64,000 nucleotides of DNA from a virus (lineage: Duplodnaviria; Caudoviricetes): the IMG/VR virus record IMGVR_UViG_3300031994_000047, positions 1 to 64,000 of that record, one strand, 5' to 3'. Below, one piece after another: positions 1 through 64,000 of this stretch. Numbering within the stretch: the stretch's first letter is position 1; the number at the start of each line of letters is the position of its first letter. Under the pieces are notes generated by a model. It did not search any database. It worked only from the letters and a program-made list of their open reading frames with translations, and was not told the origin of the DNA. The position numbers were made by a program, and so were the translations under genes.

Positions 1-30
1 GGGAACCCCAACTCTATACTAAAATAAAGC

Positions 31-66
31 CTTAGAGTCTCTCACTTCAATCGGAAAGACTCTAAG
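31..66. terminator. Inverted repeat downstream of ligase, possible terminator
   Basis: cttagagtct (31-40) / agactctaag (57-66). Confidence 0.45.
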
Positions 67-85
67 ACCATTATTCTAACAAAAC

Positions 86-1180
86 TTACTTAAAAATTCT
101 ATACCAATCTGTATCATTTGGTGTAAGATCATCTCTAAACTGAACGAGTTTGGGATGTCTGATACCTCCAGTGTCCATTATCTGCATACCCGTAATCTCT
201 ATAACTTTTCCAAGATAGGCTCTCCAATTAGACAAAACTTCTTCTGTAATACCACTAAGTGATCCAATTTGTACCATTTGCCCATCTTTTTTCGCGCCGA
301 TAATCAAACTTCCTGCCCAGCCATTAAAATACGCTTTTGTTACTGGTTCAATCGGAAGTCCAGAAGTATGATCCATAAAATGCTCGCCAAGAATTTTTTC
401 TCCTGTCTTTGTATTTTCCCAATACTTCCAGGTCTCAATTTCCTTTCCGTTATATTCACGAGTCGGCGCATTTGCACCAATTATTACAACATCAAGGGTT
501 TCTTTTAATTCCTTCTTTATTTTTATACTTACGCGCGCTGGGGTGCGCTTAAAATAAACCGGAGCATCTTTTCGCATTATTACAACTCCTTCGCGCCCAT
601 TAGCAAGATAAGATTGAAGATTTGACCACAATTCTTCTCCTTCAAAATATTGCGCGAAAGATACAAAATCAGATTTAAAAATAGAAAGAGTTTTTAAATA
701 TTTTACTCGATCTACAAAAGGAACTTTTGTAAGATTTTGTCCATCATATGCCATTACATCAAATATATAAAAATGAAGTGGTGTTTTCTCTTGGCGTGCG
801 ATAGCCTTCTCTTTAAGGCAGCCAAGAATCGAAGTTATGTTCTTACTACCTTCATTTCCAGGAAGATAACATTCAGAAAGCACACAAGTCCCATTTGGAA
901 GCAAATCCATCCATTCTTTTACTTGTGGCGCCCAATCAATTTTGTTCACAATTTCTCCATTAACATTACGACTGCGCGCGATCATAAAACAATTTCCATC
1001 TTCATCTTTCAATAATCTTTCGTAATATCCATCGACTTTCATGCTCCCTATATAGTCGCCGCTAAATATTGCGTCTTTTACTGTTTTCTGTCTTGTTTCA
1101 AGACTTATAGATGATCCAAAAGACCAATACTTCATAGCTTCTGCTTCTTTCCAGTCAAAACCGTTAATATATCCTTCCAT
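86..1180 (-). CDS. ATP-dependent DNA ligase
   Basis: KVDG adenylation motif (KxDG), EGVVIM motif IV, IRHPK C-terminal OB motif; AAGGAAGG RBS; no in-frame TAG. Confidence 0.9.
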   Translation of the reverse strand: MEGYINGFDWKEAEAMKYWSFGSSISLETRQKTVKDAIFSGDYIGSMKVDGYYERLLKDEDGNCFMIARSRNVNGEIVNKIDWAPQVKEWMDLLPNGTCVLSECYLPGNEGSKNITSILGCLKEKAIARQEKTPLHFYIFDVMAYDGQNLTKVPFVDRVKYLKTLSIFKSDFVSFAQYFEGEELWSNLQSYLANGREGVVIMRKDAPVYFKRTPARVSIKIKKELKETLDVVIIGANAPTREYNGKEIETWKYWENTKTGEKILGEHFMDHTSGLPIEPVTKAYFNGWAGSLIIGAKKDGQMVQIGSLSGITEEVLSNWRAYLGKVIEITGMQIMDTGGIRHPKLVQFRDDLTPNDTDWYRIFK

Positions 1181-1211
1181 ACAATTCTACCTTCCTTTTC
1201 TTTCTATATAT

Positions 1212-1292
1212 AGTATATCACAAATTCAAATAATTTTCAAATTCTAAAAGCTAAAATTAAAATTTGAAATTTAGTATAAATTCTGTTATAAT
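1212..1292. promoter_or_regulatory. Divergent sigmaA-like promoters for ligase (-) and replication operon (+)
   Basis: + strand TTGAAA(1264)-17-TATAAT(1287); - strand TTGAAA(1240)-17-TATACT(1217). Confidence 0.75.
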
Positions 1293-1323
1293 ATATATAG
1301 ATTTAAAAGGAGAAATATTATAA

Positions 1324-2253
1324 ATGGAAATATTCATATTATTATCTATTATAGGAATTATAGGAATTATAGTTCTTTTTAAATAGAATAAGGATTTAAA
1401 AGAAAAATATAATTTACTTTCTTAGAACAAAATTCAAGATATGTCAGAAGAAAGTATAAGACTTAGAAATGAAATTCAACATCTTTCAAATGAAATAAAA
1501 GAAAAACAAAATTTTAATTCATCTCTTAAAAAGATAAGAGAAGAAGAATTAGATCGACTTCTAGCCGAACAAAAAGAATTTAAAAAGAATCAAATTGAAG
1601 AAGAAATATGTGAATGGACAGAAAGCGCGCAAGAGGCGGCAACGGCGCAAATAGAACACTTAAAATCAAAAATGTGCCAAGAAATTGAATCTCAAAAAAT
1701 AGACCTCTCAGAATTAAAAACTCTTATAGAAGAATATAAGGCACAAAGAGATGTCATAAATGAAGAAATTCTACGTTCGCGCGCGATGGAATCCCAACAA
1801 GACTTTTATCGAGTCCAATTTGACGCAGAGACTCTCGGTGATATTGAAATACTGAATTCTGTGCGTCCAAGGCTTCAAAAATTTGAACTTTTTAATAAAT
1901 TTTTATATAGTAATTATATATCAAAGCCCACGAAAGAAATGGTAAAACGAGTTCTTGCTGGGCGCAATCCAAGTGGGATCTATAAAGTTACGAATATAGA
2001 CACAAAAGAAATTTATATTGGAAAAAGTGTTACGGTCGCTACAAGGTTTGAGAATCATATAAAAAGTGCGTATGGCTTGGAGGGAGTCGCTGACTCTCAA
2101 TTTTAGCGCGCCCTTAAAAAGTATGGAGTAGATCATTTTACCTGGGAACTTTTAGAAGAAGTTCCGAAGGATAAACTCGGAGAGAAAGAAAAATATTGGA
2201 TACAATTCTATGGAACTAAAGAATATGGATATAATATGAAAGAAGGTGGCTAA
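1324..2253 (+). CDS. GIY-YIG nuclease domain protein with N-terminal TM helix and coiled coil (TAG=Gln)
   Basis: MEIFILLSIIGIIGIIVLF TM segment, E/K/Q-rich coil, GIYKVTN..IYIGKS and YGYNMKEGG motifs; joined through 3 TAGs. Confidence 0.8.
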
Positions 2254-3302
2254 TGGAACTCTCAATATTACAGAAAAACATCATAAGCGCGCCATATGAT
2301 AAGATTGTTGTAAAGTCTTGCGCTGGATCTGGTAAGACTACAATTCTAACCGAAAAAGTTCGCTAGATCTTGCGCGCGGGTGCTGACCCAACGAAGATTG
2401 CTGTTATTACTTTTACGAATTTAGCAGCAGAGACTTTGCGTGATAGACTCGGCGCAGATTATCCTAAAGGACTATTTGTTGGAACAATTCACGCACTTGC
2501 GAATTTGTTGCTTGTGCGCGCAGGCATAAAAACAGAGAAAGTCTTAAAGCAAGAGAGATTTGATGAATTATTTCAAATGGTAGAAGAAAATCCATAGTGC
2601 TTGCGTCATTATGACTGGGTTTTATTAGATGAAGCATAGGACGCAGATGAACACCAATATTTCTTTTTATTTGAAATGTTGAATCCGACTTATTTTTTTG
2701 TAGTAGGAGATCCACGCCAAACAATCTACCAATTTCGCGGTTGTAGTTATCAATATATGCAAACGCTTAGTAGAAAATCAGGCGTCAAACTTTTTTCTCT
2801 TAATGAGAATTATAGAAATGGATCCAATATCCTAAATTTCGCGCGCCGTATTATTGTTAAAACTGGACTTACAGATGATTCAATCCCAATTAGAGAGATT
2901 AGTGGTTTTGTCCACGAAGAGCCACTTTCATATAAATTTATTTTAGATGAGGTAGTTGGTGCATATCCCTGTTACAATAATTGCGCGGTCTTATGTCGGA
3001 CAAATGCCTAGCTCGACGATCTTGCAGCGATTTTTGCTTCTCAAAAGATTCCATATGAATCTTTTAAACAAGGAGATTTGACCGCGCAAGAATTAAAAGA
3101 CAAAATGGCAAATAACACAATAAAACTTTTAACAATTCATTCCTCAAAAGGACTTGAATGGAAAAAAGTTATAGTGGTCGGCGCGCGAATGTATAATGAT
3201 GATGAGTGTAATGTTGCATATGTCGCCGCAACACGCGCGCGAGATAAATTAATTTGGATGCGTCCGCGCGCGAGACAGAAAAAGAAAGATTTTGGATTTT
3301 AA
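2253..3302 (+). CDS. UvrD/Rep-family SF1 helicase (TAG=Gln)
   Basis: AGSGKT, TFTNLAA, DEA(TAG)D=DEAQD, VGDPRQTIY, RTNA(TAG), TIHSSKGLE, YVAATRAR motifs. Confidence 0.92.
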
Positions 3303-3354
3303 AACTTGAAATTTTAAAGTTTTTATGTTATAATAAAAGAAAAAGGAGAATAAA

Positions 3355-3576
3355 ATGCTAGTAAGATTATGCGATCGTTGTGGTCGAGAAACAAAACAAA
3401 ATACTCCATATCTATATTGTTTGGGTGAAAGCGAGAGCTCTTTAAAATCAATTAATGGTGAGTATTATTTTCCTTTATATTTTTGTAATAATTGCATAAA
3501 TGAATTTGAAACAGACTTTCGTCATGACCATCCAATGTTTAACAATAGATTGATAAAGGAAGATGAAATAAAATGA
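3355..3576 (+). CDS. Small Cys-rich (CxxC..CxxC) hypothetical protein
   Basis: RBS AAGGAG; promoter TTGAAA(3306)-17-TATAAT upstream. Confidence 0.7.
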   Translation: MLVRLCDRCGRETKQNTPYLYCLGESESSLKSINGEYYFPLYFCNNCINEFETDFRHDHPMFNNRLIKEDEIK

Positions 3577-5420
3577 TAAAAGATTATGGCATTAATGACA
3601 TAAAATCATTGGATTTCCGCGAAGGTGTACGCACTCGAATACAAATGTATCTTGGGAGTGACGATAACGAAGGAACATACCAAGCATTAAAAGAAATTAT
3701 AAACAACTCAACAGATGAAGCTATTGCTGGTTTCGGGCAAAAGATTGAAATTCAAGTATCAGAAAAAGAAAATGAAATCTCAGTTCGTGACTATGGTCGT
3801 GGTGTCCCATTCGGTATCCGTGAAGATGGAGAAAATGTATTGGTCTCAATTTATTCACGATCTCATACTGGTGGAAAATTTGAAGAAGGCGCATATAAAA
3901 ACTCGTCGGGGCTTAATGGTATTGGAGCCAAATGTGTTTGCCTTAGCTCTAAATATTTTGAAGTATTTTCATATCGAGATAAAAAATATGCTCATGCTAT
4001 TTTTAATAAAGGAGTTCTCGAAGGCTATGATTCAGGTGAATCAAATGCTCCAAACGGAACTTGGGTAAAATTTAGTCCAGATCCTACTGTATTTAAGAAT
4101 GGAGAAATTGGTTATTCATTTGATCGAATTTGCAATGATATTCATGATATATCTTATCTTTACACTGGTATAACATTTAGTATTATAAATATAGACACAG
4201 GAAATAAAACTTCTTATTGCGCTAAAAATGGAATAGTGGATTTCATTAAAGATAATAATAAAAACCCCTTACATAAACATATTATAACAGGTTCCGCGCA
4301 AGATGAAACAGATAAAATTGAAATTGCTTTTCAATGGGGCGATGGGAAAGAATCAGAATATGTTTTTGTTAATGGGTTGAGATGTCCTGAGGGAGGAAGT
4401 CCAATCACTGGTGCAAAGAGTGCCATAACACGAACTTTTAATTCATTATCTGGACAGAAATTTGATGGTGATAGTATTAGAGATGGACTATTTTATGTTA
4501 TAAATTGTTCTGTAGCACAACCATCTTTTGCAAATCAAACAAAATCAAAAATCAATAATGCAAATCTACGCACACTCGCTTCTAATGCTTTTTCAGATGC
4601 TTTAAAACAGATGAAAGCAAAATATGGAGATGAGTTTGATTCTATTGTTGAAATGCTAAAAAAAGTAGCTCGCGCAGAAGCCGCCGCAGAACGCGCGCGC
4701 CAACAAGTTCTTAATAATGAAAAAGAACAAACTCGCGCGCAAAAAGCAAAAATTTTAAATGTAGATAAATTGGCAGACGCGCGTGAATTAGGCGAAAATA
4801 GTACCTTAATTCTTTGCGAGGGCTTATCTGCTGGTGGATCTATGAAAATCGGACGCGACATTAATAAATATGGAATCTTAATGCTTCGTGGAAAGTGTAA
4901 GAACCTATTGAATTGCACGATTGAAGAAGGGCTTCAAAACGAAGAAGTTAAGCTCTTCCAGCAAGCACTTGGAGTTATTTATGGAAAAGTAACAAAAAAT
5001 CTTCGCTATGGAAAAATCGCAATAGCATCCGATTCAGATTTTGACGGGAGCCATATAGGACTCTTAATTCTTGCGATGTCTCAAGTTATTTGTCCTTCAG
5101 TTCTCACAGAAAATCGCCTATTCTGGTTGCGTGCACCCATATATAAGGTAGAAACGAAATCTAAGAAATATTTTTATTATACAGAAGATGAATTTAAATC
5201 ACATCCAAGTGGAACCATTACAAAATACAAAGGCTTGGGACAAATGGATGATGACGACCTAAAAAGTTCAATGTTTAGTCCCGAATGGCAAAAACTTGAG
5301 CCAATTACATTTTCTGAAGAAGGACTCGAACTCCTTATAAACTTAATGGGAAAAAATATTGACTATCGAAAAGAATTTGTGTATAATTATATTGATTTTA
5401 GTAAGTTTGTAATAGAATAA
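3573..5420 (+). CDS. gyrB: Type IIA topoisomerase subunit B (GyrB/ParE-like)
   Basis: EIINNSTDE, DYGRGVP, GLNGIGAK ATPase motifs; EGLSA, LRGK, DSDFDG TOPRIM; YKGLG. Confidence 0.93.
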   Translation: MIKDYGINDIKSLDFREGVRTRIQMYLGSDDNEGTYQALKEIINNSTDEAIAGFGQKIEIQVSEKENEISVRDYGRGVPFGIREDGENVLVSIYSRSHTGGKFEEGAYKNSSGLNGIGAKCVCLSSKYFEVFSYRDKKYAHAIFNKGVLEGYDSGESNAPNGTWVKFSPDPTVFKNGEIGYSFDRICNDIHDISYLYTGITFSIINIDTGNKTSYCAKNGIVDFIKDNNKNPLHKHIITGSAQDETDKIEIAFQWGDGKESEYVFVNGLRCPEGGSPITGAKSAITRTFNSLSGQKFDGDSIRDGLFYVINCSVAQPSFANQTKSKINNANLRTLASNAFSDALKQMKAKYGDEFDSIVEMLKKVARAEAAAERARQQVLNNEKEQTRAQKAKILNVDKLADARELGENSTLILCEGLSAGGSMKIGRDINKYGILMLRGKCKNLLNCTIEEGLQNEEVKLFQQALGVIYGKVTKNLRYGKIAIASDSDFDGSHIGLLILAMSQVICPSVLTENRLFWLRAPIYKVETKSKKYFYYTEDEFKSHPSGTITKYKGLGQMDDDDLKSSMFSPEWQKLEPITFSEEGLELLINLMGKNIDYRKEFVYNYIDFSKFVIE

Positions 5421-5429
5421 GGTGAAGAA

Positions 5430-7769
5430 ATGTCAGATTTAAAACAAATAGTTAGTGAAAACTTCGCGCGCTACGCTGGGAATGTAATACTCGATCGTGC
5501 TATCTGTGATGCGCGCGACCTTTTAAAGCCTTCTGCACGTATGTTAATGTATTCTCAATTACACATAACAAAGAATATTCCATCTAAGCCTTTTGTAAAA
5601 AGCGCGCGAGTCGTTGGTGATTGTCTTGGGCGCTATTATACGCACGGTGATGGAAGCTGTTATGCAACCTATATGAGAATGGCAAAGCCTTTTGCTATGC
5701 GATACCCCCTTGAAGATTGTCAAGGAAATAGTGGAACAATTACAGAAACTGGCGATGAAGCAGCATCCCGTTATACAGAACTTCGCCTAAGCAAACTTGG
5801 CGCGCGCCTTTTTGAGGATATAGAGAAAGAAATCATAACCGAATGGTCAGATAACTTTGATGAAACAGAAACTTATCCAAAAGTTTTAGGATCAAAAGGA
5901 TACTATAATATATGTAATGGATCACAAGGAATCGGTGTGTCTTTAAGTGCGAGCATTCCTCAGTTCAATCTAAAAGATATAAACGAAGCGATGATAAAAC
6001 TTATAAATGATCCTAGTGCAGATATAGATATTTTGCCTGACTTTGCAACGGGCGCGCTATTAATTAATGCCGATCAAGTTCGAGAATCTCTAAAGAATGG
6101 CACTGGCTTCGCTTGTAAATTAAGAAGTGTGGTGGAGTTTGATCCTAAACAAAAAGCCTTTATCGTAAAAGAACTTCCATATGGTGTTTATACAAATACA
6201 ATTTCGGGAGAAATCCAAAAGTTGGTAGAAGCCGATCCCGAATGCGGAGTTGACCACATTAATGATGGATCTGGTAAAACTCCAGATTATGTAATCTATC
6301 TAACAAAGAAAGCCAATCCCGATAAAGTTCTTAAATTGTTGTATAAAGAGACTTCATTACAGTCATTCTTTTCCATTAATATGAATGTGCTGGTTGATGG
6401 CGGGCGCAGACCACAGACTCTTGGATTGCGTGAAATGCTTATCGCGCATATAGATCACGAAAAGATTGTATATCGTCGTGGTTTTGAATTCGATCTTCGC
6501 AAGATTCTCGCGCGCCTTCATATAATCGAAGGCTTGATGAAAGCCTATGATATGATCGATGAAGTCGTGCAGACAATTAAATCTTCTGCTTCAACTGCGG
6601 CGGCTTCTATTGCACTTCAAAAGCTCCTAACAATTGATGAAGTCCAGGCAAAAGCAATTCTCGATCTTAAACTCTCAAAGCTCTCAAAGCTTGATATTTC
6701 AAAATTGCGCGATGAGGCAAACGATCTTGAACAAAAGCGCATACACATAACCCAAATTCTCGAAAGCGAGGAACTATTCAACAATGAACTCATTAAAGGA
6801 TGGAGAGAAGTTGCTGAAACTTTTGGAGACGCTCGGCGCACCAAAATTCTCAATCTATCAGAAGATGCTGATAATGAAACTATTGAAGAAAAGCAACTCT
6901 CAATCTCTTTTAATAATGCCGCGGCATTATGGGCAACTACAACTTCAACGCTATATCGAAATAGTAGAAACTCTGTGGGGTCAAAATTCAAACTCAAAAA
7001 AGGCGAATATATCATAAACAATCTCGTCTGTAAGAATACTGATACGCTTTTGATCTTTACTTCGCGTGGAAACTTCTATCACATTCGCGCGCGAGACATC
7101 AACCTTGATGAATTAGTCTATCTTAGTGCTATATGTCCTATCACAGAAAATGAGAAGATTGTAGCAGTTACAAGTCTCTCAAAAGAAAACCCATATAAAT
7201 ACATATGTTTTATTACAAAGAATGGAATCCTAAAGAAATCTTCAATAGAAGAATATAACTTGTCTCGTAATGTCGGCGCCGCCGCTTTAAAACTTGATGA
7301 AAATGATGAAATAAAATCTGTTCTATTCTTGAATAATGAGAAAATAGGAATTGCAACAAAAAACAGTAACTTTATTATAATAGAAACAGAGGATATTCGT
7401 TCTATCGGAAGGGTCGCGCGCGGAGTTCAGGGCATAAAGTTGAATCCTGGCGATAGTGTTGTTTGCGCCAATCGCCTCGATCCAAATGCGCGAGCCATTA
7501 TATCTGTAACGGAAGACGGGTATATTAAGTCTTCTCCTATAGATGAAATAAAAGTTACAGGGCGCGCAACAAAGGGTCGGCGCATACAAAATACAGATTG
7601 TCTCCAAGATTTTATCTTTGTGTATAACTCAAATGATCTATTGATTACATCAGAAACGTCCCAACTTAGACTACGCCAAAGCGAAGTACCAGAACTCTCG
7701 CTTAGCGCGCAAGGCGTGAAATCTTTAAAATTAAAAGATTCAAAAATTTTAAAATTAGAAACGGTTTAA
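5430..7769 (+). CDS. gyrA: Type IIA topoisomerase subunit A (GyrA/ParC-like)
   Basis: KSARVVGD, HGD, AASRYTE active-site Tyr, C-terminal beta-pinwheel repeats (GRVARGVQGIKL). Confidence 0.93.
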   Translation: MSDLKQIVSENFARYAGNVILDRAICDARDLLKPSARMLMYSQLHITKNIPSKPFVKSARVVGDCLGRYYTHGDGSCYATYMRMAKPFAMRYPLEDCQGNSGTITETGDEAASRYTELRLSKLGARLFEDIEKEIITEWSDNFDETETYPKVLGSKGYYNICNGSQGIGVSLSASIPQFNLKDINEAMIKLINDPSADIDILPDFATGALLINADQVRESLKNGTGFACKLRSVVEFDPKQKAFIVKELPYGVYTNTISGEIQKLVEADPECGVDHINDGSGKTPDYVIYLTKKANPDKVLKLLYKETSLQSFFSINMNVLVDGGRRPQTLGLREMLIAHIDHEKIVYRRGFEFDLRKILARLHIIEGLMKAYDMIDEVVQTIKSSASTAAASIALQKLLTIDEVQAKAILDLKLSKLSKLDISKLRDEANDLEQKRIHITQILESEELFNNELIKGWREVAETFGDARRTKILNLSEDADNETIEEKQLSISFNNAAALWATTTSTLYRNSRNSVGSKFKLKKGEYIINNLVCKNTDTLLIFTSRGNFYHIRARDINLDELVYLSAICPITENEKIVAVTSLSKENPYKYICFITKNGILKKSSIEEYNLSRNVGAAALKLDENDEIKSVLFLNNEKIGIATKNSNFIIIETEDIRSIGRVARGVQGIKLNPGDSVVCANRLDPNARAIISVTEDGYIKSSPIDEIKVTGRATKGRRIQNTDCLQDFIFVYNSNDLLITSETSQLRLRQSEVPELSLSAQGVKSLKLKDSKILKLETV

Positions 7770-7772
7770 AAT

Positions 7773-7801
7773 TTGAAAATATCAGAAATTTCTGATATAA
7801 T
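7773..7801 (+). promoter_or_regulatory. Promoter with perfect 20-bp palindrome in its spacer
   Basis: TTGAAA(7773)-17-TATAAT(7796); atatcagaaatttctgatat at 7779-7798. Confidence 0.7.
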
Positions 7802-7897
7802 ATATTCAGAAAGTTAAGAAAGGCTTTCGACCAAGCCGCCTTGGGAATAAAAACTATAAAAAATAAATTTAAATGCGGCGGACAAAAGGAGATTAGA

Positions 7898-8158
7898 ATG
7901 AAGCTTAAGGAAAAGACTTATGAAGTGTTTATGTATGTGAAGAATCATGGCGGTAAGTGCAAGACCACTGAGATCCAGGCAGGTCTTGGTCTAGAGAAGA
8001 TTGCTAGTGTTACCGGTTGCGTGAACTCTCTTGTGAAGAACGAGCTTGCTATCAGAGAGGATGGCGGCAAGACTGAGGACGGCAAGAAGATCACTTATGT
8101 TGTTCTTACTGAGGCTGGTCAGAACTTTGTTCAGGAAGAGGATACCGACGCTGAGTAA
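7898..8158 (+). CDS. Small winged-helix DNA-binding protein
   Basis: ATG 7898 after AAGGAG; HTH-like pattern and VVLTEAG wing motif (MarR-like). Confidence 0.65.
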   Translation: MKLKEKTYEVFMYVKNHGGKCKTTEIQAGLGLEKIASVTGCVNSLVKNELAIREDGGKTEDGKKITYVVLTEAGQNFVQEEDTDAE

Positions 8159-8168
8159 GTCGAATAAA

Positions 8169-8192
8169 GAGAGGGGAGATTTCTCCCCTCTC
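8169..8192 (+). terminator. Stem-loop after wHTH gene
   Basis: gagaggggag-attt-ctcccctctc. Confidence 0.6.
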
Positions 8193-8233
8193 ATCTAATA
8201 CCCACTTAACACAATACAAAAAGGAGAAATAAA

Positions 8234-9163
8234 ATGTTTAGAAAGGCACAGAATACTGTACGAATTGAAGGAATACTTGCTGAAGTTGATTTGAGAAATG
8301 TATCTTATTCGAATAAGGTGGGTGGCACAACTGAAGCTATCGCGGGCACTATTAAGGTTCTTGTTGACCAACCTATTGATGGAAAACTTATGAATCTTGA
8401 GATTCCTGTCGATGTTTTTGCAATCAAGTATAAGAATAACGGCGATTTGAATCCCGTTTATGAATCCATTGAAAAGTTGAAGACTGATTATGTTTCTATT
8501 GCGGCTTGCGGTAATAAGGAACAGGCAGATAAGATTAGAATCACTAATGCTTCGTTTAGAAAGAACGAATTTTATAACCAAAATGGCGAGTTGAAGTCAA
8601 CTCCTCGTGTAAATGCTAGTTTCTTCTCAAAGGTAACTGGTGAGTTTAATCCCGAAGCAACTTTCACAGTTGAACTTTTTGTTTCTAGCATTGCGCGCGA
8701 AGTCGATGCAGATGGAGTTGAGCTTGATCCCGCTCGTTTGAAGGTGCAGGCTGTTGTTCCTCTCTACACAAGAGAAGACGCAAATGCGCTTAACATTGAT
8801 TTGTTTGACTTTGTCGCTACCAATCCTAATGTTATTAATGCTATTGAATCTCATTGGGAAGCTGGAAAGGCTTATAAGGCAAACGGTAAGCTTTGCTTCA
8901 CTTCTAAGACTGAGAAGATCACTGATGCAGTTGACTTTGGTGAGTCAAGAGAACGCGTAAGAACTATTAGTGTTCATGATATAATGATTACTGGTGGTTC
9001 TGAAACTCCTCTTGATGAGGAAGAGTCTTGGACTATTGATGAGATTAAAGCTGGTGTTGCCGCGCGCAAGGCTAGACTCGAAGCTCTAAAGAATAAGTCT
9101 AAGAAAACAGCAGAGACCTCTACTGCGGCAGTCGATAAGAAGAAAGCCGATCTCGGATTTTAA
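8234..9163 (+). CDS. Probable ssDNA-binding (OB-fold) protein
   Basis: NTVRIEGIL SSB-like N-terminus, DLGF C-terminal tail, position next to recombination ATPase. Confidence 0.5.
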   Translation: MFRKAQNTVRIEGILAEVDLRNVSYSNKVGGTTEAIAGTIKVLVDQPIDGKLMNLEIPVDVFAIKYKNNGDLNPVYESIEKLKTDYVSIAACGNKEQADKIRITNASFRKNEFYNQNGELKSTPRVNASFFSKVTGEFNPEATFTVELFVSSIAREVDADGVELDPARLKVQAVVPLYTREDANALNIDLFDFVATNPNVINAIESHWEAGKAYKANGKLCFTSKTEKITDAVDFGESRERVRTISVHDIMITGGSETPLDEEESWTIDEIKAGVAARKARLEALKNKSKKTAETSTAAVDKKKADLGF

Positions 9164-9176
9164 GAGGTGAGAGCTA

Positions 9177-10169
9177 ATGGCAGTAGATATCTTTAACATC
9201 CAAGAAAACACCATTAGCCGCGATCTGAAAGGAAGATTTCTTTGTATCTATGGTGCAGAGAAAGTCGGGAAGTCTACATTCGGTGCTAGACTTCCCCGTC
9301 CTCTTTTTTGTAATTTCGAGGTTGGAACCAACTATCTCCCCGTTAAACCTGTAAATATTGATAAGTGGTCAACCTTTAAACAAGTATTACGCCAACTTGC
9401 TGATCCGCGCGCGAAAGAAATGTACGACACAGTTGTAATAGATACTGTATCGGAAGCTTGGTCAGCTTGTGAGAAATTCATTTGTACTCAAAATGGTGTA
9501 CAAAAGCTTGGAGACATTCCTTGGGGTCAAGGCTATAGTGGATGTAAAACAGAGTTTGAAAGTGCTTTAAGATCAATTACAATGTTAGGATTTGGGTTAT
9601 GTTGTATCTGTCACGCAGAAAAGAAGAATATCCCTGGTCCTAATGACACAGTAATTGAAACAGTTCAACCAGCAATGCCTTCGCGCGCGGCAGATATTGT
9701 TAATCGTATGGTCGATATAATTGCATATATAGATCAACGCTTTGATGAAAATGGTGAAAGCGTAAGAAGATTTATTACTAGAAGATCTCCAAGAGTTCTT
9801 GCTGGTAGTAGACTTCCATATCTTGATCCAGTAATTCCTTTCTCTTATGAAGATTTAATCGCCGCAATCGGGCGCGCGATAGATAAACAAGAAGAGATAG
9901 ATAAAATTAAAGTTGTCGATCACAAAGAGACGACACCAGTTGAATCTCTTTCCTTTACTGCTGTTCGTAACGAAGCGCGCGAACTATGGACAAAACTTGT
10001 TGGCGAAGGCGAAAACGCCGACGAAGAAATGGCAAAACGAATTATGAAACGAATTGAAATGATTTTCGGACGACAAATGAAACTCTCAGAGATTACAGAG
10101 GATTAGACCGATTTGTTTAATCTCGTAGTTCTCGAAATGAAAGATCTCTTAGCGGAAAAGGCAGTTTAA
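9177..10169 (+). CDS. AAA_24/Sak4-like phage recombination ATPase (TAG=Gln)
   Basis: GAEKVGKS Walker A, VVIDT Walker B, WGQGY; extends through TAG 10104 to TAA 10169. Confidence 0.8.
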
Positions 10170-10186
10170 ACTGCCTTTTCTTTTTC
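10155..10186 (+). terminator. Rho-independent terminator
   Basis: gaaaaggcagtt-ta-aactgccttttc followed by T-run. Confidence 0.75.
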
Positions 10187-10243
10187 TAATTTGAAATTTT
10201 TTCAAATTTGTGGTATAATATAATTATAGAAAGGAGAATATAA

Positions 10244-10774
10244 ATGCCTCATATAATTATGTGCCGTTTATGTAAACAACGATTTGATACAGAAAAAGAA
10301 CCTTTTGTAATAGTAGGAAAGCAATCTTACTATCACAAGGAATGTTATGATACCTGGGTTACAAATAGAAACGATGCCAATGCAGTTGAGACTGAAGATT
10401 TCTGGTATGAAAGTATGATAGATTATTTGTATAGAGATGTTCATTTGCAAATGGACTTCCAAAAAATAGAATCTCAGTGGAATAACTTCATAAAACCAGA
10501 TAGAAAGATGACACCAAAGGGCATATATTTTGCATTGAAATATTTTTATGAAATTCAAAAAGGTGATAAATCTAAAGCCCTTGGTGGTATTGGCATTGTA
10601 ACATCTATTTATAACGAATCTGCTAAATATTGGACAGAACTCGAAATAAAGAAAACTGGAACTATCGAAGCAATTATAGAGCAAATTAGAGCTCGTGATG
10701 CGCGCCCTGTCTCTACAATTATAAGACAATCGCGCAAAAAGAAAAAAGAACAATGGTCTATAGATAATGTGTGA
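10244..10774 (+). CDS. Zn-finger (CxxC..HxxC) hypothetical, possible helicase loader/replication accessory
   Basis: Promoter TTGAAA(10191)-17-TATAAT, RBS, directly upstream of helicase. Confidence 0.6.
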   Translation: MPHIIMCRLCKQRFDTEKEPFVIVGKQSYYHKECYDTWVTNRNDANAVETEDFWYESMIDYLYRDVHLQMDFQKIESQWNNFIKPDRKMTPKGIYFALKYFYEIQKGDKSKALGGIGIVTSIYNESAKYWTELEIKKTGTIEAIIEQIRARDARPVSTIIRQSRKKKKEQWSIDNV

Positions 10775-10782
10775 GGTGAGAA

Positions 10783-12339
10783 ATGATTGATAGAAATTCT
10801 ATTCTTCAAATCTTTGGTTCTCTCATGAAGCATCCACAGTATCTAAGCGAAACAGATAAATATACTCTAACCCCAGATGACTTTTATTATAGATTTGATA
10901 AATATATCTTTATAGCAATATCAAATCTTTATACAAATGGCGCGCAAAGGATTCAACCTATAGATGTAGAGAATTATCTCTCAACAAATGAGCCCGCACG
11001 CATCATATTCAAGCAACAAAACGGAATTGAGTTTTTACAAGATGCAGATGAATTATCAGAAGAATTAAACTTTCAGTATTATTATAAAAGACTAAAGAAA
11101 TTTAATCTCCTGGAATCATTTAAGTCAAAAGGATTTGATACTTCTGATATTTATGTTGATGATCCTTTAAACGATAAAGATTTAAAAGTAAATGAATCTT
11201 TTGAAAGTCTTGAAATTGATGATATTCTTGCAAAGATAAAACAAAAACTTTTAAAAATTGAAAGAAATTTCATACAGAATGATACAACTGAAACCACAGA
11301 TGTGTTTCAAGGCATAGAAGAGATAATTGAATCTGCAAATGATCGACTTGATGTAGGTATTCCACTTCAAGGAGAGATCTTTAATGAAATTTGTGCTGGC
11401 GCGCGCAAAGGAACGTTTTATTTGCGCTCAGGTTCAAGTGGTGTTGGTAAATCTCGTCAAGCCGTTGGGGATGCTTGTTATATAGCTTTTCCTTTTTATT
11501 ATGTTGAAGAACAAAAAAAATGGATATTTCGTGGCTCAAACAAAAAGGTTTTGTTTATTGCAACAGAGCAAGATCACAAAGAAATTCAAAAGATGATACT
11601 TGCATATCTTACGGGATTTAATGAAACAAAATTTAGATATGGTGGTTTCACCTCTGAAGAAGAGCGAATATTGCGGCAAGCAGTTGAACTTATAAAGATC
11701 TTTAAAGAGAATTTTTATATAGTAAGAATGCCCAATCCAACGATTGAACTTTTAAAGACAATTGTAAGAGAAAATGTGCTGATGCACGATATAGAATATG
11801 TATTTTTTGATTACATTCATATCGCGCCGAGTCTTTTAAATGAGTTTAAGGGGTTCTCGTTAAGAAATGATGAGTTATTGCTCATGATGTCCACGGCGCT
11901 TAAAGATCTAGCAGTTGAACTCCAAATCTTTGTTATGTCTTCAACTCAGGTAAATGCAAATGCAGATTCAACATAGAATATCCGAAATGAATCAACGCTT
12001 GCTGGTAGCCGTAGTATTATTAACAAAGCAGACTTGGGTGTTGTATGCGCTCGTCCCACAAAAGAAGAAATAGATCTTTTAACTTCAAGCAAAATAAGTC
12101 TAAGTGTAATGCCAAATATGGTAACAGATGTGTACAAAGTTAGAAGTGGTGAATGGACGCAAGTTAGAATTTGGAGCGATGTGAATCTTGGAAACCTTCG
12201 GAAAAAAGATTTGTTTGTTACAAATTCTCGAATGGAAGTTGTCGATGTTGGATTTTCTACTGCTTTTGAAGCGGCTTGGGACACAGAAGAGTATGAGCAA
12301 CTTTCAAAAGTCTTGGACGAGATAAATGGAATGGAGTAA
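10783..12339 (+). CDS. dnaB: DnaB-like replicative helicase (TAG=Gln at 11974)
   Basis: GSSGVGKS, FFDYIH, STQVN, GSRSIINKAD motifs continuous across the TAG. Confidence 0.9.
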
Positions 12340-12341
12340 AA

Positions 12342-13394
12342 ATGGCAATAAACTACAATGAGATTATTGAGAATTTAAAAGATGAAGATGTGTTTCATCT
12401 TTTAGAACGACTTGGCGCGGAGCCGATTGATAAAGGAGATTTTATTCTTTGTAAGACAATTTGTCATAATCCAGACCCAAAAGAAGCATCATATAAACTA
12501 TATTATTATAAAAATAGTCATATCTTCTATTGCTATACAGAGGATGGCGCGCAGTCCATATTTAAGTTCTTGAAGCATTATTATGAAACAAGAAATCTAG
12601 TTTATGACTGGTTTCAAGATATCTTACAAGTTGTTCTTACGTGCGCGCCCACAGCTTCGTGCGAGACAGAGGCAACGTATCGCGCGCAACGCGAGCAATA
12701 TACGCGGCGCAAAATAAATCGAGTTCTTCCTACTTTTAATAAAGGAATCATAGACAGTTTTAATACATACTATCCAATCGAATGGCTTCAAGATGGAATA
12801 TCTAAAGAGACAATGGAAAAATTTAACATTCGATTCGATTCCATAAATAACAAAGTTATAATTCCACATTATGATATAAAAGGACGACTCGTAGGAATTA
12901 GAGGGCGCGCGCTAAATCCAGAAGAAGTAGAACAATTTGGGAAATATGCGCCCATTCAACTTGAAGGTAAATGGTATTCACACCCATTAAGCCTAAATCT
13001 TTATGGATTAAATTTCACAAAAGGCGCAATAAAAGAACTTGGGATTGTTTATGTACTTGAAGCCGAAAAAGGAGTCTTGTAGCTAGATTCTTTTCCAAAG
13101 TTTCGTAATTGCGGCGTTGCAGTCTGCGGCAGCAACTTCAATAAATTTCAAATGGACATTCTTATTCGTAATATAAAGCCGCGCGAAGTCGTTTTATGTT
13201 TTGATAACGAAGAGAAACCAAAAGAAGACATATATTTTCAAAAGCTTTGGAATATATGTCAAAAATACAAACAATATTGTAATATGAGTTTTATATATGA
13301 TAGAGATCATATAACAAATTTGAAAGATTCTCCAACTGATAAAGGACCAGAGATCTTTCAAAAACTTTTAAAAGAAAGGGTAAGAGTATATTAA
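12342..13394 (+). CDS. DNA primase (TAG=Gln at 13080)
   Basis: CHN Zn-binding N-terminus, IIPH..GRLVGIRGR, EAEKGVL(Q), CFD TOPRIM. Confidence 0.88.
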
Positions 13395-15155
13395 ATGGAT
13401 GTAAAATTAGTAAATCCAAATTTTGAATCGAACTATGTTGAAAACTTGCTTCGCGCGCGAGGTGTGAGTTCTATTGAAGATTATATGGATCCTTAGTCTT
13501 ATGAACTTCAAAATCCTAAAGACTTGAAGAATATTGGTATTGGCGCGGCATTATATAATCGAATTGTCTTAAATAATAAGCCGCCATACTCACGGATTCT
13601 TTTGATCGTCGACAGTGACGTGGACGGGTTCTCAAGTGCAGCAATCTTTTATCTCTTTACAAAGCAAGTAAACTGTCATTGTCAAATTGATTATTGGCTA
13701 CATAGCGGAAAGCAACATGGGCTTCAAGATCATATAGAACGTCTTATGAGTGAAAATATTGAGTATGATTTGATTGTCTGTCCAGATAGTAGCAGTAATG
13801 ATGCGACATACCACGATATGTTAAGTGAGATTAAAATTCCTTGTCTCGTATTAGACCACCACTTGACAGATGTGAAACTTAGTGATAATGCGGTTGTTAT
13901 TAATAATTAGATTTCTCCCAATTATCGTAACAAAGAATTGGTCGGCGCGGGTGTGACTTTTCAATTTTGTCGATATATAGATTCACTTTTAGGGTCTCAC
14001 TTTGCAGATAAACTGATTGATCTCGCGGCGCTCGGTCAGATAGGTGATATGGGTAGTGTTTTAACTTTAGAAAACCGATATATTATAAAAGAAGGATTAT
14101 CTCATATTTAGAATAAAATGTTTCGCGCGATTCTTGAGAAACAATCATATTCTATAACTGGAACAATGAATGCCTCTTGGGAAGAAATTGTAGAAAAGAC
14201 GAATCCAATTTCAGTTGCTTTTTATGTTGTTCCTCTTGTAAATGCAGTTATACGCGTCGGGACAATGGAAGAAAAGGAACTTCTGTTTAAAGCCTTTTTA
14301 GATGGCGATAAAATGGTTCCTTGCAATAAAAGGGGCGCAAAAGGAACTTTAGAGCGTGCTTGTGTAGAAGCAACTCGAATTGCCACAAATGCACGCGCCC
14401 ATCAAAATAAGTTTCTTGACGCTGCCGTTGAAAAATTAGAGGCGCGTATTTTCAAATATGATCTCTTAGAGAATAAAATTTTGTGTGTTGTATTAGATGA
14501 TACCGATACCTTTCCAAGTGAATTAAACGGTCTTCTCGCTATGCGTCTGAGTGCTAAGTATCACCATCCAACAATGGTTGTGCGCGAAAATGATGAGGGA
14601 TATTTGCGCGGAAGCATGAGAGGTCTTAGTAACAATAAATTCTCAAACTTTAAGGACTATTTGCAATCGACAGGATTATTTGAATATGTAATGGGACATT
14701 AGGGCGCCGCTGGTTGCTCACTACCAGCTCGCTCGCTTGAAACATTTTTTGAGTGCTCAAATTATGATTTAAAAGATTATGACTTTAATGAAAGCGAATA
14801 TCTTGTGAATTTTATGCGTGATGCATCAGACTAGGATGTTATTGATATTATTAGCGATATTAGTAATGCTGGTGGAATCTGGGGACAAGGGTCGCCTGAA
14901 CCTTTGATTTATATAAGAAATATTCCACTTTCTAATATCAAAATTATGGGGAGCAATAAAGACACCCTAAAAATTGAGTATAATGGTATTGCTTATATGA
15001 AATTCCATGCAAAAGATTTAATAGAAGAAATCTCAAATGGAAATAAAATAGATATTGTAGGACGCGCGAATCTAAATGAGTGGAACGGAACGGTTACACC
15101 TTAGATTTTTATTGATGCTTATGAGGTGAAAAATGAAAGAAACCTTGGATTTTAA
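13395..15155 (+). CDS. recJ: RecJ-like DHH ssDNA exonuclease (TAG=Gln)
   Basis: DSDVDG, LDHH, RGSMRG, GH(Q)GAAG, TP(Q)IFI; ORF fragments share one frame. Confidence 0.88.
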
Positions 15156-15855
15156 TTCGTTTTTAAATATTGATTGTATGGAATATATGAAAGAAATGAA
15201 AGATAAAAGTGTTGATTTTACTTTAACTGATATTCCATATGGAGAAGTGTCGCGCGCGACAGGAACTTTAACCCAACTCTCAAATCTCGACAAACTCGGT
15301 GTAGCAGATATTGTAACTTTTAATGTGCAAAAATTTTGTGAAGAAGTGTATAGAATTACAAAGAATATGATATGTATTTTTTGTGGTAGAGAATAGTTCT
15401 CTGATATTTTTAAGTTTTTTGCTTCTAAGCCTGGAACTACGCGCCCGATTGTTTGGCAGAAGACTAATCCAGTTCCTTCCAATGGGCAATATGTGTATTT
15501 AAGCGGTGTAGAATTTGCGGTATGGTTTAAGCGCAAAGGCGGCACGCACTTTAATGCAAATTGTAAGAATACGGTGTTTTCTTATCCGATTCCTGGTGGT
15601 AAGAATCGAATTCATCCCACTCAAAAGCATTGGGGACTTTGGAAAGAGCTTATGCTAGATTGCAGTTGCGAAGGAGATTTAATATTTGATCCTTGCGCGG
15701 GTTCTGGTGTGACTGCATGGGTCGCCGCAGAAAATAAACGCAACTTTCTGTGTCTTGAACTTGATAAAGAGACATATGAAAAAAGTTATGAATGGTTAAA
15801 AAGAGAGAAAGGATTATTTAAAAATGAGACTAATACAAATTCTAAAGATTCTTGA
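15133..15855 (+). CDS. DNA N6-adenine/N4-cytosine methyltransferase, beta class (TAG=Gln)
   Basis: TDIPY catalytic motif, HPTQK, FDPCAGSG SAM-binding motif. Confidence 0.85.
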
Positions 15856-16021
15856 GCCTTATATGAATGATTTTCAAAAAGAATATTCTTTATGGGCAGA
15901 ACATGATATTGTAGGCTTTTAGGTTGACCCAGAATTAATTCAAAAATGTCACTTAGAAGAATTAGAAAGTCTTGGGGTACATTTTGATCCTGAATATGAT
16001 AGTTTAGTAATGTATGTATAA
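15824..16021 (+). CDS. Hypothetical protein (TAG=Gln)
   Basis: 65-aa ORF under code 15 filling the gap between the two MTases. Confidence 0.55.
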
Positions 16022-16032
16022 AAGGAGATTAA

Positions 16033-16737
16033 ATGAAAGTATTAGTAGCTTGTGAAGAATCTCAGCGAGTCTGCGCCGCATTTCGCGCGCGAGGTCACGA
16101 AGCATATTCTTGTGATATAATTGATCCAAGCGGCGGTCATCCAGAATGGCACATAAAACAAGATGTATTAGGAATTTTAAATCCTTATAATACTTGCCCT
16201 GATGCGCCAGTAGCTGATCTAGGAATTTTATTTAAAACTATGAATGGACAATATCACTTTGTGTCTAAATGGGATCTAATTATAGCCCATCCACCTTGCA
16301 CTCTGCTTACTTGTACTGGTAATCGTTGGTTTAATATCGAAAAATATGGTGATAAGGCGCGCAAGCGTCTCGAAGACAGAGAAGAAGCTGTGAAATTCTT
16401 TATGGCTTTTGTAAATGCAAATTGCGATCATATTGCAATTGAGAATCCTGTAGGTATAATGTCAACACGTTGGCGCAAACCTGATCAAATTATCTAGCCC
16501 TGGTGGTTTGGCGATCCATATGAAAAGAAGACTTGTTTATGGCTAAAAGGATTGCCAAAACTTGAAAAAACAAATCCAGTCAAACCAGAAGAACGCATAA
16601 AATTCTCAAGTGGAAAATCAATGCCGGCTTGGTATTGCGAAGCAGCATCTTTGCCGCCTGCAGAGCGCAGTAGAGTTCGTAGTCAAACTTTTCCTGGCTT
16701 CGCGCAAGCTATGGCAGAATAGTGGGGTATTTTATGA
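16033..16737 (+). CDS. Phage C5-cytosine DNA methyltransferase-like protein (TAG=Gln)
   Basis: MKVLVACEES, HPPCT, IENP, QII(Q)PW, RSQTFPG, AMAE(Q)WG family motifs. Confidence 0.85.
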
Positions 16738-17033
16738 ATACATTTATTGATATAGCATATAAAGCATATTGCGAAGAAGGCGATTAGTTTGATTGTCGTT
16801 CTTGTGATATGTATGATTATTTAAAAGACTGTTTAAAAATGCCTTTTAATTCAACTTCGTGCAGAGAATAGCTTCTTTTTGAAGTGACTAAAGAAGGTAA
16901 ACATTTACAAGAGCTTTTAAAACTAGAGTATTTTGGCAAATGCAAGCACTGTAAGCATTTAAAAGATTGCCAAATTGATAGCGGTCATTATAATACCATT
17001 AATTGCTATCAATGGAATGGTAAATTTGAATAA
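16734..17033 (+). CDS. Cys-rich hypothetical protein (TAG=Gln)
   Basis: 99-aa ORF under code 15, ATGA overlap with upstream gene. Confidence 0.6.
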
Positions 17034-17052
17034 GAAGAAGAAGGATTATTAA

Positions 17053-17427
17053 ATGTCTAAAACTTTAAACTGTCCTAACTGTGGCGCACCATTGAATCCA
17101 GACGCAAATAAATGTTCTTATTGTGGAACTTCTTATTTTGATATGACATCAATTAATATTGATGATGGAGAACCTTTTTATTTAAAACTTAAAAGACGAA
17201 CACCAGATGGTGGATATGATATTATTACTGCTTTTGTCCGCGCCGATCCTAATCTAAGTATAACTTGTGAACAAGATACTATTTATTGTGGAGGTCCAGG
17301 AATAGGCTATAAACCTTTTAGTAGTCCAGCGCGATTGGAATTTAGTATGAATTTTCATTCCGTAAATAGAAGATTTAGCGACGAACCCCATCCAGTTACT
17401 TTTGAACATATTAAAGCCAAAACTTGA
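17053..17427 (+). CDS. Zinc-ribbon protein
   Basis: CPNCGAPL..CSYCG; RBS. Confidence 0.7.
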   Translation: MSKTLNCPNCGAPLNPDANKCSYCGTSYFDMTSINIDDGEPFYLKLKRRTPDGGYDIITAFVRADPNLSITCEQDTIYCGGPGIGYKPFSSPARLEFSMNFHSVNRRFSDEPHPVTFEHIKAKT

Positions 17428-17482
17428 AAAATTTTTAAAAATATGATATAATATATACAGAAAGATAGAAAAGGAGATAAGA

Positions 17483-17749
17483 ATGTATTTAGCAATTTTA
17501 AACTTTAAAGACGGACACTCCTGGAATATGGCATTTGAAAATTCTTAGATATCAACTTTAAATATTAGCATAAATCCTACTAAAACTAATGATAAAATAG
17601 AAGATTTTTTGAGCATAAAACTCTTTAATGTCTAGCTTATAATCGCGCCCATGTCTGAAGTTATTTGTTATGAACTAAAATATGAAAGAAATGAAAAAGA
17701 ACTCAGCGATGAGACATTAGAACTTTTTAAGGAACGGTTAAAAAGGTGA
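17483..17749 (+). CDS. Hypothetical protein (TAG=Gln)
   Basis: Promoter TTGAAA(17424)-17-TATAAT, AAGGAG RBS, 88 aa with two TAG. Confidence 0.6.
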
Positions 17750-17758
17750 TTCTAAAAA

Positions 17759-20700
17759 ATGAAAGAAGTATTTAATTATCCAGGCAGTCTTCATAATCAT
17801 ACTGAATTTTCAAATCTTCGTTTACGCGATTGTATCATAAAAATTCCTCAAGCCATGACTCGCGCGGAAGAACTTAATCATAAGGTAATTGCTTTTACAG
17901 ATCACGAATCAGTTTCTTCTTGGATTCAAATAGAAAAAGAGGCTAAAAAGCATCCAAACTTAAAAGTTCTAAGAGGTAATGAAATTTATCTTGTTAGAAA
18001 TGGTTTAAATGCAGATAATTTTGATAGGGAAAAAGATAGATATTATCATTTCTTATTGATTGCTAAGGACCTCAAGGGAATGAAACAAATAATGGAAATC
18101 TCAACTCGTGCTTGGATGAGATCTTATATGGCGCGCGGTATGAGACGAGTACCAACCTATTATCAAGATTTGTTTGATATTATCGGCGCAAATCCTGGTC
18201 ATGTTATTGGTTCAACAGCTTGTCTTGGTGGCGCGCTTCCTACACAGATTTTGCGTGGGACTGAGGAAGAGAAACTTCATCGTTGGATTAATCAGATGAT
18301 AGAAATTTTTGGAAAAAAAGATTTTTATCTTGAAATGCAACCAAGTTTTAATAAAGACCAAATTAAAGTCAATAAAAAATTATTTAAGTTCGCAACTTAT
18401 CACGGTCTTAACTATATCATTACTACCGACTCGCACTATTTGAAAAAAGAAGATCGTCCAATCCACAAAGCTTTTTTAAATTCTCAAAATGGTGACAGAG
18501 AAGTAGATGACTTCTATGCAAGCACATATATGATGGGAACTGAAGAACTCGAATCATATATGAAGGCCAGCTTTGATGATATTGATCTCATTCGTGCTTC
18601 ATATAAAACCATCCAAGACATCGCAGATAAATGTGAAGATTTTAGTTTGTTAAAGCCACTAAAAATCCCCGAGCTTTTATGGCGCCCAGTCATTAAACAT
18701 AGTAGTCGTAATGTACAAATATTTATTGATTTAATGCCTACTTTGGAAAAGTTTTATACTTCACCATATAAAAGCGATCAATATCTAGTAGATGCAATTA
18801 TCGATGGGATTGAAAACCACCCAGATCTTCAAAACAAAGAAGCATACGCTGCTCTTGAAGATAACCTTCAGCGTACTTGGGAATCATCAGAAGTAAATAA
18901 AGCAAGATGGAGTGCATACTTTCTTAATCTTCAGCGCAATATTGATGAGTGCTGGAACGCAGGAACGATCGTAGGTCCCGCGCGTGGATCTGGCGGAGGA
19001 TTCTTGCTTCTTTATTGTTTGGATATCATCCAAATGAATACGTTAAGAGAAGCTACTAAATGTTTCCCTTGGAGGTTTTTGAATCCTAAGCGTGAATCTG
19101 TCTTGGATATTGATACAGATATCGAAGGTTCAAAGCGCGCGCAAGTTCTCACGCACTTTCGTAAGGTTTATGGAGAAGATAGGGTTGCAAATGTATCTAC
19201 TTTTAGAACTGAAAAATCTAAATCAGCAATTCTAACTGCGTGCAGAGGTTTAAATATAGATGTCGATATCGCGCAGTATATTGCAAGTTTGATACCAGCT
19301 GATCGTGGACAACTTCGCAGTCTAAAACAGTGTTTAGAAGGCGATGAAGAACAAGGTTGGGCACCAATCAAACAATTTGTATTTGAAATGACTGAAAATT
19401 ATCCAGAGGTATGGAATGTTGCTTCAAATATTGAAGGTTTGATAAATGGATCTGGTATTCACGCAGGAGGCGTTATATTCGTTGATGAACCTTTTACAGA
19501 ATCAACTGGACTTATGCGCGCGCCTGATGGTACAATTTGTACAGCTTTTGATCTTCATGACTGCGAAGATGCTAGTCTTATAAAGATTGACCTTTTATCA
19601 GTTGAAGCGATGGATAAAATTCATAATTGTATTGATTTACTTTGTGAATATGGTTATGCAGAACGCAAACCAACTTTGCGCGAAACATACGAATCAATTG
19701 TGGGTATTTATAATCTTGAGCGCACAGATTCTCAAATGTGGGATATGGTTTTAAATCATAAAATTAGTTCCTTGTTCCAAATGGAGAAGCAATCTGGAAT
19801 AAACGGAATTGCTTTAGCTAAGCCGCAATCTGTTGATGAACTTGCCGTTCTAAACTCAGTTATTCGTCTTATGGCGCCAGAGAAAGGAGCCGAGCAGCCT
19901 CTTGATACTTGGGCAAAATATCGTAAAAATATAAATATTTGGAAACAAGAGATGCAGCAATATGGTCTTCTTGAAGATCAAATTGAATGGCTAATGCACA
20001 ACTCAGCAATCACAGATGGAATTTGTGAAAGTCAAGAGGGATTGATGTCATTGTTACAAGATCCTAGACTTGGTGGAAATGATCTATCTTTTGCTGATAA
20101 GTGCCGTAAAGCAATTGCAAAGAAACAAGGTAAGCTCTTTGAAGAATGTGAGCAGTTTTATTTTCAAAATGCAAAAGATAAAAATTGCGATATGAAACTC
20201 GTACATTATGTATGGGATGTATTACTTAGAGTGCAGAGAGGTTATTCTTTCTGCCGCGCGCACTGTTTGGCTTATAGCCTTGTCGCTCTTCAAGAAATGA
20301 ACTTAGCTTATAAATATCCAATAATCTTTTGGAATACAGCTTGTCTTATAAATGATGCTGGCGGTGATAATGAAGATGAAGAAGATGAAACTGCCGCAGA
20401 AGAATTAAAAGTAGAAGAGTCTTATTCTAACGAAATGGAAGAATTTAATGAAGAAGAGGACGAAGAAGAGGACTCTTATGAAGAAGAAGATTGTGATGGA
20501 TATCCAGCGGATGTAATTAAAACAAAAGATGGAAAGAAAAAGAAAAAAGTTAAAAGTACAAACTACGGTAAAGTTGCATCTGCTATTGGAAAGATTATGT
20601 CAGAAGGCGTGAAGATCGCACCGCCGAACATTAATAATTCTACTTTTACTTTCTCTCCAGATGTCGAGCAAAATGTTATTAGATATGGATTAGCTGGTAT

Positions 20701-21757
20701 CACAAGAATTGGAAACGATCTCATAAAGTTAATTATTGAGAATCGTCCATATAAAAGTATAGATGACTTCCTCGCGCGCGTTAAAGTGACAAAGCCGCAA
20801 ATGGTAAATCTTATAAAGTGCGGCGCATTTGATGATTTTGGGATTAGAGACGAGCTTATGTTTCAATATATTAGTTCAATAAGCGGCGCGAAGTCAACTC
20901 TTAATCTTCGTAATATGAAAATGTTACTAGACTTTAAGTTGATTCCTGAGAAGTATAGTTTTGAATGTAAGATTTTTAACTTCACAAAATATCTGCGCAC
21001 AATGAAACTTGGTACAGATTTTTATGGGCTTGATAATATTGCATTTGAGTTTTATGAGAAGAATTGTGATGTGGACCTTTTAGTCCAAACGGATGAAACT
21101 GAAAGTGGTTTCAAAATAGAACAAAAGAAATGGGACAAAATCTATAAAAAGTATATGACTGTAATAAGTGATTATATCAAAAAGAATTTATCTCAACTTC
21201 TAAAGACAGTAAATGATAAACTTACTTTTGATATGTGGCACAAATATTGCGAAGGAACTATTAGTAAGTGGGAAATGGATTCTATTTCTTGTTATATTCA
21301 TCCGCACGAGTTATGTCGCGCCGACCTTGAGCAATATGGGATTGATGAATTTGAATTCTTGTCGCGCACACCAGAAATAGATCGATATATTCCAATAAAG
21401 GGAAAACAGATTCCACTTTTCAAGCTCCATAGAATCGCGGGAACAGTTCTCGATCGTGATAAAACAAAGAAGACTGTTACTTTGCTTACAACTAGCGGCG
21501 TTGTCCTCGTAAAAATATATGGCGCTTTTCAAGCTTATGATAGACAGATAAGCGAACGCGATTCAACTGGTAAAAAACACATAATTGAAAAAAGTGCGTT
21601 TTCGCGCGGAAATAAGATTGTTGTAACTGGGATTCGTAGTGAAGATGATTTTATTGCAAAAGTCTACAAAGCAACTCCATATCATAGAGTTGAACTTATT
21701 GATACAATAAGCGACAATGGTTCTCTTACATTCCGCGCGCGACAAGAGGAGGCATAA
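17759..21757 (+). CDS. dnaE: DNA polymerase III alpha subunit (DnaE-type, family C)
   Basis: PHP domain (LHNHTEFS, TDH, TDSHY), GPARGSGGG, LDIDTD, GIHAGG, KIDLL, GYSFCRAH; 1332 aa with no TAG. Confidence 0.95.
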   Translation: MKEVFNYPGSLHNHTEFSNLRLRDCIIKIPQAMTRAEELNHKVIAFTDHESVSSWIQIEKEAKKHPNLKVLRGNEIYLVRNGLNADNFDREKDRYYHFLLIAKDLKGMKQIMEISTRAWMRSYMARGMRRVPTYYQDLFDIIGANPGHVIGSTACLGGALPTQILRGTEEEKLHRWINQMIEIFGKKDFYLEMQPSFNKDQIKVNKKLFKFATYHGLNYIITTDSHYLKKEDRPIHKAFLNSQNGDREVDDFYASTYMMGTEELESYMKASFDDIDLIRASYKTIQDIADKCEDFSLLKPLKIPELLWRPVIKHSSRNVQIFIDLMPTLEKFYTSPYKSDQYLVDAIIDGIENHPDLQNKEAYAALEDNLQRTWESSEVNKARWSAYFLNLQRNIDECWNAGTIVGPARGSGGGFLLLYCLDIIQMNTLREATKCFPWRFLNPKRESVLDIDTDIEGSKRAQVLTHFRKVYGEDRVANVSTFRTEKSKSAILTACRGLNIDVDIAQYIASLIPADRGQLRSLKQCLEGDEEQGWAPIKQFVFEMTENYPEVWNVASNIEGLINGSGIHAGGVIFVDEPFTESTGLMRAPDGTICTAFDLHDCEDASLIKIDLLSVEAMDKIHNCIDLLCEYGYAERKPTLRETYESIVGIYNLERTDSQMWDMVLNHKISSLFQMEKQSGINGIALAKPQSVDELAVLNSVIRLMAPEKGAEQPLDTWAKYRKNINIWKQEMQQYGLLEDQIEWLMHNSAITDGICESQEGLMSLLQDPRLGGNDLSFADKCRKAIAKKQGKLFEECEQFYFQNAKDKNCDMKLVHYVWDVLLRVQRGYSFCRAHCLAYSLVALQEMNLAYKYPIIFWNTACLINDAGGDNEDEEDETAAEELKVEESYSNEMEEFNEEEDEEEDSYEEEDCDGYPADVIKTKDGKKKKKVKSTNYGKVASAIGKIMSEGVKIAPPNINNSTFTFSPDVEQNVIRYGLAGITRIGNDLIKLIIENRPYKSIDDFLARVKVTKPQMVNLIKCGAFDDFGIRDELMFQYISSISGAKSTLNLRNMKMLLDFKLIPEKYSFECKIFNFTKYLRTMKLGTDFYGLDNIAFEFYEKNCDVDLLVQTDETESGFKIEQKKWDKIYKKYMTVISDYIKKNLSQLLKTVNDKLTFDMWHKYCEGTISKWEMDSISCYIHPHELCRADLEQYGIDEFEFLSRTPEIDRYIPIKGKQIPLFKLHRIAGTVLDRDKTKKTVTLLTTSGVVLVKIYGAFQAYDRQISERDSTGKKHIIEKSAFSRGNKIVVTGIRSEDDFIAKVYKATPYHRVELIDTISDNGSLTFRARQEEA

Positions 21758-22899
21758 TGTCAATCGGAATTTATGATTTTGATTTTTTTAACTATCCAGA
21801 AGTAGTGCCAAATCTCGAATGCGCGAAGCTCCTTGCATATTATCGAAATCATAATCAAATTACAGTTCTAACTGATCGACTAAATCCTTATGCTTACTCT
21901 AAATTCTTTATACGAAAAGACTATGATGATGGAACTGTTTTTCCTAAAGAATTGATCTCAAATTGTGAAATCGGTGGGAGATATTTCTCTGGTGAAAAAT
22001 ATCTCCCACTCTCCAAAGAAATCGAACTGACTAAACCAGACTTCTATGCGTATCAAAAATTCATAAATCTTTTTTCAGTTGTCCCAAGTTATCGTGATAA
22101 ACTCAAAAGAATCTTGAATTGCGCGCATTTTAGATTCGCGCCCGACTCTAAGAATCTCTTGCCACTTGAATTTTTGAAGTCTTAGATTGAAAAAAAATAG
22201 AACGGATTGTTCGCGCATGATTTTGATCTTGCTAGTTTTAAATCTGCGCCCGATCTTATAGTTGAGTTGTAGGATTCTTTTTTAAAGTCGAATAATGAAA
22301 CAAGGCTACCCTTTGGGAATAAGTTCCCGCTAAAAATCTATGAGTATTCTGATCTTTAGAAATGGTGTCAAGTAAAGTTTATTCCAGATGCTTTCTTCTT
22401 ATAGTATGAAGGATTGATGGACACAGAGAATTTAATTTCTTTTTCGGAGTCTTGCCCGCATATTTGCGCGCGAACCTTTTATAATGTTTCTTTCGGGTGC
22501 TTCGATGAAAACGATTTTTTGATGAATCGCGCACCAATAATTTTTCTTTAGTCTTTGATTTTGCGAAGAAATAAGAAGAAAATTCTACTTACTTATGATC
22601 GGAATATTCTTATTAAGAAAATCGTAAGAGATTTCATTACACTTTTAAATTTATTCCTTGATTTTAGGTGTGATGATGGACGCGGCGATTCAACGATTAC
22701 AATGTTTCGATTTGTGAAATATTGGACAAAAATTCATCCAACTGGATCTGGTCTTTCAACTGAAGAAATAAGACAAATATTCCGATTCTTTGAAGAAACA
22801 AATCCAGAGTTATTTAAAGCCTTTTATGACTTATAGTCTGTGGATTTTATAGGAGGAAAGTATATAAATGACAGGAGAAGAAATAAGACAACAAATTGA
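21757..22899 (+). CDS. Hypothetical protein; N-terminus resembles PNLxxxKL..Y radical-SAM-associated domain (TAG=Gln)
   Basis: Single frame through several TAGs to TGA 22899; no CxxxCxxC seen. Confidence 0.55.
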
Positions 22900-23059
22900 T
22901 GAAAATAATAAGCATATCGAAGAGTTGTTAAACCCCGCTTTTTTTGTATTAAATAAAGACATTTAGACTTATATGCAAAAAAATATGGCTTTGCGCGCGA
23001 TATGTAAGCATGAATTTAAAGGAAGAAAATGTATCTTTTGTGATTACGAGGTGGACTAA
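22868..23059 (+). CDS. Small hypothetical protein with CxH..CxxC (TAG=Gln)
   Basis: AGGAGG RBS, 63 aa. Confidence 0.6.
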
Positions 23060-23266
23060 ATGAGGGTTATATTATATAGCACAAATTGCCCACGCTGTCA
23101 AGTTCTGAAACGAAAGCTAGAAGAAAAAGGAATAAGTTTTGAGCTTGAGGCTAATGTGGATAAAATGTTAGATCTTGGAATTGAAATCGCGCCAGCTCTA
23201 TTTGTCGATGGAAATTTAATGGATTTTGGAAAAGCGATTAAGTGGATTGAGACTTTGGAGGGTTAA
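23060..23266 (+). CDS. Glutaredoxin/NrdH-like redoxin
   Basis: YSTNCPRC, APALFVDG; directly upstream of nrdD. Confidence 0.85.
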   Translation: MRVILYSTNCPRCQVLKRKLEEKGISFELEANVDKMLDLGIEIAPALFVDGNLMDFGKAIKWIETLEG

Positions 23267-25194
23267 TGGCGACAATAAATGTAAAACTTGGAAAGAATTT
23301 CACTACTCAATTTAATAAAATGGTAGAGAAATATGGAGAAGATTTTCTCAAACTTCAAGGCTTAGATGATGATAAGTTAAGCCATACTGATTTTATTGAT
23401 GCTTTCATTGATTCAGATAATGTCGCTAATTCTTCAATTGATGCAAACTCGAACATTACGCAAAAAGATATCGTAACTCTTATGAGTGAAATGTCAAAAC
23501 CCCATCAAAAACTTTTAGCATTTAATAAGATTTATTATGAATGTTAGAAAAAATATGGTTTTAAATTCGCAAATGAAGCGATGGAATCACTTTGGAATTA
23601 TGACCTATATCTTCACGATTTCAACACATCCACATTTTTCGATTACTGTTTTGCGGCAGACTTAAAACCTCTCGTAGAAAAAGGTTTATTTTTTGTAAGT
23701 GGGTATAATGCAAAGCCGCCGAAGCATTTGGACTCTTTCGTACAGATGATTTTGGAATGGGTTGCTTACCTCTCTAAGAGATAGTCGGGCGCCGTTGGGA
23801 TGCCCAATCTTATTCCATATTTATTCTATTTCTGGAAAGAAGATGTACTAAATGGATATTATACCCAATCTCCAGAAAGATATAGAGATCAACAGATACA
23901 AGCCCTAATCTATCGTTTAAATTAGAACTGGGTGCGCGGCGATCAAAGTGCTTTTACAAATGTTACTATTTTTGACCATCCATACTTTGAAGCAATTTTT
24001 GGTGGCGCGCAATATCCAAATGGCGAATTTATGATAGATTATGAAGAAGAGATATTACAATTCCAAAAAGATTTTATAAGAATTGTAAATAATATACGCG
24101 AAGAAAATGTATTTACTTTTCCAGTTCTTTCTGCATCGCTTTTATATCAAAATCAAAAGTTTGTAGATGAACCCTATGCGCGCTGGTGCTGCGAAGTCAA
24201 TATGAAATGGAATATCTTTAATTTCTTTACAGATAGCACGGTTAATTCACTTTCAAATTGTTGCAGATTAAAGAGTGATATTCAAGATCTTTATTTTAAT
24301 TCTATAGGTGGTACTGCTCTTGAAGTGGGTAGTGTAAAAGTTGTCACGCTCAATCTCGCGCGCCTTGCTTATCGTTCAAATAGCGAACAAGAATTCCTCG
24401 TAAATGTAAAAGAAATGACAGAGCGTGCCTTAAAAATCTTAGATATAGTTCGATCTATTATAAAAAGAAATGTCGAAAAAGGATTACTTCCTACTTATAC
24501 CTATGGATTAAAAAGTCTAGACCATTAGTACAGTACAGTTGGTATAAATGGCGTGTATGAGGCAATTAAAACTTTTGGATATCTAACAACCGATGAATTT
24601 GGAAATGTTAAATATACAGATGAAGCCTTCGCTCTTGGCGAAAAAATGTTTAAGGTTATTACTAATACTGGCGATAATTTCTGTTTAGACAAAAACTATC
24701 GTTGGAATAAAGAGCAAGTGCCCGCGGAACAAGCCGCCGCGAAAATGTAGCGCGCAGATGAACTTCTATATCCTTCTAAAGTTGTAAAAGATTTACCACT
24801 TTATGGGAATTAGTGGGTTCCTCTTGGAATCAAAACCACACTTGTCGAAAGAACTCGTATTTGTGCTGCCTTTGACTCTTACTGTAATGGCGGTTCAATT
24901 CTTCACTTGAATGTTGATCGTCCATTCTCTAATTTCGACTAGGCTTGGAAAATGTTAAATTGGGTTGCTCAATAGGGAGTAACTTATTTTGCCTTTAATG
25001 GTAAAGTTTCTTAGTGTGAAAATTATCACTCTTTTTATGGAAATGTATGCCCAATATGTGGCAAGCCAACAAAATATACATATACAAGAACGGTAGGTTT
25101 TTATACTAAAACCGAATCTTGGTCAGATGCACGCAAAGAAGAATTTAAATTGAGAGAATGGCAAGAAATTGATGCTAAAGGAGAAAACGCATAA
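23266..25194 (+). CDS. nrdD: Anaerobic (class III) ribonucleotide reductase, no ATP cone (9 TAG=Gln)
   Basis: (Q)SGA, LN(Q)..R..QSAFTN, SNCCRL, N(Q)WVPL, CPICG, TRTVGF glycyl-radical motif. Confidence 0.92.
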
Positions 25195-25439
25195 TGAAAG
25201 CCCACATTCAAGAAATCCCTACAATCGCGCCCGTCCCTTTGTCACATCTACGCAAAATTGCTGATTCTTTAAAAGATAAACCAGATGATATGCCACTTTC
25301 TTTTGAGTTTTTAATGAGTGCATTTTTCCCAGTTGTTTTTAATAACATTTAGGCACATATGAAAAAGATGTTCAATGATGGATATGCGCAGGGACTCAAG
25401 GATGCAAACCAAAGCAAAGAGAAAGAAGATAAAGAATGA
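25194..25439 (+). CDS. Hypothetical protein (TAG=Gln)
   Basis: 81 aa, TAATG and ATGA overlaps with neighbours. Confidence 0.6.
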
Positions 25440-25912
25440 AAATAAAAGGAATTATAGATGAAGATTTTGTGAATTATAAACTTCCTTCAATGTTTATAAT
25501 TATGCCATATTGTAATTTTAAATGTGGAGAGATGAATTGCCAAAATTCATCTCTCGCGCGTGAACCCGTGCAAGAGATCAGCGCAGAAGAATTAATTCAA
25601 AGATTTATTGAGAATCCAATTTCAGAAGCAGTTGTCTTTGGTGGACTTGAACCATTCGATAGCGCAGAGGATTTACAAACTTTTATTATAGAATTTAGGC
25701 ACTATAGCGATGCGCCCATCGTGATCTATACGGGTTACACATTAGAAGAAGTTCAAGATAATTTTTCTTGGGTTTATCTTTATGAGAATATTGTTATAAA
25801 ATATGGACGATATATTCCAAATCAAAAACCACATTATGATGAGGTATTAGGAGTTGAACTTATAAGCGACAATCAATTTGCTATGGCTTATAATGAAACT
25901 TATAAATTTTAA
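25436..25912 (+). CDS. nrdG: Anaerobic RNR activase (radical SAM)
   Basis: CNFKC..C cluster motif variant, GGLEP, IYTGYT, KYGRY, SDNQ. Confidence 0.85.
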   Translation: MKIKGIIDEDFVNYKLPSMFIIMPYCNFKCGEMNCQNSSLAREPVQEISAEELIQRFIENPISEAVVFGGLEPFDSAEDLQTFIIEFRHYSDAPIVIYTGYTLEEVQDNFSWVYLYENIVIKYGRYIPNQKPHYDEVLGVELISDNQFAMAYNETYKF

Positions 25913-26109
25913 TGAAACGAAAAGTAAAAGAAAATTCTGATAAGAAACTAGTCGCGCAAGTTAGAAAAGATCTAAGAGAGCATCACGGATACTGTCCTTG
26001 CGCACTGCTCCAAACAGAAGACACAAAATGTATGTGTAAAGATTTCCGCGATAAAATTGAAAATGGATATGTTGGCGAATGTAATTGCGGTTTATATGAG
26101 GTAGAATAA
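25912..26109 (+). CDS. Ferredoxin:thioredoxin reductase catalytic-subunit-like protein
   Basis: GYCPC..CMC..CNCGLY triple CxC pattern. Confidence 0.75.
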
Positions 26110-26870
26110 TGTTAAAAGTTGAACTAATTGCTTATACTCCAAATCCAGAAAAGATTGTAGCAGCCGCCGCGAAGTTATGTTACTCTAAGGTTGGCGCGAT
26201 GCAACTACTAGATGGATTAGATGAGGAAAAAACACAAAAATTCTTACAAATGTTGGGACAACTTGGACACACTAGTCCAATCGAACACGCTTCTTTCACA
26301 TTCGCCGTCGAGGGTGTCTCGCGCGCCCTACTAGCCCAAATTACGCGCCACAGAATTGCATCTTTCTCAGTCCAAAGCCAAAGATATGTAAGATTAGAAG
26401 ACTTTCAATATGTTATTCCTCCTGAGATCGAAAACGATGTTGAAGCAAAAGGAAGTTTTATTCGTAATATGGAAGATATGAGCGCGCAATATCTTGATAT
26501 GGCAAATCTTCTAACAAATAAATATATATTGGAAGGAATGGATAAAAAGTCTGCTGAAAAGAAAGCAAACGAAGACGCGCGCTTCTTACTACCAAATGCG
26601 TGCGAGACAAAATTCGTTGTGACTATGAACGCGCGCAGTCTACACAATTTCTTCAAACTAAGATGTTGCAACCGCGCGCAATGGGAGATTCGCAACCTCG
26701 CGCGCGAGATGTACCGACTAGTGTACCAAGTCGCACCAAATCTATTTGCAAATGCCGGACCTTCTTGTGTTTGCGGCAAATGTGAAGAAGGACAAATGAG
26801 TTGTGGACAAATGAAACAAGTCCGCAAAGATTTTAAGGAGTTAAAAGGAGAAACTAATGAGACTAATTGA
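26109..26870 (+). CDS. thyX: Flavin-dependent thymidylate synthase
   Basis: [36 protein letters not shown]. Confidence 0.95.
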
Positions 26871-27087
26871 AACCACACAGAAATATGTATGTGAAACTGA
26901 AATTGAAGCAAAAGACACAATTGAAAGCTTTCGCGCAGAAGCCGCGCAAAAAGGATATATCATAAAGAAGGCTTCATATGAAAGAAAGACAAAGAAAGCA
27001 AAAGGTGTTATAATTGCAGAGGCTTTTGTTACTACAATCGTAATGACTTTTGGTGGAGTTTGGGATGAATTGGAGGCAGATGAATGA
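26857..27087 (+). CDS. Hypothetical protein
   Basis: AAGGAG RBS, 76 aa. Confidence 0.6.
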
Positions 27088-27968
27088 ACGCAATACCAAT
27101 TAATGAAAGAGTCCAAGAGATAAAGAAAACACTTCAAGATCTTGTGGATCCAAATACTGAGAATGATTTCCTCGATAAATTTCTTAATCTTCTAGCATTG
27201 TCTGACGAAGATTTCGAGCTTCTCGCGCCTGGTATCCTTCAATCGTATCAGTAGTCTCTTAACAACCCAAATGATAAGTTGACTTTGGTGTATGCGCTTA
27301 ATGCCCAAGGAACTAAAGTTGAAGATCTTCAAAAAGATTTTGAACGCGTTCAAAAGATTATTGATGATTCTGAATTTTCTACGCGCAAGAAAGATTTTTT
27401 GAAAGAGATTATTGGATCTTTGCTAAATGCGATAAATGATACAGAAGGAATCTCAAAGAGAATTGTTAATGTTCCTATTGAAATTTGCGATCCACGCGCG
27501 ACTTTGCCGCAATATGCACACATAAGTGATAGCGGAATGGATGTTTGCGCGCTTGAAGATATTACAATTCCTTGCGGCGAAACAGTCTTAATCCATACAG
27601 GTATTAAAGTTTCACTTCCTGTCGGCTTTGAACTCCAAGGGCGCCCGCGCAGTGGGAAATCTTTGAAATCTAAAGTTCGTATCGCCAATGCGCCCGGTAC
27701 AATTGACTAGGGGTATCGTGGAGAGGTTTGCGTAATTGCAGAGAATATCGATCCTCGTGTAAAGGATATTACGATAGATGAAAATGGACACGTCACCTCT
27801 ATTCTCTATGGAAGAGACGAATATATCGCCGCAGGTGAAAAAATTTGTCAACTTGTTCTTGCAGAAGTACCAAAGGTTTCTTGGGTAAGAGTTGACAAAA
27901 TTGAAGACGATACTGACCGTGGAGAAGGTGGATTTGGTTCTACTGATAAAAAGAATGGGGAAAATTAA
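27084..27968 (+). CDS. dut: dUTPase with ~130-aa N-terminal extension (TAG=Gln)
   Basis: SGMD, RPRSG, GTID(Q)GYRGE, ICQLV, RGEGGFGST motifs. Confidence 0.9.
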
Positions 27969-28674
27969 ATTAGAAGATATATCACTTTCTCTTGAGGCAT
28001 CTGGTTGGAAAGTCTTATCTACTTCTTATGTAAATTTATCGACAGAAATGGAATTTGAGTGCGCCGAAGGTCATAAAGTTTTTTCGACCTGGGGCAAACT
28101 CAGAGATCATTTAGAATGTCCAATATGTAAAAAGAATACGGCGCGCTAGATACAAAACATATCTGCGCGCCCTAAAGAAAAAGATACATACCGTATTTTA
28201 GCATTGGACCAAAGTTCTCACTTAACGGGCTGGAGCATTTATGATGACCAAAAACTCATAGCTTATGGTGTGCACGAAGCAACTGGCGCGCGCGAAGATG
28301 AGAGAAACCATGAAATAAAAGAGTGGGTTCTCTCAATGGTGAGTAATTGGAAGGTCGATAAAGTTGGAATAGAAGGTATATAGTATCAATAGTCTATTGG
28401 TGTAACAACTTTCTAGACACTCGCGCGCCTTCAAGGAATTTTAATAGATTTGTGTATTGAATTAAAGATTCCATATTTGATTTGTCCAACAAATACTTGG
28501 CGCGCGCACTGTGATGTGAAGGGTCGCGCGAGAAGTGACAAGAAAAAATCAATGTAGTTATTAGTGAAAAAGTGGTTTGATGTGAGTGTAAGTGAAGATG
28601 AGGCCGATGCAGTTGGAATTGGAAAGTATTGTGCGGATTTAAGAGAGAGAAAGGAAATAAAAAATTGGGAGTAA
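27955..28674 (+). CDS. RuvC-like Holliday junction resolvase with N-terminal Zn ribbon (TAG=Gln)
   Basis: ILALDQSS..TGW, VGIEG, DEADAVGI; N-terminal C..GH..CPIC. Confidence 0.8.
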
Positions 28675-28695
28675 GCGATTTGCTTACTCCCTTTT
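28667..28695. terminator. Terminator between convergent replication and virion modules
   Basis: gggagtaagc-gattt-gcttactccc + tttt. Confidence 0.8.
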
Positions 28696-28702
28696 CAATT
28701 TA

Positions 28703-29068
28703 TTACATTACAATTTCTTCTTGGCATTTAAATTTGTAAATAGCAGCAAATTTTCCTTTATATGAATCTTGCTCTCCAATTTTTATTATTATAATATCTC
28801 CATTCTATGCAAGAATATTATCAGTATAAATATTAGAGCACTTTTCATCAAATTCGCAAACACCATTTCTGATTATTCTTACTCTTATTGTCTCGCCCTA
28901 TACAATTGCATGAAAATCTAAAACAATAGAACCAGGCGTTATTGTGTATTCATAAATATCTTTATTAAATGTAAATCCAATTCCTTGCTATACATTTATG
29001 GAAAATTCATAAGACGGTTTTCTAGGCTCTAAATAATGGTTATGGATTAAAGGTGTAAGAAGAGACAT
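28703..29068 (-). CDS. Hypothetical protein (TAG=Gln), last gene of tail operon
   Basis: 121-aa ORF under code 15, TAATG overlap with upstream gene. Confidence 0.55.
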
Positions 29069-30387
29069 TATAATTATCCCTCTGTGTTAGGTTCTAAAAT
29101 ATGATTGTGTACTAATGTTACATTCTTTTCTACATCATTTCCACTCACATCATACCTCACAAGTCTAACCATAGGCTATCCTCTTCCAGACTTCAATACT
29201 CTCATATTAAAGTCAAAAACCGAAGGGTCCCCACCGGCTTCAAGCGTTAAAGTATTATCCACCATAATCTTCGCTTTAGGAATTACTATCTAGAACATCT
29301 CATCTTCTCCATTCTCACTACCGCGTGCGAGTGTATCGCCAACGACGTAGTAAGTACCAGGGAATGTATCGGCGGTTATATCTATTATATCTTCAAGAGG
29401 TCTTACTAATTGAGAAGTAATAATTACATCACCATCTAGGGGAACTGAAAAAATTTTAGGAATGTCGGTTATTTGGATTTCTTTGATAAACTCTACACTT
29501 GAGTCAGTTAAATACTATTGAAGTATAGTCATATCTACTGTATCAATTTGCCCATCTCCATTTACGTCTGCTGCCAATTTATCAATTTCTACATTTGAGT
29601 CAGTTAAATACTATCGAAGTATAGTCATATCTACTGTATCAATTTGCCCATCTCCATTTACATCACCGATCAAAACGCCGTAATGAGTTGCTTCTTCAAC
29701 ATCTAATCTTGGAAACACTTTAAACAGCATATTCCCATTTTCATCAATTGTATAATTCTCCCAGCCGAGACTTTTAATTGTATTTAAATCAATATCAGTC
29801 TATCCACTAAAAGTAACTGTATCTTCTACGGTTCCTGCATAAGATTCATCAGTTAAAATATCAATATCAAAAGTACAAAAATACTTTTCATCTTTACTTA
29901 ATACTTCAACCTTATCTCCATAATCATCAAAAAATGTCGGATTTATCTTCTCGCTTCTTTTTCCTTCAAATTGTATATAAGGATTCCAAGCTGGATCATT
30001 TTCAATATTTGCTACTGAAGTATTGATGCTAGGAGCAAAAGTCTCAGTTCTCATTATTAAAGATGCAGCCTTCCATTTACCCGCTTTTGTAACTATTTCA
30101 GTAATAGGAACATTTCCTATTTTTCCCCCATACATAGTCGCAAGAGACTTCATAGAAAATAGCGCATCTTGCACATTAAATGTAATTTCCTTCCCAAAGT
30201 CCCATTGTATTAAAGGAGCGTTTCCTTTGCCACCAACTGCCTATGTATTCTCAGCAGTTTGCTCAAGTGTCGAAATCTTTAGAGTATCGAGATAGAGGGC
30301 GGGAACGGTTGGATTCCCGTCCTCATCTATTTTATAAAATGTTACGTCGCACACTTCTTGTATGCCGTAAGTATCAAGTATTGACAT
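29068..30387 (-). CDS. Tail-tube paralog with inserted type I dockerin domain (TAG=Gln)
   Basis: N-term MSILDTYGIQEVCDVTFYK and C-term ADTFPGTYYVVGDT..(Q)IVIPKAK..NTLTLEAGGDPSVF match 45413-46279; internal GDVNGDGQIDTVDMTILRQYL x2. Confidence 0.88.
29492..29661. repeat. 74-bp direct repeat, 96-bp period, encoding the two dockerin Ca-loop/helix units
   Basis: Copies at 29492-29565 and 29588-29661 differ at 2 positions. Confidence 0.9.
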
Positions 30388-30401
30388 TTGTACATCTCCT
30401 T

Positions 30402-31838
30402 TTAAGTTATTTGTTGCCAATAGTCGCCATTCCAGATTAAGAATTGTTTTGCAGTTGAATCGTACATTATTTGTCCAAGATAAGATCCAGCAGGTGGCAT
30501 GTTTCCACGTATAGTCGTTAATGTTACTCCAGTTGCAATTCGAGCTTCATTTGCAATATTCTAACTAATACAATATAAATTCTAAGAAGAATAATTGGTG
30601 ATATTATTTGTATTTGTAGCGCGAAGAAAACAATAATCATCCGATCTTAAAGCATCTACAAAACACACATTATTCCGATATTCAAAATTTCCAGTAGCTG
30701 CTGTTATAGAGAAAAAAACATTTCCTGCTCCCGCACTAGCACTTATTGCTCGAACTAGACAATTATTGATATGGAGATCTTTTCCACCCTATGCAAAAAA
30801 TCCTTTGAAAAAACTATTAGTAGATGGTAATGCGGAAAAATTCCCACTTTTATTTTCTAATTTATTTACACTACACTATTCAAAAGTAACATTTGAAACC
30901 GTATTGCAAAATAAACCGCACCAATTAACTTCTAAATTACTATTCGAATCACAATAGATATGAACATTTTTAAATGTTGAACTCGCTATACTATTTGCAA
31001 AAATTGGGGCGTTTCGATGACTAGAAACATAAATATTTAAATCTTGAAAATATGCACTCTAAATAGAGCTAAAAAATGGCTTATCCTTCGCCAGATAAAT
31101 CGTATTACTATTTCCATATAAAGAAAAATCAACGTTGCTTGTAAGAGACCAATCTGATGAACTAGCAATTGCTATCTAGTACTTTAAAAATCCAGATTTA
31201 ATGTCACCTGAAAGCCATAAACTAAAATTATCCTAACTAACTTCAGTACCAGTTGTAACTTCTGTTCCCTAAAGATAGCTATTTTTTAAATACCCATTTC
31301 TATAACTCCAAATTGTTTGATTTAATGCTGTCTTATCTAAAGAAAATCCATTAGGAGTAAATGTAACCATGCACCCATCAGGAGTATAAGTAGAAACCGC
31401 ATTTTGAACAACACTTATTTCTTTTTTCCCATCATTTGTTTGCACCCATAACTTATTCTATCCATCCATTGGAACTACATAAATTTTATTAGAAGCCCAA
31501 GTGCCAGTAGTACCGCTTACATATTCAAAGGATGGTCTAGAGCTATCATTCACATATCCAATTGTAGCAAGCGATAATCCACTAGTAATATTAGCAGCAA
31601 TAAGATCACTAACTGCACTTATAAATGCATTATTTGATACAAAAGCATTAATCTAACTACTAACTGCCTCAACAACATAACCACCACTAACTGCGCCAAT
31701 ATTATTACGCGCATTGGTCTAATTTTCAGGAGTAAGAACCTAACGAGTAAATTTGACTGCACTTGCTTGCAATTCTGCAACCGCGTTTAAAAGTTCTTTA
31801 ACTTCTCCACCGGTCTTATTTAAATTATAATAATTCAT
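30402..31838 (-). CDS. Probable tail fiber/receptor-binding protein (TAG=Gln)
   Basis: AGGAGG RBS; LTPEN(Q)TNARNNIGA fiber-type motif; S/T/N-rich; downstream of Tal. Confidence 0.55.
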
Positions 31839-31849
31839 TTGTCACCTCC

Positions 31850-34800
31850 TCACGGCACAGGTATGCGCCCCTCTGTAATCCATTCTCCGCCATAAAAGCG
31901 TGCGAAAGTAATACCATCATCTACATCTATTCTGACTCTCCATAATGCTATATCATTAGAACCATATCGGCTTGCCGCGTTATAATAAAACTCAAGATAA
32001 GGATTGCCATACAACCCATAAATTGGACCCTATGGTCTATCACTTGGCGACACACCGCTAAGATCAACTTCTCCAAATCCCATTCGATTTATGCCATAAG
32101 AAGTCACAATCGGATTCTTATTTGCATTTAAAACACCAGTCTAAAGTGCGTCCATCGGCATTGTACCTGAATCCACAACTTTAGTCCAAGTTACACCACC
32201 ATCAGTAGAAGAACATAATCCACGCGAAGTAAGTTTTGTCATAATATTAGGATTTTCTTTATCTATAACAGTATAACCAGTACCATCTTGAAGTATATTA
32301 TTCATATTACCGCTAATTTTTTGATTGGCTTGAATCGCTTCTTGAACTTTTTGCGCGCTCAATGCACCAGAAGAACTCAAAAGATTTGCCGCCCGCGCAT
32401 AAGAACCTTGCGCGAACTATAAGCTCTATGTTTCAGCAGTTATTCTCTAAAACAAATCTTCAAACTAAGTCTTATAATTCTAAACTTTCACAACATCTTT
32501 TTCTGGCTCTTCAAAATAATAAGTAATCTCATATATATAAACAGGCTCTTTGTGTGGAGTCTTTACACCATAAACTAAATCATATCCAAAATACTCTACA
32601 TCCTCAATAAATGTAATATCTCCCACATCAAAGTCTTTACCTTTGAACTCTTCAAGCGCGCCGACTCTTAGAACATCAATTGTATAAGATACTTCGGGGC
32701 GCGCGGATGTATAGGCAACTTGAAGTGCATCTAAGTAGTATAAATTATCATCATAATACTTTTCATCATTCCAAGTTCCTTCTTGGATAAAGCGCGAATA
32801 TGATTCATAGAATTTCTTTTCTGCATTAGAAATAGCCGCTTCATGGGCTTTAATTTCTATTTCTAAATCTTTAAGTTTCCCATCAATACCAGTTTCGCTT
32901 ATCTACTTTCCATATGCCTCATACTACGCTTCAAACTTAGCTTTCTCAGCCTACGCATTTTTATACTTATAATATTCTGATTGAATTGAACTTACGCCGC
33001 CACCTTGTGTTTTCTATTTACTAATGTAATTAAAAACGGCAACATCAAAGTTAGTATCACTAGGAGGAGCATCGCGCATAAGTGAACGGATTCGTTCTTT
33101 AGAACTTATAATCTATTTTTCAGCGCTTGTACGACCTTCTTCTGCCATATTATAAAGCGCTAAAAACTTTTCTTTTTCAGTTATATAACTTTGTTTCAAA
33201 GCACCCTTTTCAGTAAGAGGCTTTATATTCTTACTTAAAACAGTATAAAGACCTTCTGGTCCATACATATCTCTTGTCAACTATTTTCTATCAATCAAAC
33301 CTTTAGAAATATAATAATCAAAATTCAGTATATAATCTGCGCCAGACGTATTGTCTTGCGCGCGACCTATCGCGCAGAAGCCATAGGTTCCAAATTCATT
33401 TGAATTTTGTAAGACAATTGTTTTTGTTGAAAGTGCATTTGATTTTATATTTCGTTTAATAGATTTTAGATCTATGCCATATACAAAACCATATCCTAAA
33501 TTCACGCCGAGCGTTGTATCGCCTTTTTTAATACGAACTTTTTTCTATAAGATCATACCATCTTCATCGTGGTCAATAATAAATTGAACCCAACACTTAA
33601 ATTGCTCAGCAATTGTTTGAAGAATATTGAAACGATTTGATTGTTTCGCGCTAATTGTAGCTTGGCGCTCATAGTTAAGATAAACGGGTTTAAGATTTGG
33701 ATTAACCCAATCTACTTTATCTTGGTATAAATAGGCTAAATCCTTAATATCCGTAATATTTTGTTGTTCAGTATGATTATAATAATTATAACGAACATAG
33801 GCTAGTGGTTCAGCATCAAAATCTTCAACATTATCGGGTGTAATAACAACTGGATCTGATTGCCCATCTTTTTCTAATTTGACTTCAGGATAGAACCTAA
33901 AAACATAAGGTCTTAATGGAGAATCTAAAGAGCCGCCACCCTATTCCTAGCTATATGTATATTCAGAGAACATAAACCCATACTTATAAATACCACCATC
34001 AACAAATCCATTAAATTGCTCTTTTCGAGATACAGACTCAGTAATTTCAATCTCTATTGTCCAGACCATAATTTTAAAAGTTGGCGGAATTACAGCACTA
34101 CCTTCTGGCTATAAGTAATTTTCTTTATAATCAGTCTACTCATCAGAGTTCTTTTTAATTTTTGCTTCAACACTATTAATTTTTAAGAAATCATTAGTGT
34201 TAATATTCTATATTATGTCTCCACTATCCTGATAAATATATATATGTGGCTCAAGTGGCGCGCGTTTGTCTTGTACTGATATACGATTTAATTCTTCTAT
34301 TTCTTCGTTAGTTACTAAAAGTTCATAAGAAACTCTATACTTATTACCTTTTACTAACCCATTTGGAAAGTATGTCGCCGCGCCCTATAAAGTAGTATTA
34401 TATAAATACTAATCAGGAATAAGTGCTAGTCCACCATAATCTGCACTATCTGAGCTTTGTCTAAACCAAGTTCTTTGTGCGTATCCATCTCGAAGAACTG
34501 CATATCCGATTGCTGGCTAAGATTTATTAGCATTTCTTCTAAAGAAATACCAATTCATACTATCTGTAAACTGCTCTGGATTTACAATTAAATTATTAAC
34601 TGCCGTGCAATCAAGAGTATCGGTATCTGTAAAACGATAAATTTCGTCGTTGCTACTTCCCAATTGCCATATCTAACAAACTCGATTTGTTAATGGATCG
34701 CACCTACTTTTTATATGATTTACTATCCTTTGCGCGCGATATTGAGTTGAAACTAAAGCATTCGCACTTAATGTAAAATATGAGGTACTCTAATCTTTTA

Positions 34801-36244
34801 AATGAAAACTCCAAAGATTAGCATTATAGGTCGCCGCGAAATTATCTACATAACACTAAACTCCATTTATTACAAGCATTCCGTCTTTTTCAACAATCGG
34901 CGTGCTATCAACATAATAAAATCCAAATCGACCTAAATCTACCTAAGTATTGTCTTCATAAGTTTGAGTCAATAACTAACTAACCTAAGAATAGAATAAC
35001 ATAACTCTCCCGTATCCAGATAAAACAATTCGTCCTTCGCCATTTTCTAAAATGGTAGTTACACCAGCGCCGCCATTTGGTGAATTAGCTTCATAAACCG
35101 GTTCTTCTACATACTCTCTTATCGTATCACTATTTTCCGCATCATAACTCCAATCTGTACCTTTCAACACATCCGTTATTAAGTTCGGAGCAGTATCAAT
35201 ATTATTCTATAACTCAATATCATAAGTAAGATTAAAACCCTATCGTGACAACTCAGAAATAAACTAATCTTCGCAAGTATAAGTTATGAGTTTTGAATCA
35301 GAACTTTCATCACAATTCTTTATGATAAAATCATACCACTTATCTTTCCATTTAACTTTCAATTTCTACTCATTAAAAAGATATTGAATAAATGGATTTA
35401 TATAATGATCATCATAAACTTGGATTCTTCGATAGATTAGAGGTGTCGTATCTGGCTAAACTGCAAGCGCTTTGTTTTCATTATTATGTTGCACGAAATA
35501 TCCATATAGACTCTCAATAATATCTAAATCGTAACACTCTCTTAGCATTTTAAATGTGAAAGTAGAAGTTCCGTTTATGTTCTTTGTTAAGACGGGTTCA
35601 AGAGCGGAGCATTGAGCTTTAAATGTGTCAGTGCCAATTATTGCAACTTTTTTCTCAGTCGGAATTTTTTTTAAAGACGGAACATCAACTAAATTTGGAA
35701 ACTCTGATTCAAAAAACTATATCTATTCATGTGCCTCATAGAAAATTGAATCACTAGAATTTTCTCCAATCACACAGCAATAATTATAAACTAGTATTCC
35801 AATATTATTTGATAAAATAGTAGAAGTATTATCTAAATTATAAACCGCCTCTGGATATAATGTTCGACCGCGTACATTCTCATTATTATGCAATATCTAA
35901 TAATATAAACCCTCTTTTCTGTTATTAGACTATTTAATAAAAGTATAATTATATGAAGAATCCCAGTCATTATTGGGAATAGCAAGCCTTAAAGCGTGGT
36001 TATATCCAAATCCCCTATGTTCCCAACCATCTTTATATAAAGTCTTAATAAATGTAGCAGCCTTATTCTTATTTTCAGGAGTTTGATTCTCTTGTCTCCA
36101 ATATTCAAAAGTAAAAGTAATACCTTCTTTTGGAATAATCTCTTTTATTTGTGCTGAAGCCACGAGATAAAACCAACCTACAACAGATGGCTTAAATGTG
36201 TCTTCCCATACGCTTATTTCATAAGGTTCTTGTATTGCAGCCAT
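31850..36244 (-). CDS. Large baseplate hub/Tal-like tail protein, ~1464 aa (many TAG=Gln)
   Basis: All ORF fragments (35930, 34985, 33281, 32141) in one frame; follows Dit; coiled-coil segment and YSRFIQEGTW motif. Confidence 0.65.
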
Positions 36245-36256
36245 TATCTCACCTCC

Positions 36257-37840
36257 TTAGAAATAGCGATAATCTAGCTTAAATGTAGAAGTTACATCAT
36301 CAGCAGAAAGAATCGACATTGATGCCGGATTCCAAGCAGGAATCGTCACCGAAGGGATTCCAGTAGATGTTGAACTAATATAAATAACATAAGTTGCATC
36401 TGGTTGTATTTTTGGACTAATAGCACCGTTCTGAACATTCTCATATAAACTAATCTACTAATCACATAAAAAAGGAGTTGCTTTTATAACTCTATTTAAT
36501 GAGCTTGGAGCAGTCGCACCACTACTTGGAGTACAAAAAACAGAAACCCAATAATTAGTTCCCGAACCACGCCCTCTATTTTTAAAGAAAGTAAAATAAC
36601 TTGTTACTTCCGCGCCGAGTGCAGCCTCCGCAGGATAGTCATTCTTATCAAAATAAAACTCAGTAGGAGTTGAAAAAACTATTGTTGCGTTTTGTGCTGA
36701 CTCTAATGTTGAACCGCCTTTAAAAACCCACTCATTACTTGTATTTTCAAAAGGACCATAACCAAAACCAAATGTATCACCAACATAGTTCTAAGCACTA
36801 CTAAGACTCGTTTCTGTCATAAAAATAACTCGATTGGTAGGTCGTTTTGTCGGCTCTATCCAACCTTTAGTTCTATTACCAATTATTTCCACCTTTATTT
36901 CGCGCCCATCACTAATTGGTAAATTACCAAAGGTTCCAGATATAATATAACTATTATAAATAGTTCCAGTTGGAACTCTTTCGAAATTTGCTCCTTTTAT
37001 AAGATGTCTTTCCATATCAATCAATATAAAATCATCATTTGTATTAAGTTTTGTAGTTATCGCGCCCAATTGAAGGATATAAAGATTTTCATCACCAGCA
37101 GAGATCCTTAAAGTTAAAGGCTCTTCCATAAGTTCAAAAGGAATATAAATTTTATATTCTGCTGGATAGTCTCCATTATTATATAACACAAGCTTTTTAT
37201 CAGTAAAGTCTTGCGGACCAGCTTCTAAACCACTTGCTTCCGCCCACTCGCCAATATTCGGATAGTTAAATTCATCATACTGTGACAAATATGGATGCAC
37301 AGCCCGCGCGAAAGGATCGTAGCAAATGAAGTTTATTGTACCCTCACCTTTATATACCCTTTCAAAAATTGGAGTAACCTCATCTTCTCTCACTCCAACT
37401 TCCTCATCAAAACACACATACTTAACTTGAAGAGGCTACTGTAACTTAACAGTATAAGCCTTGAAAGGATACTCATCAAAAATTAATTCTCCCATATTCT
37501 TTCCATCAAAGCGTTTTCTCAAGGCGCGCAGTTGTGTCTCAGACATATGGTCAAATGCAAATGAAACTTGGATCTAACGCGCATTATAAAAACTCTCGAA
37601 GTAATAAGCCCCATCACGCCCAGGGGCTTGATAGGTCTTATCTTGAAAAGGGGGAGAAGTTATGTCATTATATCTTGAACCGTCACTGACACGAGTAATC
37701 CCAAAGTCGCTTGAGTGAACCCAATCAGAACACACTCTAGGTTTTGGTTCATCTTCAGTGGAAGGCTCAATCTCTTCAAAAGTTTCGCCAGGTAACACAA
37801 AGCAGAAACCTTCGAAATCTACTCTTTTAAATCTTTCCAT
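36257..37840 (-). CDS. Distal tail (Dit-like) protein (TAG=Gln)
   Basis: PGRDG, ELIFDEYP, FICYDPFA, NNGD motifs; directly after tape measure. Confidence 0.7.
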
Positions 37841-37901
37841 TGTCTTTCCTCCTTTAAACTCCTTTCTATTATAAGTGAGATTTTTGGACTATGTATAAAG
37901 A

Positions 37902-37930
37902 GAAATGGGTCATCGAAATGACCCATTCTC
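37902..37930 (-). terminator. Stem-loop after tape measure gene
   Basis: aatgggtcat-cgaa-atgacccatt. Confidence 0.6.
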
Positions 37931-37940
37931 ATATTTTGTT

Positions 37941-40900
37941 TTATCGGAGATAGCTTATGACGCGTGTGTTACGGTATTGTCCATCTTGGTAAATTTGTTG
38001 TTTAATGCGCGCGGCAAGTTGGTCTACGTCGTAATCAGATCCAATGTCGGCATCGATTTTTATGTCGAAGTATGTGTCACCAGTTAAGGAGTTTTGTTGA
38101 GTTGGATCGAAGTTACGAAGAATATCGCGGAGAGCGATAAAGTTTTGAGAATCGGATGGGTCTAGGACGACTTCGGGATGGGATTTTGTACCATCGAGCC
38201 AAGCAGGACCAGTAAAGTCTGCGAGACCACCTGCCTAATAGGTGAACCCAGCATTTGTGAGTTTTTTTCGAGTATATTCTGCCCAATCTTTCCAACTTGA
38301 GTAATTCCAAATATAGGGAACTTTAACACTTCCAGAAGGTCTAAGATCCTTTTCCCCAGTCTTCACGCCAGGCAAATCCATAAAATTAAGATCCTTTAGA
38401 GCGTTCCAAATATCTGTTGGCATTAAATTCCCCTAAGACCAGTCCCACACATAATATGGATGATATAAACGAGAGCTATGATCGAGTTCATATCTTAACT
38501 TAGTTAATTTATCATACGTCTTTGTTATTGTATCATCGCTCCAAGTATTAACCTATTTTTCATCATAAAATTCGCTTTGCAAAATAGAATTCATTTTTCG
38601 ATAAATGTCACCATCTCTAATAAGATTTTCTTCACTCTCAGAAATATTATCTTGACTAGTATTCTATTCTCCATTAGTTTCCTAAGTTATCTTATTTCTA
38701 TTTCGTCTATTTTCAGCCGTCACGCCCATCTCTACAAGATCATAAATATATCCTTTTTCATTTCGTGCTTTGTTTAATAGATAAGAAGGCTATAGCTCTG
38801 GCTCTGATCCAAAAACTCCCTTTTGTTCATCGTACATAAGTCTATTCCAATCATCATAACCATAAATTTTATTTATTGCTTTTTTTGCTTCTTCTTCATC
38901 AAAAATATCTTTTGTACCTGGCTCTTCACCATCGCCAATAGACTAATTGCCCGTCTTATCAGCATCTTCTTTAGCTTTTGGTATCTTTTTTCCAAGTTCA
39001 ACTAAATCGCCATCTGTTGCTAATTTATTACCTTTTGAGATATCTTTATTTATTTTTGTGGCACTTAATCCGCTTTCAATTTCTGTTTCTAAATCAGAAG
39101 TCCACTTTTTCTATTGCGCATCAGTCATACCAAAAAATCCGTCTGCAGCCTATAAACGGCCAATAATTGATTTATCACCATTACTAAGCGCATCCTTCAA
39201 GTCTTGAATGTCTTTAGCTTTCCCGCCTTCTTGCCACATCTTATACTGACTCTATAAAACTTCAAGCTAATCAGTCTAAACTTTCATAACTTCTTCATTC
39301 TAAGTCTCAATCTCTTTCAGCGCGCTATCTACAATTCCATCAATATAAGACTCTCTTTTTGCATCCAATTCCTTCTAAGTCTTCATAATCTCAAGGCCAT
39401 TTGCGCCAGTCGTATCTCTCTATAAATACGCAAGTCGATTCTCAAGTTCAGCAACTTCTTCTTCTTTTTTCGTGTTCTCTCTTATTTCTCTCTCAAGATC
39501 AATACTCTTCCTTAATTCATCAACAATTCTCTAATTACTTTGCTAAATTGCGTCATTTAATGCTTCTTGATCTTCAATTCTTTGTTCCCATTCTTTCTCT
39601 AGCATATTTCCAAGACGATCTTCAAGAGTAATAATATCTTCGAGTCTTTCATCTTGTAAAGCCTTTAAATCATCAGTATTCTCATAAATCTCATCTTCTT
39701 TCTTACGAACCAAATCAACCGCTTTTTGTAACTCTTCACGATATTTATCTGCTGCTTCTGAATCATCTTTATCTGTCAATTTTGTATACGCATCGGTCAT
39801 CTAAATGGTTCCAAACTCATCAACAGTAAAGTATTTCTATTGCTCAGCATATGTATGATCGACGCCGTTTTCATCTATCCAATGCTTGTTTCCAATATTC
39901 GCAAGTTCTTCCTTAGCAATTTCAAGTTCATTTTCCAAATTCTATCTTTGAAGCTATAATGCAGAAATCTCAAGCTCGCGCGCAGTTGTAACCTTTTGAA
40001 TATCAAGAGTTCCATCTGCAAGAAGTGCATTATATTCTCTCTAGTATTTTGAACGTTCTCTTTGAAGAGTAACTTGAATTTGATCCAAGTTATAAAGACG
40101 ATCAATTTCATGAATAAAAGTCTCAAGACCTTTCGCGCCATTTTCAGTAGCAGTAATAAGATTCTTTAATGACTTTCCAAGATTCTCAGTACCTTCACCA
40201 TATTTCTTTTCAAGCTTTATGATATCTTCCCAAGCAATTCCTACTGCTAATGCTCTTTCTATAAGAATATCTGTAGCAGTATTTGAGATAAAATCTAATT
40301 CTTGAATTGTGTCTTGTATAGCAAGTTGAGCATCTGTTAAACCTTCATTATATGACTAAAGATATCCAACTACTTCTTTTGCAGTTTCTGGCTTAATAAA
40401 CCAAGTTCCATCTTGCTTAAATGCTTTACCTTCAATATAATCTCCCATATGTGAATATAGGTTCTAATATTCTTCTTCTGTTAGCCCCTTATTTAACTGA
40501 AGTTTTAAAGCAATATCTACGAATTCTTGCCACTGGTCGGTTGTTTGCGCCATCTTACGACCAGCCTTTTCGCCATCTTTATACAGGATCTTAATTAATG
40601 CATCAAAATCTTTTAAATCTACGCCTAAACTTTTAAGATAGTTGATAAACTATTGAACCGCAGGCATACCTTCTTTTGTTATATCAATACCTATTAAAGC
40701 CTAAGCAGCAATTTGTTGATTCTTACTAGATAGCTCATTAAAACTAAACTAAACACCAGAAGATTGTCTATGAACAGCTTCAGACTATTCCTTCGTTAAT
40801 CCATTGATCATATTATCCGCAAGCCCTTGTAAAATATCAAGAAGTCTACTTCCACCTGCTTTTTTATAATCATCTATAAAACTATTCAATTGTTCTTTTG

Positions 40901-43900
40901 TTATAGTCCCAGCTTCAAATTCTGTTAAAAATTTTGAATTATTATTAAGTAAAGCATCTGATTCTAATTCAGCTATTTTTTCTGGAAACCTTGCTATTTC
41001 TTTTATTATATCCTGATTAAAGAGTGTTTTTGTCTTATACAAACCCGCTTTAGATAAGTCATCCTCTAAAATTCCTATATTATTTTCAATTAAATGTTCA
41101 TAATATTCTGGATCAAAATAAGTATTTGTTATAATTTCAGCTAATTTATCTCCATTACCAAAAATGTTAAGATCAATCATCGCTTTTTCAAAAGCTTTTT
41201 TAACATTATCACTTTCACCGCTTAAAATAGCAGAAGCAATATCATCTAATTCTTCGGCGGTAACTTCTCTATCTGCTAGTCCACTCCAAAGTCCATAAGA
41301 ACTTCCAATTAATTCATTAAATTCTGTTATACTACGATCTTTTATGGCTTGCTATATATCTTTATAGTTTGCAACTCTAAGTGTAAGTGGGCTTCCTATA
41401 AAATGTTCCCACCACTGAATGCCAGTTGTAATTCCTCCAGAGCTTGCAATAGATGTCATTTCTTTATTTTCTGCTAGTGCGGCATTGTAATCTTCATAGG
41501 CTCTTTGAATATTAGACTGTCTTAGTTTAGACATCTCTGCTCTAAGACCTTCTTCGCCACCCTCTTTAAGTTTCCATTCGCCGTTTTCATAGGTAAAGAA
41601 CTCTCTTAATCTAGGAATTGTCTTTAAAAGATTATTAACTGTATCATTTACTTTTTGTACTGATTGATTCCATTCATCGGTACCTTTTACTAACTCAGTA
41701 GTCTATTTTGAATATTCTGTTGTTAAGGTATCTAAAGCCTTCTCACAAGTATCGATTTCTTTGTTGGTCTCTTCAATTTTTTCTTTTAATTCTTCTTGCT
41801 TCTCTCTTAACTCATCAATTCTTCTTGAACTTGCGTTTGCAGCATCTGAAAAAGCTTTAATTGCTACAACTGCTCCCGCAATAACCGCAGCAATTCCAAG
41901 TATCCACCAAAAAGCCGCTTGCATAATAACTCCTTTACCAGCAGCCTTTAAAGATTCATTACCTAAAGCCTAAATTGCTTGTCCTACTACTGGTAAAATG
42001 GCGCCGACAACCGATAATGCAGTACCAACTGTAGTTATTGCCTTACCAAAATCAGAAGTCTATTCTGGGTCCATCGCCGCAGAAAGCATTACTAGTGCAG
42101 TACCAGCCGTTGATAAAGCCATACCCATTTTTTGAGTATCTACAGTAGTCTTTTGAGTTGTTAATCCAAATTCTAAGAATACCTTATCAACATTTTCTGC
42201 TGACATACCAGTTGCAACTAAATTATTTCGTAAAGTTTCCACACTTCCATTAGCAGACTCAACCGCTTGAATCATCTAGCCAGTCTTTTCAGGATCTAAA
42301 TTAGATTTTGTAATTAAACCATTCTAGCCAAATAGAAGATTATCTTGCTAATCAGAGCCGAAAGTTTTTTTCGCTAAAAAAGATGTCTTATTAAACCCAA
42401 TTAAATTTTTAAAAGATCTTTTCTAACCTACTCCACTAACATTGGTCTTTTTTATCTCGCCTTCTACCGCAGCTTTAAATGCTTTTCCAGCTTCGGTTCC
42501 AGCCTCTCTAAATATTTTATTAATACTTCCAAAAAGTCCATTAAACACAGTTCTTGCAACCTTAAATCCACTCCAAAGCATTAGAATCTTTGGAAGAATT
42601 CCAGCCCAGCCATTTAATCCTTTTGTAATATTATTAATCGCATTAATAATACCAGTCAAGATATCTACAACACCCTTCACAAGATCAGATTCCATTAATC
42701 CCATCGTAAAGGTATCATACGCATTTTGCAAACGATTTAATTTACTATCTAATGAATCTAGAGTCTTTCCAAATTGCTCATTAGATGCTCCAGCTGAATT
42801 TTCAGCAATGCTTACAAGTTCTTGTGTGCGCGCATAGTCTTGCATAAGTGCAATAAAACGCGATTGCTAACGCGAACCTGCCGCTTGTGTTGCAATATAT
42901 CTCTATTGAACAGTGCTTAAAGTATCCCATTTCTCTGAAAGTTTCATAAGAATAGAATCCAAACCTTCAGTTCCCGCGAAGAAACCAGACATATCAATTC
43001 CCGCAACTTCTCTCAAAGCCGCAGAAATCTTGTTAAGATTTATAACTTCTCCTTCTTCATCTGTTCCAGTCAGTCCACCTTCAGAAGCAAGTTTTTTAAC
43101 TTCACCAAATCTAGAAACAATAGTTTTTAATGCGGTACCAGCAGTCTCAGGAGATTCTTGTGTAGTTTCAATAATCTATGTTAAGAATGCAGAAGTTGTT
43201 TCAAATTCCATACCCGCCGACTTAGCAAGTGAAGCAACTTTAGTCATAGCAGTTGAAATTTCATCCACATTAGCCGCAGCTTTAGCCGCAAGAGCAGAAT
43301 AAACATTATTGATACGTCCCGCACTAGCTTCATTAATTTCCATATTAAAACCACGCAAGGCGTTCGTCATACGTTTTGTAGCATCTTCCGCACCGAGTCC
43401 CGCAATACGAGCCATTTTTAGGGTTTCATTAGAAACTGCCATAACTTCATTTGTTTTTAAGCCCTATTGATAAAACAAAGTAGCAGACTCATATGCATCA
43501 TGAACCGATACACCAAGTTCATTTGCTCTACGTGTATATTCTGGTAACTGTGACCACATATCTCCAACAGAGAAGTTTGTAACCACAGCCGCTTCTGTCA
43601 TAACTTTGTCAAGGTCTTTAATAGTTGCAAAAGCCGAACGAGCCGCGCGCTTTAAAAGATTAATAGCATTTGCAGCGCCAAAGAAATAAGTAATTTTGTT
43701 TTTAAAATTCTCCATTTCTTGGTTCATTTCATTTTGAGCCTTTGCCGCGCCGAGCTATTCTTGAGTCATATTATCGAGCGCTTGAGCACCCTATTTTAAC
43801 TCTCCAGTCTAAGCATCTATATATGCGTTGCCTTCGGCAAGTGCTTGCGCATAAAGCTTCGCAATTTCAGCGTTCTAGCCATCAACAATGCCTAAACGCT

Positions 43901-44543
43901 ATTTAACCTCTGCTAAATTCTATGCTTTTTTAAGAGCATATTCCATCGCAGCAGCTAAATCTCGCATTTCTTTTGCATTAAAACCGCCGGCCTTGTTGAG
44001 TTTGGAAGTTGCTGTTATTGCAGCTTGTGCCGCCGCAAAATCTCCACTTCCCATTGCAGATTCAAAAGTGCCGACCGTTCCAGGAAGTTTTGTAGTGATT
44101 GCTGCTTTCGCGCGCTAATACTTTGTATTCTTCGCTTTAATAGATTTTGCCGCAATTGCGCCAATTTCAGTCTATGTCTATTTTATTGAATTATTGATGT
44201 CATCAATCTATTGTTTTACACTCGCACTAAAAAAATCTTTTAATTTATCCTTTGGAATTTTATTTAAAAGTTCTGTTAAATGCGTCCAAGTATCGCCAAT
44301 TTGTTTACTAGCCGTATTAAAAGCATTAATATCTTTATTGTCTTTTAGTCCGCGCGCGAGTGCCGCTCCAGCTTTCGCACCAGCATCCTCAATTTTTGTA
44401 AACGCTTTTGAGAAAGATGACTAAAGTTTTTCAGGTACGCCTAATTTATTTAGAAATTCTTGAAGTTGCTTAGTTTTTGTAAGAGCGTCTTGAATGTCAG
44501 TTACTACATTAAACTAAACAACTCTTTCAATTTTATCTGCCAT
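37941..44543 (-). CDS. Tape measure protein, ~2200 aa (many TAG=Gln)
   Basis: Nine ORF fragments in one frame; TP901-type core (AANVDEISTAM, AGTALKTIVSRF, AAGSR(Q)QSRF); Ala/Lys helical composition, TM segment. Confidence 0.88.
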
Positions 44544-44557
44544 TCTCCTTCAACTCC

Positions 44558-45340
44558 TTATATATCACTATTAATATCATCATTCAAAACTAAGAACTCG
44601 ATAATATGTGATTGACCTCTTTGTCCCACTGGAATAGCGCGTCCCTAAAAATCTAAAACATATGGATTACCATTTCTTCCAAGCATAAGACTTAAAGTAC
44701 TTGTAATTTTAATTTTTGGGATTCGTATAATTCCAGTTTTTATAACTCCACTTACATCATCTTTTACTTTTGTTTGTCCTTCCAAATAAATATATCCATT
44801 AAATAATCTCTAGTCAAATAAAAACGCATTATAACCATTATTATAATTATAGTTATAATAAACGCTTACTTCTTTAAAAGCATCATTAATTTTTATGCTT
44901 CGCGCGCTAAGTATTTCATATTGTAACTTTTCTCCAGTATTAAAATCATATATAAAAAGCAAATCGGCAAAATCTTTTGAAAGCGTTATAATTCCTTCTG
45001 CTGAACTCTCGAGATGTTCAGTAGTACTAATTTCAATTCGATCTAATTCCGAAGACTGAATAAGTCGTGAATTTTTCAAAAGTGCTAATTGCTCATTTGT
45101 CATTGTGCCTTTTGAAAATTGAAGATTAATTTCTTTTACTGTATTCCAAAAAACCCAACTTCTGTTGCCAAATCCACCATCTGCGCTCACAAACTCAGAA
45201 CTTTCTTGTAATCCAAATATTTCCAAATGATCGAAAAAAGCAATTGGCTCATTTTTCTCGATCTGTCGATTGCCTACTTGGAACGGATAGGTCGCGCGCA
45301 GAGTTATGTTATCGATTTCTCGAAAAGTAAATTCTGACAT
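44558..45340 (-). CDS. Diverged tail-tube-like protein (TAG=Gln)
   Basis: FFDHLEI..ADGGFGN..W..KEI and IIRIPKIK..GNPYV align with major tail protein motifs. Confidence 0.6.
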
Positions 45341-45412
45341 TCCTTTTTCTCCTTATAATAATAAAAGGTGAAGGAGTTTTACCTCCTCCACCCATTTTTA
45401 GTTTTTATGTTT

Positions 45413-46279
45413 TTAGGTACCAGGATTTTTTAAATCGTGGTTATGAATTAAAGTATGTGTAGCAGTTGTAGCATTTCCAGTCACATCATACTTAATCAAT
45501 TTCATCATAACTTTATCAGCAGGACGAAGCACTGTCAAGTTAAGATTGAAAACAGAAGGATCTCCACCAGCTTCAAGAGTTAGAGTGTTTTCAGCAGAAA
45601 CTTTTGCCTTAGGAATAACGATCTGGAAGAACTCATCCTCACCAGATGCTTCATTTCTTGCATAAGTATCACCAACCACATAGTAGGTACCGGGGAAAGT
45701 ATCAGCAGAAATTTCAATAATACCATAATTCTTAGCAACAACATCATAATTAATGAAAAGTCTGTCATTAGCACTTACTGTTGCATTAGATAGTAATGCA
45801 CTACCATTTGCATCAAAAACTTTTACATCAAAAGCTTGAGGTTCAGAACTTATCGTTGGTGCTGTTGTACTAAGAGTTGCCTTAGCCATCTTTCCATTTC
45901 CAAGATCAATGGTTAAGCCATCAACCATTGCTGAAACAGTAGTTTCTGATCCAACAGTATAAGTCATAGTTCTCATGATATACGGAGAAGAAACCGATTC
46001 ATAAACATTTCCGTCACCATACATAACTGCAAGAGACTTCGCAGAGAAAAGCGCATCCTCAAGAGTCACTGTAATCTCTTTTCCATAGTCCCACATGATA
46101 AGAGGCGCATTACCCTTACCACCTTGAGCCATAGTAGTTTCAGCAGTAGTCTCAACAGTAGAGATCTTCAAAGTATCCAAGAAAAGAACTGGAACAGTAG
46201 GAAAACCAGCGCTGTTCAACTTATAGAAGGTAACATCGCAGACTTCTTGAATACCATATTTATCTAAAATACTTGCCAT
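45413..46279 (-). CDS. Major tail tube protein
   Basis: Position before tape measure, highly expressed codon usage, no TAG, downstream stem-loop at ~45366-45393. Confidence 0.75.
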   Translation of the reverse strand: MASILDKYGIQEVCDVTFYKLNSAGFPTVPVLFLDTLKISTVETTAETTMAQGGKGNAPLIMWDYGKEITVTLEDALFSAKSLAVMYGDGNVYESVSSPYIMRTMTYTVGSETTVSAMVDGLTIDLGNGKMAKATLSTTAPTISSEPQAFDVKVFDANGSALLSNATVSANDRLFINYDVVAKNYGIIEISADTFPGTYYVVGDTYARNEASGEDEFFQIVIPKAKVSAENTLTLEAGGDPSVFNLNLTVLRPADKVMMKLIKYDVTGNATTATHTLIHNHDLKNPGT

Positions 46280-46299
46280 TTATAGCCTCCTATTAAATT

Positions 46300-47031
46300 T
46301 TATTCTAAATTCGTCACCCAATATTTTGGATGAACCTTTTTACTATCAGCGCCCGCAAGTAAGGATTTAATATCAAGATCATATTTTTCTTTCTCTTGAT
46401 ATCTCTATAACAACATTTGCGCCGCCGCATAACTTAACTCTCCGATATTAAGTGGAGTTATTCCACAATTCATAAAGCAAAGTGAAGACATTAAAGTCTC
46501 AAGTGTAATGCCACCATTTTTTTGCTTTGCTTTAATTCTATCTCTCAATCGCGCCTTCGCTTTCATCTCTGCAATACGCGGATTAAGTTTTTTGTCTAAC
46601 TTCTCAACTATCTTCTCACCAAGCGCCGCTCTAACGCAATTCTAAAAATCAAAATAGTCTTCTTCAGTTAAAAACCTTAAATTATCTCGTTTCTTTTTGT
46701 TAGTAATATCTCCAATTAGAAGCTATTTCCTTTCATACAAAAAGAACACATCTTCCCGAATAAAAAACTTAAAAGCGGCGACAACTAAATCTTTCATTTT
46801 CTAATCATAAATTGCAAGATTAAAAAGTTGTTCAAAAGGAGAAAGCATTTGAGACAAATCAATTTTATTCTCAACATAAGAATCTTCTATATCTTCTCTC
46901 GTCACTGTTAAAATTTGACGATAGAGAGAAAAATTCTCACAAGTTATAATTTCTCTTATTGTAGGAGGATATACATAACAGATATCTTTAAACTTTAGTG
47001 GCGCGCCAATGAATAAAGCTTCTTTATTCAT
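46300..47031 (-). CDS. Tail-module protein, possible assembly chaperone (TAG=Gln)
   Basis: 243 aa under code 15 ending LLAGADSKKVHPKYWVTNLE; gene order. Confidence 0.55.
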
Positions 47032-47518
47032 AAGTAGACACCTCAAAATTCATTTCATAGCAAGAAATTTCATCAGTTAAAAAGTTAATTGAGAACTCTC
47101 CGCCCCGAATTTTCCCAAGCCCATTAACAGATTTATTGTTTAAAGATTTTTCTATTTCTCCCATAATTGCGAAGGGGCGCAAATTAGAGTCTTTTATAAA
47201 CCACTACGTTAATGGTACAAAAACCTCAATTGCAAGCGACAAATCCTAAACTTCAGAATTAGTCGGATTTGTTTCTCCTCTTACAACTCTTAAAGAAATA
47301 ATACTTTGCGCCGTTTCTTTATATGCAATTCTAGGAACAATCTTAATGAGCTTCTCGTACACTTCTGATTTAATCTATTCTTCTGTTAGATCAGCGCCCG
47401 CCGCAGGATCCTTATCAGTATAATACAGAAGCTTCACAAGATTCTAATTATTCATTAGACGAGTTACAATTCTTTGTAACACAATTCCTAATTCTCCAAG
47501 GTCTCTAACATTACTCAT
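47024..47518 (-). CDS. Putative tail completion/terminator protein (TAG=Gln)
   Basis: 164 aa under code 15, AGGAGG RBS; gene order. Confidence 0.55.
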
Positions 47519-48249
47519 TAGTTATTACCTCCTTGAAGCCAATAGAAATCTTCATCATCTTCTGGCGTACTAGGATCTGGTTTTTGAGGCGGCGCGCTTA
47601 AATCAAATTCGTAAACAGGATCAATAGTTACATACTCTACATTCTCAGTAGACTATATATCATAACCAGTAACTCTATAATATTCCTAAAAGGGCTTTTC
47701 TCCTACAATAAAATAGTCATCTCTTCTTACATACTAATTGCGCGGCATAATAAAGAAACTCGTCTTCAGATTCTCAGCATAAATAGTGTCCATACGACTA
47801 CGAGATCGAATCTCATTCTTTAACATATTATCTTCTTGCCCATACATATATGCCCAAGATGTTTGCGCGCTACCGTCGCGCGCAGACCAGGTCAAGTAAT
47901 GTGTCATTCGTAACATAATGTAACGATTATATCCACTTGCCTTAATCCTTTCGATATAATATACCATCCAAGGCTTCAATTCATTATCTTTATTTGGAAG
48001 CATAAGAATTGTCCCACCTGGCATATTTAAATTTACATTTGTTAAAAGATAATGTAAAGTTTCAGTTTCATCCTATTTATACTTTTCAAAGCTTCCGACG
48101 TGTTCCGCACCATCATACTCAAATTTTATACGATAAACAGATCTAGCGAGATAAAGTTCAAAGCCTTTCTCTCGCTCGGTCTGGATTCTTGACTAATAAT
48201 CAATCCCATATCGGTTTAATCTAAGAGTATAGATATCATAATATTTCAT
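47518..48249 (-). CDS. Putative head closure/adaptor protein (TAG=Gln)
   Basis: 243 aa under code 15; gene order. Confidence 0.55.
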
Positions 48250-48506
48250 TATCCATCCTCCTTAGATATTAATCCCATACAATCAAAAATCGTCTTTCTA
48301 AAATACTCGTATCGAAGATATCTTAGAGAGTTCAATTTATTAAGTAAAATATAATAGTTGATTGTTTTTTGATCTTCTTGAAAACCAAGAAGTTCAATAA
48401 CTAAAGAATCTAAATAAGGAAGCCACTCTCCTCCTTTTTCAAATTCGCACAAAAGTCCAAATAGTCGATTCTTTAGTTTGTTAGAATAGCCTTCTGCTAG
48501 TTTCAT
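48249..48506 (-). CDS. Hypothetical virion-module protein
   Basis: 85 aa, overlapping neighbours. Confidence 0.6.
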   Translation of the reverse strand: MKLAEGYSNKLKNRLFGLLCEFEKGGEWLPYLDSLVIELLGFQEDQKTINYYILLNKLNSLRYLRYEYFRKTIFDCMGLISKEDG

Positions 48507-48934
48507 TCTACCTTTGAGGCTAATTGAGTATAATCGAAACTTTTCTTTTTAATAGAGCGGTAATACTTAGCTTCGAGCTTCTCAGCATTTTTTCTTTCTG
48601 CGGCAAGCATCTAGTTAAATTTATCGAGCAAGTTCGCTTGAGAGAAATCCCTTTCAATATACAAGGGTTTTACATTTTCCCAAGTCAAAATTGTTCTATT
48701 TAGCCATTCACATTTCATATAGGTTGCAAGAATCTAGATCTCATCATTCGTTAGAGTATCTACAAATCCCGCTTCTGTATAATCAAGTGAAACTCTAGGG
48801 AACTTAAATTGAACAAGAGCCGCGCCAAGTAGTTGAAACAAATCTTCTTCAACTTGTGTTTCTTCCCATAGTTCCCATTCATCATCGAGAATTTTACTTA
48901 AAAATGCTGCATAAACTTCATCAAAAGAGGTCAT
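48503..48934 (-). CDS. Putative head-tail connector (TAG=Gln)
   Basis: MTSFDEVYAAFLSKI..LTNDEI(Q)ILATYM; 143 aa. Confidence 0.6.
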
Positions 48935-48937
48935 TTA

Positions 48938-49414
48938 TTATCCCTCCTGATTCATCTTCTTTAACCTCACAGCGCCGATAATATCTCTACCTGTAAGCTC
49001 CTTCAGAAATTCGTTCTTTTCAAAATCTAAAAGATGATTATCAATAGCATAATCAATTAAAAATCCAATTTGTTCAAGCGAAAGAGCCTTAACTTTTTCT
49101 TTAAATTCATCAAATGGCATAATTGTCATATAATTGCGCCGTTCCTTATCACTTAAAACAATAATATTAACTGGTTCGGTTGCATCTTCTGGTTCAAGTC
49201 CAAGTTCTTGCTTTTCAGTAAGATCTTCAATATATAATATTCCATTATCAATTGCATATTTTACACCAGGATAGTATAAAAGTTGTTCAAGCACTTCTTT
49301 TTCAATGTAAAAACTACTACCAGGCTGCCACATATGACGAAATCTTATTTCGGGCAAATAAATACCCGCAGGACTATTACTAACATTAGTAACCTTAATT
49401 TTGTTGTTTTCCAT
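48938..49414 (-). CDS. Hypothetical protein downstream of capsid
   Basis: AAGGAG RBS, 158 aa. Confidence 0.65.
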   Translation of the reverse strand: MENNKIKVTNVSNSPAGIYLPEIRFRHMWQPGSSFYIEKEVLEQLLYYPGVKYAIDNGILYIEDLTEKQELGLEPEDATEPVNIIVLSDKERRNYMTIMPFDEFKEKVKALSLEQIGFLIDYAIDNHLLDFEKNEFLKELTGRDIIGAVRLKKMNQEG

Positions 49415-49442
49415 TATACTCCTTTAACTCCTTTTTAAAGAA

Positions 49443-49462
49443 GGGAGGAGTTTCCTCCTCCC
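49443..49462 (-). terminator. Stem-loop after major capsid gene
   Basis: gggaggag-tttc-ctcctccc. Confidence 0.6.
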
Positions 49463-49493
49463 CTCAAATTTATAATATATTAGATCTTATAGA

Positions 49494-50558
49494 TTAAAAC
49501 CCATAAGGATTTTCCATGGTTTGTGGAATATTGCTCATTTTATAAGTAGCCCAGTTATAATTAGTCAAAATAGCACAACCCATCTTCTTCCAAGCATAAA
49601 GCTCGATAGAATTATCTCTATTCTCATGATCCTTAATCTGAGTTTGACCCTCAAGCACAACCTTCACAACCTTCTCTTTTCCAGTAGGAAGTATGTAAGC
49701 AAGTTGAGGATCGATCCAAGTCTTAGTATTGGTTTCATCAATGAAAGACTGAGGAATCTGAACGATCGGCGCGCCACGGAAGATATTGATATATCCAGTT
49801 CTATGAATGGCTTCAATATCATCTGGAGAATAAATACCAACCACAGGATTAGTATTAGCACCGCCAATAGGAACAATAGCATCAGGACCCATAGCCGCAA
49901 CAAACTCAGGTGGTGCAAAGATAGTCACACCATCACCATAAGCTCTTACGACGTTCATAAGTTGAACCATCTTATCAGCTTCAAAATCACCAAGGGCCTC
50001 ATATTTATTTGTATTTGGCATATTATTGAAAGCAGCACGAAGAGCCTTCTGAACTTCCATATAGACAGCATCAATCAAGCCATCGCTAATAATGCTAGCA
50101 ACCTCTGCAAGAGACTCAGCGCCATCAAGCATACGCTCGAAGTCAATAGTAGCACCGCCACCAACTGCGTGAGCAGCAACTTCAAAAGTATTGCTATCAA
50201 GTCTGAAAGTTTCATAAACACCAGAAAGACCAACTTGAGTCAAAAACTTCTTAGCGCGCTCTTTACCAGCTCTCTTCTTAAAGATAGCCTTCTCACCTTG
50301 TGCCACAGTCTGCACCTCAGCGAAAGGAGCAAGAGCAGAAGCAACAGTCTTAGGAAGAACTTCATCAACACTCTCAACAATAATTTGATAAATGTCGTAT
50401 CTGTTCTTCATAAACATATTAACAGAACCAGCAAGTTCCTTTAGACCATCGGCAAAAGCCGCATCCATATCAATTTGAGTTCCTTCCTTCGCATAGTTAG
50501 CAGGAACAGTGCCCTTAATTGCATGAAGGGCGATTTCTCTTAATTCACTAAAAGTCAT
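49494..50558 (-). CDS. Major capsid protein
   Basis: 354 aa, after protease/scaffold and decoration genes, strongly biased codons, no TAG, followed by terminator. Confidence 0.8.
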   Translation of the reverse strand: MTFSELREIALHAIKGTVPANYAKEGTQIDMDAAFADGLKELAGSVNMFMKNRYDIYQIIVESVDEVLPKTVASALAPFAEVQTVAQGEKAIFKKRAGKERAKKFLTQVGLSGVYETFRLDSNTFEVAAHAVGGGATIDFERMLDGAESLAEVASIISDGLIDAVYMEVQKALRAAFNNMPNTNKYEALGDFEADKMVQLMNVVRAYGDGVTIFAPPEFVAAMGPDAIVPIGGANTNPVVGIYSPDDIEAIHRTGYINIFRGAPIVQIPQSFIDETNTKTWIDPQLAYILPTGKEKVVKVVLEGQTQIKDHENRDNSIELYAWKKMGCAILTNYNWATYKMSNIPQTMENPYGF

Positions 50559-50577
50559 TATTATACCCTCCTTTCAA

Positions 50578-51114
50578 TTAAGCATTATAAACTTGGAACT
50601 TCACGCCATACTGACCATCAGGCATTGTAGTACCCTTAACTGCGCGCAGAACAACGCCAACAGTAGGAACAGTAGTAGAAACAGCGATAGAACCATCAGA
50701 ACTTGTAGTACCATAAACAGTACCACTCTCAACCGCCGACTTCAAAGCAGTCTCAGTAGCAAACTCAGTGGTATTATAAGAAATGCAGTTAGTAGTGAAC
50801 TTATCACCAACGGAAAGATAACCAAGACGAGGATAGAAGTCATTTGTTCCAAGAGCAAAATTCTTCAAACCAGGAGTTCTTTCATCATAAATGTGTTCTG
50901 AACTATAATTAATAGCAACAGGAAGAGAGGTGTCAACTGCAAACTTCACAACTCTATTCACATTATCAACAGCAAGAATCATACCATTTTCGGCAACCTT
51001 GCCATTAAAATCAGTGGTGTCTAGGGCACATTGAGCTTCAATACGACCATCTCTACGGAAGGCGCAGTTATTGATCTCAAGCTGACCATAGCCATCGATA
51101 ACTAATCTAGCCAT
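50578..51114 (-). CDS. Capsid decoration/stabilising protein
   Basis: Start MARLVIDGYGQLE after GGAGGA; between scaffold and MCP; no TAG. Confidence 0.6.
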   Translation of the reverse strand: MARLVIDGYGQLEINNCAFRRDGRIEAQCALDTTDFNGKVAENGMILAVDNVNRVVKFAVDTSLPVAINYSSEHIYDERTPGLKNFALGTNDFYPRLGYLSVGDKFTTNCISYNTTEFATETALKSAVESGTVYGTTSSDGSIAVSTTVPTVGVVLRAVKGTTMPDGQYGVKFQVYNA

Positions 51115-51134
51115 TTTATATTCCTCCAAATATA

Positions 51135-52502
51135 TTATTTCTTGTATTTATCTAAAAAGGCTTCAATTCCAGATTTTGGCTGCTCCTTTGGAAGCACACC
51201 GCCCGCATTAGAATTTTTGAAGAAAGCAAAGTTTGTTTTCTTTAATTCATAAGCAAGTCTCATATCAAGTTCTTCAGCAGTATAAGAATCTAAGTTAGAA
51301 GAATAAGTATCTAGGACTTCCTCAGACAACTTATCATTATACTCTGCAATTACAGCAAGTTTATTCTGTTTCTCAATATCAGACTTATATGTTCTTAAAG
51401 ATTCAACTTCAGTCTTCAAACCTTCAAGTTCTGCGGTTTGCGCAGTATAAGTTGTATTAAGAGCGTCAAAATCATTTTGAATTTTTTCCTTATCCATTTC
51501 TAAAGTAGAAATCTAATTTGATTTCTCGTCTAATTTGGTGACATAATCTGCATTTTGAGTGTAAATTTCTTCAACCTTTTCAATCTTTTCATTTACAAGC
51601 TCAAAATTACCACCATTAAGTTCACGCAAACGATTTAAAACTGCGCGCTCTGTTTCAGTCACATCTTCAATAAAACAAACTTCTTCTTTTGTAATTTGAA
51701 GACTATTGGTTTCATCGTTCTTCTAATAATAAGCTCTACGATGCGCGCCAGTCTCTGTATCCATTACAATTGCATACTCATCATAAACCGCGCAAATGCA
51801 AGAAGTGATAATCCAACCACCCTCTTCAGAGTACAAAGGGTTCAGTAAGGTCCAAAGAGCATCAAACTTCTCATCATCAGATAATTTAAAATTAAGCTTT
51901 GGCATTGGCTCCTCCTTCTATAAACTAAATTGTTTTATTCTTTCTATTGTATCTTCAATTTGTTTCTAAAGGGTGAAGAATGAAGCCCCTTCAAAACAAG
52001 GCTCTACTTTATCTCCTAAAACCTAAAGTCCTAAGAAGGAGCCACTCTCAAAAACTGCATATTTCACACCTTGAATTATTTCAAAGTGGTACTTTAAAGT
52101 AGGCGGAAAAAGTTCCATTGAAAGTCCTTTTCCAGTTATGGTATTTGCTTCTGGATAAAGTGCAGTATAAAGCAAAACGTCCGCGCAAGCATATATTCTT
52201 TCCACCCCATCTTCATCTAAATGAGGTTCCCACGCAAAGTTTAAATCTGCAGGAACGATACCATAAATGCGCCCCTCTGTTCTTTTTTTTCCATGATCGG
52301 TAAAATCATCAGTATCAAAAATTCCCTTTACTGGCACATAAGGAAGTGAATCAATAAGGCTCTATGCAAAATCGTCAGTTATAAAAGTACCATTACGATT
52401 CGCGCCCTTATAAAAAATTCTTGCGCGCGCTCTAGATAAAGTTTCATTTACCTAAGTTAATTCGCTATAAATCACTATAGGAAAATCTAAACTTATAGCC
52501 AC
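51135..52502 (-). CDS. Prohead protease-scaffold protein (GTG start; TAG=Gln)
   Basis: NRNG, SMEL, GL(Q)VLGDKVEPCFEGA protease motifs; coiled-coil C-terminus; one frame. Confidence 0.75.
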
Positions 52503-52505
52503 TTA

Positions 52506-53975
52506 TCATTCACCTCCCTAATTATCAATTGCTTGTTGATTTTGAATCGTTTTGTCCGATTTATCCTCAAGCTTTTTCTCTGGTGCGCCAGGCTCTCCAG
52601 ACTATGTATAAGAAGAAGTAAGTGGGCGCATTTTATCAGCAAGTTGAAGCACATCATTTTCTAGGTCTTTAATATCAGTAAATTGCTTCTAAGTAAGACC
52701 CGCCGCAACTGCTGGCACTAAGAAACTGTAACCGCTTGAAGCAAGCTTCAATGCAGTTGTAATATACTCATCTTGATTATAATAACTTACGGGAAGAATT
52801 TCAAAGCTAAAGGAAATATTAGAATTACTAAACAAAGAATTCAAAATATTCGTAAAGAAATGTGCATATTTATTTCCAAGTATCATCATAAGAGATAAAT
52901 CATTTTTTATTGAAATTGGAATTGCTTGCGAGCCAGTCGGCGCAAATATTTCAGAACTTACACCAGCATTAGCATAAACATTTTGAAAGATTTGTTTAAT
53001 TGCATTTGCAACATTTTCGCCCGAAGTTTTAGATACGACCGCATCAACATCAGTATAAGTGGTTAAAACTGAAAGATTTTTATTTCCACTTAACATTTTT
53101 ACTGAACCTTCATGCATTACTTTCGCTTCTTCTGGTTCAAAAAGTAATTGTCCATCTGTTAAATGTGGCACTTTTTGTACTATAATCTTTTTAATTTCTT
53201 CTAATTGGCGCTCAAGATCTGTATCAATTGCCTAATCATATTTTAAAATATCTGGTATAATAGGTATAAGAATTGGCAAACTATCATCAAAGAAAGTAAA
53301 ACAAACTCCCACATCTGCTGATACCATACACCAAGGATTTGATACTTTTCCTTTAGAATAACGTCTATAATGATTTGCGATCTCTTTAGGGTAAGTTTTT
53401 AATGCGGTTTCTCTTAGATATTCATCAACAATAGAATCAAAATATGTTACCTTAAACTCTAAAATATCATTTCCATAAATATCTTTGTAAATAGAACGGC
53501 AATATTCTGTTGGCAAATCAAAAAGAACAAAACTATCTTTTGTTTTCTCTTGAATAATTCCATAATACGCGCCATAAATCAAAACTCGTAATGAAACACG
53601 AGTTAAGACTTCGCGCAAATGTAAATTTTCGATATAATCTAAAGAGGTATAATACTTCTTTAATATATTTTGGGTGGAGAGTTTACTATTGGTTCTTATA
53701 TGAGGAATCAATAACCCGCTATATGTTAAAAGAGAAGCATAATACATTAAGATACGGCGATAAATTGCATTTCGATCATAGAAGTATCTTGAGAGATATT
53801 GTTGAGAAATTGCCTCACCAGAATTTATTATACGTTCTATTTCTTCAAGAGAGTAATCATATCGAGGAGAAAAATATTGAGAGTAATATGTTTCTTTCCA
53901 GGACGCGGCATTTTTTGCTACGAGTTCGCGCGAAATGTTAGAGAAACAACTTAGATCTCTTTTCACATCTTTCAT
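52506..53975 (-). CDS. Portal protein (TAG=Gln)
   Basis: 489 aa directly after terminase; PLTSSYT(Q)SGEPGAP C-terminus. Confidence 0.75.
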
Positions 53976-53977
53976 TT

Positions 53978-56883
53978 TTATCCTCCTGTAAAGAATACTA
54001 ATTGTCTATTTGAAGATTGTTGGCGTTTATACCTTTTTAGATTTTCTTCTTCGAGTTCTTTTATGCGCCAAAGCCCATATTCAAAAGCAGAAAATTTATC
54101 TTTAGGAAAACGAGAATTTATTTTCTCTAAGACAATATCCAAACCGCTTCTTTTAAGTCGAAGATTCGCCATTTCTTCAAAAAGACGAGTAGTCATTTCA
54201 TGCGGCATTAATCGTTGAGTTCGTTGCTCGAAACTCATTTTTTGACCTATTTTTGTAGCGAGTAATCTCGCGCGCGCCTCTTGTTCTGTAATAAGAAATC
54301 TCACCATGCCGCTATTTACTCTTGTGTAAGCATTACTATGGATTTTTGAGTTAAGTGGTCCATTTGCTTTTAAAGAGTATAAGATTTGAGGCGCTTCTTT
54401 TGGCTAAACTTTTTGGTAATCTTTACTATTAAAGAAACCAAGTGGAGCAAGTTCCTATCCTTTTTCATTGAATTGGGTTTGAATCATTTCATCTGCAAGA
54501 CCTACCAGTTACCTTCCGCGCGAGTCGTTAAGTCGCGCGCGTTCATATGAACTGCTATATATTTCTATATAGTTGAGACTATATCTTTATCTTTTATAAG
54601 ATATCCCCTATTTCGACTCACTTGAGCCTACGGTATAAAACCTAGTCGTTGAACATTATTTAAGATTGGAAGTAACTTCGCGCCACATTCTACCATTTTT
54701 AATCTTACCGATTATATCTGGATGTACACCATATTCATTAGATAAATCTATATTCCGTTCACCATTATTTCCACGGATATAAATTTCTTTTACCTAATTT
54801 GGTGTTAGCTTTGCAGCGCCATTCACTTTTGCTCGTAATCCATTTTCCATGGCGTGATGAATATTTTCTTCACAAGTTACCCATTCAAGGTTATATAAAC
54901 AATTATTTGTTTTGTCTCCATCAATATGATTAACTTGAAGTTGATCCATGTTTGGGACTGGACAAAAATTTTCCATTATCAGACGATGCACTGAATAACG
55001 ATGAACCTTCTTAGGCGGTAAATCAGTTGAACATAATGCAACCTTCATATATCCATCCTTATCTTTGGTTTGAGAAAGAAATTTATTGCTTCTTTCACTC
55101 CAAATTCTGCCATCATCTGTTACATAATAATTGAATTTTAATGGATACTTACAAATAGTAATTAGTTTCTTTTCCATATATATACACCTCCAATAAAAGT
55201 GTTTTTATCTTAAATCTTTGCTGCTGATTGTCCATAAGGAGTTTCCAGCAATTAAAGGGATTTTACTTGAGCATTTAGTCTACCCAAGCCGTTGCAATCC
55301 ATCACGACTTCTCGCGGATTAAATCTCTCAATCAATGTTTTCAAATCTGCTGCTTGGCGCGCGAAAGTTTTAGTTTCTGCTTGGCGTCCAATAACATATA
55401 AATTAACGAGCGTAGCATAGTATTTTCCATTTCGCACTATAACTTTAAAGATACAAACAACAGATTGGTCGTGTAATCTACCTACCAATACTTTCTATAT
55501 GACGCGTTAAGTCATATACGTTCTCTTATGAACTGCTATATGTTTCCATATAGATAAGACTATATCTTTATCTCATAGAGATATTTTCCATTTCGATCTA
55601 CTTAGATCTACTTCCTCTCGGAATAGTCGTTGAGCCAGTTTATACTGGCGCGGATTGGCTATTTTTTGTAGTACTTAGGTTTACACCATATACCATCTTG
55701 ATATTTGTTTCTACTTTCGTAACGTCATAATCTGAGGAAGATTATTTTAGTATATCAAGCTTTAAGCGTTCCCCGCATTAAAGAAAATTTACGCACACCG
55801 ATTACTCGGTGTGGGGACATAAATTTTATCCACCGAAAATAAGTAAAAATAATCGCTATTCTATAAACTTTTTTGCTGCCATTCTGGATTAACAAGTTTT
55901 CGATATTTTCCAATTTTATTAAAATCAAACCAAGATTCTTTACTTCCCCCATCCCAAATTCCTAAATACTCTGCCGCAAAAGTCTTTTCATCATAAGAAG
56001 GAGAAAGCTTTAAGTTCTATACATACTTTTTATCAATAAGTCCGTGCAAAACTGGAATACGATAATCTAGCCCCATACAGAAACTAGTTTTAGGACTTAT
56101 AATTGATTGTTCAAGTACATCTATAAGCGCCGCATATGCGTAAGAAGATTTCTATCCCGCAGATGTAGCATATATAACTTGTGTATTAATAGACTCGTTT
56201 TGGTTTATAAGTCCATTTTCCATTCTTCTAGACACGTTCATCTAAGGAAGAATGATTTCTGCTATTGCGTCACCGTCCTAATCGCGCGCTTCATCTATGA
56301 GCGTTGCGTGCGTTCTAATTCCTCTGTCGGAATCAAGCGCACCGACCACTGATAATTTACTTCCATTTTTGAAGTATAACTCAGCATAATCTTTTGAAAA
56401 GTTCGCGCGCGGCTCTCCACCATAAACTTCTAACTCATCTTTTAATAGAGGCCAAATGCGCCATATCTCTTGAACTTTTTGTTTTGTTATCTTTGAAGCC
56501 TATGACTTGTTCGGCGCAACGATAGAGCCAACATGATGTGGCAAGAACATACACTAAAGATACTTCGCAAGTATTGCAAGAAATGTTTTTGATGTAGCAC
56601 GCGCCGCAGTAATGTACACATTCGTATATCTCATGCAGGCGCGCAAGAATAATCTCTAATAAGGAAAAAGCTTAAAATTTGATTTTACTGGAGTAATGTG
56701 ATCCAAATATATATCAGGATACACAGTATATAGACTCCACATATTCGTTAAGAAATCTTCGTGCTATTCGAGCCAAGTGGGAGTAAGTATAACTCCTTTT
56801 TCTACCTCAACACCGTCGCGCAACACACGGTCGCGCGCATTAAAAGTCATTATAGGCTCGCGCAGTTTAATAGGTTCTGACAT
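53978..56883 (-). CDS. Terminase large subunit, spliced: exons 56883-55828, 55485-55282, 54505-53978 (595 aa, TAG=Gln)
   Basis: LFPY(Q)R, AARATSKT Walker A, LIDEA Walker B, SVD|VGR and DCNGLG|VG nuclease motifs restored in frame by splicing, KDKFSA. Confidence 0.88.
54506..55281 (-). mobile_element. Group I intron 2 in terL carrying HNH homing endonuclease
   Basis: P1 CUUGGGU/GCUCAAG with U.G at splice site; AAUCAGCAG, AACGACUAG, AAGAUAUAGUC; terminal G. Confidence 0.88.
54656..55177 (-). CDS. Intron-encoded HNH homing endonuclease (TAG=Gln at 54794)
   Basis: VHRL, QVNHIDGDKTNN..NLEWVT..EN..HA, KLTPN(Q)VKEI DNA-binding tail. Confidence 0.88.
55486..55827 (-). mobile_element. Group I intron 1 in terL (no ORF)
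   Basis: 5' exon ends in U, intron ends in G; P1 GGAU/GUCC; AACGACUA and AAGAUAUAGUC core elements. Confidence 0.85.
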
Positions 56884-57893
56884 TATACACCCCCTATTGC
56901 TCCGCCGCCATCAAACTCTTCGTTTTCAAATTGCTCGAAACCTTCGTTATCGTATTTATCTTCATCAAATTCAAATTGAATGCCATATATATCAGAGCTT
57001 TCTGTTTGAACGCCTTCTTTTGAATTTTCTTCTTGAATTGCTTTGAGTCGGCGCGTAATCTCATCACCAATACCACCTTCGTTAATATAGAGTCGTTGGT
57101 TATAGGATTGGATGTTTTTAATTGTCTCGTCTATAACGTCGCGAGTCGCGCCATCGTAGAATTGGTTTTCGCGCCCGCGCTTTTCGAGCCAAACCGCAAG
57201 TTCTCCGAAGGAACTAAAATCATTGTCGTCTTTTGAGTTCTTTGGATTAAATTCTGCGGTTTTTACGAGTTTGTCATAAGAGGATAAGAATTTATCGACA
57301 TCTTTGCTACCCGCGCGAATTTGTGAGTCAATTTCAAGTGAGAGTTTGCAAATCTTTTGAGCTTGGTCGATTTGAAGTGCGCCGTTTATGTTTTGTGTTG
57401 CGACTAAGCCTTTGTATAGGTCTTCGAGATAATCGAGTTGTTCAGGTGAGTAGTTTGCGCCCCATTTCTTTTGAAGATCTTTAACTCGTTTTTCATCGAG
57501 AAGTGGAATCTCATACTCTATTTGTGAAGCCTCTTTGAGCTTTTGATATTGATGAAAGTAATCGATCCACCCAAGAGATTTGTATTCGTCTCCGCTAAAG
57601 GTGCGCGCGTATGTAGCCCAAGTTTGCGCTGGCTATGTAAGTTCAGATATGCGTTCCCACTCTTTTACAATGAAAGGAATATCTGCCCACTAACAGACTT
57701 TGTCTATTGCTTCCCAAGAAAATTCATTTTCCCGCAAATAGTATGTAACACAAGAATTACAGAGAGGAATATGTCCATCTTTGTAGAAGTAGGAGTGAGT
57801 GGGCGCGAACTCTTCGATGTCAAAGGAGCGACCGCATTGGGCGCACGTTTTAAGGTGGGACTCACGCTCTGGAATTTTAGGGATTATGGGCAT
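56883..57893 (-). CDS. Zn-finger protein upstream of terL, possible terminase small subunit (TAG=Gln)
   Basis: CAQC..CNSC, 336 aa, TAATG overlap with terL. Confidence 0.55.
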
Positions 57894-58207
57894 TAGATTC
57901 CTACCTCCGATGCCTCGCGCGCCGTTACTGGCGAAGAAGAATCAGAAGAAGAAGAATCAGTAGAAGGTTCTATTACTTCTTTTTGTTCTATCTTCGCGCG
58001 ATTAGCATCTCCTAGAATTTGGACGAGTTCTTTTCTTCTTTTCTTACTTTGCTTCTCAAAAGAGTCCAACATAAGACCCAAAAGTACCCAAAAATCTGGA
58101 GTTTCGTCTTTCTAGAACTTAATGCCTAAAATGCGCGCGACCCCAAGAAAAATTTCGGGCTCTTTTATGCGCGCGACCTCTGTCGCGAATTTATCTTTTA
58201 ATTTCAT
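57893..58207 (-). CDS. Hypothetical protein (TAG=Gln)
   Basis: AAGGAG RBS, 104 aa, Ser-rich tail. Confidence 0.6.
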
Positions 58208-58215
58208 TTTGTGTT

Positions 58216-59508
58216 TTATCTCCTTTTTAATTTCTCACATTCCTTACAGCGAGGACTAAGTCCGTCACTAGATCTAGCCCTTCTCACAAAGAAGCGTGGA
58301 TCCTTGAGATAGACGCGGCCGCAGTCTTTGCAAACCTTAAAGTTTTCGGGGAAGGCGCAGTTTTCTAAGAGTTCTCGGTGTAATGCTGCCGCGCCCGCTA
58401 TTTTCGGAATGATTTTCTTATAGAAAAGTACAGAGATGTAATTATCTGTATAGAGTTTGGAGTATTTTTGATTGATTTCATCTCGTATTAAGAGATTTGG
58501 GGCGCCCGCACTTTTGCGCATTAGAATGTGAGATTCTATGGGGCTGAGTCGCGCGCCCGTCACGTAGAAGTCGAATGTGTCGAGGAAGGGGCGCAATTCA
58601 GAGTAGAGTGATTGGGGGAGAGTTGATTCTGCGCGGAAGCGTGGAATAAGGGGTAGGAGGGCGCGCAAATGGGATTCGTTACGGAAGTCGAAGGAGAATT
58701 TAGTGGGGGTTGTGGGCGCCCATAAGCGCGATGAGACCGCGCGCAATACTGGCTCAGAGAGTGTAGTGGGAAGTGGGAACTATGGAGCCCAGAGAGGACT
58801 TGTGGGGTCTGAGGGTTTAGTGGGTTTTAGTCCGAATGGTAGGACGCATATATCTGCGCCGAAGATTGGGGGATCTTCGGTTGGAGTGGGTTCGAGTTTG
58901 CGCGGGAAGATTGTGGGCGCAAAAGAGTCTTTGTAGTAGAATTGCGAGCTTCGGAGTTGGACCAATTGGTGACGAAGCTTAAGGTATGAGTAGGGGGTTA
59001 GAGACTTTGCGCGGGCTTCAAGGGCGGGGCGCGCAGAAGGGTCGATACGAGCTAGGAGTTCTTCGCGAGGGGTGGCGCCCGCATAAGTCGTTAGAATGTA
59101 GTCGGTTTCGTCAATTGTGTGCCAAAGGGACTCGAGTTCGCGCAAATGGGTCGGATTTGCGAGAGCTTGCGCGCGAGATCGTGAGAATTTTGTGGGTGGA
59201 ATACGAGGGCGCGGTGCGTCTAGTGGTTGGAGATCAATTTCGTTAAAAGCGGGATCTTCTAGGAGGGATTCGAGCGATTCTACGGGTTTTGAATCCCAAG
59301 TTTTATGGCGGGTTTCAAGATCAAGACCTTCTTGGCGCCCATTCTAGCCTTCGGAGTTTTTGCCCCAAAGGATATAGTTTGATAGGGTTTCGAGTTCAGT
59401 CTCGGAAAATTTTAAACGAGAGTGTTGCGCGAGAAAGTTTTGAACATATTGTGTGCGCTCTTCTCGGGTTTGGAGTGAGAAATTTAGGTTTAAGCGATTT
59501 TGGGACAT
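58216..59508 (-). CDS. Hypothetical protein with C-terminal CxxC..CxxC, possible DNA-binding regulator (TAG=Gln)
   Basis: Fragments 59344, 58780, 58216 share one frame; first gene after leftward promoter. Confidence 0.6.
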
Positions 59509-59651
59509 TATCCTAGCGGATATTCTAGCCAATATCTCCTAGTGGAGATATCCTATCGGGGATTTTGGCTAGTATTTGACCTCCTTTAAATTTTATGTGG
59601 GCGGGATATCCCTTTGGGATATCCCTTTAGGATATATCCTATCCTATTTAT

Positions 59652-59680
59652 AGTATATACGAAATTGGGGTAGATGTCAA
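59652..59680 (-). promoter_or_regulatory. Leftward sigmaA promoter
   Basis: TTGACA(59680)-17-TATACT(59657). Confidence 0.7.
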
Positions 59681-60013
59681 ATTTTCGGGCTAGAAATTTC
59701 GGTTAGAAATTTCGGACTAGAAAGTCCCGAAAGAATATGCTGTAAGGAAATTTGAATTTTTAATGTTGTAAGGAAATGTTATATTTTTGATGTTGTAAGG
59801 AAATGTTTCCAGGCGCGCACCCGGAAAATTTCCAGGTTTTGGCAAATACTGAATATACCCCCGACTCCCACCAAAAAATTTTTTTAACTTTTTTTCAAAA
59901 ACCCCTTGACATTTTCTTTTTATTATGTTATCATAAGACCGTCGGGAGGGAACACCAAACGACACCACAGGTGACCGACGGCGCCATATTCCGTCGGAGA
60001 AGGAGATACTATC

Positions 60014-60307
60014 ATGGACGAAAAAGTTACCTATAGGGAACTCATGGAAAAGGTTCACGCTATGCCACGCGCTGGCAAAAAGCCTCACGGCTTTTATCTT
60101 GACCTGGCGATTGATGAGGCACTTGAACTGTACAAGCAAGAGCATGGCTATAGAGTCACCTATTATGATGACAGTGTAACCGATGACCTCACCATGTTCG
60201 CAGGAACGCTTGAAGAATGCGAACACTACGCGCAGGAACACGCAACGGATGACCCACTAACCATCTGGGATAGCGATTGCAACGTGGTGAAGGAGGTGAT
60301 AGCATGA
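60014..60307 (+). CDS. Small early hypothetical protein
   Basis: AAGGAG RBS, promoter upstream. Confidence 0.7.
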   Translation: MDEKVTYRELMEKVHAMPRAGKKPHGFYLDLAIDEALELYKQEHGYRVTYYDDSVTDDLTMFAGTLEECEHYAQEHATDDPLTIWDSDCNVVKEVIA

Positions 60308-60708
60308 CCCGCTTCAAATTTGAAATGCTGGACTGCTATCCTCACAACGCGGGCGCGCGGATAGAATGCTCTATCCGCTTCAGGCTGACGGGCGACGCGG
60401 GACGGCTTGACAATGTGCGGGCTGACCGCGGGAGCGACGTGCTGACCTATCAGGTCAAGAGCGCCCGCGCAACAGTCGCCCACGGCACTGACCTGAGAGC
60501 CTACCTGGCAAGCGATGCGAGTACTGAATATATCTATGGAACGCGAGACGGACAAGCTTACGTGATGAACCGCGAGACCTATATAAGCTTTTGCGAGAGG
60601 TTCGGAGCTATCACGAGAGACAGTGAAAAGAACGGCGGTGAGCAAAAGATACGACTCGGGCACGAAACGAAGGCTCTGCTGAGGTGGCTCGAGGAGCGGG
60701 TGGATTGA
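60304..60708 (+). CDS. Early hypothetical protein, paralog of 61581-61976
   Basis: AGGAGG RBS; YQVKSARATV, TRDSEKNGG.QKIRLGHETK. Confidence 0.75.
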   Translation: MTRFKFEMLDCYPHNAGARIECSIRFRLTGDAGRLDNVRADRGSDVLTYQVKSARATVAHGTDLRAYLASDASTEYIYGTRDGQAYVMNRETYISFCERFGAITRDSEKNGGEQKIRLGHETKALLRWLEERVD

Positions 60709-60832
60709 CCACCCGCCCCACCCAGGCGGGTGAGATGGTCATCCGCTCGGGTATTCACAGACTGTTTACAATTCGGCTCTTGACAAAGCGAGAGCCAGAT
60801 GGTATAATAAAGGCACAAGGAGGATGAAGCTA

Positions 60833-60964
60833 ATGTATGAACTGAGAGTCAATGGAGAGACCGTCCAGGTCATAAACGGCGCTGAAGCCGCGGGCGCCGC
60901 CTATTGCGAGGCAAGAGCGCGCTACAGCGAGATGGCGCTTATCGAACTCATAGAGGTTCGATAA
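60833..60964 (+). CDS. 43-aa early protein
   Basis: Promoter, AAGGAGG RBS. Confidence 0.6.
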   Translation: MYELRVNGETVQVINGAEAAGAAYCEARARYSEMALIELIEVR

Positions 60965-61061
60965 GCCCTCTCACCAGGCAAGACGTTCATAATTTATTAA
61001 CAATCAAGCTATTGACAAATCAAATATAATATGTTATAATACAATCACAGGAGGAAGAAAA

Positions 61062-61208
61062 ATGAGTATTGAGAAAAGAATTGAAGAAAATGAATACAAA
61101 ATCTGGCTTATCGAGGTATCAACGGATTTTTTGAGTGAAAAGGACTGGGACAAAATCCGCGCGCTTCAGCGTGAAAACAGAGAACTTAAGAAGATTCTGG
61201 AAAAGTAA
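61062..61208 (+). CDS. 48-aa early protein
   Basis: Promoter, AGGAGG RBS. Confidence 0.65.
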   Translation: MSIEKRIEENEYKIWLIEVSTDFLSEKDWDKIRALQRENRELKKILEK

Positions 61209-61580
61209 AAGGGTTATGACTTTATCACAATAAAGTGATAAAGTTATAATTTACTTCAAGTTAGTTATGACTAACTTTGTGCCCGGGCGTTCAGTTAGTT
61301 ATAACTAACTTTACAGTAGTTCGGGTTAGTCATGACTAACTTTCTATAATAAAATTGTGAATAAATTGTAAACAATTAAAAAAAGTATTGACTTTTCCTT
61401 TAATATATGATATAATAGACTGGGGTAGAAGGGGAAGGTTGATCTGCGGTTAGTTATAACTAACTAATTCCAGAATTTTTGTTCATAAAAAATTCATAAA
61501 GAAATTTTGCGAAAACTATTGACAAATCTGCCCGAGCGTGATATAATATACTCGTAAGATAAAGAAAGGAAGTCACAACA

Positions 61581-61976
61581 ATGACCAAATTCAACTTCAC
61601 TCTTCTCAACAACTACAAGAACAATGGACAGAATGTCGAGCAGTCAATCAGGTTCACTCTCACAGGCAAAATCGAAAAAGCCGACAACATCGCCCACAAC
61701 AAAGGCACTGATTGCCTCAACTACCAAATCAAGAGCGCTCGCGCTACAGTATGCAAGGGACGGAACCTTAAAACTTATCTTGATGAAGACGCAAGCAAGG
61801 CTTACATATACGGCACGCTTGATGGAATGGCTTACATAATGAGTCGCCAGGAATATGAAAACTTTATAGCGAATTTTGGATCTCTCACAAGAGAAAGCGA
61901 AAAAAATGGCGGCGGCGAAAAAATTCGACTCGGACATGAAACGAAAAAAATGCGGGAATGGTTGGAGAGACTCTGA
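61581..61976 (+). CDS. Early hypothetical protein, paralog of 60304-60708
   Basis: YQIKSARATV, TRESEKNGGGEKIRLGHETK; stem-loop at 61962-61986. Confidence 0.75.
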   Translation: MTKFNFTLLNNYKNNGQNVEQSIRFTLTGKIEKADNIAHNKGTDCLNYQIKSARATVCKGRNLKTYLDEDASKAYIYGTLDGMAYIMSRQEYENFIANFGSLTRESEKNGGGEKIRLGHETKKMREWLERL

Positions 61977-62140
61977 GTCTCTCCAAATTTTTGCCCATAA
62001 AGTTAGTCACAACTAATCGCGCCCGGGCGGATCCCGAGATTATGAACATTTTGTAAACAATTCAGGAATCTCTTGACTTTTCTGAAAAACTGTTGTATAA
62101 TATACTCGTAAGATAAAGAACACAAAAGGAACTTCCTACA

Positions 62141-62377
62141 ATGAAAGAATATCAAGAATTTATCTCGCGCGCGATAGGACTCATCATCGGGGCTCTTCTC
62201 TCCATAGTCCTAATACTTGTAGTTGGCAACTATGTCGGAGCTATAGGACTGGGCATTCTGTTCGTCGGCTACTTTACGAACTTTATGTATAACATAAAGA
62301 AAGAAAAGCCCTATTTGGTGTTAAATCTCATTTTTCTTGTTTGGACTTTTCTCTGGTTCATAGCGAGCATACTTTAA
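62141..62377 (+). CDS. Small multi-TM membrane protein
   Basis: Hydrophobic helices; promoter and RBS. Confidence 0.7.
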   Translation: MKEYQEFISRAIGLIIGALLSIVLILVVGNYVGAIGLGILFVGYFTNFMYNIKKEKPYLVLNLIFLVWTFLWFIASIL

Positions 62378-62583
62378 AATGATTCCCTCTCAATCTGGGC
62401 GCGATAGTGCGCCCTTCCTTCTTTGCATGAGTTAGTCATAACTAACTTGTGCCCGGGCGCATCAGTGCAATTTATGAACAATTTGTAAACAATTCAAAAT
62501 TCTATTGACTTTTGCTTTTTCATATGTTATAATATACCCGTAAAGAGGACAAGGACAGTCCAAAAAACCGAGGAGGAACCACA

Positions 62584-62859
62584 ATGATGAATAATAAAAT
62601 TTACTGGGTGAGCGCGAAGGCGGTTGACGGAACAGTTATCTCCAAGAAGTGCATAAGCCGCGAGCTGGCTTTTCAGTATCACTGCGCGCTGAGTGAGTGC
62701 GATGACCTTGCAAGGCTTGACCTACTGGACGCTTTTACAGGCGAGGTTCTTGACCCAAAGGAAGAGTTCTGGAAGATTGCGGAACCCAAAGAAGAGGAAG
62801 AGGACGAAGAAGAAGAGGAAGAAGAGGACGATTTTTGGAAGTTCAAAATGGAATGGTGA
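62584..62859 (+). CDS. Small early protein with poly-acidic C-terminus
   Basis: GAGGAGG RBS; EEEEDEEEEEEEDD. Confidence 0.7.
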   Translation: MMNNKIYWVSAKAVDGTVISKKCISRELAFQYHCALSECDDLARLDLLDAFTGEVLDPKEEFWKIAEPKEEEEDEEEEEEEDDFWKFKMEW

Positions 62860-62994
62860 GGGCCATTCCTTCGCCCGGGCGCGCACCAGATTCGGTAGAC
62901 TAGATCCAACATACCACCAGACCCAGGCGAAAAAATTTTTTAATTTTTTTAGAAAACCACTTGACAAATGGCGCAAGGTGTGATATAATATAGA

Positions 62995-63218
62995 CACTGA
63001 GGGAGGGGAAGCAAAGCCCAAAAGCACCGAAGAGGGTGAGGGTGTGACCCACGAGAGTCTGTAAGCCTTCCACGATAAAGTCCTCGACCGCATGGAGTCC
63101 TGTTGTGCGGTATATAAGTGTGAGCCAAGCCTTTAAGTGGGCAACCCAAAGCCTTTGGAAAGGGGACGGCAGGACAAGGCACGAGGCGGAGCAATTACGA
63201 TTGCTCCCCCTATTTTTA
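62995..63218 (+). ncRNA. Candidate structured non-coding RNA
   Basis: Consensus promoter and intrinsic terminator enclose a GC-rich segment with hairpins and no RBS-led ORF. Confidence 0.55.
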
Positions 63219-63344
63219 TGAAGTGGTTAATTATAACTAACCGACCGGGCGAAGAAAAAATTTTTAAAAACTTTTAAAAAACTATTGACAAATCTAAAAA
63301 ATTATGTTATAATATTCCCAGAAAGAAAGAGGAGGAATAAAAAA

Positions 63345-63641
63345 ATGAAGTATTCAAATCCCGAAGGTTCCATAAACTTGAACGAACTGTTCAAACTCGC
63401 GGCGGGTCTTCATGCACGCGGAAAGAAAGTCGAGGTTCGGTCACTTCATGGAGGCGCGCAGGTTTTGGTTTACAACGACGAAAATGAAAGAGAATGGGAT
63501 GCGGTCTGCCACTCGTTCTCATACGGAGGAGACAGGGGACTCATTGAGATAATGGGAGGACCAGTCGAAGATTCCGACGATGTCGAAGGATACTTGACCG
63601 CCGATGAAATACTCGCGCGCATTGATAGAGAAGAGTCGTGA
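63345..63641 (+). CDS. Small early hypothetical protein
   Basis: GAGGAGG RBS, ATG 63345; WDAVCHSFSYGG..GLIEIMG. Confidence 0.75.
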   Translation: MKYSNPEGSINLNELFKLAAGLHARGKKVEVRSLHGGAQVLVYNDENEREWDAVCHSFSYGGDRGLIEIMGGPVEDSDDVEGYLTADEILARIDREES

Positions 63642-63786
63642 AACTCTTCTCCGTCGCCCGGGCGCGAATTGTGAACAATTTGTAAACAATTAAAAATTCT
63701 ATTGACAGATTTAATTCAATAGTGTATAATATACTCGTAAGATAAAGAGAAGGAACAACTCTTAAAAACCAGAAAGAGGATAAAAA

Positions 63787-64000
63787 ATGGGAATGATGAT
63801 TAAACAGAACAAGTCCGCCGTTGAGAACTCAAAGCGCGAACAGGCTATCAAAGCCGCGCAGACCCTCAAGCAGTATTGCGCAGAGAAAAAGGGCAGTTGC
63901 GAAGGTTGTTTGTTCCTCGCTGGATGTTGCCTGCTTCAGGACCATGAGCCCGAAGACTGGGATATTCCTTCCACTCCCGTCACTCGCGAGGAAATGCACA
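63787..64000 (+). CDS. Cys-rich early protein, truncated by window end
   Basis: Promoter 63702, GAGGA RBS, YC..CEGC..C. Confidence 0.65.
   Translation, partial: MGMMIKQNKSAVENSKREQAIKAAQTLKQYCAEKKGSCEGCLFLAGCCLLQDHEPEDWDIPSTPVTREEMH

Follow-up and report, generated by a model that had tools for sequence, protein, structure and literature searches.

The hexamer GCGCGC, which is strongly over-represented in an AT-rich phage from the sheep gut, is the commonest local form of compact G/C-only islands that occur throughout the uncultured clade to which this phage belongs, and is not a discrete site. We analysed a window of 64,000 nt (36.4% GC) from a genome that totals 94,303 bp, taking the DnaE-type (YorL-like) polymerase as the clade marker (Table 1). 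The phage employs genetic code 15, in which TAG specifies glutamine: ORF coverage rises from 63% to 94% once TAG is read as sense, and 52 TAG codons lie inside a single 2200-aa tape-measure ORF, as is characteristic of a TAG = Gln phage. Recombination genes (Sak4-type AAA_24, RecJ-like, and RuvC-like) are encoded by the phage, together with GIY-YIG nuclease-domain and UvrD-like proteins.

On the + strand of the window, GCGCGC is present 128 times and CGCGCG 111 times, compared to a composition expectation of about 2.3 each at 36.4% GC, confirming the over-representation in AT-rich DNA that had been claimed in a preliminary description. GCGCGC is 47x over composition, and under a zero-order model no other hexamer in the window is as over-represented as these two (z 116 and 101, respectively). 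All 11 of the GCGCGC starts previously listed for the first 3.3 kb are correct, and an additional one at 2287 had been overlooked. When synonymous codons are shuffled so as to preserve every protein and the codon usage gene by gene, the 125 GCGCGC words observed in CDS compare with 25.1 +/- 4.9 (5.0x, z 20.4), and the 106 CGCGCG words with 21.3 (z 19.3); permutation of codon order gives an enrichment of 12-13x. The excess therefore survives amino-acid- and codon-preserving shuffles at 5x and z about 20, this being the control on which the claim had been staked in advance. Moreover, the words are distributed near-equally over the three reading frames (42/48/35 for GCGCGC and 38/29/39 for CGCGCG), and they are found in intergenic DNA too. 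The earlier view that they shape peptide choice is also upheld, in that protein sequence is reshaped: AR and RA dipeptides stand at 1.84x and 1.72x of the amino-acid expectation in the phage, with ratios of 1.06-1.45 in relatives and 0.65-1.15 in cultured controls. The signal acts at the DNA level, and codon or dipeptide use does not explain it.

Given its own pentamers, each hexamer has an O/E of 0.91-0.96, so there is no excess as a hexamer; the excess accrues stepwise through GCG/CGC (1.72), the tetramers (1.27-1.30), and the pentamers (1.15). The proposal of a discrete, positively selected hexamer site thus conflicts with an abundance that is graded over all G/C-only words, and with positions that are barely conserved. 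Non-palindromic G/C words and non-alternating islands share the enrichment. At 4-fold sites, P(G/C) is 0.18-0.25 when G/C neighbours are isolated. Flanking by two G/C on either side raises it to 0.66 if the site permits alternation and to 0.48 if it does not. The probability at a free site climbs with the number of G/C neighbours within a range of about 5 nt in both directions, and this cooperativity is seen equally in relatives but is entirely lacking in the controls. Similarly, the hazard of extending a G/C run in 1.8 Mb of clade DNA increases from 0.36 to a plateau of 0.55-0.59 at lengths 6-12, the same hazard being flat, near 0.3, in SPbeta plus VRE9_4. Spearman correlations of stacking energy with log O/E, computed over every G/C-only word of 4 to 7 nt, are 0.92-0.98 in the clade and 0.88-0.98 in the phage (with words containing GGCC or CCGG set aside), and there is no such correlation in the cultured controls, although stacking energy within G/C-only words is equivalent to the count of alternating steps, so that any alternation-favouring process gives an equal correlation. 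A 3-parameter step model yields R2 values of 0.74-0.94, with identical weights for phage and clade: relative to GG/CC, GpC steps are weighted about 3-4x and CpG steps about 2-2.7x. This order is that of nearest-neighbour stacking, and alternating words therefore rank highest.

The general statement that phages deplete palindromes is true of the present genome, in which O/E values are 0.08 for GGCC, 0.15 for ACGT, 0.20 for CATG, 0.35 for GTAC, and 0.39 for CCGG. Because GGCC is almost absent and CCGG is scarce, islands are channelled into alternating GCGCGC/CGCGCG. Refilling the islands by a first-order chain predicts 144 +/- 12 GCGCGC versus 188 observed, and the identical procedure predicts 118 GGCC versus 9 observed. 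Other lineages use other words. Locus L087 has no GCGC at all in 21.5 kb and an island tail of 3.4, spelled as GCGGC/GCCGC, and loci L088, L068, L133, and L060/61 follow the same pattern of GCGC avoidance and GCGGC/GCCGC use; islands, step weights, and an avoidance filter together reproduce this habit of the GCGC-avoiding lineages. Run length is also constrained. Alternating runs of 6-8 nt are 8-48x over the first-order model, but in 1.9 Mb of clade DNA there are only 11 stretches of 9 nt versus 49 expected, and 1 stretch of at least 10 nt versus 27 expected. The longest alternating run in the phage genome is 9 nt, which is below the Z-flip length of about 10-12 bp or more. This purging of stretches of 9-10 nt or more is evidence against selection for Z-DNA, and the earlier suggestion that Z-DNA-prone CG runs are selected is not sustained.

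Table 1. Coordinates of the features discussed (positions in the window)
Feature	Position	Strand	Remarks
Field of compact G/C-only islands	1..64000	.	133 alternating G/C runs, 6-9 nt
Favoured 8-nt form CGCGCGCG, example	1778..1785	.	GCGCGC flanked by C and G
UvrD-like gene	2253-3302		13.3 hexamer hits per kb
Phage gyrase	3573..7769	+	GyrB 3573-5420, GyrA 5430-7769; GyrA C-terminal beta-pinwheel
N6/N4 DNA methyltransferase (CcrM-like)	15133..15855	+	PF01555, E 1e-19
Mini C5-cytosine-methyltransferase-like gene	16033..16737	+	234 aa (TAG=Q); phrog_757
DnaE-type (YorL-like) replicative polymerase	17759..21757	+	Clade marker
Unannotated gene	21757..22899	+	380 aa; start overlaps DnaE stop
ThyX gene	26109..26870	+	15.8 hexamer hits per kb, the highest density among long genes
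Tail-gene stretch	28703..32352	-	3.6 kb; no alternating runs of at least 6 nt

The island field extends through the remainder of the 94,303-bp genome (206 alternating runs, and 348 G/C-only runs of at least 7 nt). Contrary to the statement that the hexamers are densest at 56-59.5 kb, there are 13-14 per 2 kb in that region versus 15-16 at 2-6 kb and 14 at 26-28 kb. GyrA has 8.6 hexamer hits per kb. Alternating runs are missing from the tail-gene stretch because its amino acids offer few opportunities (6.0 opportunities per kb versus 10.5 per kb) and not because the drive is weaker. Cooperativity at 4-fold sites is alike in replication genes (0.55-0.58) and structural genes (0.53-0.55), and the island tail is 3.97 in non-ORF DNA and 4.0 in coding DNA. 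Analysis of spacing and strand lends no support to a discrete site: spacing is Poisson at short range (CV 1.1), the odd-length runs of 5 and 7 nt exhibit no consistent orientation bias along the genome, and neither an extended motif nor 10.5-bp phasing was found around the runs. Some local preferences do exist. Runs of 8 nt begin with C more often than with G (21 versus 8), this being reversed for runs of 6 nt (G-start 70 versus C-start 29); 5'-T/3'-A flanks are preferred; and CGCGCGCG is commoner than GCGCGCGC. Finally, co-occupancy at shared opportunities is 49 observed versus 32-38 expected over six genome pairs, a comparison of limited power, and the excess resembles the residual identity of ordinary 4-fold synonymous codons (1.06-1.23x). 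Island positions are barely conserved between genomes, and density is kept instead.

The trait is a property of the phage lineage. In the chromosomal DNA of five MAG bins that contain clade contigs, and which are candidate hosts, it is absent (island tail 0-0.76, GCGCGC O/E 0-2.1, GCGC 0.1-1.2), as it is from SPbeta and Enterococcus phage VRE9_4, with which the replication module is shared. Three essentially complete relatives (G002-G004, 97-100% complete) have GCGCGC O/E values of 12-38, and in these genomes there is no homologue of the methyltransferase-like gene at 16033 and no PF00145 or PF01555 hit. The enrichment is therefore kept where no cytosine methylase is recognised, contrary to the idea that the hexamer is the target of the 16033 enzyme, and densities are similar in relatives with and without a homologue of this gene. 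On the genome sequences compared, the 16033 gene is dispensable for the trait. Its product resembles a miniature C5-methyltransferase: it matches phrog_757 "DNA methyltransferase" (E 7e-64), and HPPC and IENPVG (motifs IV and VI; PPC, ENP) are invariant in 24 homologues. The N-terminus reads VLVACEESQ without the glycine loop of AdoMet motif I (FxGxG), searches with PF00145 and NCBIfam profiles gave no match, and Foldseek comparison of an AF2 model (pLDDT 76) retrieves DNMT3A/B and M.HaeIII (E 2e-5 to 1.5e-3) with TM values of just 0.36-0.49. The CcrM-like methyltransferase is rare in the sampled clade, with homologues detected in two loci besides the phage. Two other genes are associated with the trait. 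GyrA homologues are present in trait-bearing relatives and not in SPbeta or VRE9_4 (27/46 versus 0/8), and detectable homologues of the DnaE-adjacent gene, the product of which has a fold resembling B12-domain/radical-SAM enzymes without conserved cysteines, occur exclusively in trait-bearing loci. Phylogeny confounds both associations, since the loci that lack the trait are also the most distant ones.

The best reading of these observations, which we put forward tentatively, is that substitution, in this phage lineage specifically, is biased according to the local stability of the duplex. The "unusual mutational bias" listed last among the options in the preliminary description is favoured by evidence that is frame-even and graded, with unfixed positions. 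G/C pairs show cooperative clustering, forming compact islands some 6-12 bp long within AT-rich DNA; where stacking is strong, G/C would decay to A/T more slowly or A/T-to-G/C changes would be fixed more frequently. Islands would be continually lost and replenished with no need for a site-specific reader; purifying selection would clear long (GC)n tracts that are slippery or Z-prone as well as restriction sites. Restriction-type palindrome avoidance filters the permitted island words lineage by lineage, and the drive, which is as strong in non-coding as in coding DNA and does not differ between early and late genes, raises Ala-Arg and Arg-Ala dipeptides. One rule is thereby proposed for varied G/C-only words, consisting of cooperative islands, stacking-ranked steps, and a restriction-avoidance filter. 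Co-occupancy near that of ordinary codons favours replenishment over fixed sites. On the other hand, which way mutation runs, and how far it depends on context, we infer from unpolarised equilibrium patterns, and the fitted step weights are 1.5-2x above a simple Boltzmann reading of stacking differences. A generic physical effect would be expected in SPbeta and the Enterococcus phage, where the trait is absent, and a lineage-specific factor is therefore postulated. In addition, the model predicts neither the preference for 5'-T/3'-A flanks nor the surplus of CGCGCGCG relative to GCGCGCGC, and a bias that fills half of the synonymous opportunities and alters amino acids is also what selection is expected to produce.

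Indeed, the main rival is selection for dispersed GC clamps, meaning G/C-only duplexes that are short and as stable as possible, placed at intervals of a few hundred bp, which might be used by the phage gyrase or replisome, in limiting the melting of supercoiled AT-rich DNA, in primer or annealing nucleation, or by a putative phage protein that senses duplex stability and not sequence; the identity of the word would not matter unless a host restriction system forbade it. Selection of this type is possible, if somewhat doubtful. It would yield the observed ranking by stacking stability, it fits the 50% occupancy of opportunities and the altered amino acids, lineages do interchange words, and the trait resides in the phage lineage and not in candidate host bins. 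The gyrase and the DnaE-adjacent gene, present in trait-bearing genomes and missing from cultured relatives, are also consistent with it, but these are the associations confounded by phylogeny. Moreover, Poisson spacing shows no regularity, island positions are unconserved, the phasing or extended architecture expected of wrapped gyrase sites was not found, and the extension hazard plateaus without returning to baseline past a threshold length. Selection of the runs for an ability to form Z-DNA or cruciforms, perhaps to act as supercoil sinks, is extremely unlikely. Alternating G/C is the classic Z-forming sequence and the phage encodes a gyrase, yet run length is capped, contrary to what selection for Z-forming length would produce, the enrichment extends to non-alternating islands, and prokaryotes generally suppress alternating G-C of at least 6 nt (PMC4060949).

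A third class of explanation invokes an enzyme or a host. A cytosine methyltransferase (the 16033 protein, one encoded by the host, or a modification enzyme of the phage that standard profiles miss) might mark GCGC/CGCG-type sites. Such sites would then be ratcheted up, either by repair of a methyl-directed or very-short-patch-like kind or through selection acting on methylation density. We regard this as improbable. Genome G000, which has two methylases, exhibits an alternating-run density 2-4x that of relatives, the phage encodes GIY-YIG nuclease-domain and UvrD-like proteins, and alternate highly iterated palindromes (HIPs) are tied to cognate methylases (Elhai 2015, PMC4390886). If G006 is a true host, the chromosomal GCGC O/E of 0.11, versus 7.2 in the binned phage contig, would imply that the phage DNA has to be protected. 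Nevertheless, G002-G004 keep the trait without a 16033 homologue, PF00145, or PF01555; density is similar in loci with and without the homologue; there is no specific depletion of the products that deamination would be expected to yield (GTGC O/E 0.96, CGTG 1.01); many non-palindromic G/C words are included; and positions are unconserved. A host-derived signal, either a Chi-like AddAB/RecBCD word or a mirror of host oligonucleotide usage or repair, has very little probability and is already largely refuted. Firmicute Chi sites are short and GC-rich with a GCG core, as in AGCGG of B. subtilis and GCGCGTG of L. lactis. Chi is also known to accumulate in phages without recombination modules (PMC12315714), but this phage encodes its own Sak4, RecJ, and RuvC genes, the chromosomal DNA of the five candidate host bins is unenriched, odd-length runs are unbiased in orientation, and enrichment extends over many words and scales with their stacking strength.

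The closest known system is the HIP class of cyanobacteria, which comprises HIP1 (GCGATCGC) and alternates (Elhai 2015, PMC4390886; Xu, Lawrence & Durand 2018, PMC5861425). Criteria for the class include a single palindromic word at 15-300x and periodicity at 10-90 kb. As in cyanobacteria, GC-rich palindromic words in the phage are tens of times above expectation, are written in all frames and spacers, and override codon choice; the word varies by lineage, and biased repair versus selection is debated for both. The phage clade, however, has not one word but a whole gradation of G/C-only words, in an order that follows stacking. A cognate DNA methyltransferase is encoded where a HIP word is abundant, for which a methylation ratchet has been proposed (Elhai 2015, PMC4390886), whereas most clade members lack a cognate methylase, host-encoded or unrecognised enzymes aside. 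HIP1 sites are conserved in position between diverged genomes (Xu et al. 2018, PMC5861425), but phage positions barely so (49 versus 32-38), and the carrier is a phage clade with candidate hosts that lack the trait. The accumulation of Chi in phages without recombination modules (Zheng et al. 2025, PMC12315714) likewise enriches a short GC-rich word in a phage genome through synonymous choices. Chi, however, is one oriented, non-palindromic host word in which the host genome is also enriched, whereas the phage islands are many words, unoriented, with candidate host DNA unenriched, in a phage that has its own Sak4, RecJ, and RuvC genes. In E. coli, very-short-patch repair near Dcm sites skews oligonucleotides, an effect that needs a methylase and Vsr, involves one site family, and is modest. 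Here too a repair or mutation bias with no reader would lift short GC-containing words genome-wide, but the phage lacks a Vsr-type signature in that T-containing derivatives are not depleted. Finally, alternating G-C runs of 6 and 8 nt or more are suppressed across prokaryotes (Huang & Mrazek 2014, PMC4060949). The phage clade resembles them in purging alternating runs of 9-10 nt or more, but its 6-8-nt runs, enriched 8-48x, are counter to this general trend (PMC4060949).

Strong over-representation of GCGCGC and CGCGCG in an AT-rich genome, as claimed in the preliminary description, is borne out: the + strand carries 128 GCGCGC and 111 CGCGCG hexamers against about 2.3 expected of each at 36.4% GC. 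Every GCGCGC position listed there is correct, and one more site, at 2287, had been missed. Alternating runs of 6-9 nt number 133 in the window, are near-equally frequent in all three frames and occur in spacers too. The stretch at 56-59.5 kb, described as the densest, is dense but does not exceed 2-6 kb. Because the excess persists when synonymous codons are shuffled within genes (5-fold, z about 20) and when codon order is permuted (12-13-fold), the refuting outcome named in that description did not occur, and the signal is real. In replication genes, GCGCGC/CGCGCG fills half of the places that the protein permits, compared to about 7% expected from codon frequencies. The proposed influence on peptide choice is also seen, with AR and RA dipeptides at 1.7-1.8 times expectation; an alignment of DnaE reveals amino acids changed in this phage (G000) so that runs arise, and one Arg-Ala pair with two spellings, CGCGCG or AGAGCA. 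The palindrome depletion thought usual for phages holds here as well, with observed-to-expected ratios (O/E) of 0.08 for GGCC, 0.15 for ACGT, 0.20 for CATG, 0.35 for GTAC and 0.39 for CCGG.

The hexamer is not the unit of this excess. Given its pentamers, GCGCGC has an O/E of 0.91-0.96, and the excess accumulates from GCG/CGC upward. G/C-only runs in G000 are heavy-tailed whatever their composition, with 348 islands (compact G/C-only stretches in AT-rich DNA) of at least 7 nt where a geometric law predicts 87, and 2-4-nt runs are depleted. Perfect alternation is found in about a fifth to a quarter of 5-7-nt islands, versus 2-6% by chance, and many other islands have a GCGC core with GG or CC ends. 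G/C is used at 4-fold degenerate sites with a probability of 0.18-0.25 next to isolated G/C, 0.29-0.41 where two G/C lie 5' of the site alone, and, with two G/C on each side, 0.48 where alternation is impossible and 0.66 where it is possible. Over 1.8 Mb of clade DNA, the chance that a G/C run is extended starts at 0.36 and climbs until it levels off at 0.55-0.59 for lengths 6-12; a footprint or threshold size, with the hazard rising and then dropping to baseline, is hinted at by G000 alone and was rejected on that plateau. Non-ORF and coding DNA have the same island tail, and replication and structural genes do not differ in cooperativity, the latter having fewer Ala/Arg/Gly/Pro contexts and so offering fewer places rather than weaker cooperativity. 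Spacing of the runs is Poisson and their orientation random; around them we found no longer consensus apart from a T at -1 and an A at +1, and no helical phasing (10.5 bp), the flanks being at background within about 4 nt. A slippage or microsatellite origin was rejected because other dinucleotide repeats show no enrichment, and a Vsr-type signature because GTGC/GCAC and CGTG/CACG show no depletion. Genome-wide and clade-wide, islands are preceded by T more often than by A (1.6-2.6:1) and, symmetrically, followed by A more often than by T, and ACGCGC is especially rare (18 A versus 104 T before runs starting with C); this edge bias is accounted for by none of the models considered.

Across all G/C-only words of 4 to 7 nt, log over-representation tracks nearest-neighbour stacking energy, with Spearman coefficients of 0.92-0.98 for the clade and of 0.88-0.98 for G000 when words with GGCC or CCGG are set aside. 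In the cultured phages SPbeta (Bacillus) and VRE9_4 (Enterococcus), this correlation is absent or negative. The stacking values used, reportedly those of SantaLucia 1998, are -2.24 for GC, -2.17 for CG and -1.84 kcal/mol for GG/CC. A three-parameter additive model, in which GpC is favoured 3-3.9-fold and CpG 2-2.7-fold relative to GG/CC, accounts for 74-94% of the variance, with step weights nearly identical in G000 and the remaining clade. Since the stacking energy of a G/C-only word is a function of its step counts, what the test reveals is that alternating steps are preferred additively and rank as stacking predicts; the correlation reflects those counts and does not demonstrate thermodynamics as the cause. 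Alternation also has a ceiling. Compared with lineage-specific nulls in 1.9 Mb, alternating 7-mers are over-represented, 9-nt alternating runs number 11 versus 49 expected, and there is a single run of at least 10 nt versus 27 expected; the longest in G000 is 9 nt. Long slippery or Z-prone (GC)n is therefore removed, in agreement with the general suppression of alternating G-C runs described by Huang and Mrazek (PMC4060949). At length 8, G000 prefers CGCGCGCG over GCGCGCGC (21:8), which is opposite in direction to the 2.4:1 lead of GCGC and GCGCGC over CGCG and CGCGCG, and pooled relatives are even (20:21) versus 163:59 at length 6.

A restriction-type filter selects the words with which islands are written. 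When the G/C-versus-A/T pattern of the genome was kept and its islands were refilled by a first-order chain, 144 +/- 12 GCGCGC were reproduced versus 188 observed, and the chain predicted 118 GGCC and 105 CCGG, compared with actual counts of 9 and 45. Across 85 clade loci with DnaE identities of 52-79%, the island tail is present in 85 of 85 (ratio 1.3-5.9), usually with GCGCG/CGCGC as top word. Lineages that avoid GCGC or CGCG retain islands spelled GCGGC/GCCGC; locus L087, with zero GCGC in 21.5 kb, is such a case, and L088, L068, L096/99, L060/61 and L133 also write in this way. GGCC is nearly eliminated from G000 (9 sites in 94 kb, O/E 0.08). It is not avoided in the essentially complete relatives G002-G004 (1.1-1.2), where other sites are; in G004, GATC has an O/E of 0.14 and ACGT of 0.03. 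These differences in avoided sites imply different host restriction landscapes.

The window is the initial 64 kb of a single virus contig of 94,303 bp, with a CheckV completeness of 76%, from sheep-gut and rumen metagenomes; a 104-kb version is present in another assembly. TAG is a sense codon, probably for Gln: reading it as sense raises ORF coverage from 63% to 94%, and the tape-measure gene (2200 aa) contains 52 TAG codons. ARAGORN found no suppressor with a CUA anticodon among the 13 tRNA genes, although such a tRNA may lie in the missing part of a contig that is about 76% complete. Recoding of TAG also seems present in about 13 of the 85 clade loci, and the standard code is used by G002-G004. 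A dockerin sits on a tail-tube protein of the phage, a siphovirus, which hints at binding to cohesin-bearing surfaces. Its replication module (Sak4, DnaB, primase, RecJ and YorL-type DnaE) is syntenic with those of SPbeta and VRE9_4, and the closest full-length DnaE is 75% identical. Other genes encode GyrB, GyrA, a UvrD-like helicase, ligase, NrdDG, ThyX, a dUTPase-domain protein and a GIY-YIG domain protein. The GIY-YIG family looks like a homing-endonuclease type; it has 4-5 paralogues in each of G002, G003 and G004 and no copies in SPbeta or VRE9_4. Homologues of the putative C5-methyltransferase number more than 8000 in public metagenomes, none with a Pfam domain and almost none named.

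Features of the phage contig, with coordinates where available
Feature	Position	Strand	Remarks
GIY-YIG domain protein	1324-2253		
TAG read as sense, probably Gln	1324-59532		Also whole genome
15133 gene			N6/N4 methylase
16033 gene	16033-16737	+	Plausibly a miniature C5-methyltransferase
380-aa gene	21757-22899	+	Start overlaps DnaE stop
Tail-tube paralogue	29074-30420	-	Type I dockerin (PF00404, E 5e-16)
Higher-G+C stretch	58000-64000, on to about 76 kb		G+C 0.40-0.46; both strands rich in small ORFs, long ORFs sparser
Sigma-factor-like gene	58216-59532		Within higher-G+C stretch
tRNA genes	88.5-94.2 kb		13 genes

Efforts to place the phage in a host by a single-protein scan of genome contigs gave no match. 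Clade contigs fall in bins that span Erysipelotrichaceae to Methanobrevibacter, which makes the binning unreliable; chromosomal DNA of five such MAG bins, themselves unreliable as host evidence, shows no tail or enrichment. The presence of clade contigs in MAGs of distant phyla (L111 in Methanobrevibacter, an archaeon; L114 in Bacteroidales; L128 in Treponema) is evidence that these AT-rich phage contigs are mis-binned in public MAG sets. In one Erysipelotrichaceae MAG (G006), the chromosomal loci L146/L148 have O/E values of 0.11 for GCGC and 0.05 for CGCG, against 7.2 and 5.7 in phage contig L110 of that bin. Should the two truly be host and phage, some protection of the phage DNA against a GCGC-type restriction system is required. 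Strain contigs turned up in exact-protein look-ups. Contigs from four other samples are about 93-95% identical to G000, with about 1,600 differences; among the 40 listed, none lies in a run, versus about 0.9 expected. None of the relatives compared is within 90-99% identity of G000.

Perhaps the driver is a substitution bias, specific to the lineage and governed by how stable the duplex is locally; we infer it from equilibrium patterns and give it slightly less than an even chance. It fits best because the pattern is uniform and graded, has no fixed positions and needs no reader; purifying selection would then clear restriction sites and long (GC)n. The cultured relatives are trait-free, with zero GCGCGC in 50 kb each, CGCG O/E of 0.06-0.12 and no cooperativity, so that the trait is not tied to the shared replication module as such and a lineage factor must be postulated for the bias. 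The main rival, selection for clamps that are defined by their stability and serve phage machinery, seems rather unlikely. Support for it is provided by the fact that trait-bearing genomes carry a GyrA homologue, a dUTPase-domain fusion and the 380-aa DnaE-overlapping gene, but all three associations are confounded by phylogeny. Homologues of the 380-aa protein occur at 35 of 46 trait-bearing loci and 0 of 8 trait-free loci; it has no Pfam or PHROG matches and no conserved cysteines, and its AF2 model (pLDDT 87) is closest to the B12-domain/radical-SAM enzymes MgmA, RimO and MiaB (Z 10-11), a fold that rules out a beta-clamp. Gyrase matches in cultured phages are only 30-33% identical and mostly unannotated fragments.

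The islands might also form a functional code, defined by stability and degenerate in sequence, in which dispersed G/C clamps with maximal stacking are read or written by clade-specific machinery and mark or organise phage DNA; we consider this distinctly improbable. Candidate readers or writers would be the phage gyrase, the replisome or the DnaE-coupled radical-SAM-like protein as DNA modifier. The clamps would set phage DNA apart from host DNA, as a mark or mechanically, and each lineage would pick G/C words tolerated by host restriction systems. The reading as a methylase target or HIP-type (highly iterated palindrome) site, the former raised in the preliminary description, is disfavoured by direct tests: G002-G004 (97-100% complete) lack the 15133 and 16033 genes and any PF00145 or PF01555 match, yet keep the trait with GCGCGC at 12-38-fold, and loci with and without a 16033 homologue do not differ. 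Direct tests likewise disfavour host Chi and Z-DNA as explanations.

If the driver is mutational, the clade has an unusually strong context-dependent substitution regime, one that changes proteins and, in gut and rumen phages, could mislead motif discovery, binning and host prediction from k-mers. A selective driver points instead to a new kind of dispersed, stability-defined genomic signal. The clade comprises many independent genomes, and population data could separate selection from bias. For about 30 years, hyper-abundant short words of the HIP1 kind have defied explanation, and they are usually treated as specific sites read by some factor. This large, uncultured phage clade offers a HIP1-like excess whose word set obeys a simple and quantitative physical rule, cooperativity plus stacking-ranked step weights; restriction avoidance edits this set, so that one underlying cause surfaces as different signature words from lineage to lineage. 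We found no relevant paper on GCGCGC enrichment in phages. What this analysis adds is the description by cooperative islands, stacking rank, restriction filter and length ceiling, together with the negative outcome of testing for ties to methylase, host and position. Where both orthologues permit the hexamer, co-occupancy in six genome pairs is 49 versus 32-38 expected, which does not exceed the residual identity seen at ordinary synonymous codons. Among published systems, HIP1 with its alternates and the accumulation of Chi in phages come closest; positions are conserved for HIP1 (PMC5861425), whereas in the phage clade they barely are.

Follow-up and report, generated by a model that had tools for sequence, protein, structure and literature searches.

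A dockerin-bearing tail tube paralogue in a stop-codon-recoded phage and its putative role in adhesion to cohesins

A recoded gene near the end of the tail operon

The window analysed here comprises 64,000 nucleotides (positions 1 to 64,000) of the IMG/VR virus record IMGVR_UViG_3300031994_000047. The gene under study lies on its minus strand, beginning with an ATG at 30387 and ending with a TAA at 29076-29074, and the AAAGGAG Shine-Dalgarno sequence found 8 nt 5' of the ATG represents a strong ribosome-binding site. The initial annotation had described a frame visible only when TAG is read as Gln, and a single minus-strand open frame containing the peptide quoted there was indeed recovered; its extent is 437 aa (29074-30387) rather than the 439 aa with an end at 29068 first assigned. 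The plus strand of 29068-30387 holds no coding frame. The gene and its component features are:

29074-30387, minus strand: dockerin-bearing tail tube paralogue of the YomU/SPR type, 437 aa, translated with TAG as Gln
30124-30387, minus strand: tube-wall domain D1, N-terminal part, residues 1-88 (orthologue identity, dN/dS, DNA-similarity edge at 30124)
29863-30123, minus strand: family-type middle domain (D2 equivalent), residues 89-175 (family consensus; inside the swapped block)
29677-29862, minus strand: orphan pre-dockerin segment, residues 176-237 (exhaustive search)
29503-29676, minus strand: predicted type I dockerin module, residues 238-295 (Pfam, PDB sequence matches, AF2, Foldseek)
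29492-29568 and 29588-29664 (span 29492-29664), no strand assigned: two 77-nt direct repeats coding for the dockerin halves, 96% identical, 96 nt from start to start
29386-29502, minus strand: orphan segment after the dockerin, residues 296-334, which connects to D1 again (low pLDDT)
29077-29385, minus strand: C-terminal part of tube-wall domain D1, residues 335-437 (dN/dS ~0.05; related to the major tube protein and to orthologues)
28703-29068, minus strand: 121-aa ORF with three in-frame TAGs, co-swapped with the cassette (blastn edges; a separate gene in an independent assembly)

The remaining genes of the tail operon that bear on the analysis are:

30402-31838, minus strand: 478-aa protein, candidate receptor-binding or fibre protein, N-terminus conserved and C-terminal part replaced (blastn gaps)
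31850-36244, minus strand: Tal-like minor tail protein, 1464 aa, 37 TAGs (phrog_6211)
36257-37840, minus strand: distal tail protein, Dit (Pfam Sipho_tail and phrog_33)
37941-44543, minus strand: tape measure protein, 2200 aa, 52 TAGs (Pfam PhageMin_Tail, 84.8 bits)
44558-45340, minus strand: second, divergent tube paralogue, 260 aa (phrog_2729, E 4.3e-20)
45413-46279, minus strand: major tail tube protein, 288 aa, no TAG (phrog_2729, E 1e-49; upstream of the tape measure gene; weak match to SPR in the PDB)

Six in-frame TAGs occur in the 437-aa gene, at codons 49, 196, 259, 291, 366, and 404. In the alignment of the tube family, the TAG at codon 366 coincides with a Gln whose conservation is 90% or higher, three orthologues all have TAG at codons 49, 366, and 404, and position 18 of the dockerin, specified by TAG in this phage, is Q in many related dockerins. 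The 2200-aa and 1464-aa ORFs of the tail operon are likewise open only when TAG is read through. On these sequence grounds this uncultured gut phage is stop-codon-recoded, with TAG read as Gln (code 15). A suppressor tRNA with a CUA anticodon was not found among the 13 tRNAs of the 94-kb record, which is ~76% complete. Because two recoded TAGs fall within the dockerin, standard annotation truncates the gene and leaves the domain hidden. The same 437-aa protein, identical throughout, is encoded on a 104-kb contig of the independent ENA assembly ERZ27256871, ruling out an assembly chimera, and that copy (P0337) is annotated as YomU_Tube-Dockerin_1-YomU_Tube.

The 437-aa gene is the last but one of the tail operon, following those for Dit, the Tal-like protein, and the 478-aa protein; it is not located upstream of the tape measure gene, whereas the 288-aa and 260-aa tube genes do sit just upstream of the tape-measure region. 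Since the gene lies beside the tip genes and far from the major tube gene, a ring at the tail tip is as likely a destination for its product as a distribution along the tube.

Tube core and cassette exchange

Sequence comparison supports the assignment of the 437-aa protein as a paralogue of the phage's major tail tube protein, of the YomU_Tube/SPR type. The initial annotation took it for a duplicated tube protein interrupted by a central insertion, and its two flanks are in fact 60% (residues 2-126) and 63% (residues 334-432) identical to the 288-aa protein; the window has three family members, of which this is the third rather than a "second copy". The profile phrog_2729 matches it in two stretches (E 9e-42), and PF27173 (YomU_Tube) is annotated on both sides of the dockerin in P0337 as well as on all listed homologues. 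Although the AF2 model of the whole protein averages a pLDDT of just 61, and most of the D1 core reaches block means of ~64-85, its best Foldseek matches are the tail tube proteins 8xkn, 8ygm (SPR), 9n71, and 6xgr (probability 0.99-1), and in VIA-align all 50 of 50 rows were tube-type folds, with Z scores of 9.5 (YSD1) and 9.1 (JBD30) over 146 aligned residues. By homology, its topology is that of the SPR/SPbeta tube protein (PF27173; 8k98, 8xkn, 8ygm, 9jgh), a two-part D1 fold split by a central region, and SPR is both its closest solved relative by sequence and among its best fold matches. Produced in E. coli, the SPR tube protein self-assembles.

The D1 parts have been closely maintained. 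Relative to the orthologues P0001 and P0002, amino acid identity is 98% and 94% in the N-terminal part and at least 94% in the C-terminal part, and dN/dS on D1 is 0.046-0.075 against orthologues. Such strong purifying selection suggests that the protein has kept the ability to take its place in six-fold rings of the tube. The product might instead be a soluble protein, either remaining intracellular, with D1 as a decoy for tube sensors of the DSR2 type, or released at lysis, where it would occupy host cohesins. The defence protein DSR2 recognises D1 of SPR-type tube proteins (PMC11850899), and the gene stands apart from the main tube genes and contains six TAG codons, so that its expression depends on suppression. 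A soluble role of this kind is nonetheless very improbable in our estimation: the gene belongs to the end of the tail operon, where translational coupling is normal, nothing in the data indicates a DSR2-bearing host, and an intact, conserved surface-binding module and the exchange of cassettes would be left unexplained.

Between the two D1 parts, relatedness to other phages is lost. In two close relatives the flanks retain 85-93% DNA identity, and nothing is common to the genomes between 30123 and 29386, where each relative carries an unrelated cassette. DNA similarity ends at 30124, returns over 29385-29093, and then resumes exactly from 28703. The insertion site is therefore variable among relatives, as had been suggested, with the core kept (94-98% amino acid identity) around cassettes that have been swapped. 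The exchanged block includes the middle domain (residues 89-175), which is found in every family member and is without DNA similarity to close relatives; residues 110-170 of this domain are modelled with a pLDDT of 79-96.

Replacement extends to the neighbouring genes, a pattern of the kind that marks host interaction. The 121-aa ORF opens with ...LIHNHYLEP, an echo of the LVHNHILEP with which the tube paralogue closes. It aligns with residues 572-686 of P0001 (27% identity, E 4e-4) and is the counterpart of a C-terminal extension that, in relatives, is part of the tube paralogue itself. In the 478-aa neighbour, blastn places the replaced stretch at ~31280-30500 in comparison with one relative (L002) and at ~31690-30410 with another (L008). 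Related phages encode arrays of three to five YomU_Tube paralogues of 297-941 aa. A scan of IMG/VR with the single 437-aa protein returned no relative, and a scan with an alignment of the three orthologues brought up no insertion-bearing forms, its matches being confined to the tandem major-tube pair in more distant phages; these more distant IMG/VR phages are without a dockerin. The third paralogue is absent altogether in five more distant relatives, which indicates that it is dispensable for tail building. One phage genotype is known to carry the dockerin cassette. Similar dockerins were found in 3 of 50,697 GenBank phage records, all of them short unannotated contigs from human faeces.

Read most sceptically, the cassette could be a neutral passenger or a recombination scar without function, given the duplicated junction motif, the split C-terminal domain, and its occurrence in a single known genotype. 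Against such a reading, which we consider extremely improbable, the frame is intact over 437 codons, all ten of the examined Ca-loop positions of the dockerin are intact, D1 is under strong purifying selection, and the sequence is identical in independent assemblies.

The dockerin module

The Pfam search of the code-15 translation that the initial annotation had called for matched Dockerin_1 (PF00404) over residues 241-293 (29509-29667) with an E value of 4.6e-16 and 59.2 bits, above the gathering score of 22.9, and a genome-wide six-frame Pfam scan returned the same match at 58.3 bits. Searching the PDB by sequence also led to dockerins. Both halves of the module read DVNGDGQIDTVD followed by MTIL(R/Q)QYL, the two occurrences being spaced 32 residues apart, and their Ca-loop residues are D242, N244, D246, G247, and D253 in the first and D274, N276, D278, G279, and D285 in the second. 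In an alignment of 31 dockerins, conservation at D1, N3, D5, G6, and D12 is complete or no lower than 90% in each half. Two further features that had been noted from the letters alone hold up: a recoded TAG occupies position 18 of each half (codons 259 and 291), and the halves are nearly identical, with 21 of 22 residues shared and the DNA identity of the direct repeats extending over 77 nt.

When modelled from an alignment of the insertion only, the dockerin is predicted by AF2 with a pLDDT of 95-98, and Foldseek superimposes this model on 6kgf, 2mte, and 3ul4 with an rmsd of 0.8-1.1 Å over 57-60 residues. Target-normalised TM scores of the predicted model to type I dockerins solved in complex with cohesins are 0.80-0.91, while type II (2y3n, 5k39) and type III (5n5p) dockerins rank at E values of 0.3-1.9. 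A first full-length AF2 model, made from an alignment without depth in this region, wrongly drew the dockerin as strands. Taken together, sequence and predicted fold support a genuine dockerin that is type I-like. As in the type I dockerins Doc48S (2mte), CaDoc0917 (6kgf), and that of C. cellulolyticum (2vn5), two 22-residue Ca2+-loop/helix repeats of high symmetry are predicted to form a three-helix fold. In contrast to those dockerins, this one does not stand at the C-terminus of a secreted enzyme but is nested in a phage structural protein. Two of its codons are recoded TAGs, and no sequenced dockerin shares more than 58% identity with it. The dockerins closest to it (40-58% identity) belong to various surface proteins from human-gut Firmicutes, and some of these proteins contain cohesins as well. 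The internal symmetry of the module is equalled by 2 of 30 natural relatives, and from this half-to-half symmetry it may be conjectured that cohesins are bound in dual mode.

The segments on either side of the dockerin are orphans: an exhaustive search found no relatives other than fragments of the same gene, AF2 confidence is low, and both are predicted to be largely unstructured. A resemblance of the pre-dockerin segment to Flg_new, suggested by a weak BLAST alignment to a unit of P0247, was rejected, as Pfam reported none even at E values up to 10.

Display on the tail and candidate ligands

The D2 domain of the SPR tube protein is an outward-protruding decoration of the solved tube (PMC11850899), and the analogy supports a correspondence between this protruding domain and the site of the dockerin. 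The arrangement departs from that of SPR, whose single tube protein is 264 aa long and has an Ig-like D2, in that a third paralogue at the far end of the operon combines a swapped middle region with a 158-residue dockerin insert. Lambda, SPP1, and lactococcal phages likewise have major tail proteins decorated with adhesion modules (PMC7291167). As with lambda gpV, SPP1 gp17.1*, the carbohydrate-binding modules (CBMs) of the 936 group, and 'evolved' Dit and Tal proteins, an accessory binding module would be carried on the tail exterior by a core structural protein. In lambda, SPP1, and the 936 group the module is an Ig, FN3, or carbohydrate-binding domain, appended to the C-terminus or produced by frameshifting, whereas here a protein-protein plug is nested within the decoration region of a separate paralogous gene, in a cassette that varies between relatives. 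Tail decorations presumably provide a reversible first contact, and in SPP1 a minor tail-tube variant is co-assembled with the major subunit. In T5, p140 is a tube-fold paralogue, with a duplicated tube domain and forming trimers, that is encoded with the distal tail and assembled into it. It offers a model for a special ring near the tip, although it has no sequence relationship to the 437-aa protein and no dockerin.

Dockerins are calcium-dependent plugs by which gut Clostridia clip proteins onto surface cohesins, and the pairing of cohesin and dockerin is among the tightest and most specific of the bacterial protein-protein interactions that serve surface machines. Dockerins also occur widely beyond cellulosomes, and for many no partner is known. 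The proposal in the initial annotation of a cellulosome or scaffoldin as the target proved too specific, in that the closest dockerins belong to assorted surface proteins of gut Firmicutes. The only named genomes with a related tube gene are an unclassified goat-colon MAG and a rabbit-gut Clostridia MAG; in the latter, where the tube gene is 40% identical, a single cohesin was detected (37.7 bits), which is weak evidence for a cognate partner. Comparison of 20 kb of phage DNA with 399 scored Clostridia genomes gave short chance-level matches only and no spacer-like matches.

A cohesin supplied by the phage itself would make the dockerin an internal assembly plug, with a cohesin-like module on the 478-aa, Tal-like, or 121-aa protein and fibres or accessories thereby fastened to the tube ring. 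The gene does have tip and fibre genes for neighbours, exchange has affected the 121-aa ORF and the variable portion of the 478-aa gene along with or alongside the cassette, and in relatives the counterpart of the 121-aa ORF is joined to the tube paralogue. We judge this arrangement distinctly unlikely, as a six-frame Pfam scan of the 94-kb record (~76% complete), with stops read through, found no cohesin at E values up to 1, and at the same threshold the 478-aa, 1464-aa, and 121-aa proteins have no Pfam match, the 478-aa protein having no PHROG match either. Moreover, the tip genes are the same in relatives whose cassettes differ and contain no dockerin, indicating that the tip assembles without it.

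The display could also be as described with a ligand other than cohesin, such as a polysaccharide, an S-layer or wall protein, mucus, or a dietary particle, or the dockerin might serve as a Ca2+-stabilised spacer for orphan binders. The ~100 orphan residues beside the dockerin could form a binding domain, the frequency of dockerins lacking a known cohesin partner and the mixed architectures of the relatives would fit, and known tail decorations bind carbohydrates (PMC7291167). We regard this as unlikely in view of the match, at less than 1.1 Å for the predicted model, to cohesin-binding type I dockerins, the retention of the cohesin-contact helix positions in both halves, a near-perfect two-fold symmetry of the kind linked to dual binding of cohesin (PDB 2vn5), and the predicted lack of structure in the flanks.

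With moderate confidence, we hypothesize that the gene encodes a specialised third tube paralogue that displays a dockerin outward for Ca2+-dependent adhesion to cohesins, and we infer both incorporation into the virion and outward display in this phage, with a cohesin as the ligand. Through the retained D1 (residues 1-88 and 335-432), the paralogue would join tube rings, either as rings scattered along the tube or as one dedicated ring near the tail tip. Recombination has replaced the region equivalent to the protruding D2, and in this phage an additional insert of 158 residues holds a complete and highly symmetric dockerin of type I. Six dockerins per ring on the tail exterior could then act as a multivalent Ca2+-dependent plug for cohesins on the surface proteins or scaffoldins of a Clostridia host, or on particles coated with them. 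Such reversible first contact may raise the odds of productive adsorption through the tip, which would keep its own variable receptor-binding candidate, the 478-aa protein. The phage probably sticks to cells via the dockerin. More tentatively, and with appreciably less confidence, the paralogue may be a swappable 'adaptor ring' whose multivalent dockerin array docks on host cohesins (of a cellulosome, an amylosome, or similar scaffoldins) as the primary receptor, in which case exchange of the cassette would amount to a host-range switch.

Our literature searches found no paper on a dockerin in a phage virion protein and nothing on YomU in connection with tail tubes; for dockerins together with phages, they returned only phage display, engineering, CBM look-alikes, and a dockerin on an archaeal virus contig beside a NosD-like gene. 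If the proposed docking is true, a bacterium's own plug-and-socket system would serve as a phage receptor, unlike the usual recognition of sugars or porins. The idea is readily testable, the dockerin being small, able to fold alone, and suited to screening against panels of cohesins. More generally, a cassette site in a tube paralogue, in a lineage with arrays of differently decorated paralogues, would represent a means of modular adhesion retargeting, with relevance for the ecology of gut and rumen and for the design of phage scaffolds.

A recoded gene on the minus strand

The dockerin-bearing gene lies on the minus strand at 29074-30387, where reading TAG as glutamine (code 15) gives a single 437-codon frame that ends at TAA and contains six in-frame TAGs (codons 49, 196, 259, 291, 366, and 404). 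The initial annotation was correct that the gene can be seen only with this reading; the plus strand of the interval it had named, 29068-30387, showed no coding. An AAAGGAG motif, 8 nt upstream of the ATG, immediately follows the stop codon (TAA) of the preceding gene, and the sign of the GC skew flips near 28 kb of the window. Further features of the same phage record that bear on the gene are as follows.

Features of the phage record (tRNA cluster in L007, a stretch of the record beyond the window)
28703-29068, minus strand: 121-aa ORF, three TAGs in frame, likewise called separately in an independent assembly
30402-31838, minus strand: 478-aa protein without a family match, N-terminus conserved and remainder replaced
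44558-45340, minus strand: divergent 260-aa tube paralogue (phrog_2729, E 4e-20)
45413-46279, minus strand: 288-aa protein in the major-tail-protein position, without TAG
49494-50558, minus strand: likely major capsid gene (phrog_4088), without TAG
L007:4524-10169 (genome 88.5-94.2 kb): cluster of 13 tRNA genes, none CUA, in a phage reading TAG as sense

Recoding here is no special pleading, since without it neither the tape measure (52 TAGs in 2200 aa) nor the Tal-like gene (37 TAGs in 1464 aa) stays open, codon 366 aligns with a family glutamine conserved at 90% or above, and the TAGs at codons 49, 366, and 404 are conserved across three orthologues. No tRNA with a CUA anticodon occurs among the 13 of the 94-kb IMG/VR record (about 76% complete); a TAG suppressor must be encoded in the portion that the record lacks, or be supplied from elsewhere. 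TAG placement agrees with the non-random pattern that had been proposed: the codon is frequent in the tape measure, Tal-like gene, and dockerin paralogue, as against none in the major tube and likely capsid genes.

A dockerin within a tail-tube paralogue

Both domain identities, dockerin and tail tube, are close to certain in our assessment. Residues 2-126 and 334-432, on either side of the middle region, share 60-63% identity with the 288-aa protein, which bears out the earlier description of the carrier as a copy of the major tail tube protein. PF27173 (YomU_Tube in a gene table) was present on every homologue listed in a search of 5.8 billion clusters. The relatives known from culture are large Bacillota siphoviruses, among them the Lactococcus 949 group, Bacillus PJN02 and Kirov ('tail tube protein'), and Brevibacillus Sundance, all matching in the tube core only. 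The whole-protein AF2 model averages a pLDDT of 61, and blocks across most of the core of D1, the tube-wall domain, average about 64-85; Foldseek matched this model to tail tubes (probability 0.99-1), and VIA-align returned 50/50 tube-type folds, with Z of 9.5 for the YSD1 tube and 9.1 for the JBD30 tube. The 260-aa paralogue, flanked by the major tube and tape measure genes, occupies the usual tail assembly chaperone site; no chaperone or frameshift gene is obvious there.

Residues 241-293 of the TAG=Gln translation score 59.2 bits with Pfam Dockerin_1 (gathering score 22.9), and the top PDB sequence matches are dockerins. When the insertion was searched exhaustively against 1.84 billion representatives, 7,489 proteins matched (E up to 0.001), and in nearly all of the best 150 the match was centred on the dockerin segment. 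Aligned with 30 of these proteins, the Ca2+-loop positions D1, N3, D5, G6, and D12 vary little or not at all in either half. AF2 on this alignment gave a pLDDT of 95-98 for residues 239-299, in a model that fits type I dockerins from solved cohesin complexes with an rmsd of 0.8-1.1 Å across some 58 residues, with type II and III dockerins ranked far below. The two halves are identical at 21/22 residues (96% over 77 nt of DNA), compared with a median of 50% among the 30 relatives, two of which are equally symmetrical. The dockerin call of the initial annotation, its near-identical halves, and the recoded TAG at position 18 of both helices all stand.

In the SPR (Bacillus phage) tube structure, D1 builds the wall and inner barrel from N- and C-terminal strands, and the segments common to the 437-aa protein and its orthologues correspond to D1. 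Between them lies a family-type D2 (residues 89-175; the central protruding domain of SPR), followed by a 158-residue insert in which the dockerin (58 residues) has orphan stretches of 62 residues before it and 39 after it. Homology and geometry indicate that the dockerin must face outward if the protein enters a ring. Incorporation into the virion is probable. Since the gene adjoins those for Dit (the distal tail protein), Tal, and the 478-aa protein, a dedicated ring near the tip and placement all along the tube are equally likely.

Cassette exchange among close relatives

Two phages from metagenomes (in one case a pig-gut data set) share 85-93% DNA identity with both flanks of the gene and the same gene order (tape measure, Dit, proteins of ~1400 and ~500 aa, tube paralogue). 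Within the gene, DNA similarity is limited to 30410-30124 and 29385-29093, and returns exactly at 28703. Their tube paralogues (687 and 656 aa) keep D1 at 94-98% identity and have unrelated cassettes at two sites plus a fused C-terminal extension, with no dockerin in either; the site is variable among relatives, as in the initial annotation. D1 itself has a dN/dS of 0.046-0.075. An independent assembly, a 104-kb contig, carries an identical 437-aa protein with the same neighbours.

The 121-aa ORF opens with LIHNHYLEP, which nearly repeats the tube paralogue's last conserved motif (LVHNHILEP), and aligns weakly with the relatives' C-terminal extension. It looks like a C-terminal domain split off by the recombination that introduced the dockerin cassette. 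In the 478-aa protein, the N-terminal 50-185 residues are conserved with the close relatives and the C-terminal part is replaced, a pattern typical of receptor-binding or fibre proteins.

Proposed role and distribution

We propose that a tube-ring subunit displays the dockerin on the tail, where it would bind cohesins on the host surface in a Ca2+-dependent, multivalent, and reversible manner; for this chain as a whole we put the chances at even. The closest dockerins (40-58% identity) belong to surface proteins of human-gut Firmicutes, where they often alternate with Flg_new repeats; cohesins too are present on some of the proteins. No cohesin was found in the 94-kb, about 76% complete record, and a search of 20 kb of the phage DNA against 399 scored Clostridia genomes identified no host. 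Cohesin as the ligand has about even odds. The rival readings are a ligand other than cohesin, a plug for internal assembly, a soluble decoy, and a neutral recombination scar.

Among the phages examined, the dockerin-in-tube architecture is confined to this genotype: five more distant IMG/VR relatives have the tandem tube pair only and lack a dockerin, and similar dockerins are very rare in GenBank phages (3/50,697 records). The major tube gene of three IMG/VR relatives matches the family profile as two pieces ~0.8 kb apart, suggesting an intron or homing-endonuclease insertion.

Features in other phages (L and G handles denote retrieved loci and relatives' genomes)
L017:2839-10071, plus strand: Dockerin_1 (30 bits) in a 2410-aa protein without other annotation, with 37 in-frame TGAs, in IMGVR_UViG_3300033463_000007, a 232-kb phage needing TGA=Trp
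L031:10001-19103 and L032:10001-17958: tandem YomU_Tube arrays in related SPbeta-like phages
G003:C1:56761-58396, G004:C1:21191-22769, and G005:C1:38937-40512: split major tube genes, broken at profile position 36 or 56

Siphophage tails decorated with Ig, FN3, or carbohydrate-binding modules are well known (PMC7291167). Our literature search turned up no report of a naturally occurring dockerin in a protein of a phage virion. What is new is that the module is a dockerin, placed inside the decoration site of a separate tube paralogue whose cassette is exchanged between close relatives. Other phages of this SPbeta-like structural lineage have, ahead of the tape measure, 3-5 YomU_Tube paralogues that range from 297 to 941 aa and lack a dockerin, which suggests tails made from, or decorated by, several tube paralogues; variously decorated tube paralogues are therefore a trait of the lineage.
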